Shown in pieces: positions 1 through 64,000 of a stretch of 64,000 nucleotides of DNA. A model generated the notes under the pieces. The model saw only the letters and a list, made by a program, of their open reading frames with translations. It did no database searches and had not been told where the DNA came from. Where the stretch lies: assembly GCA_965199265.1 (NCBI GenBank), contig CBDAQV010000001.1, positions 444,409-508,408 of the forward strand, read 5' to 3'. The translations under genes and the position numbers were made by a program. Origin of the DNA: Alphaproteobacteria bacterium. Its GTDB lineage: Bacteria > Pseudomonadota > Alphaproteobacteria > CALMVH01. Within the stretch, counting starts at the first letter, position 1. Every line of letters starts with the position of its first letter.

Positions 1-899
1 ATTATACCGGTGACAAGCCCCTGCACATCGCCTGGGACAACGGCAACGGCGCCGCAGGCGACGTCCTGACGCGCCTGCTCATGACAATGCCGGGCACTCA
101 CGAAGTGGTCTACGCCGATATCGACGGCAACTTCCCCAACCATCATCCCGATCCGACGGTGGAGAAGAACCTCGCCGACCTGAAAAAGCTGGTGCTGGAC
201 AACAAATGCGACCTCGGCATCGCTTTCGACGGAGATGCCGACCGCATCGGCGCAGTGGACGGCAAGGGCCGCGTGGTCTGGGGCGATCAGCTGCTGGCGA
301 TCTACGCCTCCGAGGTGCTGGAAACGCATCCCGGCGCGACCATCATCGGCGAGGTGAAATCAAGCCAGGTCCTCTACGACCAGATCGCGAAACTGGGCGG
401 CAAGCCGCTGATGTGGAAGACCGGCCACTCGCTGATCAAGGCCAAGATGGCCGAAACCGGATCGCCGCTCGCGGGTGAAATGAGCGGGCACATCTTCTTC
501 GGCGACAAATGGTACGGCTTCGACGACGGGCTGTACTGCGCCGTGCGCCTGATCTCGTTACTCAGCCGCTCGGGAGAGACCCTGGCCGACATGCTGGATC
601 GCATGCCCAAGGTGTTCAACACGCCCGAAACCCGCTTCGAAGTCGACGAGAGCCGCAAGTTCGCGGTGATCGACGAGGTCAAGGCGCGCCTCGCTGCGAT
701 CGGCGGCCTCGACATCACGGACATCGACGGCGTGCGCGTCAAGACGGCCGACGGCTGGTGGCTGGTGCGCGCGTCGAACACGCAGAACGTGCTGGTGGCA
801 CGCGCCGAAGCTTCGGACGAGACCAAGCTGGAGCATTTGAAGGGCCAGATCAAGGACCAGCTCAAGCAAAGCGGTATCGCGGCGCCGGCTGGGTTCTGA
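1..899 (+). CDS. Phosphomannomutase/phosphoglucomutase, 5'-truncated by the window edge. The frame is open from position 3.
   Basis: The frame-3 translation from position 3 reads [19 protein letters not shown]..., continuous with the 81..899 ORF. The alpha-D-phosphohexomutase domain II-IV motifs are present ([16 protein letters not shown]). Confidence 0.85.
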
Positions 900-1025
900 G
901 ATGGACCGGTACTCGCGTTTCCAACCTGCGGCGCCGAGATCGCGCTTCTGCCAAACAGGAACGAGTACAAAGCTGGCTTGGCAGGACGAAGGTGGCCGAT
1001 GCCACCGGTAACCCGGAAATAAAGT

Positions 1026-1052
1026 TCCGCGGCAGCGTGTCACCGCTGCCGT
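1026..1052. terminator. Candidate bidirectional stem-loop terminator between the convergent pgm-like and atp12 genes.
   Basis: CGGCAGCG-tgtcac-CGCTGCCG hairpin followed by TATTTCGG on the plus strand and CTTTATTTCC on the minus strand. It lies between two convergent stop codons. Confidence 0.35.
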
Positions 1053-1090
1053 ATTTCGGCATGGCTTCCGTGCTGCGCACGGAATGACGA

Positions 1091-1786
1091 TCATCCTTGT
1101 AGAAGTCGCGTAAACTGTTCCAACGTTTCGAACTCACCCTTTACAGCGTCCAGCCTTTCCCGAGCGTCCTCGTCCTCGCCCCATTTGCTGATCTGGTACA
1201 GTTCCTCGACGTTCGCGGTGGTGAATGCCGTGGCTGCATTCAGCCGGCCCTCGACGAGCGTCAGTGCAATGGTCAGCGAGGAAGCTAGGGCCGCGGCAAG
1301 CTGGATAGCCGTCAACTGCTCGGCGGTTTTTCCGAAGAGGATCGAGCGCACCGCCTCCAGCGCCGGTTCCGGCTGGCGCACCGGCATGATCCCGCGCGCG
1401 ATGACCAGAGCCTGGCCGGTCCGTTCCTCCAGCCAATTCAGCAGCGGATCGAACAGCGCCGCCTGTTCGGCCACCAGCTCGGCCGGTTCGGTCGCGCGAT
1501 AGCAGACGAGGTCGGTCGCGGCGTATCCCACCAGACCGTCGATCACAGCCGCGCGGTTGGGCGCGACGCGGTCTATCGCGGTGCTGGCAAGCTGGGTCAG
1601 CTTCATGGTAGCGGGAACGATGAATGCGTCCTGAGCCCGCCATTCGCTGGCTATGGCCTCCGCAAGCGCAGGGGTGGCAAGCAGCAGCGGCCGCTTGCCG
1701 GGCGTTTTCACCGGCTTGCCGTCGAGACCAACGCAATGCCCTTCTTCCACAGGAACGATGGAGACAACCGAATAGAACTTACGCAT
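1091..1786 (-). CDS. ATP12-family F1-ATPase assembly chaperone.
   Basis: MRKFYSVVSIVPVEEGHCVGLDGKPVKTPGKRPLLLATPALAEAIASEWRAQD... matches the conserved N-terminus of alphaproteobacterial ATP12 proteins. The protein is about 230 aa. Confidence 0.6.
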   Translation of the reverse strand: MRKFYSVVSIVPVEEGHCVGLDGKPVKTPGKRPLLLATPALAEAIASEWRAQDAFIVPATMKLTQLASTAIDRVAPNRAAVIDGLVGYAATDLVCYRATEPAELVAEQAALFDPLLNWLEERTGQALVIARGIMPVRQPEPALEAVRSILFGKTAEQLTAIQLAAALASSLTIALTLVEGRLNAATAFTTANVEELYQISKWGEDEDARERLDAVKGEFETLEQFTRLLQG

Positions 1787-1796
1787 GAGGCACGGA

Positions 1797-2780
1797 CTAT
1801 GACATCTCCCGGAACGGGTCGCCGTCGCTCGAGCCGAAGCCGAAATACTTCCAGGTGGATTTCAGGTCGCTGGGCAGCGGCGAGGTGACGTCGATCGTTC
1901 CTTGCCCGCTGGGATGCGGCAGGATGATGCGGCGGGCGTGCAGGTGCAGGCGTTGCGGCACCTCGCTAAGGCTGATCTCGCTGTCGCGCTCGTTGTACTT
2001 GTGATCGCCGAGGATGGGCGTGCCGATCGCCTCCATGTGCGCGCGTAGCTGGTGCGTGCGGCCCGTCAGCGGCCACAGCGCCACCCACGCTGCCTTCATC
2101 GCGTGGTCGACGACCTGATAGAGTGTCGAGGAATACTGCCCGTCCTCGTCGACCTCCATCCGTTCGCCACGCCGCGCCGCGCCGGTTCCCTTGCCGGGCT
2201 GTTTCAGCAGTTTCGCATCGATCTTGCCCTGGTGCAGCTTCGGCACCCCGATCGTGACCGCCCAGTAGTATTTGCGCGCGCGACGGTCGTGAAAGCTCTT
2301 GGTCAGGCGTTGCGCCGCGATCCGCGTCCGGGCCAGAAGCAGCACGCCCGACGTGTCGCGATCCAGCCGGTGCACCAGCTTGGGCCGTTCGCCCTCGAAG
2401 GCCAGCGAGTCCAGCATGCCGTCTAGGTGCTTGTCGAGGCCGGTGCCGCCCTGCACGGCAAGGCCAGCCGGCTTGTCGATGGCGATCACCCAATCGTCCT
2501 TGTACAGAACCAGCTTCTTCAGCGCCGCCGCGTCCTTCTCCGACACAGGGGGACGCGCGGGTTTCGGCGCGGCGTCCGGCAAGGGTGGAATGCGCACGCT
2601 CTGCCCGGGAATCAAGCGCGTGCTCGCCTCCACCCGCTTGCCATCGACACGGATCTGCCCGGTGCGTAGCAGCTTGTGGATCTGGCTTTGCCCGATCTGC
2701 GGAAAGAAGCGATGGAACCAGCGGTCCAGCCGGATGTCGGCGTCGTCCGCCGCGACTTCGAGGTGCTGTACGACTGCCAT
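1797..2780 (-). CDS. rluC: RluA-family 23S rRNA pseudouridine synthase (RluC/RluD type) with an N-terminal S4 domain.
   Basis: S4-like N-terminus (LLRTGQIRVDGKRVEAS) and the catalytic motif HRLDRDTSGVLLLART. The start shares 1 nt with the crcB stop. Confidence 0.85.
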   Translation of the reverse strand: MAVVQHLEVAADDADIRLDRWFHRFFPQIGQSQIHKLLRTGQIRVDGKRVEASTRLIPGQSVRIPPLPDAAPKPARPPVSEKDAAALKKLVLYKDDWVIAIDKPAGLAVQGGTGLDKHLDGMLDSLAFEGERPKLVHRLDRDTSGVLLLARTRIAAQRLTKSFHDRRARKYYWAVTIGVPKLHQGKIDAKLLKQPGKGTGAARRGERMEVDEDGQYSSTLYQVVDHAMKAAWVALWPLTGRTHQLRAHMEAIGTPILGDHKYNERDSEISLSEVPQRLHLHARRIILPHPSGQGTIDVTSPLPSDLKSTWKYFGFGSSDGDPFREMS

Positions 2781-3151
2781 CAGAAATGTTTCGCCAAATA
2801 CTGGCCCAGGAAGAAGGCGATGATCCCGCCCGCGACCGAGGCGATGATATAGAATCCCGCAAGCGGAAAGACACCGTCATCGATGAGGCGTCCCGCGTCG
2901 AACGAGAAGGAGGAAAAGGTGGTGAACCCGCCGAGCAGCCCGGTGGTCAGCAGCAGCCGGAGGGGCTCGGACAGGTGCGTTTTCGGCAGGATCAGCAGCG
3001 AGAACGCTCCCATGACGAAACAGCCGGAAAGGTTGATGCCCAGCGTCGCCCAGAAGGGCAGGGCGCCCGCGATCTTAACCGTGAACAGGATCACGAGATA
3101 GCGCAGCAGCGCCCCCACGCCGCCGCCTACGCTCACCGCCAGAAAGTTCAC
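2780..3151 (-). CDS. crcB: Fluoride ion channel CrcB/FluC.
   Basis: 123-aa four-TM protein with the hallmark GGFTTFSSF motif. Its ATG overlaps the rarA stop (ATGA). Confidence 0.85.
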   Translation of the reverse strand: MNFLAVSVGGGVGALLRYLVILFTVKIAGALPFWATLGINLSGCFVMGAFSLLILPKTHLSEPLRLLLTTGLLGGFTTFSSFSFDAGRLIDDGVFPLAGFYIIASVAGGIIAFFLGQYLAKHF

Positions 3152-4452
3152 GCCTTGTCCTCCTTTGCCGTCCGCTCGTCGCGCAGCTTCGCCCAGTAAT
3201 CCAGGCGTTTACCCACTTCGCGCTCGAAGCCGCGTTCGGCCGGCTGGTAGTAACGCTCCCGTGTCATGCCGTCGGGAAAATAGTTCTGGCCCGAGAACGC
3301 GTCGGGCGCGTCATGATCATACTCGTAACCCTTGCCGTAGCCGAGCCCTTTCATCAGGGTGGTCGGGGCGTTCAGGATGTGCCTCGGCGGCATCAGAGAC
3401 CCTTGCGCCTTCGCGGCGCGCATCGCTCCCTTGTAGGCCGTGTACGAGGCATTCGATTTCGGCGCGCTCGCCAGGTAGATCACGATCTCCGCCAGCGCCA
3501 GCTCGCCCTCGGGCGAGCCGAGCCGCTCGTAGGTCTCCCACGCCGCGACCGACAGGGACAGCGCTTGAGGGTCGGCAAGGCCGATGTCCTCCACCGCCAT
3601 GCGTACCAGCCGCCGCGCCAGGTAGCGTGGGTCCTCGCCGCCGTCCAGCATGCGGCAGAACCAGTACAGCGCCGCGTCGACGTCCGAGCCGCGCACCGAT
3701 TTATGCAGTGCGCTGATCAGGTTGTAGTGGCCCTCCTCGCTCTTGTCGTACAGCGGCGCGCGGCGCTGCACCGCGTCGGTCAGCCTGTGCTCATCCAGCT
3801 GGGTGCCTTCGGGCAGCGCTAACAGCATCTCGGCAAGGTTGAGGGCGAAGCGGCCGTCGCCATCCGCCAGCGCCTTCAGGTGCCGCCGCGCGCTGTCCGT
3901 CAAGGGCAGGCGTTTGCCCTCTGCGGCTTCGGCGCGCGTCAATAGGATTTCCATCGCCGGCTCGTCCAGCCGGTTCAGCACGAACACCTGCGCGCGCGAC
4001 AGCAACGCGCCGTTCAGCTCGAAGCTGGGATTTTCGGTGGTCGCGCCGACCAGGATGATGGTGCCGTTCTCGACATAGGGCAGGAACCCGTCCTGCTGCG
4101 CGCGGTTGAAGCGATGGATCTCGTCGACGAACAGCAGGGTGCCCTGGCCGGCCTCGCGCCGGCGCGTCGCGGCTTCGAATATCTTGCGCAGGTCGGCGAC
4201 GCCGGAAAAGATCGCCGACAGCGGCTCGAAGTGCAGGTCGGTGCCGAGCGCCAGCAGCCGCGCGATGGTGGTCTTGCCGCAGCCCGGCGGCCCCCACAGG
4301 ATGATCGAGTTCAGTCGCCGTTCCGCCACCATCCGCCCGATCGGCGACTCCGGCCCCAGCAGGTGCTGCTGCCCCACGACTTCGGCCAGCGAGGTCGGGC
4401 GCAGCCGGTCGGCCAGCGGCCGTGGCGCCTGAGTTTCGAACAGGGTAGGCAT
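3148..4452 (-). CDS. rarA: Replication-associated recombination protein A (AAA+ ATPase RarA/MgsA).
   Basis: Walker A WGPPGCGKTTIARLLA, an AAA+ core and a MgsA C-terminal domain. The protein is 434 aa. Confidence 0.9.
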   Translation of the reverse strand: MPTLFETQAPRPLADRLRPTSLAEVVGQQHLLGPESPIGRMVAERRLNSIILWGPPGCGKTTIARLLALGTDLHFEPLSAIFSGVADLRKIFEAATRRREAGQGTLLFVDEIHRFNRAQQDGFLPYVENGTIILVGATTENPSFELNGALLSRAQVFVLNRLDEPAMEILLTRAEAAEGKRLPLTDSARRHLKALADGDGRFALNLAEMLLALPEGTQLDEHRLTDAVQRRAPLYDKSEEGHYNLISALHKSVRGSDVDAALYWFCRMLDGGEDPRYLARRLVRMAVEDIGLADPQALSLSVAAWETYERLGSPEGELALAEIVIYLASAPKSNASYTAYKGAMRAAKAQGSLMPPRHILNAPTTLMKGLGYGKGYEYDHDAPDAFSGQNYFPDGMTRERYYQPAERGFEREVGKRLDYWAKLRDERTAKEDKA

Positions 4453-4455
4453 GCC

Positions 4456-5871
4456 CTAGCCCTGTATGACCGTGTTGATCACCTGACCGCCACGCCGGAT
4501 CGAGAGCCGCCATTGCGACAGCGGGCGACCGACCAAGTTGCGCAGCGTCGAAACTTCTTCAATCGTCACGCCATTGACGGCAAGCACGATATCACCGGGC
4601 TGCAGGCCGATGTTGGAAGCGCTCGAGTTGACCGCGACCTCCGCCACGACGACGCCTGACGGAATGTTCGCCAGCCCGAGTTCTTCGGTAACGGCGGGAG
4701 ACAGATTTTCCACAGTGGCCCCGGAAAATGGCTGATGCCCGGTCAGCGTCGTCCTGTCCCGCGCCGGTTTTTCCGGAGCGGGGACAGGCGTGATCGTCAG
4801 GCTGAGCATCTCGCCGTCGCGGTAGACGATCGCCGTGACCGGATCGCCTGATTTGAGCGAAGCGAGCCGCGCGCGCAGCGACGGCGTGTCCGAAATATCC
4901 CGGTCGGCAAGCGCGAGCAGGACATCGCTCTGGCGGATACCGGCCTTCGCCGCGGGGCTGTCTGGCGTCACGTTGTCGATCAGCAGCCCGCCCGGTCGCT
5001 TCATGCCAAGGCTGCCTGCGATCTCGGGCGTAACCGCCTGGCCATTGGCGCCGATCCACGGGCGGATCGGCTTGCGCCCGGTCTCGGCCGCCTCGATGAA
5101 CAGGCGCACCGAGTTGGCCGGGATCGCGAAGCCGATGCCGAGCGACCCGCCGTCGCGCGAGAAGATCGCGGCGTTGATGCCCAGAAGGCGCCCGCGCATG
5201 TCCAGCAGCGCCCCGCCCGAGTTACCCGGGTTGATCGGCGCGTCGGTCTGGATGAATTCGTTGTACTCGGACAGGTTCTCGGCGCTGCGGCCCAGCGCCG
5301 AGACGATGCCGTTGGTCACGGTCTGGCCGACGCCGAACGGGTTACCGATCGCCAGCACCAGATCGCCGACCTCGGCCTTGTCGCTGTCGGCCAGCTCGAT
5401 CGAGGGAAGCTTCTCATTATCGGTGTCGATGCGCAGCACCGCCAGGTCGGCATGCTCGTCGCGCACGACTACCTTGGCCGGGAACTCGCGTCGGTCGTTC
5501 AGCACCACCTGGATGTCGTCCGAACCCTCTATGACGTGCGCGTTGGTGACGATCACCCCGTCGCCGCGCACGATCACGCCCGAGCCGAGCGAGTTCTGCA
5601 CCCGCGTCGCCATGCGCCCGCCGGGCATGGCGCCGCCGAAGAACTGCCGGAAGAACGGATCGCTAGCGAACGGGCTACCCACTTCCTGCCGCACGCGGCG
5701 CGAAGCGAAGATGTTCACGACGGCGGGCGCGGCCTGCTTGACGAGCGGAGCGAAGGAATAGGTCAGGTCGGCGCGGCTGGCCGGCACTTCGGCTTGCACG
5801 GGCGCGCCAGCCGTAATGCTAAGCAGAAGCAGGCTGGCTACAACCTTAATTTTACGGTTCAACTGCGCCAT
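4456..5871 (-). CDS. degP: Periplasmic serine endoprotease DegP/HtrA (Do family) with PDZ domains.
   Basis: Signal peptide, trypsin-like catalytic motif GNSGGALLDMRGRLLGINAAIF and two C-terminal PDZ-like regions. The protein is 471 aa. Confidence 0.9.
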   Translation of the reverse strand: MAQLNRKIKVVASLLLLSITAGAPVQAEVPASRADLTYSFAPLVKQAAPAVVNIFASRRVRQEVGSPFASDPFFRQFFGGAMPGGRMATRVQNSLGSGVIVRGDGVIVTNAHVIEGSDDIQVVLNDRREFPAKVVVRDEHADLAVLRIDTDNEKLPSIELADSDKAEVGDLVLAIGNPFGVGQTVTNGIVSALGRSAENLSEYNEFIQTDAPINPGNSGGALLDMRGRLLGINAAIFSRDGGSLGIGFAIPANSVRLFIEAAETGRKPIRPWIGANGQAVTPEIAGSLGMKRPGGLLIDNVTPDSPAAKAGIRQSDVLLALADRDISDTPSLRARLASLKSGDPVTAIVYRDGEMLSLTITPVPAPEKPARDRTTLTGHQPFSGATVENLSPAVTEELGLANIPSGVVVAEVAVNSSASNIGLQPGDIVLAVNGVTIEEVSTLRNLVGRPLSQWRLSIRRGGQVINTVIQG

Positions 5872-5898
5872 AGCGTTCGTGCGTTGTCCTATTCAGAT

Positions 5899-6008
5899 GC
5901 TGTCATCCTGAGCGCGGCAAAGGATCTTATACCCGCAAACAGCCTGGACAGGATTGAACATTCCAACGACTTCCTATGAAATCCTTTGCGGCGCTCAGGA
6001 TGACATAC
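5899..6008. repeat. Palindromic REP/MITE-like element (GTCATCC...GGATGAC family), copy 1.
   Basis: Left arm TGTCATCCTGAGCGCGGCAAAGGATCTTATA and right arm TATGAAATCCTTTGCGGCGCTCAGGATGACA form a near-perfect inverted repeat of about 30 bp (1-2 mismatches) around a 43 bp spacer. It lies between the degP start and the stop of the small secreted-protein gene. Confidence 0.7.
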
Positions 6009-6017
6009 GGTGGAAAA

Positions 6018-6371
6018 TTACCCGCCGCAGGTATTCAGGCAGCTGCGCAAATGGTCTGAGCAGTCGGACTCGGTGCCGATCAGCTGGCTGGCGAGGTTAT
6101 TCGAGTTGCGCAGCGCGTCCTGGTCGCCGGGCAGCGCGGCGCCTTGGTCGGTGCAAACCTCGTAGCTGCGGTTGCAGCTGTCCGTACAGGTCTGGGCGTC
6201 AGCGCCGGTCGTGTTAGACTTGCCGTTACCGGCGCGCTCGGGAGCGGAGGATGGACCTGCTCCTGCCGGGGGAGGCGCATCTATGCCCGTGGGCGAGGGA
6301 ACGTCGCTTGCAAACACGACGCCGGGCGCCAGCATGAGCGACAATGCCGCGAGAAGGAAGAACCTGTGCAT
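6018..6371 (-). CDS. Small secreted cysteine-rich hypothetical protein (about 117 aa).
   Basis: Internal ATG of the spurious 332-aa ORF. MHRFFLLAALSLMLAPGVVFA is a clear Sec signal peptide. The mature part carries six Cys (CTDSC, C, C, C-x6-C-x3-C). Codon usage is native. Confidence 0.5.
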   Translation of the reverse strand: MHRFFLLAALSLMLAPGVVFASDVPSPTGIDAPPPAGAGPSSAPERAGNGKSNTTGADAQTCTDSCNRSYEVCTDQGAALPGDQDALRNSNNLASQLIGTESDCSDHLRSCLNTCGG

Positions 6372-6400
6372 TATCGCGGCTCCTGGCCTGTTCGCGGGTT

Positions 6401-6832
6401 TTAAGCAGCTTCGTCGGAAAGGGCGTCTTCGTCGAAGCTCTGTTTCGGCCCGCTGTCCAGGCCCTTGGCGGAAACATCGCGGTCGACCAGTTCGATGATC
6501 GCCATCGGCGCGGCGTCGCCGTAGCGAAAACCCGCCTTCAACACGCGCGCATAGCCGCCGGAACGATCCTTGTAGCGTTCGGCGATCACGTCGAACAGCT
6601 TGGTGACGATCGCGTCGTCGCGCAGCACGGCATGGGCGCGGCGGCGGTTGGCAAGACCGCCCTTCTTGCCCAGCGTGATCAGCTTCTCCACAACCGGGCG
6701 CAGTTCCTTGGCCTTGGGCAGGGTGGTCTTGATCTGCTCGTGCTTGATCAGCGCGTGCGCCATGTTCATGAACAAGGCCTTGCGGTGGCTTGAGGTGCGG
6801 CCCAGTTTCCGGCCGTGCATTCCGTGACGCAT
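6401..6832 (-). CDS. rplQ: 50S ribosomal protein L17.
   Basis: [57 protein letters not shown] is the L17 N-terminus. The start is taken at the internal ATG (codon 26 of the 168-aa ORF). Confidence 0.9.
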
Positions 6833-6941
6833 ATTCCCTGTCCTTCCATGGCGTGGCCCGCGGCGCGGAACCGATTGCGAATGCCCTTGCCCTGAGATCA
6901 GAAACAAGAGGGTGGACCTGTATGGTCCTTTTCCTTAAATC

Positions 6942-7012
6942 GTCATCTTTCGTGAAAGCGGAGATTCCCGTGCAGGTCCCGCGAGAGATCCTCTGCTTGC
7001 GCCGAGGATGAC
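6942..7012. repeat. Palindromic REP-like element, copy 2 (degenerate), between rplQ and rpoA.
   Basis: CGTCATCTTTCGTGAAAGCGGAGATTCCC ... GAGATCCTCTGCTTGCGCCGAGGATGACG. The GTCATC/GATGAC termini and the internal GCG-A-GG / GGATC blocks are shared with the other copies. Confidence 0.5.
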
Positions 7013-7022
7013 GCACATAAAT

Positions 7023-8036
7023 TTAATACGGCTCGTCCAGCTTGCGGGCGAGGTCCTCGATGTTCTCCGGCGGCCAGCCGGCCACCTGCATGCCCAGGTG
7101 CAAGCCCATGATGGACAGAACCTCCTTTATCTCATTCAGCGATTTGCGGCCGAAGTTCGGCGTGCGCAGCATCTCGCCTTCGCTCTTCTGCACCAGGTCG
7201 CCGATGTAGATGATGTTGTCGTTCTTCAGGCAGTTGGCCGAGCGGACCGAAAGTTCCAGCTCGTCGACCTTGCGCAGAAGGTTGCGGTTGAACGGCAGGT
7301 CTTCCTGACGGTCGGCGGCCGAGCCCGCCGTCGGCTCGTGGAAGTTGATGAACACGGCCAGCTGGTCCTGCATGATGCGCGCGGCATACGCGACCGCGTC
7401 TTCCGGCGACACGGCACCCGTGGTCTCGATCTGCATGGTGAGCTTGTCGTAATCGGTGATCTGACCGACGCGGGTGTTATCGACCTTGCACGTTACCTTG
7501 CGCACCGGGCTGAACACGCTGTCGATGGGGATGAGGCCGATCGGCGCGTCTTCCGGGCGGTTACTGGCCGCCGAGCGGTAGCCCTTGCCGTTTTGGACCG
7601 TCAGTTCCATCGTCAGCTTTGCGTCGCGGTCGAGCGTGCAGATGACGAGGTCGGGGTTCATGATCTCGATGTCGGGACCAGTCTCGATCATGCCGGCGGT
7701 GACCTCGCGCGGGCCTTCGGCCTTCAGGCGCATCCTCTTCGGACCTTCGGCATGCATGCGCAGCGCCAGGGACTTGATGTTAAGCACTACGTCCGTCACG
7801 TCCTCGCGCACACCGGGGATGGACGAGAACTCGTGCAGCACGCCCTCGATCTGGATCGAGGTCACCGCCGCGCCCTGCAGGGACGACAGCAGGATACGGC
7901 GCAGGCTGTTGCCCAGCGTCACGCCGTAGCCGCGCTCCAGCGGCTCAGCGACAATGTTGCCGTAGCGGCGGGCATCGTGTCCGGCGTTCACGCCGAGCTT
8001 GCTCGGCTTGATCAGTTCGTTCCAGTTCTTGTGCAT
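7023..8036 (-). CDS. rpoA: DNA-directed RNA polymerase subunit alpha.
   Basis: The 337-aa protein has the N-terminal domain [11 protein letters not shown]..., the NTD dimerisation region and a C-terminal alpha-CTD ([23 protein letters not shown]). Confidence 0.95.
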
Positions 8037-8081
8037 CTGTTCCTCGGATAAACTAACGACCGGTCGCGACGGAAACGGGGT

Positions 8082-8477
8082 TCAGACGCGACGTCTTTTA
8101 GGCGGGCGGCAACCGTTGTGCGGGATCGGCGTGATGTCGCGGATAGTGGTGATGTTGAAGCCGACAGATTGCAAGGCGCGCAGCGCCGATTCACGGCCCG
8201 AGCCGGGTCCGGTCACTTCGACTTCCAGAACCTGCATGCCGTGCTCCTGCGCCTTGCGCCCCGCGTTCTCCGCCGCGATCTGCGCTGCGTACGGGGTCGA
8301 CTTGCGTGAACCCTTGAACTCCGACGATCCCGCCGATGCCCAGGCGATGGTATTGCCCTGCGCATCGGTGATCGTGATGATCGTGTTGTTGAAGCTGGCG
8401 TTCACATGCGCGACGCCGGACGTTATGTTCTTGCGTTCCTTGCGGCGCAAACGGTTCGCGCCTGGTTTCTCGGCCAT
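8082..8477 (-). CDS. rpsK: 30S ribosomal protein S11.
   Basis: [46 protein letters not shown] matches S11. Confidence 0.95.
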
Positions 8478-8522
8478 CTGATCCTATCCCGTCGCTTGAA
8501 GAGCGTTGCGTAAGCGCGAAGC

Positions 8523-8900
8523 TTACTTGGTGACTTTTTTCTTGCCGGCGATCGGCTTTGCCGGGCCCTTGCGGGTACGGGCATTGGTATGCGTGCGCTG
8601 GCCGCGGACCGGCAGTCCTTTGCGGTGACGCAGGCCGCGGTAGCAGCCCAGATCCATGAGGCGCTTGATGTTGATCGCCACTTCGCGGCGCAGGTCGCCT
8701 TCGACCTTGTACTGCCCGTCGATCACCTCGCGGATGCGGAAAATCTCGTCCTCGCTGAGGTCGGACACGCGGCGCTCGGGCTCGATACCCAGCTGATCGC
8801 AGATCAGCTTTGCCTGATGCGGGCCGACGCCATAGATGTACCGCAGCGAGATTTCGACCCGCTTGCCCGTCGGAATGTTAACACCTGCAATACGCGCCAC
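8523..8900 (-). CDS. rpsM: 30S ribosomal protein S13.
   Basis: [31 protein letters not shown] matches S13. Confidence 0.95.
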
Positions 8901-9065
8901 GCTTTACTCCTTGGCCTGAACCAGTGCCGATCGACAACGCGCCCTTTGCCAAAGGCTGTGCCCGACCGCTACGCCGGGCGTTGCAGTCGCGCTGAAGGCG
9001 CAAGAACGGATATCCGCATCGAAATGCCGGAAAGATGCGGCAATATAGGCAACCGTTCCGGCTCG

Positions 9066-9302
9066 TCAACACAAATTTACGGCTGGTTCATAGACTTCGC
9101 CAGCATCTCTGTATTGTGCCGCACCATGTCGAGGTACGTGCTCGCCGGCCCATCGCCGGGCGACAGCGCACCTCGACATCCTCGCCGCCGACTGCTTCAC
9201 CAGATCGCCGAGCACGCTGAAACTGGCTACGACCTTCAGGGGAGCCGCGCCTGCCACCGCAGGCGCGGCAAGCAGAGCCAAGACGAGAAAAGCTCGGATC
9301 AT
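9066..9302 (-). pseudogene. N-terminal remnant (about 78 codons) of a ZnuA/TroA-type metal-binding periplasmic solute-binding protein.
   Basis: Internal ATG gives MIRAFLVLALLAAPAVAGAAPLKVVASFSVLGDLVKQ..., i.e. signal peptide plus the cluster A-I SBP N-terminal motif (VVASFSVLGDLVKQ). The later VYEP resembles the conserved H-x-YEP block. Downstream the protein runs into a stop after 78 aa. A second frame (9088..9360) carries VGGEDVEV, which suggests frameshifts. Confidence 0.4.
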
Positions 9303-9366
9303 GGCGGGCCGTCCTGTTGAACCAAAACGCGGTCGTGCCAGCGCTGGCGGGCGGGCGCAAGGGAAG

Positions 9367-10101
9367 TCAGGGGCGATCGATCCGTTCGCTCTCCTCCACG
9401 GTGAACGGAGCGCGGGATAGCACGTACACATGATGCCGGACATGCGGCTTGCGCGCGAAGCTGACCGGAACACATCGGACGTGGAAGCCCGCCGCCTCGC
9501 CCCGCGACACGAAAGCAAGGCTCTCGAAGCCCGACCAGACCAGCAGAACTCCGTTTTCTCCAAGACAATGCGCCATCGCGCGCAAGCCGTCCTCGGCGTA
9601 GAGAAAGGTGTTTCCGGGCGCGGAAAGCGGCTCGGGACCGTTATCGACGTCGAGGGCTATCACGTCGAACGCCTGTCCTGAACGAAGGAGGTCCGAAACG
9701 TCGGTCCGGACGATCGTGACGTTCGCAGGCAACTGCTCGAACAGTATTGGCTGCATAAAGCGGCCAAACCAATCGATGATCGCGCCCGATATCTCGGCGA
9801 CGGTGACATGACCCGCCACGCCCATCTCGGCCGAAAGGCCGGCGAGGCTGTAGCCGAGACCGAGCCCGCCCAGCAGGATGCGCGGCAGCGTAGCCCGCGC
9901 AAACTGGAAGGCGAGGCGGCCGAGCGCATCCTCGGATTCGTGCCAGTGCCCGTTCATCAGCTCCAGCCCGCCCACTCGCACCATGTAGACCCCGTCGCTC
10001 TCGTAGAGGTCGAGGGCGTTTCCGGCGAGGGTGGAGGAGGCGATGGGGTTCCAGGGCATGTCTTTTCCTGATGTCATGCAGGACGCATGCTCGAAATTCA
10101 C
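9367..10101 (-). CDS. Spermidine/spermine synthase-like (PABS-fold) SAM-dependent methyltransferase-family protein.
   Basis: Glycine-rich SAM-binding-type block ILLGGLGLGYSL, then VIALDVDNGPEPL and a tetramerisation-like N-terminus. The 244-aa ORF could alternatively start at M15. Confidence 0.6.
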   Translation of the reverse strand: MNFEHASCMTSGKDMPWNPIASSTLAGNALDLYESDGVYMVRVGGLELMNGHWHESEDALGRLAFQFARATLPRILLGGLGLGYSLAGLSAEMGVAGHVTVAEISGAIIDWFGRFMQPILFEQLPANVTIVRTDVSDLLRSGQAFDVIALDVDNGPEPLSAPGNTFLYAEDGLRAMAHCLGENGVLLVWSGFESLAFVSRGEAAGFHVRCVPVSFARKPHVRHHVYVLSRAPFTVEESERIDRP

Positions 10102-10164
10102 ACTGTCGTTTATTGCTGCGCAAACGAATTACTGCGCTGCGCGCCGAAATGACAGTGGTACAGG

Positions 10165-18387: not shown

Positions 18388-18869
18388 GCGACGGCGACGG
18401 GTTTTATGTCCGCGAGCCCGGTACAAAGCATTACAAGGAACAGGACGGGCTTGCCCTGCCGGACTATCACGCAAGCCCTGCAGTCCTGACCTTGCCCTGG
18501 TGCGAGCGCTCCGTGGTCGATACATGGGACAGCCCCGCCCTTTGCTTTACGGCCATATACGACGTAAGCCGGTCCGGAGTCAGGCTTCGCACCACCAGGG
18601 CGAACTGGTCGGACCTCGGGACCGTGGCCGCCGCTTACCGATACGCGACCACCGGGGACATGCGGGCGCTCGCAGGCTATACGGCAAACTCGCAGGTAGC
18701 CCGGCGTCTTATTGGCATCTTGCCGCCGCACTTTTGGAATCAGGAGATACGCATCGATCGCCGGTCCTCCGTGCGAGAACGGGTGATTTTCATTGCAGAT
18801 GGCAAAGCCGTCGTTTCATTCCGGTTGCGCATGAAGAATGGCAGATGGCTAGTGGCGGGTGCCGCATGA
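18213..18869 (+). CDS. Hypothetical protein, possibly the downstream part of the same frameshifted gene as 17734..18387.
   Basis: Open frame with native GC3 bias. No recognised domain. Confidence 0.3.
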   Translation: MGDSRPSGFAGWTRQFALPGHDVEGQLQRRQQRCPLSSLQFQPGQDEPARLFERDGELSDGDGFYVREPGTKHYKEQDGLALPDYHASPAVLTLPWCERSVVDTWDSPALCFTAIYDVSRSGVRLRTTRANWSDLGTVAAAYRYATTGDMRALAGYTANSQVARRLIGILPPHFWNQEIRIDRRSSVRERVIFIADGKAVVSFRLRMKNGRWLVAGAA

Positions 18870-18961
18870 CTGCTGGCCTTTGCAGCCGCAAACCATGATC
18901 GGTTTCTGGCGCAGGCTGAAGATCAGGTACGTCTTCCTCGATCGCAAACGCCCGGACAAAC

Positions 18962-19324
18962 TTGTACCTGGAAAGAAAGCGGGACCATCGGCGCTGGAAA
19001 CTTATCGCCTACGATCCACGCAGCCTCGCGCCGCTGCTGGTGTGGAGCGATCCGCCGACCCTGCGAGTGGTAAGGCAGGCCGAGGACGACGCGCACGGCC
19101 TTCCTGCCAGACCCGCGCGGCTACGGGGCGTTCGCGTCCTGTACGAGTTCGCTCGCCCGCCCGTGCCGGAATGCCTGAGCACCGGCCCTGAACGAGCGCG
19201 CATTCGCTTTGCCTGGGCCGACGCAGTAAACGCTTGCAAAGCCTCTTTCGGCAACCATGTGGTTCAAGGCACGTCGGTGATCACGGGGCCGAACCTTTCG
19301 GCCCGCCGACACGAATCGTCCTGA
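18962..19324 (+). CDS. Hypothetical ORF; frame assignment is uncertain (frame 1 ORFs 18859..19191 and 19234..19434 are alternatives).
   Basis: Only ORF-level evidence. The Lys-rich C-terminus of frame 1 (...KAKREAARAEDLKQKETAFSDKKYGELPKK) looks protein-like and ends convergently with the next gene. Confidence 0.2.
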   Translation: MYLERKRDHRRWKLIAYDPRSLAPLLVWSDPPTLRVVRQAEDDAHGLPARPARLRGVRVLYEFARPPVPECLSTGPERARIRFAWADAVNACKASFGNHVVQGTSVITGPNLSARRHESS

Positions 19325-19430
19325 AAGCCAAGCGTGAAGCCGCGCGGGCGGAAGACCTGAAGCAGAAGGAAACTGCCTTCAGCGACAAGAAGTATGGCGA
19401 GCTGCCGAAGAAGGATCCGTCACCCAGCCG

Positions 19431-20015
19431 TTAAGGCCTGACGGTCACCAGCTTGTCTATGTCGTTCAGGACGGCACGGGGGTTGGCCGGGTCGAGGCCT
19501 TCCTTATCCAGCCGTTCCAGCCGTTCGAGGATGAATTGCGCTTTCTTCATGTTCGTCCGGTAAGGCCTATGCGGCACTTCCTCCGGTAAGTCGTCCGGAT
19601 CGTTCAAATATTTGGCGTCCCATAGGTTCGCGCGGGCGTAGAGTTCTTCCAAGGAGCGAGGTTCCGGTTCCTCGGCAGGCTGCGCCGGTTTTAACATCGG
19701 CAGCGCTCCCTTGCGGGCCTGTTCCAGCAGCCGATCTATCGCCACGAATGCCAGGTGCGCGGGAGTTGTGTCCTGTTCGGTCGCCAGAGCTGCGAGCGCG
19801 GTCCGGTCGGCTTCGCCAAGCCATACGGCGAAGGGGTGCCCGGCATCGGATGCAGGGGAAACCGGCATAAGGCCGTTTCTTGCCGCCGCCAGGAATTGCC
19901 GCACAGCGAATTGGCCCAGCAGCTTCGCCGTAGTTCCGCGCGTACGTGCCAGGGTCATCAGATCGGCACTTTGGCCGGCGGCAAGCAGCGCGACGAGCTT
20001 CGTTTCAGCGGACAT
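19431..20015 (-). CDS. Hypothetical protein (194 aa) with a possible ribbon-helix-helix-like segment.
   Basis: Good codon bias. The central TPAHLAFVAIDRLLEQ resembles a CopG/RHH helix. The C-terminus is charged. Confidence 0.45.
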   Translation of the reverse strand: MSAETKLVALLAAGQSADLMTLARTRGTTAKLLGQFAVRQFLAAARNGLMPVSPASDAGHPFAVWLGEADRTALAALATEQDTTPAHLAFVAIDRLLEQARKGALPMLKPAQPAEEPEPRSLEELYARANLWDAKYLNDPDDLPEEVPHRPYRTNMKKAQFILERLERLDKEGLDPANPRAVLNDIDKLVTVRP

Positions 20016-20316
20016 GGCACTCCTCGCAATGCCGAAGGAAACACATCATGCGCCCGCTTGTTATCAGTATCAATCAACTCGGTCCAAACCGTCAGGGCGC
20101 AAAAACAATCTCTAGTTCTGGTAATGATCCAGGCGCATAGTCTGCCATTGGTAGATTGCAAAAGGGGGAGTGTCTTCGCCTCCCCCGTTTGATCCCCTAA
20201 GCCCGTCAAACCAGCCCCCCTCGACACCTGCCTTGCATCTTGCTACCACGTCGCCTGGATGAACCTTTGACGTATCCCGACGTTCCTAACCACGATCCTT
20301 TCGGAGTTACAGCCCC

Positions 20317-22410
20317 ATGACCCAGGTGCAGATGCGCGACGATGCCGGCGCGGAGCAGGATACGGCCGGTATCGAGTCTCTGGCCATCAACACGATCCGC
20401 GCCCTGTCGATCGACGCCATCGAGAAGGCGAAGTCGGGTCACTTCGGCACGCCCATGGGCGCGGCCCCCGTGGTCTACGAGCTGTGGCAGAACCATTTGC
20501 GCTACGATCCGGCCGACCCGATCTGGCCCAACCGCGACCGATTCGTCCTGTCCGTCGGTCACGCCTCGATGCTTCTGTACTCGATCCTGAACCTGACGAA
20601 CGTCCAGGAGATCGACGAGAACGGCGCGCTGACCGGAAAGCAGGCCGTGTCGATCGAGGACATCAAGAAGTTCCGCCAAATCGACAGCAAATGCCCGGGG
20701 CATCCCGAATACCACCTGACGACCGGCGTCGAGTCGACCACCGGGCCTCTGGGCCAGGGCGTCGCCAACAGCGTCGGCATGGCCATCGCCGGCAAGTGGC
20801 AGGCCAGTTATTTCAACAAGCCCGGTTTCGAGCTGTTCGACTACGACGTCTACGCACTGGCGGGCGACGGCTGCATGATGGAGGGCGTCAGCCAGGAGGC
20901 GGCGTCGCTGGCCGGCCACCTGCAGCTGTCAAACCTGTGCTGGATCTACGACAGCAATCACGTGACAATCGACGGCGATACCAGCATCTCGTTCAACGAG
21001 AACACGCTCGAGCGCTTCAAGGCGTATGGCTGGCATACGATCGAACTCCCCGACGCCAACGACATCGGCGCCGTACGGGCCGCGCTTGACGAATTCAAGC
21101 GAACGCAAGGCAAGCCGACCTTCATCCTGGTCCACTCGGTCATCGGGTACGGCGCGCCCAAGGCTCAGGGTACGAACGACGCGCATGGCGAGGGGATCGC
21201 GCATGACGATCTGATCGCCGCGAAGAAAGCGTACGGCTGGCCCGAGGACTCGCAATTCCTGGTTCCGGACGAGGTGCTGCAGCACTTCGCCGGCGGCATC
21301 GGCCAGCGCGGCAAGCAGCTGCATGACGCCTGGACGCAGCTGGCGACCAAGTACAACGAGCAGTTCCGCGAGCAGGCGCAGCACCTTATGCAGATGCAGA
21401 AGCGCGAGCTGCCGACAGGCTGGGACAAGGATTTCCCCGTCTACGAAGCGGACGAGAAAGGGGTTGCGACCCGCGATTCTTCCGGCAAGGTGCTGGACAT
21501 CGTCGGCCGCAACGTGCCGTGGATGATGGGCGGCGCCGCCGACCTGGTGAAGTCGACAAAGACCATCCTGAAAGGCCAGGGCACGATGTCGCCGACGGAG
21601 GTTGGTCGCAACATCAATTTCGGCATCCGCGAGCACGCGATGGGCTCGATCGCCAACGGCCTCGCGGTGTCGAACATCCGCGCCTTCGACTCCACGTTCC
21701 TGATCTTCAGCGACTACATGCGCAACCCCATCCGCCTGTCGGCGCTGATGGAAATCCCGGTCATCCACATCTTCACGCACGACTCGATCGGCGTCGGCGA
21801 GGACGGGCCGACCCACCAGCCGGTGGAGCAGATCGGCTCGCTGCGCATGATCCCCGGCATGATCGTGTTGCGCCCGGCCGATGCGAACGAGGTCGTCGAG
21901 GCGTGGCGCGTGACCATGACGCAGAAGCGCCACCCGGTGTGCCTGATCCTGTCGCGCCAGAACCTGCCGACCTTCGACCGCGGCAAGTTCGCCCCCGCCA
22001 GCGGCCTCGCCAAGGGCGCCTATGTGATGAGCGACGCCGAGGGCGGCGAGCCGCAGGTGATCCTTGTCGCGACCGGCAGCGAAGTGCAGCTGATCGTCAA
22101 GGCGCAGGAGGAGCTGAAGGCCAAGGGCATCCGTGCCCGCGTGGTTTCCATGCCGTCATGGGAGCTGTTCGAGAAGCAGGACGAAGCTTACCGCAACTCG
22201 GTGTTGCCGCCGCACATCCGCGCCCGCGTCTCGGTCGAGCAGGCGTCCAACATGGGTTGGGACCGCTGGGTCGGCATGGATGGGGCCAAGATCGGCATGC
22301 ACACGTTCGGCTCGTCCGCGCCGCTGAAGGATCTGCTGGTGAAGTATGGCTTTACCGCCGAGAAGATCGTCGAGGCGGCGGTCGACCAGGTCGCCAAGAA
22401 CGCGAAATAA
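20317..22410 (+). CDS. tkt: Transketolase.
   Basis: TPP-binding N-terminus (GHFGTPMGAAP...GHASMLLYS), a pyrimidine-binding domain and a C-terminal domain. The protein is 697 aa. Confidence 0.95.
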   Translation: MTQVQMRDDAGAEQDTAGIESLAINTIRALSIDAIEKAKSGHFGTPMGAAPVVYELWQNHLRYDPADPIWPNRDRFVLSVGHASMLLYSILNLTNVQEIDENGALTGKQAVSIEDIKKFRQIDSKCPGHPEYHLTTGVESTTGPLGQGVANSVGMAIAGKWQASYFNKPGFELFDYDVYALAGDGCMMEGVSQEAASLAGHLQLSNLCWIYDSNHVTIDGDTSISFNENTLERFKAYGWHTIELPDANDIGAVRAALDEFKRTQGKPTFILVHSVIGYGAPKAQGTNDAHGEGIAHDDLIAAKKAYGWPEDSQFLVPDEVLQHFAGGIGQRGKQLHDAWTQLATKYNEQFREQAQHLMQMQKRELPTGWDKDFPVYEADEKGVATRDSSGKVLDIVGRNVPWMMGGAADLVKSTKTILKGQGTMSPTEVGRNINFGIREHAMGSIANGLAVSNIRAFDSTFLIFSDYMRNPIRLSALMEIPVIHIFTHDSIGVGEDGPTHQPVEQIGSLRMIPGMIVLRPADANEVVEAWRVTMTQKRHPVCLILSRQNLPTFDRGKFAPASGLAKGAYVMSDAEGGEPQVILVATGSEVQLIVKAQEELKAKGIRARVVSMPSWELFEKQDEAYRNSVLPPHIRARVSVEQASNMGWDRWVGMDGAKIGMHTFGSSAPLKDLLVKYGFTAEKIVEAAVDQVAKNAK

Positions 22411-22438
22411 ATACGCCAACTGAAAGGCTGTTGAACTC

Positions 22439-25312
22439 ATGACCACTGCTACTGCCGCGACAGCGCAAGACTTGGGTAACCCGCTAAAGCAACTCGAGCT
22501 GTTCGGCCAGTCGCCCTGGCTTGACAACGTCAACCGCGCCGACCTGTCCAAAGGCGTGATCGAAAAGATGGTCGAGGAAGACGGCCTGAAAGGCGTAACC
22601 TCCAACCCCGCCATCTTCGAAAAGGCAATGGGCGGCTCGGACGTGTACGACGCACAGCTGAAATCGCTGCTCGACGCGCACGGCACATCGGCGGGCGACC
22701 TGTACGAGGAAATGGCCATCCAGGACATTCGCGACGTCGCTGAGAAGCTGAAGGGCGTCTATCACGCAAGCGACAAGGTCGACGGCTACATCAGCCTCGA
22801 AGTCTCGCCCTACCTTGCCAACGACACGGAAGGGACGCTGAACGAGGCACGCCGCCTGTGGAAGACGGTCGCGCGCGAGAACCTCATGGTCAAGGTTCCG
22901 GCAACCCCTGCGGGCATTCCAGCCGTCGAAACGCTGATCGGCGAAGGCATCAACATCAACGTCACGCTGCTGTTCGCGCAAGGGGAGTACCGCAAGGTCG
23001 CCGAAGCCTACATTGCCGGGCTGGAGAAATTGGCGTCGAGCGGCGGGGATGTGTCGAAGGTGGCGAGCGTCGCCAGCTTCTTCGTTTCGCGCATCGACAC
23101 GCTGGTCGATGCGCAGCTGGACGAGAGGGTCAAGAACGGCGGCGACAAGGAGCTGTGCGAGCGCCTGAAGGGCAAGGTCGCAATCGCCAATGCCAAGCTG
23201 GCCTACCAGATGTACAAGCAGATGTTCTCGGGCGCGAAGTGGGAAGCGCTGAAGGCAAAGGGCGCGCATCCGCAGCGCCTGCTCTGGGCCTCGACCTCGA
23301 TGAAGAACAAGGCCTACAGCGATGTACTGTATGTCGAGGAGCTGATCGGCCGCGAGACGGTCGATACCATCCCGCCGGCGACGATGGATGCCTTCCGCGA
23401 CCACGGCAAGCCGAAGGACAGCCTGGAAATGGACGTCGAAGGCGCCACGCGCGTTATGGACGACCTGAAGAAATCGGGTATTTCGATCGAGGACGTCGGC
23501 AAGACCTTGGTCGAGAACGGCGTGCAGCTGTTCGCCGATGCGTTCGACCAGCTGCTCGGCACGGTCGAGAAGAAACGCGTGGCGCTGCTGGGCAACCGGC
23601 TGAACGGCATGAGCTACCAGCTCGACGACAAGCTGGGCGCGGCTGTGAAGGAAAACATCGAAAGCTGGCGCAAGTCGGGCTTGACGCGCAAGGTCTGGAG
23701 CAAGGACGCTTCGGTCTGGACCGGCGCCGACGAGGGCCAGTGGCTGGGCTGGCTCAACATCGTCGACGAACAGATCGACAAGGTCACGACGCTGAAAGAC
23801 CTGGCCGAGCGGGTGAAGGGCGGCGGCTTCACCCATGTCCTGCTACTGGGCATGGGCGGTTCCAGCTTGGGCCCGGAAGTGTTTGCCGAGACTTTCGGCA
23901 AGCAGGACGGTTACCCTCAGTTGCTGGTTCTGGACTCGACCGATCCGCAGCAGATCAAGAGCTTCGAGGACAGGATCGACCTTGCGAAGACGCTGTTCAT
24001 CGTCTCCAGCAAGTCGGGTTCGACGCTCGAGCCGAACATCTTCCAGAAGTATTTCTACGAGCGCGCGAAGTCGGTGCTCGGCGACCGGGTGGGCGAGCAT
24101 TTCATCGCGATCACCGACCCCGATTCGCACATGCAGGAAGTGGCGCAGCAGGACAAGTTCTCCGCCACCTATTTCGGGCTGAAAACCATCGGCGGCCGGT
24201 ATTCGGTACTTTCGAATTTCGGCCTGGTGCCCGCGGCCGCGATGGGCGTCGATGTCGACGCGTTCCTGACCAGCACGGCCGAGATGGTCCGCGCTTGCGA
24301 CGCCAACGTTCCTGCCAACGAGAACCCCGGCCTCATCCTCGGCGCCATCCTTGGCACAGCCGGCAAGCACGGCCGCGACTACGTGACCATCGTCGCCTCT
24401 CCCGAGCTGTACGATTTCGGCGCGTGGGCGGAGCAGCTGATTGCCGAATCCACCGGCAAGATTGGCAAGGGCCTGATCCCCGTCGATCTGGAGCCGCTGG
24501 GCGCGCCCGACGTCTACGGGCCATACCGCACCTTCGTCTACCTGCGCTCGCAAAACTCCGATGCGAAGCAGGATGCGGCGCTGGAGGCCTTGGCTAAGGC
24601 AGGACATCCTGTCGTTCGCATCGACATTGCCGACAAGGCCCAGCTGGGGCAGGAGTTCTTCCGCTGGGAGTTCGCCATTGCGGTCGCGGGCTCGATCCTC
24701 GGCATCGACCCTTTCAACCAGCCGGATGTCGAGGCCAGCAAGGTCGAGACCAAGAAGCTGACCACCGCCTATGAGCAAAGCGGGTCGCTGCCTCCGGAAA
24801 CGCCGATCTTCGAGGAAGGCGGCGTCAGGCTGTTCACCGATCCTGAGAACGCGAAGGCCCTGGAAGCGGCGGTCGGCGGCGACAAGTCGTTGAAGGGTTA
24901 CCTCAAAGCGCATTTCGCCCGCGTCAAGCCGAACGACTACATCGGACTGCTTGCCTACATCGAGCACAACGAGGCGAATACCGAAGCGGTTCAGTCGATG
25001 CGCGTCCAGCTGCGTGACAAGACGAAGGCGGCGACCGTGGTCGGCTTCGGACCACGCTTCCTGCACTCGACGGGGCAGGGGTACAAGGGCGGGCCGAACA
25101 CCGGCATCTTCCTGCAGATCACGGCGGACGACGCGCACGACCTGGCTGTGCCGGGACAGAAATACACGTTCAGCGTCGTCAAGGCGGCGCAGGCGCGCGG
25201 TGATTTCGACGTTCTGGCAGAGCGGCATCGCCGGGCATTGCGGGTGCACATCGGCAGCGACGTCGCGGCGGGTCTGAAAACTTTGGCCGGCGCTGTCGCG
25301 TCCGCCCTTTAA
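22439..25312 (+). CDS. Bifunctional transaldolase / glucose-6-phosphate isomerase.
   Basis: The N-terminal roughly 370 aa are transaldolase ([12 protein letters not shown]..., [10 protein letters not shown]). The C-terminal roughly 580 aa are PGI ([16 protein letters not shown], sugar isomerase domains). The protein is 957 aa. Confidence 0.9.
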
Positions 25313-25325
25313 GGAGCTTTATTCA

Positions 25326-26321
25326 ATGCAACTCGGCATGATCGGCCTCGGCCGCATGGGCGGCAACATCGTCCGCCGCTTGATGAAGCACGGGCATACC
25401 TGCGTCGTGTACGACCGCGACCCGGGCGTGACCGGCAAGCTGGCCGGCGAAGGCGCGACCGCGGCGAGCGACCTTGCCGACATGGTCAGAAAGCTGGATA
25501 AGCCGCGCGCGGTCTGGGTGATGCTGCCCGCTGGCAAGATCACCGAAGACACGGTCAAGCAGCTGGCCGGGCTGCTGGAAGAAGGAGACACGATCATCGA
25601 CGGCGGCAACAGCAAGTACACCGACGACATCCGCCGCCAGGAGGAACTGCGCGAGAAAGACCTTCACTACGTCGACGTCGGCACGTCCGGCGGCGTGTGG
25701 GGCGTGGACCGCGGCTACTGCATGATGATCGGCGGCGACAAGGAAACGGTCGACCATCTCGATCCCATCTTCAAGACGCTCGCGCCCGGCAAGGGCGACA
25801 TCGAGGTCACGAAGCAGCGCGAAGGCAAGGGCTTCGACAGCCGTCCCGAGCAGGGCTACATGCATTGCGGGCCGACCGGCTCCGGGCACTTCGTGAAGAT
25901 GGTGCATAACGGCATCGAGTACGGCCTGATGCAGGCCTACGCCGAAGGGTTCGACATCTTCAAGCACGCGACTTCGGAAGGCCGCGCCGAAAACGCGCGC
26001 TTCGACCTCAACCTGGCGGACATCGCCGAAGTCTGGCGCCGGGGCAGCGTGGTCAGCTCCTGGCTGCTCGACCTGACGTCCATGTCGCTGGCCGAGGACA
26101 AGGAACTCAGCCAATTCTCCGGCTGGGTCGAGGACTCAGGCGAAGGTCGCTGGACGATCGAGGCCGCGATTGAGGAAGCGGTGCCGGCCGATGTGCTGAC
26201 GGCCGCGCTGTTCGTGCGCTTCCGTTCGCGCCAGGAGCATACGTTTGCTGAGAAGGTGCTGTCGGCGATGCGCAACAAGTTCGGCGGCCATGTCGAGCAC
26301 TCGGGACAGCCAAACCAGTAA
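25326..26321 (+). CDS. gnd: 6-phosphogluconate dehydrogenase (decarboxylating), short NAD-type form.
   Basis: [19 protein letters not shown]ossmann N-terminus and a 6PGD C-domain. The protein is 331 aa. Confidence 0.9.
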
Positions 26322-26360
26322 TACAGAATAACCGCGTAATACGGCCAGCCAAGGGAAAAT

Positions 26361-27923
26361 ATGAGCATCCAATCGATGTCGCCGGGCAAGATAGAAGGTC
26401 AGGTGGCGAAAGCGCCCGGTCCGTGCATGATGGTCATCTTCGGGGCAACCGGAGATTTGACGAAACGCCTGCTTGTCCCCGCGATCTACAACCTCCTGAA
26501 CGCGAATTTGCTGCCGGAGCACTTTTCCCTTCTCGGCGTGTCTCGCAGCGGTGAAAGCGATGAGGCGTTCCGCGACGAACTCAACGAGTTCATCCAGGAA
26601 AACGCCAAGAAGAAAAATCAGGAAATGGGAGCCGACACTCCAGGCGGAAAGGCGTGGGACGGCCTGTTGCAAAGGACGCATTATTTCGTCGGCGATTTCG
26701 ACGATGCGGAAACCTACGCCGGGCTGAAAGCGAAGATAGAAGAGTTGGAGAAGACGTACCAGACAGGTGGTAACGTCTTGTTCTACCTGGCCACCGCGCC
26801 GAGCTTCTTCGCCAAGATCATCAAGCGTCTGGGGGAGGCCGGCCTCTCGCGGGAAGACAAGGGCTGGCGCCGCGTCATCATCGAAAAACCGTTCGGCAAC
26901 GACCTGAAATCGGCGCGCGAACTCAACCGCGAAATCCTGGAAGTGCTGCAGGAAAGCCAGGTTTTCCGCATGGACCATTTCCTGGGCAAGGAAACAGTCC
27001 AGAACATCATGGCGATGCGCTTCGCCAACGGCTTTTTCGAGCCCCTGTGGAACCGCAACCACATCGATCACGTCCAGATCTCGGTGACCGAGACCGTAAC
27101 GGTGGAAAAGCGCGGCAAGTTCTATGAGGCGATCGGCGCGATGCGCGACATGGTGCCGAACCACCTGTTCCAGCTGCTGACGCTGGCGGCCATGGAGGTA
27201 CCGCAATCCTTCGACGCCGACGCGGTGCGGAACGAGAAGGTCAAGTTGCTGCATTCGGTCCAGCCGTTCACGGAGCAGACGGCGCGTGAGTGGGCGATCC
27301 GCGGCCAGTACGGCGCGGGCAACATCGCCGCGCGTGCCGTCAAGGACTACCGTCACGAGGACGACGTGGATCCGAACTCCAACCGTGAAACCTATGTCGG
27401 CATGAAGCTGATGATCGACAACTGGCGCTGGGCCGGGGTGCCGTTCTACCTGCGTACCGGCAAGGCGCTGGCCAAGCGCGAATCGGAAATCGCCATTCGC
27501 TTCAAGCAGGCGCCGTTCACGATGTTCCCGGAAATTCCGGTCGCGAACCTCTCGCCCAACTACATGGTTCTGCACATCCAGCCCGATGAAGGCATATCGA
27601 TGACCTTCAACGCCAAGGTGCCCGGGCCGACCGTGCGGATGGAAGGCGTGACCATGCGTTTCAACTACAAGGATTATTTCGAGGAAGTCCCGCGCACCGG
27701 TTACGAGACGCTGCTCTACGATTGCATGATGGGCGAAGCCACTTTGTTCCAGCGCGCCGACAACGTCGAGGCGGGCTGGGAGGTCGTGCAGCCGATCCTC
27801 GACCTGTGGGAAAACGAGAAAGCAGTCGACTTCCCCAACTACACAGCAGGCAGCTGGGGGCCGAAGGCAGCGGACGAACTGCTCGAAAAGGACGGCAATT
27901 GCTGGCGCACAACCAATGACTAA
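26361..27923 (+). CDS. zwf: Glucose-6-phosphate 1-dehydrogenase.
   Basis: IFGATGDLTKRLLVPAIYNL, DHFLGKE and RIDHYLGK-type motifs. The protein is 520 aa. Confidence 0.95.
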   Translation: MSIQSMSPGKIEGQVAKAPGPCMMVIFGATGDLTKRLLVPAIYNLLNANLLPEHFSLLGVSRSGESDEAFRDELNEFIQENAKKKNQEMGADTPGGKAWDGLLQRTHYFVGDFDDAETYAGLKAKIEELEKTYQTGGNVLFYLATAPSFFAKIIKRLGEAGLSREDKGWRRVIIEKPFGNDLKSARELNREILEVLQESQVFRMDHFLGKETVQNIMAMRFANGFFEPLWNRNHIDHVQISVTETVTVEKRGKFYEAIGAMRDMVPNHLFQLLTLAAMEVPQSFDADAVRNEKVKLLHSVQPFTEQTAREWAIRGQYGAGNIAARAVKDYRHEDDVDPNSNRETYVGMKLMIDNWRWAGVPFYLRTGKALAKRESEIAIRFKQAPFTMFPEIPVANLSPNYMVLHIQPDEGISMTFNAKVPGPTVRMEGVTMRFNYKDYFEEVPRTGYETLLYDCMMGEATLFQRADNVEAGWEVVQPILDLWENEKAVDFPNYTAGSWGPKAADELLEKDGNCWRTTND

Positions 27924-28734
27924 ACCCGCCAGGCAGCCGATCAAGCTGTTGCTTGCCGATGTCGACGGGACGCTGGTCACGCATGACAAGATGCTTACCG
28001 ACCGCGCCGTGAAAGCCGTACGCGCGCTGAAGGATCATGATATCCGTTTTGCCGTCACCAGCGGTCGGCCGCCAATGGGCATGAAGATGCTGATAGAGCC
28101 GCTGGCGATCGATACCCCTCTCGCCGGGTTCAACGGCGGCTTGTTCGTGAATCCCGACCTGTCGACCATCGAGGAGCATACGGTTCCGCCAGACGTCGCT
28201 AAGCAGGCGGCGGGAATCATTCTGGAGAATGGCGTCGATTGCTGGGTGTACCGGGGGGAGGACTGGTTCGTGCGCGATCCGGGCGCCCCGCACGTCGATC
28301 GCGAGAAGTGGACGGTCAAATTCGAGCCCAAGGTGACCGACAACATTGAATCCCTGCTGGACAAGGCGGTCAAGATCGTCGGCGTTTCCGACGACAAGGA
28401 TCTGATGGCGAGGGTCGAGAAGAAGGTGCAGGACGCGGTTGGCGACGGCGCGAGCGCCGCGCGGTCTCAAGCCTATTACCTCGATATAACGCACAGGGAT
28501 GCGAACAAAGGCACCGTGCTTGCTTCGCTCTCGAGGCGCCTTGGAATTGACGCCGGAGCGATCGCGACCATCGGGGACATGTCGAACGACGTGCTGATGT
28601 TCGACAGGAGCGGCCTCAGCATCGCCATGGGCAACGCGTCGGACGAAGTCAGAGGCAAGGCGGATGAATCGACCGATTCCAACGAGGACGAAGGTTTCGC
28701 CAAGGCCGTCGAGAAATACCTGCTGGACAAATAG
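27916..28734 (+). CDS. Cof-type HAD-IIB sugar-phosphatase family hydrolase.
   Basis: LLADVDGTLV (motif I), a TSGRP (motif II)-like block and GDMSNDVLMF (motif IV). Overlaps the zwf end by 8 nt. Confidence 0.8.
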   Translation: MTKPARQPIKLLLADVDGTLVTHDKMLTDRAVKAVRALKDHDIRFAVTSGRPPMGMKMLIEPLAIDTPLAGFNGGLFVNPDLSTIEEHTVPPDVAKQAAGIILENGVDCWVYRGEDWFVRDPGAPHVDREKWTVKFEPKVTDNIESLLDKAVKIVGVSDDKDLMARVEKKVQDAVGDGASAARSQAYYLDITHRDANKGTVLASLSRRLGIDAGAIATIGDMSNDVLMFDRSGLSIAMGNASDEVRGKADESTDSNEDEGFAKAVEKYLLDK

Positions 28735-28743
28735 GAAGCTGCA

Positions 28744-29667
28744 ATGAGCAATCGTGTTGATGAAATCCTTTCGTGGTACGGGTCGGACAATCCCGGTTCG
28801 CTGACCAACCTTGCCCGCCTGTTGAACCACGGCCGCATCGGCGGCAGCGGCAAGCTGGTGATTTTGCCCGTTGACCAGGGGTTCGAGCACGGCCCGGCCC
28901 GGTCCTTCGCCGTGAACCCGCCGGCCTACGATCCGCGCTACCATTTCCAGTTGGCGATCGACGCCGGCTGCAACGCCTTTGCCGCCCCGCTTGGCTCGCT
29001 GGAAGTCGGCGCGCGCGAGTTCGCAGGACAGTTGCCCCTGATCCTCAAGATGAACAATCACGACGTGCTGCATGACGAGGAAGACCCGACGCAGGCTCAG
29101 ACGGCCAGCGTCGCGGACGCGCTGCGCCTCGGCTGCGTCGCTGTAGGCTTCACTGTGTATCCCGGCTCGGAACGACGCCTCGAGATGTACGAGCGGTTCC
29201 GAGAACTGGCGGAAGAAGCCAAGGCTGTCGGCCTTGGCGTCGTGCTGTGGGCCTATGTCCGCGGCGGGCAACTGAACAAGGACGCGCAGACCGCGATCGA
29301 TGCCATCGCCTACGCCGCGCAGATTTCGGCGCAGCTCGGCGCGCACATCATCAAGGTCAAGCTGCCGACCGATAAATTCGCGCTCGACGCGGCCAAGAAG
29401 GTGTACGAAAGCGAGAAGATTCCTATCTCGACACTAACCGACCGCGTGAAGCATGTCGTGCAGAGCGCGTTCGCGGGCCGTCGAATGGTCATCTTCTCCG
29501 GCGGGGACAAGGTGGACGACGAGACGCTGTTCACCGAAATGCGTGCCAACCGCGACGGCGGCGGCTTCGGCACGATCATCGGCCGCAACTCGTTCCAGCG
29601 TCCGCATGAGGGGTCGGTCAGGATGCTGCAGCGCTGCCAGGACATCCTGGTCGGCAAGGAAGCGTGA
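28744..29667 (+). CDS. Class I fructose-bisphosphate aldolase (DhnA/FbaB-type; DeoC/LacD aldolase superfamily).
   Basis: LVILPVDQGFEHGP and IIKVKLP (Schiff-base Lys region) match archaeal-type class I FBA. Confidence 0.7.
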   Translation: MSNRVDEILSWYGSDNPGSLTNLARLLNHGRIGGSGKLVILPVDQGFEHGPARSFAVNPPAYDPRYHFQLAIDAGCNAFAAPLGSLEVGAREFAGQLPLILKMNNHDVLHDEEDPTQAQTASVADALRLGCVAVGFTVYPGSERRLEMYERFRELAEEAKAVGLGVVLWAYVRGGQLNKDAQTAIDAIAYAAQISAQLGAHIIKVKLPTDKFALDAAKKVYESEKIPISTLTDRVKHVVQSAFAGRRMVIFSGGDKVDDETLFTEMRANRDGGGFGTIIGRNSFQRPHEGSVRMLQRCQDILVGKEA

Positions 29668-29690
29668 ATCCTTCTCTCCTGATTTTCTGC

Positions 29691-29765
29691 CATCCTCCGC
29701 GAAAGCGGGGATTTCCTCGGAACGCCGCTTATCCTGAACGGAATTCCCCGCTCGCGCGGAGGATA
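29691..29765. repeat. Palindromic REP-like element (variant), between the FBA gene and rpe.
   Basis: CATCCTCCGCGAAAGCGGGGATTTCC and its near reverse complement GGAATTCCCCGCTCGCGCGGAGGATA, around a 23-bp spacer. Confidence 0.55.
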
Positions 29766-29785
29766 ACGGTTCAAGGAAAGGACCA

Positions 29786-30454
29786 ATGAACGATATCCTC
29801 GTCGCCCCTTCCATCCTCTCCGCAGATTTCGCACGCCTTGGCGAGGAAATCCGCGCAGTGGAAGCGGCAGGTGCCGACTGGATCCATTTCGACGTGATGG
29901 ACGGCCGTTTCGTGCCGAACATCACCATCGGTCCGCCGGTGCTTGCCTCGATCAGAAAGGCCACAAGCAAGCCTATCGACGTCCACCTGATGATTGTCGA
30001 GCCCGAACGCTATGTTCCCGATTTCGTCAAGGCAGGCGCCGATCACATCCTGGTCCATGCCGAACCGGCTTCGACCATCCACCTGCATCGCACCCTCACG
30101 CAGATCAGGGAACTGGGGGCGAAGGCCGGGGCGGTTCTCAATCCGGCGACCCCGCCAGAGGCGCTGGATTACGTCCTGCACCTTTGCGACATCGTGCTGA
30201 TCATGACGGTCAACCCCGGCTTCGGCGGGCAGAGCTTCCTGCCCGAGACGCTGCCCAAGATCGCGGCGCTGCGGCAGGCGATCGAGCAGCGGACCCTTGA
30301 TTGCAGGATCGAGGTCGACGGAGGCCAGTCGCCCGAGAACGCCTGGCAGGCGATCGAGGCGGGGGCTAGCGTCATCGTCGCCGGTTCGTCTGTGTTCCAT
30401 TCACCCGACTACGCCGCTGCGATCGGCGGCATCCGCAACAGCAAGAGGCCCTGA
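29786..30454 (+). CDS. rpe: Ribulose-phosphate 3-epimerase.
   Basis: [15 protein letters not shown]...[12 protein letters not shown]...GFGGQSF matches Rpe. Confidence 0.95.
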
Positions 30455-30457
30455 TCC

Positions 30458-31189
30458 ATGGCAGGTTTGAAAGACGCGCAGAAGGAAGTTTGCACGGATG
30501 CCGAGGCGCTGGCCGTGCGCGCGGCGGCGTGGATCACCGAAGTGGCCAAGGCGACCGACGGGCCTGTGCGCGTCTGCTTGTCCGGAGGATCGACGCCGAA
30601 GAGGCTTTACGAGCTGCTGGCGACGACGCATCAGTTCGATTTCCCTTGGGACCGCGTCCATTGGTACTGGGGCGATGAACGCTATGTTTCCGCCGACGAC
30701 GAGAAAAGCAATTTCCGCATGACGCAGATTGCCATGCTGGCCAGGGCGCCCGTAAAGCCGTCGCAGATCAACCCGGTGCTGACCGAATCCGAAACGGTGG
30801 AGATTGCGGCTGAGCGCTACCAATCGAACCTGCAACGTCATTACGGCGGGCAAGCGTTGCAAACGGGCAAGCCGCTGTTCGACATCGTGCTGCTCGGGCT
30901 GGGCGAGGACGCGCACACGGCTTCCCTGTTTCCTGGCAGCAAGGCGCTGGGCGAAAAGACAAAATGGGTCGTCGCCGTCTCGGACGGAACGCCGCCGCCG
31001 CGTATCACCCTGACCTTTCCGGCGTTGAACAGCAGCCGCCACACTGCCTTCCTTGTCGCGGGCGAGGCCAAGCGCGTGCCGCTGGAAAAGGTCTGGCGCG
31101 GCGATGCCTCTGCACCGGCCTCGCACATCGCGCCCGGCGGGCAGCTTCACTTGTTCGTCGACGAGGCGGCGGCTTCCGTCCTGAAATGA
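30458..31189 (+). CDS. pgl: 6-phosphogluconolactonase.
   Basis: RVCLSGGSTPKRLYELLA and the NagB/RpiA-fold lactonase pattern. The protein is 243 aa. Confidence 0.85.
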   Translation: MAGLKDAQKEVCTDAEALAVRAAAWITEVAKATDGPVRVCLSGGSTPKRLYELLATTHQFDFPWDRVHWYWGDERYVSADDEKSNFRMTQIAMLARAPVKPSQINPVLTESETVEIAAERYQSNLQRHYGGQALQTGKPLFDIVLLGLGEDAHTASLFPGSKALGEKTKWVVAVSDGTPPPRITLTFPALNSSRHTAFLVAGEAKRVPLEKVWRGDASAPASHIAPGGQLHLFVDEAAASVLK

Positions 31190-31878
31190 CCCAGGACGAA
31201 GCCAAGCGCGCGGCGGCGCTGGAGGCGCTGAAGCAGGTCGAGGACGGCATGGTGGTCGGCCTCGGCACCGGCAGCACCGCGGCGGTGTTCGTCGACGTGC
31301 TGATCGAACGCGTCAGGCGCGAGGGCCTCAAGCTGGTCGGCATCCCGACTTCGGAAAAAACCGCGCGGCAGGCGGAAGCCGGAGGGATCCCGCTGACCGA
31401 CTTCTCGCAGCACACCACCATCGACGTGACCTTCGACGGCGCGGACATCGTGAACCCCATGACTTTTGTCATGTTGAAGGGCTTGGGCGGCGCATTGCTG
31501 CGCGAGAAGATCGTGGCGCAGGCGAGCAAACGTCTGGTCATCATGATCGATTCGTCGAAGCTTGCGCCGCAGTTCGGCGGCAAGCTGCCGGTGGAAATCG
31601 TGCGTTTCGGCTTCCAGGCGACGGTTGCGCGCCTCGGCGCGATCGCCCCGCTGACGATCCGCCCGGACAACGCCCATCCCTCCGGGTTTTTCGTGACCGA
31701 TGGCGGAAACTACATTGTAGATCTGGATTTTCCGGCCATCACCGATCCGCAATCCTTGCAGGCACGCATCAAGTCCGTTGCCGGCGTGGTGGAAAGCGGA
31801 TTGTTCATCGGCTTGGCCCACACCGTGATCGTCGGCACCGATCAGGGAGCGCAGGTTCTGCCCCGTCCGAGGGCGTAG
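31186..31878 (+). CDS. rpiA: Ribose-5-phosphate isomerase A.
   Basis: MVVGLGTGSTAAVFVDVL..., DGADIV and VTDGGNYIVDL match RpiA. The ATG overlaps the pgl TGA (ATGA). Confidence 0.9.
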   Translation: MTQDEAKRAAALEALKQVEDGMVVGLGTGSTAAVFVDVLIERVRREGLKLVGIPTSEKTARQAEAGGIPLTDFSQHTTIDVTFDGADIVNPMTFVMLKGLGGALLREKIVAQASKRLVIMIDSSKLAPQFGGKLPVEIVRFGFQATVARLGAIAPLTIRPDNAHPSGFFVTDGGNYIVDLDFPAITDPQSLQARIKSVAGVVESGLFIGLAHTVIVGTDQGAQVLPRPRA

Positions 31879-31880
31879 GC

Positions 31881-34800
31881 TTGAAACGCTTCAACCTCCG
31901 CAAGTTCCTGCTCGAAGCCGCCAGCATCGTCATAGCCTGCCTGATGATCGCCGCCGGTTTCGTCTGGTGGCGCCTGGTTCACGGTCAGGCGGAAGTAAAC
32001 TTCTTGCGCCCGGTCATCGAAGCCGCGTTCTTTCAGGAAACCGGCATGCACCTGCAACTCGACCGTTTGACGTTCGGCGCGAAAGGATGGCGCTCGCCGG
32101 TCGAGATCGGGACCGAGGGGGTCGCAGTGACAGACAAATCCGGAACCAAGGCGCTGACCGTGGATGCCGCCGAGGGGACGTTATCCTACTCAGCCCTTTT
32201 GACCGGTCGTTTCAAGCCGATCAATGTAACCCTTACCAAGCCGCAACTCATTGTTACGCGCGAGGCGGACGGTTCTTTTCACCCACGATTTCTGTACGGC
32301 AAGAGCGGCAGCACGGGTCAGCTTGGACTGGATTTCGCTCCCGTCGCAAGTCCCAAGCGCGACAGCGGCCTTTCTGCCTGGAACAATGTGGCTCTCCACG
32401 ACGGCGCGTTGATCCTGAACGACGCTTTAGGGCAGGAGATCGCCCGCGCCGACGCGTTGAACGCAACATTCCGCCGCACGCCGCTCGGCCTTGAGGGAAG
32501 CCTGCGGGGAGCCACGAAAGTCGGCCGGCAGACAGGCGAGATCACCGGCGCCATCGATTGCAACACCGGCGCGAAGGGCGCTATCCTGTTGCAGGTTTCT
32601 TCGTTCCGGCCTGATGCCCTTTTGGTCGTGGAGCCGCTGCTGGCGAAAATCCAGGCACCGACATCGCTTCGCCTTACGGGACAGCTGAACGGGACAAACC
32701 TTGAATCGGCGCAGCTGGATCTAAGCTTGCAGGCAGGACAGCTCGTGGACCCCGCACATTACTCCAAACCTGTTCCCATCGCAGGCGGCGTGCTTCAAGC
32801 CGTGTACCAGGCGTTACCGGAGCGGCTCGAGCTTCGCAAGTTGGAGCTAGGGCTCGGCGGCCCGTTGGTCAGCGTGACCGGGCAGGCGCATACGGAAGGC
32901 GGAATGGTATCGCTGGAAAGCGATATCACGGTCGCTGACATGCCGCTGGACAGTTTCGACAAGTTCTGGCCGCAAGACGTTTCGAAGGGGGGCCGTGCCT
33001 GGGTAACGGCAAACCTGTCGAAGGGAATTGTATCGAGGGCTACCTCGCATCTGACCGGCTCAGGCCCGCGCGCAAGCCTTGGCCAGATCGACGTCACCGG
33101 TTTCAAGGGCACGATTGAAGTCGTGGGTGCCGCAATACACTATTTCGGCGAGCTGCCGGCAGTCGAAGACGCCAGCGCCAGCATCGTCTACGACCGCAAT
33201 TCCATGATCATAACCATGCTGGGCGGCCACGCCGAGGATACCAGGATCGCTGGAGGCACGGTAACGCTGAATGGGTTCAGCAGTCGCGACCAGGACATCC
33301 GGATCAACCTCGATATGACGGGTCCCGTAGCCAGTTCGCTGGATATCCTGGCGCATAAGCCGCTCGGCTACGCACGCAAGCTGCAGCTTGACCCGAAAAC
33401 GGTCAGCGGCGACGCGGCGGTAAACATGCAGATAGGTTTTCCGCTGCTCTCCGCCCTGAAAGTCGACCAGATCGCGCTCGGCGTCAAGGCGACCCTGCTA
33501 GGCGTTTCCATTCCGAACGCGGTGGGCAAGACTGCCGTGAGCGACCTTAACGGTGGTCTGTCGGTCGATACTGGCGGTCTCGAGTACATAGGCACCGGCA
33601 AGCTCGGCGATGCTCCCCTGTCGGCGGACTACAAGCAAAGCTTCGCCGCCGACGGTGCAACCGACGTGACTTTCGACGGCAAGGTGAACGATGTCCAGCG
33701 CGCGAGGCTGGGCGTCGATTTTCCCGATCGGCTGAAAGGCACGGCGGGAATTTCCGGTCACTACGCTTCCGCATCAGGCATGGGGACGGCTGATCTCGCT
33801 ATCGACCTCATGTCGTCCGAGCTGATCATCGACGAAATCGGCTATGACAAGCCCGTCGGACAGCCCGGCACGGGGCGTTTCAAGCTTATGCTGGACAAAG
33901 GCAAGCTCGTCGCGATTGATCCCTTGTCGATCGATGCGCCGGCGTTGTCCGTAGCCGGCGCGGCACGCCTGGACCCGGATACCGGCGCCGTGGTCTCGGT
34001 CAGGCTGGACAGGTTCACGATGGACAAGACCGATATGAAAGTTGCCGTCGCGCAGCTGGAAGGCGGCGGGTCCAGGATCGACATATCCGGCGCCGAGTTC
34101 GACGCACGCCGCTTTCTGCACAAGCGCCGCCAGAAAGGCGCGGAAAAGGCGGCACGCGACGAGAGCGACGAGAAACCCGTGCCGCTGCAGATCAACGTCG
34201 CCCTCGACAGGGTCAAGACCGCCGACGACGCCGGGCTGACCGACCTTAAAGGACAGCTGATCCTGCTGGGGCGTAAATGGCAGCGTGCCGACTTCACCGC
34301 CGATACCGGCGGCTCGGGCCTTTCGCTTTCCTATTTGCCCGACAGCGATCAGCCCAACCCTTCCTACACGCTGCGTGCGGACGCCACGAATGCCGGTGCG
34401 GCATTTGCCGGTTTTGCCCTCACCAGCTCGATCAATGGCGGCTTGCTGGCTATAGATGGCAGGAAACCCGCGGCAAGCGACGCGCAGCCCGACCCTGCGC
34501 TGGAGGGAACGCTTCGCCTGTCGGATTTCAGCGTCACCGATCCTCCCGTGTTTGCGCGCCTCTTCAACCTGCTGTCGCTGCGCGGCTTCAAGCAGAGCCT
34601 GTCCAGCCCAGACATCCAGTTCGATTACCTTCAAGGCGGTTTCAGCATCAGCGGCAGTAACCTCAGCGTCAGCGACGGCAAGCTGGCGGGGGCGGCGATC
34701 GGGCTCACGATCGCCGGTACCGTCGACCGGGATGCCGACACGCTGAATCTTAGCGGAACAGTGGTCCCGGCCTACGGCGCCAACCGCATCCTGCGCCGCG

Positions 34801-34997
34801 TCCCGGTGCTGGGTCCGCTGATCACCGGCGAGGACGGCGAGGGCGTATTTGCCGCCACATACACCATTACAGGCTCGGTCGCGAGCCCTGACGTCGCGGT
34901 CGATCCGCTGTCGATCTTCGCCCCCGGCGTACTTCGCGACTTGCTGTTCAGCCGTTCGGATCCCGATCACAGCGGCGTCGATCCGCGGGCTAAATAG
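31881..34997 (+). CDS. AsmA-family / DUF3971-type large envelope protein (YhdP/TamB-like lipid-transport superfamily).
   Basis: The 1038-aa protein has an N-terminal membrane anchor and a long beta-rich body. The C-terminal region (LLSLRGFKQSL...GGFSISGSNLSVSDG...VPAYGANRILRRVPVLGPLITGEDGEGVF) is typical of AsmA_2/DUF3971. Confidence 0.65.
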   Translation: MKRFNLRKFLLEAASIVIACLMIAAGFVWWRLVHGQAEVNFLRPVIEAAFFQETGMHLQLDRLTFGAKGWRSPVEIGTEGVAVTDKSGTKALTVDAAEGTLSYSALLTGRFKPINVTLTKPQLIVTREADGSFHPRFLYGKSGSTGQLGLDFAPVASPKRDSGLSAWNNVALHDGALILNDALGQEIARADALNATFRRTPLGLEGSLRGATKVGRQTGEITGAIDCNTGAKGAILLQVSSFRPDALLVVEPLLAKIQAPTSLRLTGQLNGTNLESAQLDLSLQAGQLVDPAHYSKPVPIAGGVLQAVYQALPERLELRKLELGLGGPLVSVTGQAHTEGGMVSLESDITVADMPLDSFDKFWPQDVSKGGRAWVTANLSKGIVSRATSHLTGSGPRASLGQIDVTGFKGTIEVVGAAIHYFGELPAVEDASASIVYDRNSMIITMLGGHAEDTRIAGGTVTLNGFSSRDQDIRINLDMTGPVASSLDILAHKPLGYARKLQLDPKTVSGDAAVNMQIGFPLLSALKVDQIALGVKATLLGVSIPNAVGKTAVSDLNGGLSVDTGGLEYIGTGKLGDAPLSADYKQSFAADGATDVTFDGKVNDVQRARLGVDFPDRLKGTAGISGHYASASGMGTADLAIDLMSSELIIDEIGYDKPVGQPGTGRFKLMLDKGKLVAIDPLSIDAPALSVAGAARLDPDTGAVVSVRLDRFTMDKTDMKVAVAQLEGGGSRIDISGAEFDARRFLHKRRQKGAEKAARDESDEKPVPLQINVALDRVKTADDAGLTDLKGQLILLGRKWQRADFTADTGGSGLSLSYLPDSDQPNPSYTLRADATNAGAAFAGFALTSSINGGLLAIDGRKPAASDAQPDPALEGTLRLSDFSVTDPPVFARLFNLLSLRGFKQSLSSPDIQFDYLQGGFSISGSNLSVSDGKLAGAAIGLTIAGTVDRDADTLNLSGTVVPAYGANRILRRVPVLGPLITGEDGEGVFAATYTITGSVASPDVAVDPLSIFAPGVLRDLLFSRSDPDHSGVDPRAK

Positions 34998-35070
34998 GTA
35001 TCTTGGCAAATCTTGACGGCAGTTGCGCTCTGAAGCCCCGAAGCAAGGTGGTGGGCGCATCGCCCCCGGC

Positions 35071-35351
35071 TCAGCCTTTTTCGGCCATGCCGACCAGAAG
35101 CGGGCAGGGGTTGGCGATCACCTCGGCTTCGGGGGCTAGCGCGGTCACGCGGTCGTGCAGGCTCCAGCCTATGCGGCCCGACCGCGGGGCTTGCGTAGCC
35201 GCCGTCCCTTGGCTGTGTCGCCCAGATAGACGAAAGGCTCCGCAGGACGCTGTTCCCGCAGAGCCTTGAGCACCGTCAGCCCGCCTACGCCGGAGTCGAA
35301 AACTCCAAAGGGGCGCCGATGGTTCCTGTTATCAGCCGCAGCCGCATCCAC
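35071..35351 (-). pseudogene. murI: Glutamate racemase (murI) remnant, internally deleted and frameshifted.
   Basis: One frame gives the MurI N-terminal motif [34 protein letters not shown] and then stops. An adjacent frame gives ...RVTALAPEAEVIANPCPLLVGMAEKG*, which resembles the MurI C-terminal CTHYPLL region. Only about 280 bp are available versus the roughly 800 bp expected. Confidence 0.4.
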
Positions 35352-35736
35352 CGCCCTGAGCAGTAGCTTCTTCGGCCTTGTCCTTCCCAGTGCTGAAGCT
35401 TTCGCCGCAGCCGCAGCCGCCCGTCTTGTTCGGGTTCTCGAACACGAAGGACTGCTCGAACTCGGTCGACCTGAAATCGATTTCGGAGCCGATGATATAC
35501 ATCACGGCGGTCGGCTCGATGAAGAGCTTGACGCCCTTGTCCTCGACGATCTCCTCGTTCTCGCGCTGGGTCTTGGCAAACTCCATCGCATAGGACAGGC
35601 CCGAGCAGCCCTTGGCGCGGACGCCGACGCGCAGGCCGATCGCATCCGGCGCCTGGGCGGCCATCATCGACTTGATCTGCTCCGCGGCGGCGTCGCTCAG
35701 GCTGAGGGTCTTGGTAGGGGGGGAACGCATATCCAT
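35332..35736 (-). CDS. sufA: A-type Fe-S cluster carrier (SufA/IscA/ErpA family) with an unusual C-terminal tail.
   Basis: HesB fold with Cys in GCSGLSY and the canonical end GGCGCGESF, followed by 19 extra residues [20 protein letters not shown]. Confidence 0.8.
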
Positions 35737-35746
35737 CTGGCTTCTC

Positions 35747-36148
35747 CTAGTACATGTTCAGTTGCAACTTGGCGGTATCCGCCATTAGCGAGGGATTCCA
35801 GGCGGGATCCCACACCAAATCCACTTCGACGTTGCCGACGCCCGACACGGCGGCGACGGCGTCGCGCACCATTCCAGGCATCTCGCCGGCCACGGGACAT
35901 CCCGGGGCGGTCAGCGACATCATGATGTTTATATCAGACACCTGCGACTCGCCCCCGGTTCCCGCCAAATCAGTTCCTGTGAACTGTACCGAGTATATAA
36001 GGCCCAGCTCGTAAATGTTAACCGGTATTTCCGGATCGTAGACACTGCGCAGCGCGGTGGCAACGCCGGGCCATAACGGATGATCGCGCGGCGCCAGAAC
36101 CTGCGGCGGCTCGGCCTCTGGCATATCGTCGGCGGGTTCGGGTGTCAT
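35747..36148 (-). CDS. SUF system FeS-assembly protein of the DUF59/MIP18 family (SufT-like).
   Basis: YDPEIPVNIYELGLIY...TAPGCPVAGEM matches the DUF59 signature. The protein is 133 aa. Confidence 0.8.
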   Translation of the reverse strand: MTPEPADDMPEAEPPQVLAPRDHPLWPGVATALRSVYDPEIPVNIYELGLIYSVQFTGTDLAGTGGESQVSDINIMMSLTAPGCPVAGEMPGMVRDAVAAVSGVGNVEVDLVWDPAWNPSLMADTAKLQLNMY

Positions 36149-36169
36149 GAAATATCCATGCGGTTTGGT

Positions 36170-36274
36170 TCCCTCTCCCGGTGGGAGAGGGTTAGGGTGA
36201 GGGGCTTTTCCTGCGCCGCCGATTGCCCCCCACCCGCCCGGCTTTGCCGGTCGACCTCTCCCGCAGGGAGAGGT
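36170..36274. repeat. Two REP-like stem-loops (CCCTCTCCC-ggt-GGGAGAGGG and CCTCTCCC-gca-GGGAGAGG) with an AGGGTGAGGGGC motif between them.
   Basis: Perfect 9-bp and 8-bp stems with 3-nt loops, read directly. The GGTGAGGG motif also occurs inside the 16704-16829 element. Confidence 0.55.
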
Positions 36275-36296
36275 GAATTTGCGTTAATCCTCGCCA

Positions 36297-36776
36297 TCAA
36301 TCCACCTGCTCCGAACTGGCGATGCCCGCGCCTTCCAGCGCGGCTTTCATCGTGTGCCACGACAGGGTGGCGCATTTGACGCGCACCGGGAACTGCCGCA
36401 CGCCTGCGATTACCTGAAGATAGGCCAGATCATCCTCATCAACGACACCTTTCGCCTCGCCCGTGGTGCACAGCGCGTGGAAAGCTTCGAACAGCGCCTC
36501 CGCTTCCGCGGCCGACTTGCCCTTCAGCAATTCCGTCATGATCGAGGCCGAGGCGACCGAGATCGCGCAGCCATTGCCGTGAAAAGCCGCATCCTCGATG
36601 CTGCCGTTATCGGCGACTTTCAGGCTGATCTCGAACTCGTCGCCGCAGAGCGGATTGCGGCCTTGCGCGCGGCGGTTCGCGCCGGCAAGTTCGCGTTTGT
36701 TGCGTGGTGTCCTGCCGTGATCCAGGATCACGTCCTGGTAGAGGTCGCGCAGGTCGGAGGCTTCGATGCTGCTCAT
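36297..36776 (-). CDS. sufU: SUF-system NifU/IscU-like Fe-S scaffold (SufU-type).
   Basis: NPLCGDEFEISLKV and FHGNGCAISVASASIM carry the conserved Cys ligands of the NifU N-domain. Confidence 0.8.
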   Translation of the reverse strand: MSSIEASDLRDLYQDVILDHGRTPRNKRELAGANRRAQGRNPLCGDEFEISLKVADNGSIEDAAFHGNGCAISVASASIMTELLKGKSAAEAEALFEAFHALCTTGEAKGVVDEDDLAYLQVIAGVRQFPVRVKCATLSWHTMKAALEGAGIASSEQVD

Positions 36777-38035
36777 CCGAAGATCTCCCGCACTTTTTCC
36801 AGCGATTGCGCGAGCACGTCGATTTCAGCCTGCGTATTGTAAATCCCCAGTGACGCGCGCGCGGTGGCGGCGATGCCGAAACGATCCATCAGCGGCTGCG
36901 CGCAGTGGTGGCCGACGCGGATGGCGACGCTGGCGATGTTGTCCACCACCGTGCCAACGTCGTGCGCGTGGATGCCGTCCATGGTAAAGGAGACGACTCC
37001 CGCCTTGTCCTTGGCAGTGCCGTAGATCTTCAGCCCACGGATGCGCGACAGTCGCTCGGTCATGTATTCCAGCAGCTGTTCCTCGTGATCAAACGCGGCC
37101 TGCCTGTCCAGGCTGTTCAGGTAGTCGATCGCGGCGGCGAGGCCGACCGCCTCGGCGATGGCCGGGGTACCTGCCTCGAACCGGCCGGGCGGCTTGCGGA
37201 ACGTGGTCTTGGCGAAGGTCACGCGCTCGATCATGTCGCCGCCGCCCTGATAGGGGGGCATTTTTTCCAGTTGGGCGTACTTGCCGTACAGCACGCCGAT
37301 GCCGGTCGGGCCGTAGAGCTTGTGGCCGGAAAAAACGAAGAAGTCGCAGCCCAGCGCCTGCACGTCGATCGGCATGTGCACGACCGATTGGCAGCCGTCC
37401 AGCAGGACGGGAATGTTGTGCGCATGCGCCAGTTTCACGATCTCGCGCACCGGCTGGATGGTGCCGAGCGCGTTCGACATGTGGCTGACGGCGACCAGCT
37501 TGGTGCGCGGCCCGATCAGCTTTTCGAACACCGCCATGTCCAGCGTCCCGGTCTCGTCCACCGGCGCGACCTTGATCTCGATCCCCCGCTCGGCCTTCAG
37601 CAGCTGCCATGGCACGATGTTGGCGTGGTGCTCCAGCTCGGTCAGCAGCACCTCGTCCCCCGCGCCGAGGAACTTACGGCCCCATGTCGCGGCGACGAGG
37701 TTGATCGATTCGGTCGCGTTGCGCGTGAACACGATCTCGTCCGCGCTCGCGGCGTTGAGGAACCGCGCCACCTTGGCGCGCGCATTCTCGAACAGCTCGG
37801 TCGATGTCTGGCTGAGGTAGTGAACGCCGCGGTGGATGTTGGCGTAGTCCTGCGTCAAGAGGCTGTCCATGGCGTCCAGAACCGCACGCGGCTTCTGAGC
37901 GCTGGCCGCGCTGTCGAGGAAGACCAGCGGGCGGTTGTAGACCTTGCGCGCCAGGATCGGAAAGTCGGCGCGCACCTGATCTACGTCGAAGGACTTGCGG
38001 CTCATCGGCAGAACCCTGGCGGCGGTAACGGTCAT
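36773..38035 (-). CDS. sufS: Cysteine desulfurase SufS (class V aminotransferase, group II).
   Basis: PLP-lysine region SGHKLYGPTGIGVLY and active-site Cys loop RVGHHCAQP. The protein is 420 aa. Confidence 0.9.
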   Translation of the reverse strand: MTVTAARVLPMSRKSFDVDQVRADFPILARKVYNRPLVFLDSAASAQKPRAVLDAMDSLLTQDYANIHRGVHYLSQTSTELFENARAKVARFLNAASADEIVFTRNATESINLVAATWGRKFLGAGDEVLLTELEHHANIVPWQLLKAERGIEIKVAPVDETGTLDMAVFEKLIGPRTKLVAVSHMSNALGTIQPVREIVKLAHAHNIPVLLDGCQSVVHMPIDVQALGCDFFVFSGHKLYGPTGIGVLYGKYAQLEKMPPYQGGGDMIERVTFAKTTFRKPPGRFEAGTPAIAEAVGLAAAIDYLNSLDRQAAFDHEEQLLEYMTERLSRIRGLKIYGTAKDKAGVVSFTMDGIHAHDVGTVVDNIASVAIRVGHHCAQPLMDRFGIAATARASLGIYNTQAEIDVLAQSLEKVREIFG

Positions 38036-39261
38036 GAGTCGACTTCCTCCGGTGTGTCCAATACACGACTCGCGTGCTGGCGAAATGCGCTGCGTACCGC
38101 CTCGTCCTCAATCAGGTCGATGGAGGAGCCGATGAAAGCCTCGATCAGCATCTGCCTGGCGAGCGCCTCGGGAAGCCCGCGCGAGCGCAAGTAGAACAGC
38201 GCGTCCGCGTCGAGCCGGCCCGATGTCGCGCCATGACTGCATTTGACGTCGTCGGCGTAGATTTCAAGCTCCGGCTTGGCATTTACTTCCGCCGTCGGCG
38301 ACAGCATCAACGACTGGTTCAGCTGGAAGCCGTCGGTCTTCTGCGCCCCCTCGGCAACGTAGATCTTGCCCTGGAACACCGAGCGCGACGTGCCGTCCAT
38401 CACATGGCGATAGGTCTCGCGGCTGCGGCACTGCGGGGCGGCGTGGACGATCTCGGTCGTGGTGTCCGCATGAGCGTTGCCGGCCAGGACGTGCGCACCG
38501 TTCAGGCGGACTTCGGCGCCGGGTCCGGTCAGCTCGGCCTTTACCTGATGGCGCGACAGGCGGCCGCCCGTGGTCAGCGAGAAGCCGTCATAGAGCGAGC
38601 CTTTCGCTAGCTTGACCCCGCCGGTTGCCAGAAGCACGGCAGCATTGCCTGCATCCTGCAGGCGGTAATGGCGCAACCGAGCGCCGGAGCCGAGCTCGAT
38701 CTCGCTGACAACGGTGGACGAGCCCGTGCCTTCGTGGCGCTCGATCAGCGTGGCGGCGGCATTGTCACTCAGGATGACCAGCAGTCTGACGTGGCTGCGA
38801 GCCATGCCGGTGAAACACACCTCCACCGGCGGCTCGAGGGTGACACCTGCGGGCACGAACAGCGCCAGCCCGTCGCTGAACAGGGCTGTGTTGAGGGCCT
38901 CGACCGCCTGCTCCTGAGGCGCGACCCGGGCCAGCATCGCTTTGGCATTTCCGGCATGGATGCTGCCGGCGAACACGCCAGAAGGTACCGTTCCGGAGGA
39001 TAGGCCGGAGTCGAGCGCGCCATCGACGAAGACCAGCCGAATGCCGCCGGCGACAAGCGGCGCGGGAACCGGCTCGGCATCGACCACCGCCGGTGTGATG
39101 CCATGAAACGGGCGGAGGTCGGTGTATTTCCAGCTTTCCAGGCGGGGCGTCGGCATGCCCAGCGCGGCATAGCGCGCCGCCCCGCCGCTGCGCACCGCGT
39201 TCAGCCAGTCGGCCCCGTTCGGAAGGTCGAGCAGTTCGTCGGTTTTGGGGAAGAGAGTCAT
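38032..39261 (-). CDS. sufD: Fe-S cluster assembly protein SufD.
   Basis: SufB/SufD beta-helix family. The start is taken at the internal MTLFPKTDELL (39261), because the upstream 33 codons of the ORF track are a translated REP element. Confidence 0.85.
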   Translation of the reverse strand: MTLFPKTDELLDLPNGADWLNAVRSGGAARYAALGMPTPRLESWKYTDLRPFHGITPAVVDAEPVPAPLVAGGIRLVFVDGALDSGLSSGTVPSGVFAGSIHAGNAKAMLARVAPQEQAVEALNTALFSDGLALFVPAGVTLEPPVEVCFTGMARSHVRLLVILSDNAAATLIERHEGTGSSTVVSEIELGSGARLRHYRLQDAGNAAVLLATGGVKLAKGSLYDGFSLTTGGRLSRHQVKAELTGPGAEVRLNGAHVLAGNAHADTTTEIVHAAPQCRSRETYRHVMDGTSRSVFQGKIYVAEGAQKTDGFQLNQSLMLSPTAEVNAKPELEIYADDVKCSHGATSGRLDADALFYLRSRGLPEALARQMLIEAFIGSSIDLIEDEAVRSAFRQHASRVLDTPEEVDS

Positions 39262-39279
39262 GCGGCTTTCCCCAAGCTC

Positions 39280-39411
39280 GTCATCCCTGCGAAGGCCGGG
39301 ATCCATGGTCTGGCGAACGTTATTTTGGAAGATGGCAGCTCGACCTTTGCAACTTTCCATCCATCCGTCCGCAGAAGCTGAGCCATGGATCCCCGCCTTT
39401 GCGGAAATGAC
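39280..39411. repeat. Palindromic REP-like element (GTCATCC...GGATGAC family) inserted between sufC and sufD.
   Basis: GTCATCCCTGCGAAGGCCGGGATCCATGG ... CCATGGATCCCCGCCTTTGCGGAAATGAC, roughly 29-bp arms around a 74-bp spacer. Confidence 0.65.
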
Positions 39412-39430
39412 AATGAAAGGAGGTTGGACA

Positions 39431-40186
<756 letters not shown>

Positions 40187-40191
40187 TGTTA

Positions 40192-40548
40192 TTAGTTGGG
40201 CTGCTTGTTGGCGCGACGATATACAGCCGCCGCGCGTAAGTTGGTATAACACATCCAGACCAGGAACAGACTAGCCGCGACTGCAAAACCCTGTGCTCCC
40301 GGCCAGACGATCGGGGCAAAGCACAGTCCGGCCAGAAACAGCATCCACACGGCAGCTTCAATATGCTGAGCATAAGTTCTGCCCGCTATGTAAGACGTGT
40401 ACTGTACCAGTACCCTTGCGCGACCTTCACACCGTTGTTTGCACGCAAGACCGAACCGCAATTCGGTCGCGGCCTCCCGGCTCAGGGCTCGAAAACAATG
40501 ACGGCAGAGCCCAACCGCAGGCTGCGAAGGATTGTAGAAGCAGTTCAT
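40192..40548 (-). CDS. Small zinc-ribbon-like membrane protein (about 117 aa) embedded in the suf operon.
   Basis: Its ATG overlaps the sufB stop (TGATG). The N-terminal Cys cluster is C3, C16-x2-C19, C37-x3-C41, followed by two hydrophobic helices (AAVWMLFLAGLCFAPIVW, GFAVAASLFLVWMCY). Confidence 0.5.
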   Translation of the reverse strand: MNCFYNPSQPAVGLCRHCFRALSREAATELRFGLACKQRCEGRARVLVQYTSYIAGRTYAQHIEAAVWMLFLAGLCFAPIVWPGAQGFAVAASLFLVWMCYTNLRAAAVYRRANKQPN

Positions 40549-42017
40549 CACCCGACGCTCCCCTCGAGCGAAATCCCGATCAGCTTCTGCGCCTCGACGG
40601 CGAACTCCATCGGCAGTTGCTGCATCACCTCGCGGCAGAAGCCGTTGACGATCAGGGACACCGATTCTTCCTGGCTGATGCCGCGCTGGCGACAGTAGAA
40701 CAGCTGGTCTTCGCTGATCTTGGCCGTGCTGGCTTCGTGCTCGATGGTCGCGGTCGGGTTGCGGCTTTCGATGTAGGGCACGGTGTGTGCGCCGCACCGG
40801 TCGCCCATTAGCAGGCTGTCACACTGCGTGTAGTTTCGCGCGCCGTCGGCCTTGGGCAGGATGCGGACCAGGCCGCGATAGGTGTTCTGGCCGCGCCCAG
40901 CGGAAATGCCCTTGGAAACAATGCGCGAGCGCGTGTTCCTGCCGATGTGGATCATCTTGGTGCCGGTATCGGCCTGCTGCCAGTTGTTGGCGATGGCGAC
41001 CGAATAGAACTCACCGACCGAGTTGTCGCCCTGCAGGATGCAGGACGGGTACTTCCAAGTGATCGCCGAGCCGGTCTCCACCTGGGTCCACGAGATCTTC
41101 GAGTTCCGGCCGCGGCACGCGCCGCGCTTGGTCACGAAGTTGTAAATGCCGCCAAGGCCGTTCTCGTCGCCCGGGTACCAGTTCTGCACGGTCGAGTACT
41201 TGATCTCGGCGTCGTCCAGCGCCACAAGCTCGACCACAGCGGCGTGCAGCTGATTCTCGTCGCGCTTGGGCGCGGTGCAGCCTTCGAGGTAGGAGCAGTA
41301 CGCCCCCGCCTCGGCGACGATCAGCGTGCGTTCGAACTGGCCGGTGCTGGCGGCGTTGATGCGGAAATAGGTGGAAAGCTCCATCGGGCAGCGCACGCCC
41401 TTGGGGATGAAGACGAATGACCCGTCGGTGAACACCGCCGAGTTCAGGCAGGCGTAGAAATTGTCGCTGGTCGGCACGACGGTGCCGAGGTATTTGCGCA
41501 CCAGCTCCGGGTGCTCCTGGATCGCCTCCGAGATCGGGCAGAAGATCACGCCGGCCTCGCCCAGCTTCTTCTTGAACGTGGTCGCGACCGAGACGCTGTC
41601 GAACACCGCGTCGACCGCGACGGTCGGCTCGACGCCCGCCAGCAGCTCCTGCTCGCGGATGGGGATGCCCAGCTTCTTGTAGGTTTCGATCAATTGCGGA
41701 TCGACCTCATCCAGGCTCTGCTTCTTCGGCATGTTCTTCGGCGCGGCATAGTAATACGCGTCCTGGAAGTCGATGGGCGCGACGTTCAGCTTGGCCCAGT
41801 CCGGCACGGTCATCTGCCGCCACGCGCGGAACGCGTCGAGGCGCCATTGCAGCATCCACTCCGGCTCACTCTTCTTTGCCGAGATGAAGCGGACGATGTC
41901 CTCGTTCAGCCCTTTCGGGGCGGTATCCATTTCGATTTCGGTGACGAAGCCGTACTTGTACTTCTCGTCGATCGCCGCCGTCAGGATTTCGTCAGTTTCG
42001 ATCCGCTCTTCCATCAC
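40548..42017 (-). CDS. sufB: Fe-S cluster assembly protein SufB.
   Basis: Highly conserved SufB sequence over its whole 489-aa length. Confidence 0.95.
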
Positions 42018-42478
42018 GCCGTTTCCCTTTCCAGCCCGACCTCGGCTACCGCAAGGCGGGGCCGGTCCATGGGCTCAGCCATTTCCGCAAGGCTGACCGC
42101 TTCCAGCGCGTCGCGAATGGCGTCGTTGATCCTGTTCCAGTTGCCGCGCACCGAGCACGACTGCTCCGCCTCGCAGCCGCTATTGCCCTCGACGCAATCG
42201 GTCAGCGCAATCGGGCCTTCGACTGCGGCGATCACGTCGGCGACTGAGATATCGTGCGCCGGCCGTGCCAGCCCGTAACCTCCGGCGATGCCGCGCTGCG
42301 ATGTCACAATCCCGCCCCGCGCCAGCACCTTCATCAGCTTGGCGACCGTCGGCTCGGGCACGCCGCTGCGCCGCGCCAGCACGCACGCGCTCAGCGCACC
42401 GGGCGAGCGGGCCAGCTCGCACAGCGCCACGATGGCGTAATCGCTGAGTTTGGACAAACGTATCAAGGGTTTCCGCAA
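42014..42478 (-). CDS. Rrf2-family transcriptional regulator (IscR/SufR-like) heading the suf operon.
   Basis: N-terminal wHTH ([17 protein letters not shown]). The Cys pattern C-x5-C (CVEGNSGC) and then C-x5-C resembles the IscR cluster ligands. Overlaps the sufB start (ATGA). Confidence 0.85.
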
Positions 42479-42540
42479 AGCAGACTAAACTGGTCCTGTT
42501 TATCTATCCCGCCAGCCGGGAAGTCAAGTACAAGGAGGCC

Positions 42541-42646
42541 GTCATCCCGGGCAAGGCGAAAGGTCTACGCCAAGCCGATGATGGTACTGAAACCCTTTTT
42601 CTTCTGGAAATGCGGAAGCAAGATCCTTCGCCTTGCTCAGGATGAC
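42541..42646. repeat. Palindromic REP-like element upstream of the rrf2-suf operon.
   Basis: GTCATCCCGGGCAAGGCGAAAGGTC ... GATCCTTCGCCTTGCTCAGGATGAC, about 25-bp arms around a 56-bp spacer. Confidence 0.65.
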
Positions 42647-42648
42647 AA

Positions 42649-43971
42649 TCAGGTCACCAGCGCCTGTTGCAGCGCGTGCGCGACGCCGATCAGCTTGAGC
42701 TCGTTGCCCGCGGTTGCCATCAGCTGCAGCCCGATCGGCTCGGGGCCGGGCAGGGGGATGCTGATCGCGGCCATGTTGAACAGGTTAGCGAACTGCACGT
42801 TGCCGAGATTGCGCCGCTGCCAGTTCGTGACCGCGTCGGCATCGGCCATGCCGGACACTTTCGGAGCGGTTTCCGGCAGGGTCGGGGCGACGATCGCGTC
42901 GATATGAGAGAAGTTGCTGTTCACCTTGTTCACCAAGTGGCGGCGCGCTTCGTACAGGTTCTGCACTTCGTTGATGTCCGCGTCCAGGCCGATCCGCAGC
43001 GCAGGCCGGGTGGCGGGGTCAAGCTGTTCCAGCCCGGCTTCCAGCCGCTCGCGCCCGATATAGCGGACGAGGGCGGCGGAATTGACGGTTGGTACGAATT
43101 GCTTCAGCGGCGAGAAATCGGGGATGACGATCGGGCTGAGCACGATGTTCTTCCTGGAAAGCCGCGCAAATGCCGCCGTGACGGCTTGCGCCACCGCAGG
43201 ATCTATGTTCTCGAAAAACACGCTTTTGGCGACGCCCAGTCGCAGCGGCGCGCCAATCAGGTTGGGCGCGATGCCGCCGCCCAGCGCGTGGATCAGGAAT
43301 GCCAGGTCCGACACCTGCCGGGTCAGCACGCCCATGGTATCGAACTCGCGCGATAGCGGGATCGACCCGTCGCGCGGCCAGAAGTCGACCGACGGCCTGA
43401 AACCGGTCACGCCGCACAGGGAAGCCCCCACCCGCGTCGCACCAACGGCGTCGCGGCTGAGCGCGAAGCTGCAAATGCCCTTTGCGACCGCGACCGCCGA
43501 GCCGCTGCTCGGCCCGCCGGCCAACCGCGGCTCGGGATAATGCGGGTTGTCCGGCAGTTCGACGGTGGAGTTATAATAGCTAAGCGAAAGCTCGCTGCCC
43601 GCCGTCTTGCCGATCGGAACCGCGCCGCTGTCCCTCAGCTTTTTCATCACGGCGCCCTGAGGCGCGTTCAGGTCGTGAAGGTCGAGCCGTGTCCCGGCGC
43701 TGAGCGGCAACCCGTCGACCGCGATGAACTCGGCAACGCCGAACGGCACCCCTGCCAGAGGTTTCATCGGCAGGCTTGTCGCCCCTGTCGCATCGAGGTG
43801 CCGCGCCTCGGCTTCGGCCTGCTCGGTCGCGAGGTGGCGGAATACATGATCGGGAACGCTCGCGCTTGCCAGATCCAGCGACGATCCGATCACGTCGCGG
43901 CAGTTCATCTTTGCGTGCCGCAGATTGCTGGCGAGGGCGGATATGTCGCCCAGGGGCATGCCCGGGCTCAT
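42649..43971 (-). CDS. Amidase-signature family amidase.
   Basis: Gly/Ser-rich AS motif GGPSSGSAVAVA and the Ser-cisSer-Lys family pattern. The protein is 440 aa. Confidence 0.75.
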   Translation of the reverse strand: MSPGMPLGDISALASNLRHAKMNCRDVIGSSLDLASASVPDHVFRHLATEQAEAEARHLDATGATSLPMKPLAGVPFGVAEFIAVDGLPLSAGTRLDLHDLNAPQGAVMKKLRDSGAVPIGKTAGSELSLSYYNSTVELPDNPHYPEPRLAGGPSSGSAVAVAKGICSFALSRDAVGATRVGASLCGVTGFRPSVDFWPRDGSIPLSREFDTMGVLTRQVSDLAFLIHALGGGIAPNLIGAPLRLGVAKSVFFENIDPAVAQAVTAAFARLSRKNIVLSPIVIPDFSPLKQFVPTVNSAALVRYIGRERLEAGLEQLDPATRPALRIGLDADINEVQNLYEARRHLVNKVNSNFSHIDAIVAPTLPETAPKVSGMADADAVTNWQRRNLGNVQFANLFNMAAISIPLPGPEPIGLQLMATAGNELKLIGVAHALQQALVT

Positions 43972-44375
43972 CCCGAGACGCGAACGATCACATCAACGCG
44001 CGAAACAGCGGAACCTTCCGGCGCGCTCGGCAGCCCCAGGACTTCGATCCCCGCCCCGTGAATGTCCTCGAGCCGTCCGGACTGTTCAAAGTAAAAATGG
44101 TGATGCGGGTCGAGGTTGGTGTCGAAATAGGCCTGCCCCGGCTGGATCACCACATGGTGCAGCAGCCCCGCGCCTGTCAGCGCATGCAGGGTATTGTAGA
44201 CCGTCGCCAAGGACACAGGCATGCCGGCCTGCATCGCTTCCTGGTGCAGCTGTTCCGCTGTCAGGTGGCGATCCCCGCACGCGAACAGCAGCTCGGTCAG
44301 GCAAAGCCGCTGCCGCGTCGGCCTCAGCCCGGCTCTTGCCAGGCGCTGCACTGCCATGGAAATCGGTGCGCTCAT
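43968..44375 (-). CDS. Fur-family transcriptional regulator (Fur/Zur/Irr type, undetermined).
   Basis: LRPTRQRLCLTELLFAC, HHHFYFE and Cys pairs match Fur architecture. The start is at the internal MSAPIS (44375). Confidence 0.75.
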   Translation of the reverse strand: MSAPISMAVQRLARAGLRPTRQRLCLTELLFACGDRHLTAEQLHQEAMQAGMPVSLATVYNTLHALTGAGLLHHVVIQPGQAYFDTNLDPHHHFYFEQSGRLEDIHGAGIEVLGLPSAPEGSAVSRVDVIVRVSG

Positions 44376-44452
44376 GAATAAATGATATAGCCCGACTACT
44401 AAGGAAGAGTAATCGGAATTCTCATGCGCCCTGCAGGTCCGAACGGCTATAT

Positions 44453-45862
44453 CTAGTCGCCTGTGCTGATGCGCTCGACCAGTTGCCGGACCGTCGGGAT
44501 GAAGCCGCTGGCGTAGAACGGATCCTGCGCGAAGCGGTACGCCTTGTTGCCGGCGAACATCAGCTGGTTTTCCACGTCTTCGGAATGGCTGATGTTCTGC
44601 AGCGTCTTCTGGATGCAGTACGAGCGCGGATCTGCCTTGCGACCTGTCGTGCCCGCCTCGTTTTCCGCCCAATTCGAGAACTGGCATTGCGACAGGCAGC
44701 CCATGCATTCTATCTGGTCGGTAAGAATGTGGTTTTCGCTTTCGGGCGTGACGAAGACGAGCGTGTTGTCCGGCGTCTTCATCGCCTCGGTAAACCCGGC
44801 AGCGATCCACTCCTCAGCCTTGGCCTTCTCGTGACGGGTCAGGTACACCGGCCGTCCGCGCGCGCCCACCGGCAGGGCGGTGTCGTGATCGCCCATCGGT
44901 TCGGTTTGATAGGCGACCTGGCGCTCCGAGCGTTGCTGCAGGTCGTTCAGGAACGGATTGCGGACGGCAGAGGAATAGAAACCGGTCGGGCTGAACTTGT
45001 TCAGGTAGATGTCGCCCGGCTGCAGAGTTAGCAGCCGCTGCTTCCAGGCGTCGGAGATCGGGCTTTCCTGAGTCAGCAGCGGCCTCGTGCCGAACTGGAA
45101 CGCGACCGGGCCCAGTTCCGGGTTATCCAGCCAGCTTTCCCATTCGCGCAGGAACCAGACGCCACCTGCCATGACGATCGGCACGTCGTCGAGACCGAAA
45201 CCGGCCAGCACCTGTCGTAGGGCCACAACGCGCAGATACGGGTCTTCCGGCCGCTCGGGGCTTTCGCTGTTCGACAGGCCATTGTGCCCGCCGGCCAGCC
45301 ACGGATCCTCGTAGACAACGCCGCCCAGCCATTCGGGGAACTTGCTGTAGGCGCGGCGCCACAAGGCGTTGAACGCCCGTCCCGAGGATACGATCGGATA
45401 GTAATGAACGCCGTAATGCGCGCACAGCTCGGCCAGCCTGTACGGCATGCCCGCGCCGCAGGTTACGCCGTGGATCAGGCCCTTCGCGCCCTCCAGGACG
45501 CCGTGCAGGATCTGCTCGGTCCCGGCCATCTCCCACAGGACGTTGACGTGCATGCGGCCCTCGCCATTGCTGCGTTCGTGCGCTATGCGCGCCTGCGTGA
45601 GCCCGCCGTCGATGGCATAGCGGATCAGTTCCTCGTGCCGCTCGCGCCGCGTGCGGCCATGATAGACCTGCGCGACGGGCGTGCCGTCCTGGTTGAAGCT
45701 ATCGGCATTGACGCCGGAAAACGTGCCGACCCCGCCCGCCGATGCCCACGCGCCGGAACTCTGGCCATTCGAAACGGAAATACCTTTGCCGCCCTCGACG
45801 ATGGGCAGCACTTCACGTCCGGAAATCCGGATTGGGTTTAACGCTCTCATTGTTCTTATCAA
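44453..45862 (-). CDS. Nitronate monooxygenase (2-nitropropane dioxygenase)-family FMN oxidoreductase, long form.
   Basis: TIM-barrel NMO motifs (IVEGGKGISVSNG and MAGGVW). The protein is 469 aa. Confidence 0.65.
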   Translation of the reverse strand: MIRTMRALNPIRISGREVLPIVEGGKGISVSNGQSSGAWASAGGVGTFSGVNADSFNQDGTPVAQVYHGRTRRERHEELIRYAIDGGLTQARIAHERSNGEGRMHVNVLWEMAGTEQILHGVLEGAKGLIHGVTCGAGMPYRLAELCAHYGVHYYPIVSSGRAFNALWRRAYSKFPEWLGGVVYEDPWLAGGHNGLSNSESPERPEDPYLRVVALRQVLAGFGLDDVPIVMAGGVWFLREWESWLDNPELGPVAFQFGTRPLLTQESPISDAWKQRLLTLQPGDIYLNKFSPTGFYSSAVRNPFLNDLQQRSERQVAYQTEPMGDHDTALPVGARGRPVYLTRHEKAKAEEWIAAGFTEAMKTPDNTLVFVTPESENHILTDQIECMGCLSQCQFSNWAENEAGTTGRKADPRSYCIQKTLQNISHSEDVENQLMFAGNKAYRFAQDPFYASGFIPTVRQLVERISTGD

Positions 45863-45932
45863 TATAGTTGGAAATCGATCCCTGAAAGGGGGAGATCGAC
45901 AAATCGTGCGTGACCGGCGGCGCAGGCGATCG

Positions 45933-46694
45933 TCAGAACGGCATCCTGACCTGAACGTTCTGAAACAGCATCTGCGCCGGGTAATCCGTCACGATCCCGA
46001 AGATGCCGATGGCGAACAGGCTGCGGGCACGCTTTACGTCGTTGACCGGCGAGGCATAGACCGGCTTCGCGCTGGCGACCAGTTCCAGAAGCGCCGTCGG
46101 GTTGGCGGCGTTGCCCTGCAACACCGTCGCCTGGCTTGCTTCCATCAACGCACGCCAGTTCGGGGGTAGCGAGGGTCCTTCGAAAACGAGTTTTCGCGGC
46201 CAGTCCGGTTGCAGTTCGGCGGCAGCGGCAAGGCACTCGGCCACGGTGCTGCCGATCAGCGGCAAGGATGTATCCAGAGGCCAGTGTTCGTGGAGCAGGT
46301 CTACGACTGCTCTTGCCGTTTCATGTTCGCGGCCGGGCTGCGGGCGCAACTCAGGCAGTATCCGCAGTTCCAAAGCGGCGCAAAGCCGTACCGCTTCGAG
46401 CAGCGTTGGAATCGCTTCACCCGCAAACTGCGGCAGGAACCACGACCCCGCGTCCAGCTGCTTCAATTCCTCGACCGTCTTGTCCCAGATGGATCCGTTG
46501 CCGTTGCTGGTGCGTTCCAGGGCCTCGTCGCGAAACAGCACGGGGGTGCCGTCTGCTGAAAGCCGCACGTCGAGCTGTACGGCACGAGCGCCGACATCGG
46601 CTGCCTCGCGGATCGACATCAGCGTGTTTTCGGGGGTAGAGCCCGCGCTGCCACGCCGGCCGACGATCTTGGTCCATTCGGCGAAGGGGCGCAT
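45933..46694 (-). CDS. Glycerophosphodiester phosphodiesterase.
   Basis: IVGRRGSAGSTPENTLMS (GDPD HR-x-ENT motif). The protein is 253 aa. Confidence 0.8.
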   Translation of the reverse strand: MRPFAEWTKIVGRRGSAGSTPENTLMSIREAADVGARAVQLDVRLSADGTPVLFRDEALERTSNGNGSIWDKTVEELKQLDAGSWFLPQFAGEAIPTLLEAVRLCAALELRILPELRPQPGREHETARAVVDLLHEHWPLDTSLPLIGSTVAECLAAAAELQPDWPRKLVFEGPSLPPNWRALMEASQATVLQGNAANPTALLELVASAKPVYASPVNDVKRARSLFAIGIFGIVTDYPAQMLFQNVQVRMPF

Positions 46695-46817
46695 TCAGCC
46701 CGCCGTTCCGATACGGGCGACAATGCTTACGATATAGTGTTGAATGGTGGACGAAGGCATGCCGAACTATACGGCGCGCTTCTGCACTTTCCTAGCGCAC
46801 TGCGCTTAGAAAAAAGG

Positions 46818-46847
46818 CCCCGTTCAGAACGGGGCCTTTTGCGTCAC
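46818..46847 (-). terminator. Rho-independent terminator downstream of pnp (and structurally bidirectional).
   Basis: GGCCCCG-ttctgaa-CGGGGCC followed by TTTTTTCT on the minus strand, 12 nt after the pnp stop. Confidence 0.6.
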
Positions 46848-46858
46848 AAACAGGCCGT

Positions 46859-48970
46859 TCAGCCTGCCCGCTGGATTTCCTCGCCGGTCTGCTGGTCGAC
46901 CTGCTTCATCGACAGCTTGATCTTGCCGCGGTCGTCGAAGCCGATGACCTTGACCTTGACCTCGTCGCCCTGGTTTACGACGTCCGTGACACGGGCCACG
47001 CGCTGCGGCGACAGTTCCGAGATGTGCACGAGGCCGTCGCGGCTGCCCATGAAGTTAACGAAGGCGCCGAAATCGACCACCTTCACGACCTTGCCGGTGT
47101 AGATCACGCCCATCTCGGGCTCGGAGACGATGCCCTTGATCCAGTCGATCGCGCGCTGCGCCGAATCGGCGTCGGTGGAGGAGACCTTCACCGTGCCGTC
47201 GTCGTCGATATCGACCTTTGCGCCGGTCACTTCTGTGATTTCGCGGATCACCTTGCCGCCCGAGCCGATCACTTCGCGGATCTTGTCCTTCGGGATGTTC
47301 AGCACGGTGATGCGCGGCGCGTTCTCGTTCACGCCCTGGCGGGAGTGATCGAGCGCCTTCGACATCTCGCCCAGGATGTGCATGCGCCCATCTTTTGCCT
47401 GCGCCAGCGCGATCTTCATGATCTCCGCGGTGATCGAAGTGATCTTGATATCCATCTGCAGCGCGGTGATGCCGTGATCCGTGCCCGCCACCTTGAAGTC
47501 CATGTCCCCGAGGTGATCCTCATCGCCCAGGATGTCGGACAGGACGGCGAACCGGTCGCCTTCCTTGATGAGGCCCATTGCGATGCCCGCGATCGGGCGC
47601 GACAGCGGCACGCCCGAGTCCATCATGGCGAGCGACGAGCCACACACCGTCGCCATCGACGACGAGCCGTTCGACTCGGTGATCTCGGACACGACGCGGA
47701 TCGTGTACGGGAAGGCTTCCTTTGCCGGCAGCAGAGGACGCACGGCACGCCACGCCAGCTTGCCGTGGCCGATTTCGCGGCGGCCGGGGCCCGACATGCG
47801 CCCCGCTTCACCGACCGAGTACGGCGGAAAGTTGTAATGCAGCATGAAGTGTTCGCGGTAGTCTCCCGACAGCGCATCGATGATCTGCTCGTCCTGGCCA
47901 GTACCGAGCGTAGTGACCACGAGCGCCTGCGTTTCGCCGCGGGTGAACAGCGCCGAGCCGTGCGCGCGCGGCAGCACGCCGACCTCGCACACGATCTGGC
48001 GGACTGTTTTCGTGTCGCGCCCGTCGATCCGGTTACCGGTATCGAGGATGTCGTTGCGAACGATGTCCGCTTCCAGCTGCTTGAACACGCCGCCGAACAG
48101 GAGGGCGTCTTCCGCCTCGGTCGCGAACGCTTCCTTGGCCTTCTTCTTGGCGGCCGAAACCTTGTCCTGTCGAGCCGACTTCTGCCGTTCGCCGAAGGCC
48201 GCGCGCAGGTCTTCGCCGATCACGTCCTTCATCCTGGACGAAAGCGCCGACTTTTCCTCGCTTCGTGTGTTGAGCGCCCACGGCTCCTTGGCGCACAGCT
48301 CGGCCAGCTGGATGATGAGGTCGATCACCGGGCGGAACTGCTCCTGCCCGAATGTGACCGCGCCCAGCATGACGTCTTCCGAAAGCTCCTGCGCTTCGGA
48401 TTCGACCATCAGCACGCCTTCGATCGTTCCGGCGACGACCAGGTCCAGGTCGCTGGTCTCCAGCTCGTCGGTCGTCGGGTTGACGAGGTACTTGCCGTTG
48501 GCGTATCCAACGCGCGCCGCGCCGATCGGGCCCATGAAGGGGATGCCGGCGATGGTCAGCGCGGCGGAGGTGCCGACCAGCGCGACGATGTCGGGATCGT
48601 TCTCGAGGTCATGGCTGAGTACGGTGCAGATGACCTGCGTCTCGTTGTAGAAGCCTTCGGCGAAGAGCGGGCGGATCGGGCGGTCGATCAGGCGCGAGGT
48701 CAGGACCTCCTTCTCCGACGGCTTGCCTTCGCGCTTGAAATAGCCGCCCGGGATCTTGCCGGCGGCGAACTGCTTTTCCTGGTAGTGCACGGTCAGCGGG
48801 AAGAAATCGACGCCCGGCTTGGCCGTCTTTTCGCCGACGACGGTGCATAGCACGGTCGTCCCGCCATAGGTCGCCAGCACCGCGCCGTCCGCCTGGCGCG
48901 CGATCTTGCCGGTCTCGAGGGTCAGCGTACGGCCACCCCATTCCATTTCCTTGCGGAACACATTGAACAT
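46859..48970 (-). CDS. pnp: Polyribonucleotide nucleotidyltransferase (PNPase).
   Basis: Two RNase PH domains plus KH and S1 domains (C-terminal region ...[28 protein letters not shown]). The protein is 703 aa. Confidence 0.95.
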
Positions 48971-49158
48971 ATTTCTATCCTTTCATTCCGTGTACCCGCT
49001 TCGCGCTCATCGCGATGCAGGGGTGGGGAGGGCATCCTCCCCCATGTTGTGTGCTTGATCTGGATCGATGCGAACTGCCGAGTGCGCTCGAAAGCAGCAT
49101 AAGTTGGTTGGAGTCAGCCAACTGTCTGATGAAATAACTACCGCTCTCATATCTGATT

Positions 49159-49253
49159 GTCGTTCCCCCGCGCAGGCGGGGAACCCATGGTCAAGCAGAC
49201 TACCGACAGCGATTGGTCCATACTATGGATCCCCCGCTTTCGCGGAGGATGAC
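49159..49253. repeat. Palindromic REP-like element in the rpsO-pnp intergenic leader.
   Basis: GTCGTTCCCCCGCGCAGGCGGGGAACCCATGG ... CCATACTATGGATCCCCCGCTTTCGCGGAGGATGAC. Confidence 0.6.
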
Positions 49254-49287
49254 AATATAAAGGACCGGCAACAATCATCCGTTCGGA

Positions 49288-49557
49288 TCAACGACGCAAT
49301 CCGAGGCGCCCGATCAGCGTCTCGTATCGCTGGTTGTCGGACCGCTTCAGGTAATCGAGCAGCGCGCGCCGCTGGCTGACCATCTTCAGCAGGCCGCGGC
49401 GGCTGTGTACGTCGTGCTGGTGAAGCTTGAGGTGTTCGGTCAGGTTGGCGATGCGCTCGGACAGGATCGCCACCTGTACTTCCGGCGAGCCGGTATCGTT
49501 GGCGACGCGCCCGTATTCCTGCACAAGCGCCAGCTTGCGTTCGTTGGTGATCGACAT
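49288..49557 (-). CDS. rpsO: 30S ribosomal protein S15.
   Basis: [44 protein letters not shown] matches S15. Confidence 0.95.
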
Positions 49558-49575
49558 CGGGAAACTCCTTGAGAT

Positions 49576-50505
49576 CTAGAGGTTGAAGACGCGTACCGGG
49601 CGGATTTCCGCGGCGCGGACTTCGACCACGGCGATCGCCGTCTTTCCGGAGAACGCCAGGGCCGTGCCCTGCGCCGAGGGGCCAAGGGCTTTCAGCCTTT
49701 CGGCATCGTGCCTTGACAGCCAGGACAGGGATTGTCCCTGCCGCAGCCTGCCTGCCTCCGCTTCCGTCAGGGCCAGCGCCGGGATGTCGTCCAGCGCGGT
49801 CCAGGCAGGAGCCAGGTACTCGTCGAGGCGCGCACCATGCGTCAGCTCCTCCAGCTTTTCCAGAGAAATCGCATGATCCACGGAAAATTTCCCGACATCC
49901 ATGCGCCGCAGTTGCGCGATATGCCCGGCGGTACCCATCGCCTCGCCCATGTCGCGCGCCAGGCTGCGGACATAGCAGCCCTTGCCGACATGCGCCTCGA
50001 ACACGGCGTGGTCGGCGTCTGGCTGTTCCAGCAGGACCAGCCGGTGCACGTCGATGTCGCGCGGCTTCAGCTCCACCACCTCGCCGGCGCGGGCGAGGTC
50101 GTAGGCGCGCGCGCCGTCGATCTTCAGCGCCGAATAGATCGGCGGGCTCTGCCGGATGGTGCCGGTGAAGCGAGGCAGGGCGGCTTCGATCTCCGCCACC
50201 CGCGGCCTATGGTCCGAATGCCGGATCGCCGCGCCTTGCGAGTCGTCGGTATCGGTCGCGACGCCCCAGCGCACGGTAAAGCGGTACGTCTTCCGGCTGT
50301 CCATCGCGTAAGGCACGGTCTTGGTCGCCTCGCCCAGCGCGATCGGCAGCACGCCGGTCGCCAGCGGGTCCAGAGTCCCGGCATGCCCGACCTTCTGCGC
50401 GCGGGTCAGCCAGCGCACCTTGCCGACCACCTGCGTCGAGGTCATGCCCTGGGGTTTGTCGATTACCAGCCAGCCGTGCAGAGGCAGGCCTTTGCGCTTA
50501 CGCAT
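49576..50505 (-). CDS. truB: tRNA pseudouridine(55) synthase TruB.
   Basis: GWLVIDKPQGMTSTQVV...GHAGTLDPLATGVLPIALG contains the catalytic Asp motif. Confidence 0.9.
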   Translation of the reverse strand: MRKRKGLPLHGWLVIDKPQGMTSTQVVGKVRWLTRAQKVGHAGTLDPLATGVLPIALGEATKTVPYAMDSRKTYRFTVRWGVATDTDDSQGAAIRHSDHRPRVAEIEAALPRFTGTIRQSPPIYSALKIDGARAYDLARAGEVVELKPRDIDVHRLVLLEQPDADHAVFEAHVGKGCYVRSLARDMGEAMGTAGHIAQLRRMDVGKFSVDHAISLEKLEELTHGARLDEYLAPAWTALDDIPALALTEAEAGRLRQGQSLSWLSRHDAERLKALGPSAQGTALAFSGKTAIAVVEVRAAEIRPVRVFNL

Positions 50506-50609
50506 GGTTCGTCATCCTGACCTTGTTCACGACCCATGGTTCGGCGTACGCGGAAGAATGGGTCCCGGACCGCGGCGCTGACGCGCTTGCCCAAAATGAC
50601 GAATTTTAT

Positions 50610-50993
50610 TCACGCCGCCCCGTGCTCCTTCAGCAGCTTGTCGATGTTCTGCGCGTAATCGAGCGAGGTGTCGGCGGCGAACTTCAGCGCCGGGGTAGCG
50701 CGCAGTTCGATTTCCTTAGCCAGCTCGCCGCGCAGGTACGGGGCGGCGCGGTTCAGCGCCTTTACGGTCTTTACCGCCGCATCGCTGTCGCCGCCGAGCG
50801 GGATGACGAAAGCGGTGGCGTTCTTGAGGTCGGGGCTGATCCGTACCTCGGTCACGCTAACGTTGAGGTTCAGCAGGTCCGGGTCGCGGAAATGCCCGCG
50901 CCGGAGTATTTCCGCCAGGATATGCCGGACCTGCTCGCCGACACGCAGCTGCCGCTGCGACTTCTCGCCCGCCTTTTCGGTTTTTGATTTCAT
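50610..50993 (-). CDS. rbfA: Ribosome-binding factor A.
   Basis: QRQLRVGEQVRHILAEIL...VSVTEVRISPDLKNATAF matches the RbfA KH-like fold. The start is at the internal MKSKTEK. Confidence 0.85.
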   Translation of the reverse strand: MKSKTEKAGEKSQRQLRVGEQVRHILAEILRRGHFRDPDLLNLNVSVTEVRISPDLKNATAFVIPLGGDSDAAVKTVKALNRAAPYLRGELAKEIELRATPALKFAADTSLDYAQNIDKLLKEHGAA

Positions 50994-51025
50994 GGTGCCG
51001 GGTGTTAACAGGATTGTAACGGGAG

Positions 51026-51931
51026 TTACAACGCCGTTGAGCGTTGTATCGCGGAGATCAACGGCCGGGTGAATACCGGCAGCAGGACCCAGCATACCTG
51101 GCACAACACGATGGTCAGCACGACAACGCTGGGGAAGTCGAGCAGGGCGAGCGTCATGCCCAGCGCGGAGTTGTTGTAGGCCGAGCAGGTCAGGAGGGCG
51201 ATGCGGACCGGCGGGGAGCGGCGGAAGCAGACAAGGGCAGCGGCGATGAACAGCGCGTAGCTGCCGGCCGCAACGGAAAAAGGGATGACCAGCGCCGCAG
51301 GGTCGGCGAGTATCGCACCACGCTTGCCAGCGATGATCGACAGGAAAATGATCGCCAGCAGCAGGATGGTCAGCATCTTGCCGTACTCGTCCGACAGCCG
51401 GCCCAGCCTCGGCCTGCGCCGCAGGGCGTAGGCAAGGATTACCGGCAGCAGCACGCATTCCAGCAGCGCGAACAGCAGTCGGTCGACCGGCGGGTTTATG
51501 CCCGGTTCGCCCAGCAGCGCGAAGCTTCCGGGGATCAGCACAACCGCGGTCAGCGAACTGAGCAGCGTCAGGAACAGGGCCGCGGGCACGCTGCCGCCGA
51601 ACAGGCCTGCGAACGCCGCCGAGGACGTGCCCGGCGGCAACAGCGCCAGCAGCATCAACGCCGCGGCATAATGAGGCAGCAGAATGCTGGCGGCAAAGTA
51701 GAGCAGGATTGGCACAATGGCGAAGCGCGCCAGCCAGAACAGGGAGAGCTGCCCGAGCGGCAGCTGCCCGAACTCGCCCCATTCCATACGCAGGCAGGCA
51801 AGGAACATGACAACTCCGAGCAGGATGGTCACTGCTTGCGGCGGCAGCACGGGCAAGCCCGGCACGCAAAGCCCGGCCAGCCCCGAAAGCGCGAGGACAA
51901 GGCCGAAGCGGCTTTCGATGAAGTGCTTCAC
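51026..51931 (-). CDS. Polytopic inner-membrane protein, a putative Na+-dependent transporter (BASS/SBF-like; family assignment tentative).
   Basis: The 301-aa protein has about 8-10 predicted TM helices. No catalytic motifs. Confidence 0.4.
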   Translation of the reverse strand: MKHFIESRFGLVLALSGLAGLCVPGLPVLPPQAVTILLGVVMFLACLRMEWGEFGQLPLGQLSLFWLARFAIVPILLYFAASILLPHYAAALMLLALLPPGTSSAAFAGLFGGSVPAALFLTLLSSLTAVVLIPGSFALLGEPGINPPVDRLLFALLECVLLPVILAYALRRRPRLGRLSDEYGKMLTILLLAIIFLSIIAGKRGAILADPAALVIPFSVAAGSYALFIAAALVCFRRSPPVRIALLTCSAYNNSALGMTLALLDFPSVVVLTIVLCQVCWVLLPVFTRPLISAIQRSTAL

Positions 51932-52007
51932 GAGATCGATTCGCTGAAGCGGGATGAACGGAGCGTCACCCCTTTCCCCGCATTACGGAAGGAGTGAGAT
52001 TTCACCA

Positions 52008-54638
52008 TCAGAGCGTTCGCGCCACCGATTCCACCTCGAACGCCTCGATGATGTCGCCGGCCTGGATGTTGTCGTAGTTCTCGAACGCCATGCCGCACTC
52101 GAAGCCTTCGCGCACTTCCCTGACCTCGTCCTTGAAGCGGCGCAGCGTCTTCAGCGTGCCCTCGTGGATCACGACGCCGTCGCGCAGCAGGCGGACGGAG
52201 GCGCCGCGCTTGACCAGGCCTTCGCTGATGTGGCAACCGGCGACCTTGCCGACCTTGGTGATGTTGAAGATCTGGCGGATCTCGGCGTTGCCCAGGAACT
52301 GCTCGCGCAGGGTCGGCTTCAGCATGCCCGAGAGCAGGCCGCGCACGTCGTCGAGGATGTTGTAGATCACCGAGTAGTAGCGAACCTCGACCGCGTCGCG
52401 CTTGGCCAGGTCGCGCGCCTGCGGGTTGGCGCGGACGTTGAAGCCGATGATGAAGCCGCCCGAGGCCCGGGCCAGCGTCACGTCGGACTCATTGATCGCG
52501 CCGACGCCCGAGTGCAGGACCCGCAGCGACACCTCGGTCGAATCAGCGGTCATCCGGGTCAGCGAGCCGGTGATCGCTTCCACAGAGCCCTGCACGTCGC
52601 CCTTGACCACCACGGCGAGCTCCTTCTTCTCGCCCGCCTGGATCTGGGTGAACATCTGGTCCAGAGAGCCGCGCGCGCCGATGGCAGCGGCGGCGCTGCG
52701 GTCCTTGCGCTCGCGGAACTCGGCGATCTCGCGCGCTTTCGCTTCGTCCTCGACCACGACGAAGTCGTCGCCGGCGTTAGGCGTGCCGTTGAGTCCGAGG
52801 ATCTCGACCGGAAACGCAGGGCCGGCATCGACCACGCCTTGCCCGCGGTCGTTGACCAGCGCGCGGACGCGGCCCCACTCGGCGCCGGAAACGAAGATGT
52901 CGCCGACTTTGAGCGTGCCTTTCTGCACCAGCACGGTCGCGACCGGGCCGCGGCCGCGATCCAGCTTGGCTTCCACCACCGCGCCGACGGCGGTGCGGTC
53001 CGGATTGGCTTTCAGGTCAAGGATTTCGGCCTGCAGCAGGATGGCTTCCTCGAGCTTGTCGAGGCCGATCTTGGATTTCGCCGAGACTTCGACCGCTAGC
53101 ACGTCGCCGCCCATTTCCTCGGTCTGCAGGTCGTATTGCAGCAGGTCCTGGCGGACCTTGTTCGCGTTGGCGTCGGGCAGGTCGATCTTGTTGATGGCGA
53201 CGATGATCGGCACCTTTGCTGCCTTGGCGTGGGCGATGGCCTCCACGGTCTGCGGCATGATGCTGTCGTTGGCGGCGACCACCAGCACGACGACATCCGT
53301 CACGTTCGCGCCGCGTGCGCGCATTTCGGTGAAGGCGGCGTGGCCCGGCGTGTCGATGAAGGTGATCTTCTGGCCGCCCTTCAACGTGACCTGATATGCG
53401 CCGATATGCTGCGTGATGCCGCCGGCTTCGCCGCTGACCACGTCGGTGCGGCGGATCGCGTCCAGCAGCGAGGTCTTGCCGTGATCGACGTGGCCCATGA
53501 CGGTGACGACGGGCGGACGCGGCAGCAGCTGCTCGTGGCGGTCCTCGTCGCCGCTCATGCCGATCTCGATGTCGGATTCGGCGACGCGGCGGATGCGGTG
53601 GCCGAACTCTGTCGCCACCAGCTCGGCGGTATCGGCGTCGATATCCTGGTTGATGGTCGCCATCACGCCCATGCGCATCAGCGATTTGATGACGTCCGCG
53701 CCACGCTCGGCCATGCGGTTCGCGAGCTCCTGGACCGTGATGGTCTCTGGAATGGTGACGTCGCGCGTGATCTTGCCGTCACCCTCGTTGCCGAACAGGC
53801 GCAGGCGTTCCTTTTCGTTGCGGCGGCGCATCGCGGCGACGCTGCGGCCGCGTACCGTATCGCCCTCGTCGTTCAGCGCCTGCGTCACCGTCATGCGATG
53901 CTGGCGGCGGACATCGGTCTTCTTGGTCGTCGGCACGGGAGCCCGCGCGGCGGGGCGCACGGCGCGCTTGACGCGGGCCCTCGCTTCCTCCTCCTCGTCG
54001 GCGGCGCTGACGCTGGGAGCGCGGCCCATCAGCGCAGCGACCTTTGCCGCCGCGGAAGTTCCTGAGTTATCGGTGGGCCGGCGGCCATCGGCAGCGCTGC
54101 GCTTGGCCTCGCCCTCGCGGCGGATCTGCTCAGCTTCGGCGGCCGTGCGCTTCTCGTCCTCTTGGATCGAGCGCAATTCGTCCAGTTCGCGCTGGCGCAG
54201 GTCTTCAGCGGTCAGCGGCCTTTTCGGCTCCGGGGTTGGAGCTTCCGGCTCGGCGGGCGGCGCGCCGGGGACCGGCATGGTGTCGCGCCAGACGTGGCTG
54301 GAGCGCTCGGGCCGTTCCGGTCGGTCGGCAGCGCCACGCAACGCCTGCACGCGCGCTTCGCGTTCCTCGCTGGTCAGCTGTCGCGCCGGGCGTCCACCCG
54401 CCGGCCGGGACGCTGGCGCACTGGCGAGGGCCGGAGCGGCGGACGCGGAAACTGGAGGCGCCGGCAGGTCACCTTCCGGCCCGCGCTTGCGCTTGACCTC
54501 CACGGCAACGGTTTTCGACCGGCCATGCGAAAAGCTTTGCCGCACGAGGTTCGCATCGGCTCCGCGCTTCAACTCCAGCTTGCCCCTGCTGGACAGGCTG
54601 AGAACCTTTTTCGGTTCCTGATCGGTAGTGTCGCTCAT
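52008..54638 (-). CDS. infB: Translation initiation factor IF-2.
   Basis: G-domain ([28 protein letters not shown]) and IF2 C-terminal domains. The protein is 876 aa. Confidence 0.95.
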
Positions 54639-54649
54639 TCGTATCCCAA

Positions 54650-55315
54650 CTATTCCGTAACGTCGTGAACCGGTGCGGTCAGCGCTTTCAGCTTGTCCCC
54701 AAGGGAGATCACCCTGGCGGCATGCGCTTTGTCGCTAATTCCGGCATAAACTACAATGCCGATTGTGCCGAAAATGCCGCCAAGCACCCGGCTGTCGAGC
54801 ACATCGATGATATGGGTGCCGGGGCTGAGCGCTTCCAGCTTGCCGCGGCCGTCTTTTCCCGCATCGGAGGCAACGAGCAGCGCCTGCAGCCTTTTGGCCC
54901 GCGCCCACCCCTCGACCTTCTCGAACCCGGATGTTGCCGTGCCGGAGCGGCGCGCGAAACCGATCGCCTCCACCATGCGCTGGCGCAGCAGATCGACGAC
55001 GCGCTGGGCGCAGTCGGGCGGCACTCTCACGGCGCGGCGCGCGGCGCGCGAGAACACATTCTTCTTCAGCGCGGCGCCAAGCGTCGCCCGGTCGGCGGTG
55101 ATCCAGAGTCCACGGCCCGGCAGCTTTTCCGCGATATCTGGCACCAGCACGCCCTGCGGATCGATGGAGAAGCGTAACAGGTTGCCCTTGGGCAGCACAT
55201 GGCCCGTGACCAGGCATCGGCGCTCGGGACCTGTCGGTTCGCTTTCCGGCAGTTCGACCTCTGGCAGTTCGACCTCCGGCGCATCGTCTGAGATTAGGGG
55301 GACGCCGGACGACAT
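54650..55315 (-). CDS. YlxR/DUF448-family RNA-binding protein fused to an L7Ae-like domain.
   Basis: [18 protein letters not shown] matches the DUF448 motif. It has the conserved nusA-infB intergenic position. Confidence 0.7.
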
Positions 55316-55330
55316 GTGGCGGTTCCTACC

Positions 55331-56845
55331 TCATGCCTGGTCCGCGGCGGCGGGCTCGTCGGCGTCTTCCGCCTCGAACCATTTCGCGCGCAGCGACATG
55401 ATGATGTGCTCGGCGTCCACGGCGCTGAGAGCCCGCGCGCCGACGATCTCGATCAGCTCGTCTGTGGCAAGATCCGCCAGGTCGTCCACCGACTTGATGC
55501 CCTTTTCGCCCAGCGCCACCAGCATGGTGGGGGTCAGCCCTTCGACCGTCGCCAGCTCGTCGGATACGCCCAGCTCGATTCGCTTGCTCAGCAGTTCCTC
55601 GTCGCGCGCGGCAAGGTAATTGTCGGCGCGGTTTTTCAGTTCCTGCGCCACGTCCTCGTCGAAGCCTTCGATATTCGCCAGCTCGTCCAGGGAAGTCCCC
55701 GAGATTTCCTCGATCGAGGTGAAACCCTCGGCGATCAGCAGGTGGGCAATGACATCGTCGACTTCCAGCGCTTCGATGAACAGGCCCGAGCGGGTGCTGA
55801 ACTCTTCCTGGCGGCGCGCCGACTCCTCGGCTTCGGTCAGGATGTCGATGTCCAGCCCGCTCAGCATGGAGGCTAGGCGGACGTTCTGGCCGCGGCGGCC
55901 GATGGCAAGGCTGAGCTGGTCATCGGGAACCACGACTTCGATGCGGCCGTTCTCGTCGTCTAGAACCACCTTGGTGACTTCTGCGGGGGCCAGCGCGTTC
56001 ACGACGAAGGTGGCGGTATCGTCCGACCACGGGATGATGTCGATCTTTTCGCCATGCAGCTCGCCGACCACCGCCTGGACCCGGCTGCCGCGCATGCCGA
56101 CACAGGCGCCGACGGGGTCGATCGAGCTGTCGCGGCTGACCACCGCGATCTTGGCGCGGCTGCCGGGGTCGCGCGCAACCGATTTGATGGTGATGACGCC
56201 GTCGTAGATTTCCGGCACTTCCTGCGTGAACAGCTTGGCCATGAACTGCGGGTGCGAGCGCGACAGGAATATCTGCGGCCCGCGGATTTCCGGGCGCACG
56301 TCGTAGATGTAGGCGCGGACGCGGTCGCCGGTGTTGAAATGCTCGCGCGGCAGCGACTCGTCGCGGCGCAGCACGGCCTCGGCCTTGCCGAGGTCGACGG
56401 TCACGTTGCCGTACTCGACCCGCTTGACGGAGCCGTTGACGATCTCGCCGACGCGGTCCTTGAACTCCTCGAATTGGCGCGTGCGCTCGGCCTCGCGCAC
56501 TTTCTGCACGATCACCTGCTTGGCGGTCTGCGCGGCGACGCGGCCGAAATCGATCGGCGGCAGGTCGTCGACCAGGAAGTCGCCGACCTTGGAGTCGGCC
56601 TTGATGCCCTTGGCCATTTCCGGCGTAATCTGCGTCGCTTCGTTCTCGATCGGGTCGGCGACCTCGCGGTAACGGCGCAGCAGGATGTCGCCGCTGCGAC
56701 GGTCGATGACGGCGCGGATGTCATGCTCGTGGCCGTACTTGCTGCGCCCGGCCTTCTGGATCGCTTCCTCCATCGCGGCGAGGACCTCGTCGCGATCGAT
56801 GTTCTTTTCCCGCGCTACCGCGTCGGCGACTTGCAGCAGTTCCAT
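55331..56845 (-). CDS. nusA: Transcription termination/antitermination factor NusA.
   Basis: N-terminal RNAP-binding domain, S1 and KH1/KH2 domains (GACVGMRGSRVQAVVGEL), and C-terminal AR repeats. The protein is 504 aa. Confidence 0.95.
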   Translation of the reverse strand: MELLQVADAVAREKNIDRDEVLAAMEEAIQKAGRSKYGHEHDIRAVIDRRSGDILLRRYREVADPIENEATQITPEMAKGIKADSKVGDFLVDDLPPIDFGRVAAQTAKQVIVQKVREAERTRQFEEFKDRVGEIVNGSVKRVEYGNVTVDLGKAEAVLRRDESLPREHFNTGDRVRAYIYDVRPEIRGPQIFLSRSHPQFMAKLFTQEVPEIYDGVITIKSVARDPGSRAKIAVVSRDSSIDPVGACVGMRGSRVQAVVGELHGEKIDIIPWSDDTATFVVNALAPAEVTKVVLDDENGRIEVVVPDDQLSLAIGRRGQNVRLASMLSGLDIDILTEAEESARRQEEFSTRSGLFIEALEVDDVIAHLLIAEGFTSIEEISGTSLDELANIEGFDEDVAQELKNRADNYLAARDEELLSKRIELGVSDELATVEGLTPTMLVALGEKGIKSVDDLADLATDELIEIVGARALSAVDAEHIIMSLRAKWFEAEDADEPAAADQA

Positions 56846-56863
56846 CTATCCGTCTTCCTTGGG

Positions 56864-57397
56864 TCAGGCCGCCCGCTTGTTCGCGGCCAGCAGTTCGTCG
56901 TTGAGTATCAGCCGGGCGCGCTTCAGCGCCGAAAGCGCCAGCGCGTGATCCTTGCCGGCTTCGTCGCGCAGCGTCACCGTATCGCCTTCGCAGGCGGTGA
57001 TACGGCCCTTGAATTTGGACTGCCCGTCCACCGGCGCGGTCGTCTCCATCTTGACCTCGAACCCTGCCCAGCGGGCGAAGTCCTTGGGCCGGGTCAGCAG
57101 CCGGTCGATCCCGGGCGAGCCGACTTCCAGCGTGTACGGCTCGGCGATCGGATCGGCCTCGTCCAGCGCCGCCGAAACCGCGCGGCTGATCACGCCGCAA
57201 TCGTCGATGCCGACGTTCGTGCCGTCCGGCCGCTCGGCCATGATCTGCAGGTTGCCGCCGGCCAGCGACAGGCGAACCAGCTCGAACCCCAGCGTTTCGA
57301 TTACGGGAACGACCACCGGCGCAAGTGGCTCCGCGGCCGCATCCACCATCAAAGCCGAATACTTGTCCGTACCTTCCGCCACCAGGGCTCCCGCCAT
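56864..57397 (-). CDS. rimP: Ribosome maturation factor RimP.
   Basis: VIETLGFELVRL...LEVGSPGIDRLL matches RimP. The start is taken at the internal ATG at 57397, because the upstream part of the ORF overlaps a terminator hairpin. Confidence 0.8.
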   Translation of the reverse strand: MAGALVAEGTDKYSALMVDAAAEPLAPVVVPVIETLGFELVRLSLAGGNLQIMAERPDGTNVGIDDCGVISRAVSAALDEADPIAEPYTLEVGSPGIDRLLTRPKDFARWAGFEVKMETTAPVDGQSKFKGRITACEGDTVTLRDEAGKDHALALSALKRARLILNDELLAANKRAA

Positions 57398-57425
57398 AAA
57401 AAAAGTGGGCCGCGAGCCCACTTGG
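57398..57425 (-). terminator. Rho-independent terminator after trmB.
   Basis: Minus strand: GTGGGC-tcgcg-GCCCAC followed by TTTTTTT (the plus strand shows AAAAAAAGTGGGCCGCGAGCCCAC). Confidence 0.65.
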
Positions 57426-57483
57426 TTGTTGAGATCAGATTTCAGCAAGATATAGCCGGTCGCTCTGTAGGACGCAAGCCGGA

Positions 57484-58269
57484 TCATATACGTTCCGCGC
57501 CGTAGTAGAACGGCCGCCGTCCCCGGTCGAGCGCCTTCTGCTCGTAACGCGTCGCCGGCCAGTCGGCGGGGCGGTCCTGCGGGTCCCTACCGCTGGCGGG
57601 GTGCAGAATAAATGACGGGTGCGCCGGCACCGCTTCGCGATACCACTCGGCCAGCCCTCGATCGTCCGTCGCCAGTAGCAACTCCCCGCCGGGCCGCAAC
57701 ACGCGGGCAAGGTCGGTCAGGGTCTCGGGGTTCACGATGCGGCGCTTGTTGTGCCGTTTCTTCGGCCAGGGATCGGCGAACAGGATGAAGCACCGCGCGA
57801 TGCTTCCGTCGGGCAGGGCTTTGAGCAGGAAGCGCGCGTCCTCGGTGAACACGCGCACGTTGGACAGGCCCTCCTGCTCCAGCCGCTTCACCAGCATCGA
57901 GATGCCGTTGACGAACGGCTCGCAGCCGATGAGGCCGATGCCCGGATGGCGGCGCGCCTGTTCCGCCAGGTGCTCGCCGCCGCCGAAGCCGATCTCCAGC
58001 CAGACTTCCTGTTTTCCTTTGAAAACGTGCCTGTCATCCTCGGGCTCGACCCAAGGATCTCGCTCCCTGCGAGGCCCGGTCTGCCGGAGATCCTGCGTCT
58101 TCGCGGAGGATGACGGCTCGTTGAGGAGGAATGGCAGCCGTCCCTCGCCATCCAGCGCAATCCGGTACTTCGGCAGGCCGCTCTCCAGCGCCGCGGCGCG
58201 CGCGGGGTTCAGCGGGCGGGCGGTGCGCCGGCCGTAGAACTGCGAGCGGGGAAGGGCAGGTTCCTGTGA
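57484..58269 (-). CDS. trmB: tRNA (guanine46-N7)-methyltransferase TrmB. The 5' end is uncertain (no in-frame ATG) and the N-terminal linker contains a translated REP element.
   Basis: A manual minus-strand translation upstream of the listed ORF continues in frame: ...RSQFYGRRTARPLNPARAAALESGLPKYRIAL...EVWLEIGFGGGEHLARQARRHPGIGLIGCEPFVNGISMLVKRLEQEGLSNVRVF...FADPWPKKRHNKRRIV. That is the full TrmB architecture. Confidence 0.75.
   Translation of the reverse strand, partial: SQEPALPRSQFYGRRTARPLNPARAAALESGLPKYRIALDGEGRLPFLLNEPSSSAKTQDLRQTGPRRERDPWVEPEDDRHVFKGKQEVWLEIGFGGGEHLAEQARRHPGIGLIGCEPFVNGISMLVKRLEQEGLSNVRVFTEDARFLLKALPDGSIARCFILFADPWPKKRHNKRRIVNPETLTDLARVLRPGGELLLATDDRGLAEWYREAVPAHPSFILHPASGRDPQDRPADWPATRYEQKALDRGRRPFYYGAERI
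58033..58114. repeat. Palindromic REP-like element lying inside the trmB reading frame.
   Basis: GTCATCCTCGGGCTCGACCCAAGGATC ... GATCCTGCGTCTTCGCGGAGGATGAC. It translates in frame as ...SSSAKTQDLRQTGPRRERDPWVEPEDDRHV..., about 27 extra residues in the normally short linker before EVWLEIGFGGGEHL. Confidence 0.6.
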
Positions 58270-58277
58270 CAGGGGGA

Positions 58278-59441
58278 CTAAGCCGCCAGATCTTCCAGAT
58301 CGCTGGTGAGGTCGGTCTTTTCCCAGGAGAACCCCCCATCCGCCTCGGGCTGACGGCCGAAATGGCCGTAGGCGGCGGTGCGGGCGTAGATCGGCCGGTT
58401 GAGGCCGAGATGTTCGCGGATGCCGCGCGGGCTGAGGTCCATCAGTTCCTGGAGGCGGCGGGCGAGCTTCTCTTCGTCGCAGCGGCCGGTGCCATGCGTG
58501 TTGATATAGACCGACAGCGGGTGCGAGACGCCGATCGCGTACGACACCTGGATGGTGCAGCGCGCGGCAAGGTTCGCCCCGACCACGTTCTTGGCGAGGT
58601 AGCGCGCGGCGTAGGCCGCCGAGCGGTCGACCTTGGTCGGGTCCTTGCCCGAAAACGCGCCGCCGCCATGCGGGGCCGCGCCGCCGTAGGTGTCGACGAT
58701 GATCTTGCGCCCGGTCAAGCCCGCGTCGCCGTCCGGGCCGCCGATGACGAACCGGCCAGTCGGGTTGACGTAGAATTGCTCCTCAGGGCACATCCAGGCT
58801 TCCGGCAGAACCTTGAGGACGTGCGGTCGCACGATCTCGCGCACGTCCTCGGCTTCCAGCCCGTCGACGTGCTGGGTCGAGACGACAATCGACGTCGCGC
58901 GCACGGGCTGGCCGTACTCGTAGGCGAGGCTGACCTGGCTCTTGGCGTCGGGGCCCAGCATGGGCGCGGCTCTGGTATGCCGCGCGTTTGCAAGGCTGCG
59001 CAGGATCGAATGCGCGTAGAAGATCGGCGCCGGCATCAGCACGTCGGTTTCGCGGCAGGCATAGCCGAACATGATGCCCTGGTCGCCCGCGCCTTCGTCC
59101 TTGTTGCCGGAAGCGTCGACCCCCACGGCAATGTCGGCCGATTGGCGGTGCAGCAGCACTTCGACCCCGGCATTCTGCCAATGGAATCCATCCTGCTCGT
59201 ACCCGATATCCCGCACCGCTTCGCGCGCGACGTGCTCGATCTCGGCATGGGTGACGGACTCGGGGCCGCGGACTTCCCCGGCGATGATCATACGGTTCGT
59301 AGTCGCCAGCGTTTCGCACGCCACGCGCGCCTGCGGATCGGCGCCGAGAAACAGGTCCACAACAGCGTCGGACACCCGGTCACATAGCTTGTCGGGGTGT
59401 CCTTCGGAAACTGATTCGCTGGTGAAGACGTAATTTTTCAT
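58278..59441 (-). CDS. metK: S-adenosylmethionine synthetase.
   Basis: [33 protein letters not shown] and [16 protein letters not shown] match MetK. Confidence 0.95.
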
Positions 59442-59489
59442 AAACCCTCCGGTCAGGAAAAGGGGTTATGAAAGCCTGGAACCGCCCGG

Positions 59490-59972
59490 TCAATCGCTAT
59501 CGACGTTCGCGGCCTTGCGGCGCGTCGGAACCGCCGTTGCGGCGGCAACCGCCTTCACCATGTCGCCAATGCGCTTGCGCACCAGAGGGTCGGTGATGCG
59601 AGAGTAAGCGCGCACCAGTTCCACCGTTTCGCGACGGCTCATCGGGTCCATCTCGAAAGGGTCTTGCGGCGTCTCGCCGAAACCCCCGACCGGGATGGCG
59701 CTTACGCCCGCGCTCAACTCGTCGAAAAAAAAGGAAACAGGCACGTCGAGCGCCTGGCTGAAATCGTGCAACCGGCTGGCGCCGATGCGGTTCGTGCCTT
59801 TTTCGTACTTCTGGATCTGCTGGAACGTCAGGCCGACTTCCTTTGCCAGCTTGTCCTGGCTAAGGCCCATCATCACCCGGCGCTGTTTCATGCGCGAACC
59901 GACGTGGATGTCGACCGGGCTCGGCGCGTCCCCCCGCGGCCTTCCGCCGCGCTTGTGTGCAACAGTGTTCAA
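59490..59972 (-). CDS. XRE-family helix-turn-helix transcriptional regulator.
   Basis: HTH region IHVGSRMKQRRVMMGLSQDKLAKEVGLTFQQIQKYEKGTNRI (Cro/C1 type). The protein is 160 aa. Confidence 0.8.
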   Translation of the reverse strand: MNTVAHKRGGRPRGDAPSPVDIHVGSRMKQRRVMMGLSQDKLAKEVGLTFQQIQKYEKGTNRIGASRLHDFSQALDVPVSFFFDELSAGVSAIPVGGFGETPQDPFEMDPMSRRETVELVRAYSRITDPLVRKRIGDMVKAVAAATAVPTRRKAANVDSD

Positions 59973-60043
59973 CTGGTTCCCCTAAATTTTTGTGACGTTA
60001 GCATACTCAGGCATGCCGGGGAAGGAAATTCGTAAAATTTTTG

Positions 60044-64000: not shown

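Follow-up and report, generated by a model that had tools for sequence, protein, structure and literature searches.

Repeat copies in the window

The stretch of alphaproteobacterial DNA analysed here (64 kb in length and referred to as the window) contains seven or eight paired copies of a short palindromic repeat (labelled E1–E8) and one single unit, giving a local density of 17 units in 64 kb. The boundaries of the seven clear pairs were redrawn to take in the tag bases at their ends, and no strand is assigned to the pairs. All of the pairs (7–8) are head–head dimers with their tags facing outwards, and no tail–tail dimer was found among the window copies. The single CGTC-type unit lies on the minus strand at 1062–1089, where it was located by structural scan and by sequence (covariance-model score 15.7 bits, E ∼0.1). 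It reads CGTC ATTCCGTG CGCAG CACGGAAG CCA, and its tag lies 1 nt past the stop codon of an ATP12-family gene (1091–1786, minus strand; Pfam assignment) in a gap between convergent genes. This unit had been missed in the sequence-only reading that preceded the present analysis.

E1 (5901–6005; 105 nt), identified by the covariance model and by folding (−52.9 kcal/mol, z = −7.2), is located 12 nt past the stop codon of a small secreted ORF (6018–6371, minus strand); the start of a DegP/HtrA-like gene follows after 29 nt. E2 (6941–7013; 73 nt; folding and covariance model) occupies the rpoA/rplQ spacer, with the rpoA stop codon 9 nt upstream and the rplQ start 108 nt downstream. E3 (29688–29768; 81 nt; covariance model and folding, z = −5.8) carries the degenerate tags TGCC and CGTT and is separated by 20 nt from the stop codon of an upstream gene for a DeoC/LacD-type aldolase and by 17 nt from rpe downstream. 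E4 (39279–39412; 134 nt; covariance model and folding, −66.9 kcal/mol) lies in the sufC/sufD spacer, 18 nt downstream of the sufC stop codon and 17 nt upstream of the likely sufD start (39261). E5 (42540–42647; 108 nt; folding z = −4.9) begins 1 nt past the stop codon of an amidase gene and ends 61 nt before the start of an Rrf2-family regulator gene; its right arm is matched by the covariance model, which gives no match to the left arm, as this arm is too degenerate. E6 (49158–49254; 97 nt) is the best-preserved copy (9 bp stem, GAAA loop and CCA tail; 50.2 bits with the covariance model; folding −53.6 kcal/mol, z = −6.4) and lies in the rpsO/pnp spacer, ∼33 nt past the rpsO stop codon and ∼187 nt before the pnp start. 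E7 (58032–58115; 84 nt) is contained within the gene for the tRNA (guanine-N7)-methyltransferase TrmB (trmB; 57484–58272, minus strand, with an uncertain 5′ end) and was recognized from its in-frame translation, comparison with homologues and the covariance model.

A further locus had been described as a half-site at 50519–50553. Repeat sequence is indeed present there, but it is part of a probable decayed full head–head dimer (E8; CGTCATCC...AAATGACG) at 50510–50601, 8 nt downstream of the rbfA stop codon and 4 nt upstream of the truB start. The fold of this pair has z = −3.2, and we assign it with only moderate confidence because its covariance match is weak (8.7 bits).

The intergenic copies begin 1–33 nt beyond the stop codon of the gene that precedes them, a closeness that is non-random at p ∼0.01–0.02 and supports the non-random placement proposed in the sequence-only reading. 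The genes on either side of an intergenic dimer are co-directional in all seven cases, and those around the singleton are convergent. Copies had also been placed inside an operon and inside a gene; the former holds for rpoA/rplQ and sufC/sufD and the latter for the trmB copy, which makes one of the nine window copies intragenic.

Evidence for a single repeat family

The seven loci that had been proposed as genuine inverted pairs of related arms stand far above chance by exact-pair counts, HMM and covariance searches and folding. Exact GTCATCC...GGATGAC pairs with a distance of 40–140 nt occur three times in the window compared with an expected 0.02 (100 first-order Markov simulations, with a maximum of one pair). 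With an HMM trained on the arms, each of the 14 reaches at least 11.9 bits; the next-best match (9.6 bits, 26433–26457) falls in conserved coding sequence close to the 5′ end of the glucose-6-phosphate dehydrogenase gene and was rejected as an element. The covariance model (R1) was trained on 14 arms, 11 of which came from metagenomes outside the window; run with filters off it recovers 13 of the 14 window arms, and eight arms that were absent from the training set score E < 0.1. Whole-pair folding produces a single long hairpin for each pair, with energies of −29 to −67 kcal/mol and z scores of −2.3 to −7.2. A generic scan for YGTC followed by a hairpin was too permissive (∼2.4 matches per shuffled window) and was used only as a pointer.

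Anatomy of the unit

Each arm forms a small hairpin of its own, consisting of an unpaired YGTC tag, a stem, a short loop and a short tail. The tag is CGTC or TGTC in 12 of the 14 arms, the exceptions being both arms of E3, and CGTC is also found in the single unit at 1062–1089 and in both arms of E8. Parsed from the outside in, the stem is 8–9 bp long in 13 of the 14 arms and 10 bp in the other. Its first two pairs are A–T and T–A in 11 of the 14 window arms; among 26 compared units the first pair is A–T in 22 and the second is T–A in 24. Loops of 4–5 nt (GAAA, GCAA, GAAG, AAAG, GCGA and CTCGA) are present in seven of the 14 window arms, namely those that are well preserved, and the remaining arms parse with loops of 3 or 6 nt, their inner stems being decayed or of a 'TGAGC...GC' subtype. 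A CCA tail terminates both arms of E4 (each with an 8 bp stem and a 4 nt loop) and both arms of E6, i.e. four of the 14, as well as the single unit, whereas the tails of the other arms are CTC, CTT, TTC or TCC.

The spacers between partner arms range from 16 to 80 nt and their mutual similarity does not exceed that of shuffled controls. The two arms of a pair are 76% identical compared with 59% for arms of different copies (permutation p = 5 × 10⁻⁵). In a gap-free alignment of 29 nt units the stem is paired in 95% of cells, compared with 36–49% in slid controls, and four of the nine pairs, at inner positions, have been kept through two-sided changes. This alignment replaced a MAFFT alignment of mixed-length arms, on which RNAalifold returned no structure and in which the 3′ halves were out of register. 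The co-variation of arms that had been read as upkeep of the palindrome is statistically real; descent from different dimer subtypes that each spread whole accounts equally well for the pattern. No two window copies are near-identical and, since the highest identity between arms of different copies is only 86%, there is no sign of recent movement.

Possible RNA-level and protein-binding functions

If the copies were regulatory RNA hairpins evolved by the host (terminators, attenuators or processing sites), each would have arisen at its own site and would not be mobile. The strong predicted folding, the position of the intergenic dimers between co-directional genes just past stop codons and the presence of some of them in operons with plausible differential expression (rpoA/rplQ, sufC/sufD and rpsO/pnp) are all compatible with such an origin. 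However, the tagged unit is shared by unrelated loci and by many unrelated metagenome contigs, the orthologous sites in the nearest relatives lack copies and one copy lies within the trmB coding sequence. Folding of the sense and antisense strands differs by a mean of +0.25 kcal/mol, with the sense strand more stable in five of eight copies, so that the strand asymmetry used as a test for RNA-level selection is not seen across these eight copies. Assignment as intrinsic (Rho-independent) terminators was rejected: no U-tract or T-run follows the copies on either strand and no copy is among the terminator-like sites. A search of the whole window against Rfam at the gathering score matched no family, and at a relaxed threshold gave only a chance microRNA match around E6 and E8. 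We consider a site-by-site regulatory origin to be decidedly unlikely.

E. coli REP/BIME elements bind gyrase and IHF. By analogy, and in view of the conserved outer 7-mers (GTCATCC and GGATGAC) and the twofold symmetry, the copies could have been kept because a protein binds their DNA, as at a palindromic operator, a gyrase site or a nucleoid site. The spread of half-site distances, from 73 to 134 nt, is unlike that of an operator, the neighbouring genes share no common regulon and the copies follow genes instead of occupying promoters, which leaves this function hardly probable.

Transposases and the MITE alternative

The sequence-only reading had also offered miniature inverted-repeat transposable elements (MITEs) as an alternative, in which case the copies would be shortened IS derivatives with terminal inverted repeats for a DDE transposase and a duplicated target site. 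Two inverted arms around a noncoding spacer, a length of 73–134 bp and the occurrence of several copies would suit such elements, and an IS5-family IS is present within the window at 12194–13090. This is the window's sole IS, and its terminal repeats (GAGGCTGTTTGATAA...) show no resemblance to the arms. No copy is flanked by a consistent direct repeat, even with the boundaries shifted by up to 4 nt, and no target-site duplication, which would have marked a MITE, was found. In addition, every arm is itself a tagged hairpin, and the spacers have neither sequence nor length in common, whereas MITE families share an interior. On the evidence of the window, the MITE alternative is largely refuted and we regard it as very improbable.

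Pfam scans of ∼60 window ORFs identified one transposase only, the unrelated DDE enzyme of the IS5-family element; the window encodes no tyrosine transposase. A tblastn search with eight queries (RAYT and TIRYT sequences, the former from the supplement of the 2013 paper discussed below) likewise gave no match in the window. Four metagenome contigs do match RAYTs close to the unit, but these matches are frameshifted pseudogenes, and repeated segments are common to all four contigs. The intact homologues are named as RAYTs of Bradyrhizobium; RAYT was rejected as the cognate transposase because the REPs that flank these intact genes, in Bradyrhizobium-like genomes that likewise bear the unit, are of the GTAG type (GTAGGGCGGATTA...) and not CGTC units.

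The in-frame copy in trmB

E7 spans 84 nt, or exactly 28 codons, and is translated in the trmB frame as (P)SSSAKTQDLRQTGPRRERDPWVEPEDD(R). The conserved TrmB segments on either side of it share one frame and the protein keeps every column that is invariant across 16 sequences, while the E7 segment itself is missing from nearly all TrmB homologues. In the predicted structure residues 53–80 have pLDDT values below 50 compared with more than 90 for the core; E7 sits in a variable-length N-terminal linker or loop that is predicted to be disordered. The 5′ end of trmB is uncertain owing to the lack of a canonical in-frame start codon. The 28 extra residues should be regarded as a loop of repeat origin and not be taken for a domain. 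Intragenic dimers encoding 20–30 residues, and a CGTC-1 unit in the trmB gene of Rickettsia conorii (RC1314), have been described previously (Di Nocera et al., 2013; PMC3733652); E7 differs from the latter in being a dimer in the N-terminal linker, at another position.

Copies in relatives and metagenomes

The nearest named relative is Roseiterribacter gracilis, with 86% identity in RpoA, and the relatives available for comparison are distant (RpoA 86%, TrmB 60% identity). No copies are found at the syntenic sites of the two nearest relatives. In R. gracilis the interval between rplQ and the protease gene lacks both E1 and the small ORF, and E2 appears as an insertion relative to the rpoA/rplQ spacer of this species. 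From these comparisons with distant relatives we infer that the copies probably arrived by insertion, although loss in the relatives may also account for the pattern. Covariance matches of at least 16.7 bits number ten in the 64 kb window compared with five in 1.46 Mb of related loci, which corresponds to a local density roughly 45-fold above that of related genomes.

Further copies had been anticipated beyond the window, and the exact unit is present in at least 120 metagenome stretches. Among the 111 metagenome arms with enough surrounding sequence, 42 have a head–head partner and none has a tail–tail partner. A BLAST search of plasmids with E6 gave two marginal matches only.

Assignment to the CGTC-tagged REPs

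We assign the elements to the CGTC-tagged REPs, mostly of CGTC-1 type and arranged as head–head dimers, in what appears to be a lineage-specific expansion of a known alphaproteobacterial class of small palindromic repeats that are non-coding and non-autonomous (probability about 0.85). This superfamily was described by Di Nocera, De Gregorio and Rocco (2013; BMC Genomics 14:522; PMC3733652) and is defined by a CGTC or TGTC tag, an 8–9 bp stem starting with A–T and T–A, a 4–5 nt loop and a tail with the consensus CCA. According to the same work, its members are mostly head–head dimers with 20–100 bp between the partners and rarely tail–tail dimers, lie between unidirectional or convergent ORFs near the 3′ end of the upstream ORF, are dispersed in many copies per genome, are typical of Alphaproteobacteria and have no known dedicated or linked transposase gene (PMC3733652). 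The REP/BIME-like reading first given to these palindromes is supported, as unit anatomy and pairing match this superfamily.

Similarity to CGTC-1 extends to the tag, the stem, the head–head dimers, the alphaproteobacterial host, the occasional in-frame copies in genes and, within the window, the lack of a linked transposase gene. The left arm of E4 translates to VIPAKAGI, a peptide that is also given for the CGTC-1 unit of RC0483 in R. conorii (PMC3733652). The window stems differ in being GC-rich (ATCCNCCGC, compared with ATTCCCGC as implied by the published peptides), many tails have CTC or CTT in place of CCA, decay is evident in several arms and the host belongs to an undescribed lineage. 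The Rickettsia palindromic elements RPE-4 and RPE-6 have been assigned to CGTC-4 and CGTC-1, respectively (PMC3733652). As in those elements, the in-frame insertion of E7 leaves the host protein gene intact, but the window host is GC-rich and not a Rickettsia, and its copies are intragenic in only one case out of nine.

Among the GTAG-type systems, the REPINs of Pseudomonas and Enterobacteria are likewise inverted, intergenic REP pairs that form one long hairpin, lack a target duplication and spread as a doublet. They differ from the window copies in their tag (GTAG compared with YGTC) and in being mobilized by a RAYT, which the window does not encode. The REP/BIME elements of E. coli share the palindromic units, the inverted pairs and the location after genes, but have a GTAG tag and a different unit sequence. 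The E. coli elements have been proposed to stabilize mRNA and, where a unit almost adjoins the stop codon, to lower translation of the preceding gene; those roles are experimental, whereas any equivalent here is deduced from sequence. The bacterial MITEs Correia/NEMIS, RUP and ERIC resemble the window copies in size range, inverted ends and co-transcription with neighbours, but the window arms are self-folding tagged hairpins and have neither a target-site duplication nor a conserved interior.

Proposed origin and implications

With the copies taken as CGTC-tagged REPs, comparison of the sequences suggests that they were inserted as whole dimers, which may have been moved by a trans-acting enzyme acting on a single-stranded DNA hairpin, by analogy with the role that RAYTs are thought to play for GTAG REPs. 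Copies would persist where they do little harm, namely shortly after a stop codon or within a disordered loop of a protein. In these positions they would be co-transcribed with the flanking genes, and the long hairpins would probably act as barriers to 3′-to-5′ exonucleases or as processing sites. The relative expression of rpoA/rplQ, sufC/sufD and rpsO/pnp might be adjusted in this way, and such an RNA-level effect would be a side effect and not the reason for the existence of the elements.

In a bolder version, an active and uncharacterized mechanism spreads CGTC dimers in this lineage, as suggested by the ∼45-fold higher density and the absence of a nearby RAYT, and some copies have been co-opted for RNA-level control of core genes; we think it unlikely. 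Were it to hold, the E6 hairpin in the rpsO/pnp leader could serve as a double-stranded processing site for the autoregulation of PNPase, and the rpoA/rplQ and sufC/sufD copies could set expression ratios within their operons.

The repeats belong to a known class, of which this window from an unstudied alphaproteobacterium offers a clear though ordinary example. In annotation, REP (CGTC-type) repeat region is the appropriate label for the copies, which should not be entered as MITEs, terminators or small ORFs. The means by which CGTC REPs spread has been a standing question since 2013, and a lineage with dense copies, copy-free relatives and a clean in-frame insertion in a conserved gene would, given a full genome, be a reasonable place in which to seek the mobilizing enzyme. 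In other Rhodospirillales the same rpoA/rplQ and post-rplQ spacers contain CGTC-type dimers that differ from these. Comparison of the sequences points to independent insertions, so that in several Rhodospirillales different CGTC subfamilies would have colonized the spacers after rpoA and rplQ, each on its own.

Repeat pairs in the window

The palindromic elements of the window are members of an already published class of repeats, the CGTC-tagged REPs, and only the in-frame copy in trmB and the lineage-specific density are mildly notable. Seven loci had been proposed to be palindromic from the sequence alone, and all seven (E1–E7) are inverted-repeat pairs, the 14 arms of which align with one another once placed in one orientation. 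With the tag bases included, the pairs span 5901–6005 (E1), 6941–7013 (E2), 29688–29768 (E3), 39279–39412 (E4), 42540–42647 (E5), 49158–49254 (E6) and 58032–58115 (E7). Exact GTCATCC...GGATGAC pairs with a spacing of 40–140 nt occur three times, compared with a mean of 0.02 in simulated sequences of the same dinucleotide make-up. An HMM of the arm scores all 14 arms at 11.9 bits or more, set apart from all other sequence in the window; the next-best match (26433–26457) was rejected because it falls in conserved coding sequence of the glucose-6-phosphate dehydrogenase gene, close to its 5′ end. A covariance model of the arm units (R1) was trained on 14 gap-free units of 29 nt, with 11 taken from metagenome contigs and not from the window. 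With filters off, R1 recovers 13 of the 14 window arms, and eight arms outside the training set have E < 0.1. Each pair folds into one long hairpin with a predicted energy of −29 to −67 kcal/mol (z = −2.3 to −7.2). The spacers, which had been described as variable and non-conserved, do range from 16 to 80 nt and resemble each other no more than shuffled controls. The sequence at 50519–50553, previously labelled a half-site, is present, but it sits within a longer segment (50510–50601; 5′ end CGTCATCC, 3′ end AAATGACG, fold z = −3.2) that we assign with moderate confidence as a decayed eighth pair (E8). One additional single unit is located on the minus strand at 1062–1089.

Anatomy of the arms and class assignment

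The arms are not mere halves of a palindrome: each forms a small hairpin by itself. Besides an unpaired tag, which reads CGTC or TGTC in 12 of 14 arms, it has a stem of 8–9 bp (13 of 14) that opens with the pairs A-T and T-A (11 of 14), a loop of 4–5 nt in the well kept arms (GAAA, GCAA, GAAG or AAAG) and a short tail (CCA in four arms; CTC, CTT or similar in the rest). When 14 units are aligned without gaps, 95% of the cells in the 9-bp stem are paired, compared with 36–49% when the partner columns are slid, and four of the nine stem pairs show changes on both sides. The tags point outwards in all pairs. Partner arms share 76% identity compared with 59% between copies (permutation p = 5e-5); the copies therefore fall into subtypes that each keep their own palindrome, a pattern compatible either with compensatory maintenance or with different founder dimers that spread as complete units.

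This anatomy matches the CGTC-tagged REPs defined by Di Nocera, De Gregorio and Rocco (2013; PMC3733652). These have a CGTC or TGTC tag, stems of 8–9 bp that nearly always begin with complementary A-T residues, loops of 4–5 nt and a 3-nt tail that is mostly CCA; they occur chiefly as head–head dimers with spacers of 20–100 bp, are prevalent in Alphaproteobacteria, have no associated transposase and occasionally lie within genes, where the dimers code for 20–30 residues (PMC3733652). Every class feature that could be tested is found, in full or in part, in the window copies. Two sequence details tie the copies to one family of the class, CGTC-1: the left arm of E4 (GTCATCCCTGCGAAGGCCGGGATC) translates to VIPAKAGI, the peptide given for a CGTC-1 unit in Rickettsia conorii RC0483, and the same published table places an internal CGTC-1 unit in the R. 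conorii tRNA-G-N7-methyltransferase gene (PMC3733652).

Mobility

The sequence-only reading had called the elements REP/MITE-like. The REP part is right and the MITE part is not: no target-site duplications are found at the window copies, and the ends of the only insertion sequence in the window, an IS5-family element (12194–13090), are unrelated to the arms. No Y1/HUH transposase is encoded in the window, as judged by a search for RAYT (the transposase of GTAG REPs) and by Pfam scans. RAYT was also considered as the transposase of the CGTC units, since four metagenome contigs carry RAYT-like fragments 0.2–2 kb from a unit. These fragments, near CGTC-1 dimers (L197 2380–2700, L138 1075–1360, L191 1677–1913 and L133 76–234), are frameshifted pseudogenes with a mutual DNA identity of 88–89%, and their host contigs share repeated segments. 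Intact homologs of this type, including some named Bradyrhizobium RAYTs (L203, L205 and L206), are bordered by GTAG REPs (GTAGGGCGGATTAGCCGAAGGCGTAATCCGCC) and not by CGTC units. The lead therefore fails, which is consistent with the conclusion reached in 2013 (PMC3733652) and with the observation that Y1 genes are scarce in Alphaproteobacteria (Quentin et al., 2018). The copies are probably non-autonomous selfish repeats, which would arrive as complete dimers through an enzyme that acts in trans on DNA hairpins and would be retained at harmless sites.

Genomic placement and effects in RNA

The window (∼63% GC) is a segment of an alphaproteobacterial chromosome, the nearest named organism being Roseiterribacter gracilis (Rhodospirillales; 86% RpoA identity). 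Neighbouring genes were identified by Pfam scans. E1 separates a small secreted ORF from a DegP-like protease gene; E2 lies between rpoA and rplQ, E3 between a DeoC-type aldolase gene and rpe, E4 between sufC and sufD, E5 between an amidase gene and an Rrf2 regulator gene, E6 between rpsO and pnp, and E8 between rbfA and truB; the single unit is 3′ of an ATP12-family gene. Seven of these eight intergenic copies have co-directional flanking genes. All eight begin 1–33 nt after the upstream stop codon, and the distance to the downstream gene is 4–187 nt; this bias towards the upstream stop has p ∼ 0.01–0.02 against uniform placement inside each spacer, with the corrected sufD start (39261) slightly raising the mean.

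The copies must be co-transcribed with their operons. They are predicted to form hairpins of 26–48 bp, with no T-run after any copy and no terminator-like call among them. Sense and antisense strands fold with equal stability, and RNA is therefore not singled out by folding. REP hairpins in E. coli block 3′ exonucleases, and those a few nucleotides from a stop codon can reduce translation of the upstream gene; by analogy, the window copies might act in either way.

Relatives and metagenomes

The copies are missing from the syntenic sites of the two nearest relatives. In Roseiterribacter, the protease gene directly follows rplQ and the alignment of the rpoA–rplQ spacer is gapped at E2; the contig encoding the closest TrmB matches in gene order from metK to truB and has no unit there. 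R1 finds five matches at 17 bits or more in 1.46 Mb of related loci, compared with ten at 16.7 bits or more in the 64-kb window. Other Rhodospirillales contain head–head dimers that belong to another CGTC subtype (TGTCATGSCCGGRCTTGAYCCGGSCATCCA; 9-bp stem, 5-nt loop), located in the rpoA–rplQ spacer as for E2 (L003 11035–11135) and just 3′ of rplQ as for E1 (L070 11489–11628 and L027 11576–11659), and the E1 and E2 spacers have thus been occupied independently. At least 120 metagenome stretches contain the exact unit GTCATCCNCCGCGAAAGCGGNGGATC; a head–head partner is present for 42 of the 111 metagenome arms with sufficient sequence, and a tail–tail partner for none.

Between rplQ and the DegP-like gene, the minus strand has an ORF of 117 residues (6018–6371) whose N-terminus resembles a signal peptide and which matches no Pfam family. 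In R. gracilis, rplQ and the protease gene are only 24 nt apart, and the ORF is therefore absent there along with E1. In one metagenome contig (L197), the right arm of a minus-strand CGTC-1 dimer (2745–2883) is apparently split by an extra segment of ∼40 nt starting TGTCATCGGGCTCGC, which may be a unit nested in another unit.

The copy inside trmB

E7 sits within a gene, as had been proposed; the gene is trmB, and its reading frame continues through the element. Only when E7 is read through do the conserved segment at the N-terminus (SQFYGRR...LPKYRI) and the core of the methyltransferase (VWLEIGFGGGEH...) share one stop-free frame. With its tag bases, E7 comprises 84 nt, or 28 codons, encoding (P)SSSAKTQDLRQTGPRRERDPWVEPEDD(R). 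The encoded segment is absent from 14 of 15 aligned homologs and is located in a linker of variable length; the window TrmB keeps every column that is invariant among the 16 aligned sequences. In the AlphaFold model, residues 53–80 have pLDDT values below 50 and no secondary structure, compared with values above 90 for the catalytic core. The closest TrmB among 5.8 billion proteins is 60% identical. The same N-terminal linker in another homolog (P0002; L081 790–920) holds an unrelated palindromic insert (CCTCACCC...GGGTGAGG, then CCTCTCC..GGGGGAGG), which identifies the linker as permissive; it seems to receive insertions repeatedly and to tolerate them.

In the region 57897–58340 (minus strand), the trmB gene itself has no in-frame ATG, GTG or TTG upstream of 57897, and its conserved N-terminus is coded from ∼58245; a CTG at 58272–58270 is a candidate start. 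The end of metK and the start of trmB overlap by 49 nt in the closest relative.

Other features of the window

The 64-kb window yielded neither a tRNA gene nor an Rfam family at gathering score. The IS5-family element encodes a DUF4096 + DDE_Tnp_1 transposase (12247–13074, plus strand) and has 18-nt terminal inverted repeats (GAGGCTGTTTGATAAATC / GAATTATCAAACGGACTC) with ATA at both flanks. It is located in a lower-GC stretch (∼58–61%, 9–14 kb) directly upstream of rpsM, which contains several ORFs without a Pfam match and could be an island of acquired DNA. Another palindromic repeat, unrelated to the first, is CCTCTCCC-N3-GGGAGAGG; it occurs twice compared with zero expected by chance (36172–36190, followed by GTTAGGGTGAGGGG, and 36255–36273). 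Both of its copies fall in the suf cluster, with a FeS_assembly_P (SufT-like) gene on one side and a NifU-like gene on the other. Just 3′ of a glucodextranase/GH15 gene lies a perfect inverted repeat of 18 bp (CAGGGCAATCGCTTGAAG; 16704–16721 and 16812–16829, 90 nt between arms). A pentose-phosphate cluster (tkt, tal-pgi, gnd, zwf, a HAD-family hydrolase gene, an aldolase gene, rpe, pgl and rpiA) includes a single plus-strand ORF of 957 residues (22439–25312) in which a transaldolase domain is joined to a phosphoglucose isomerase domain.
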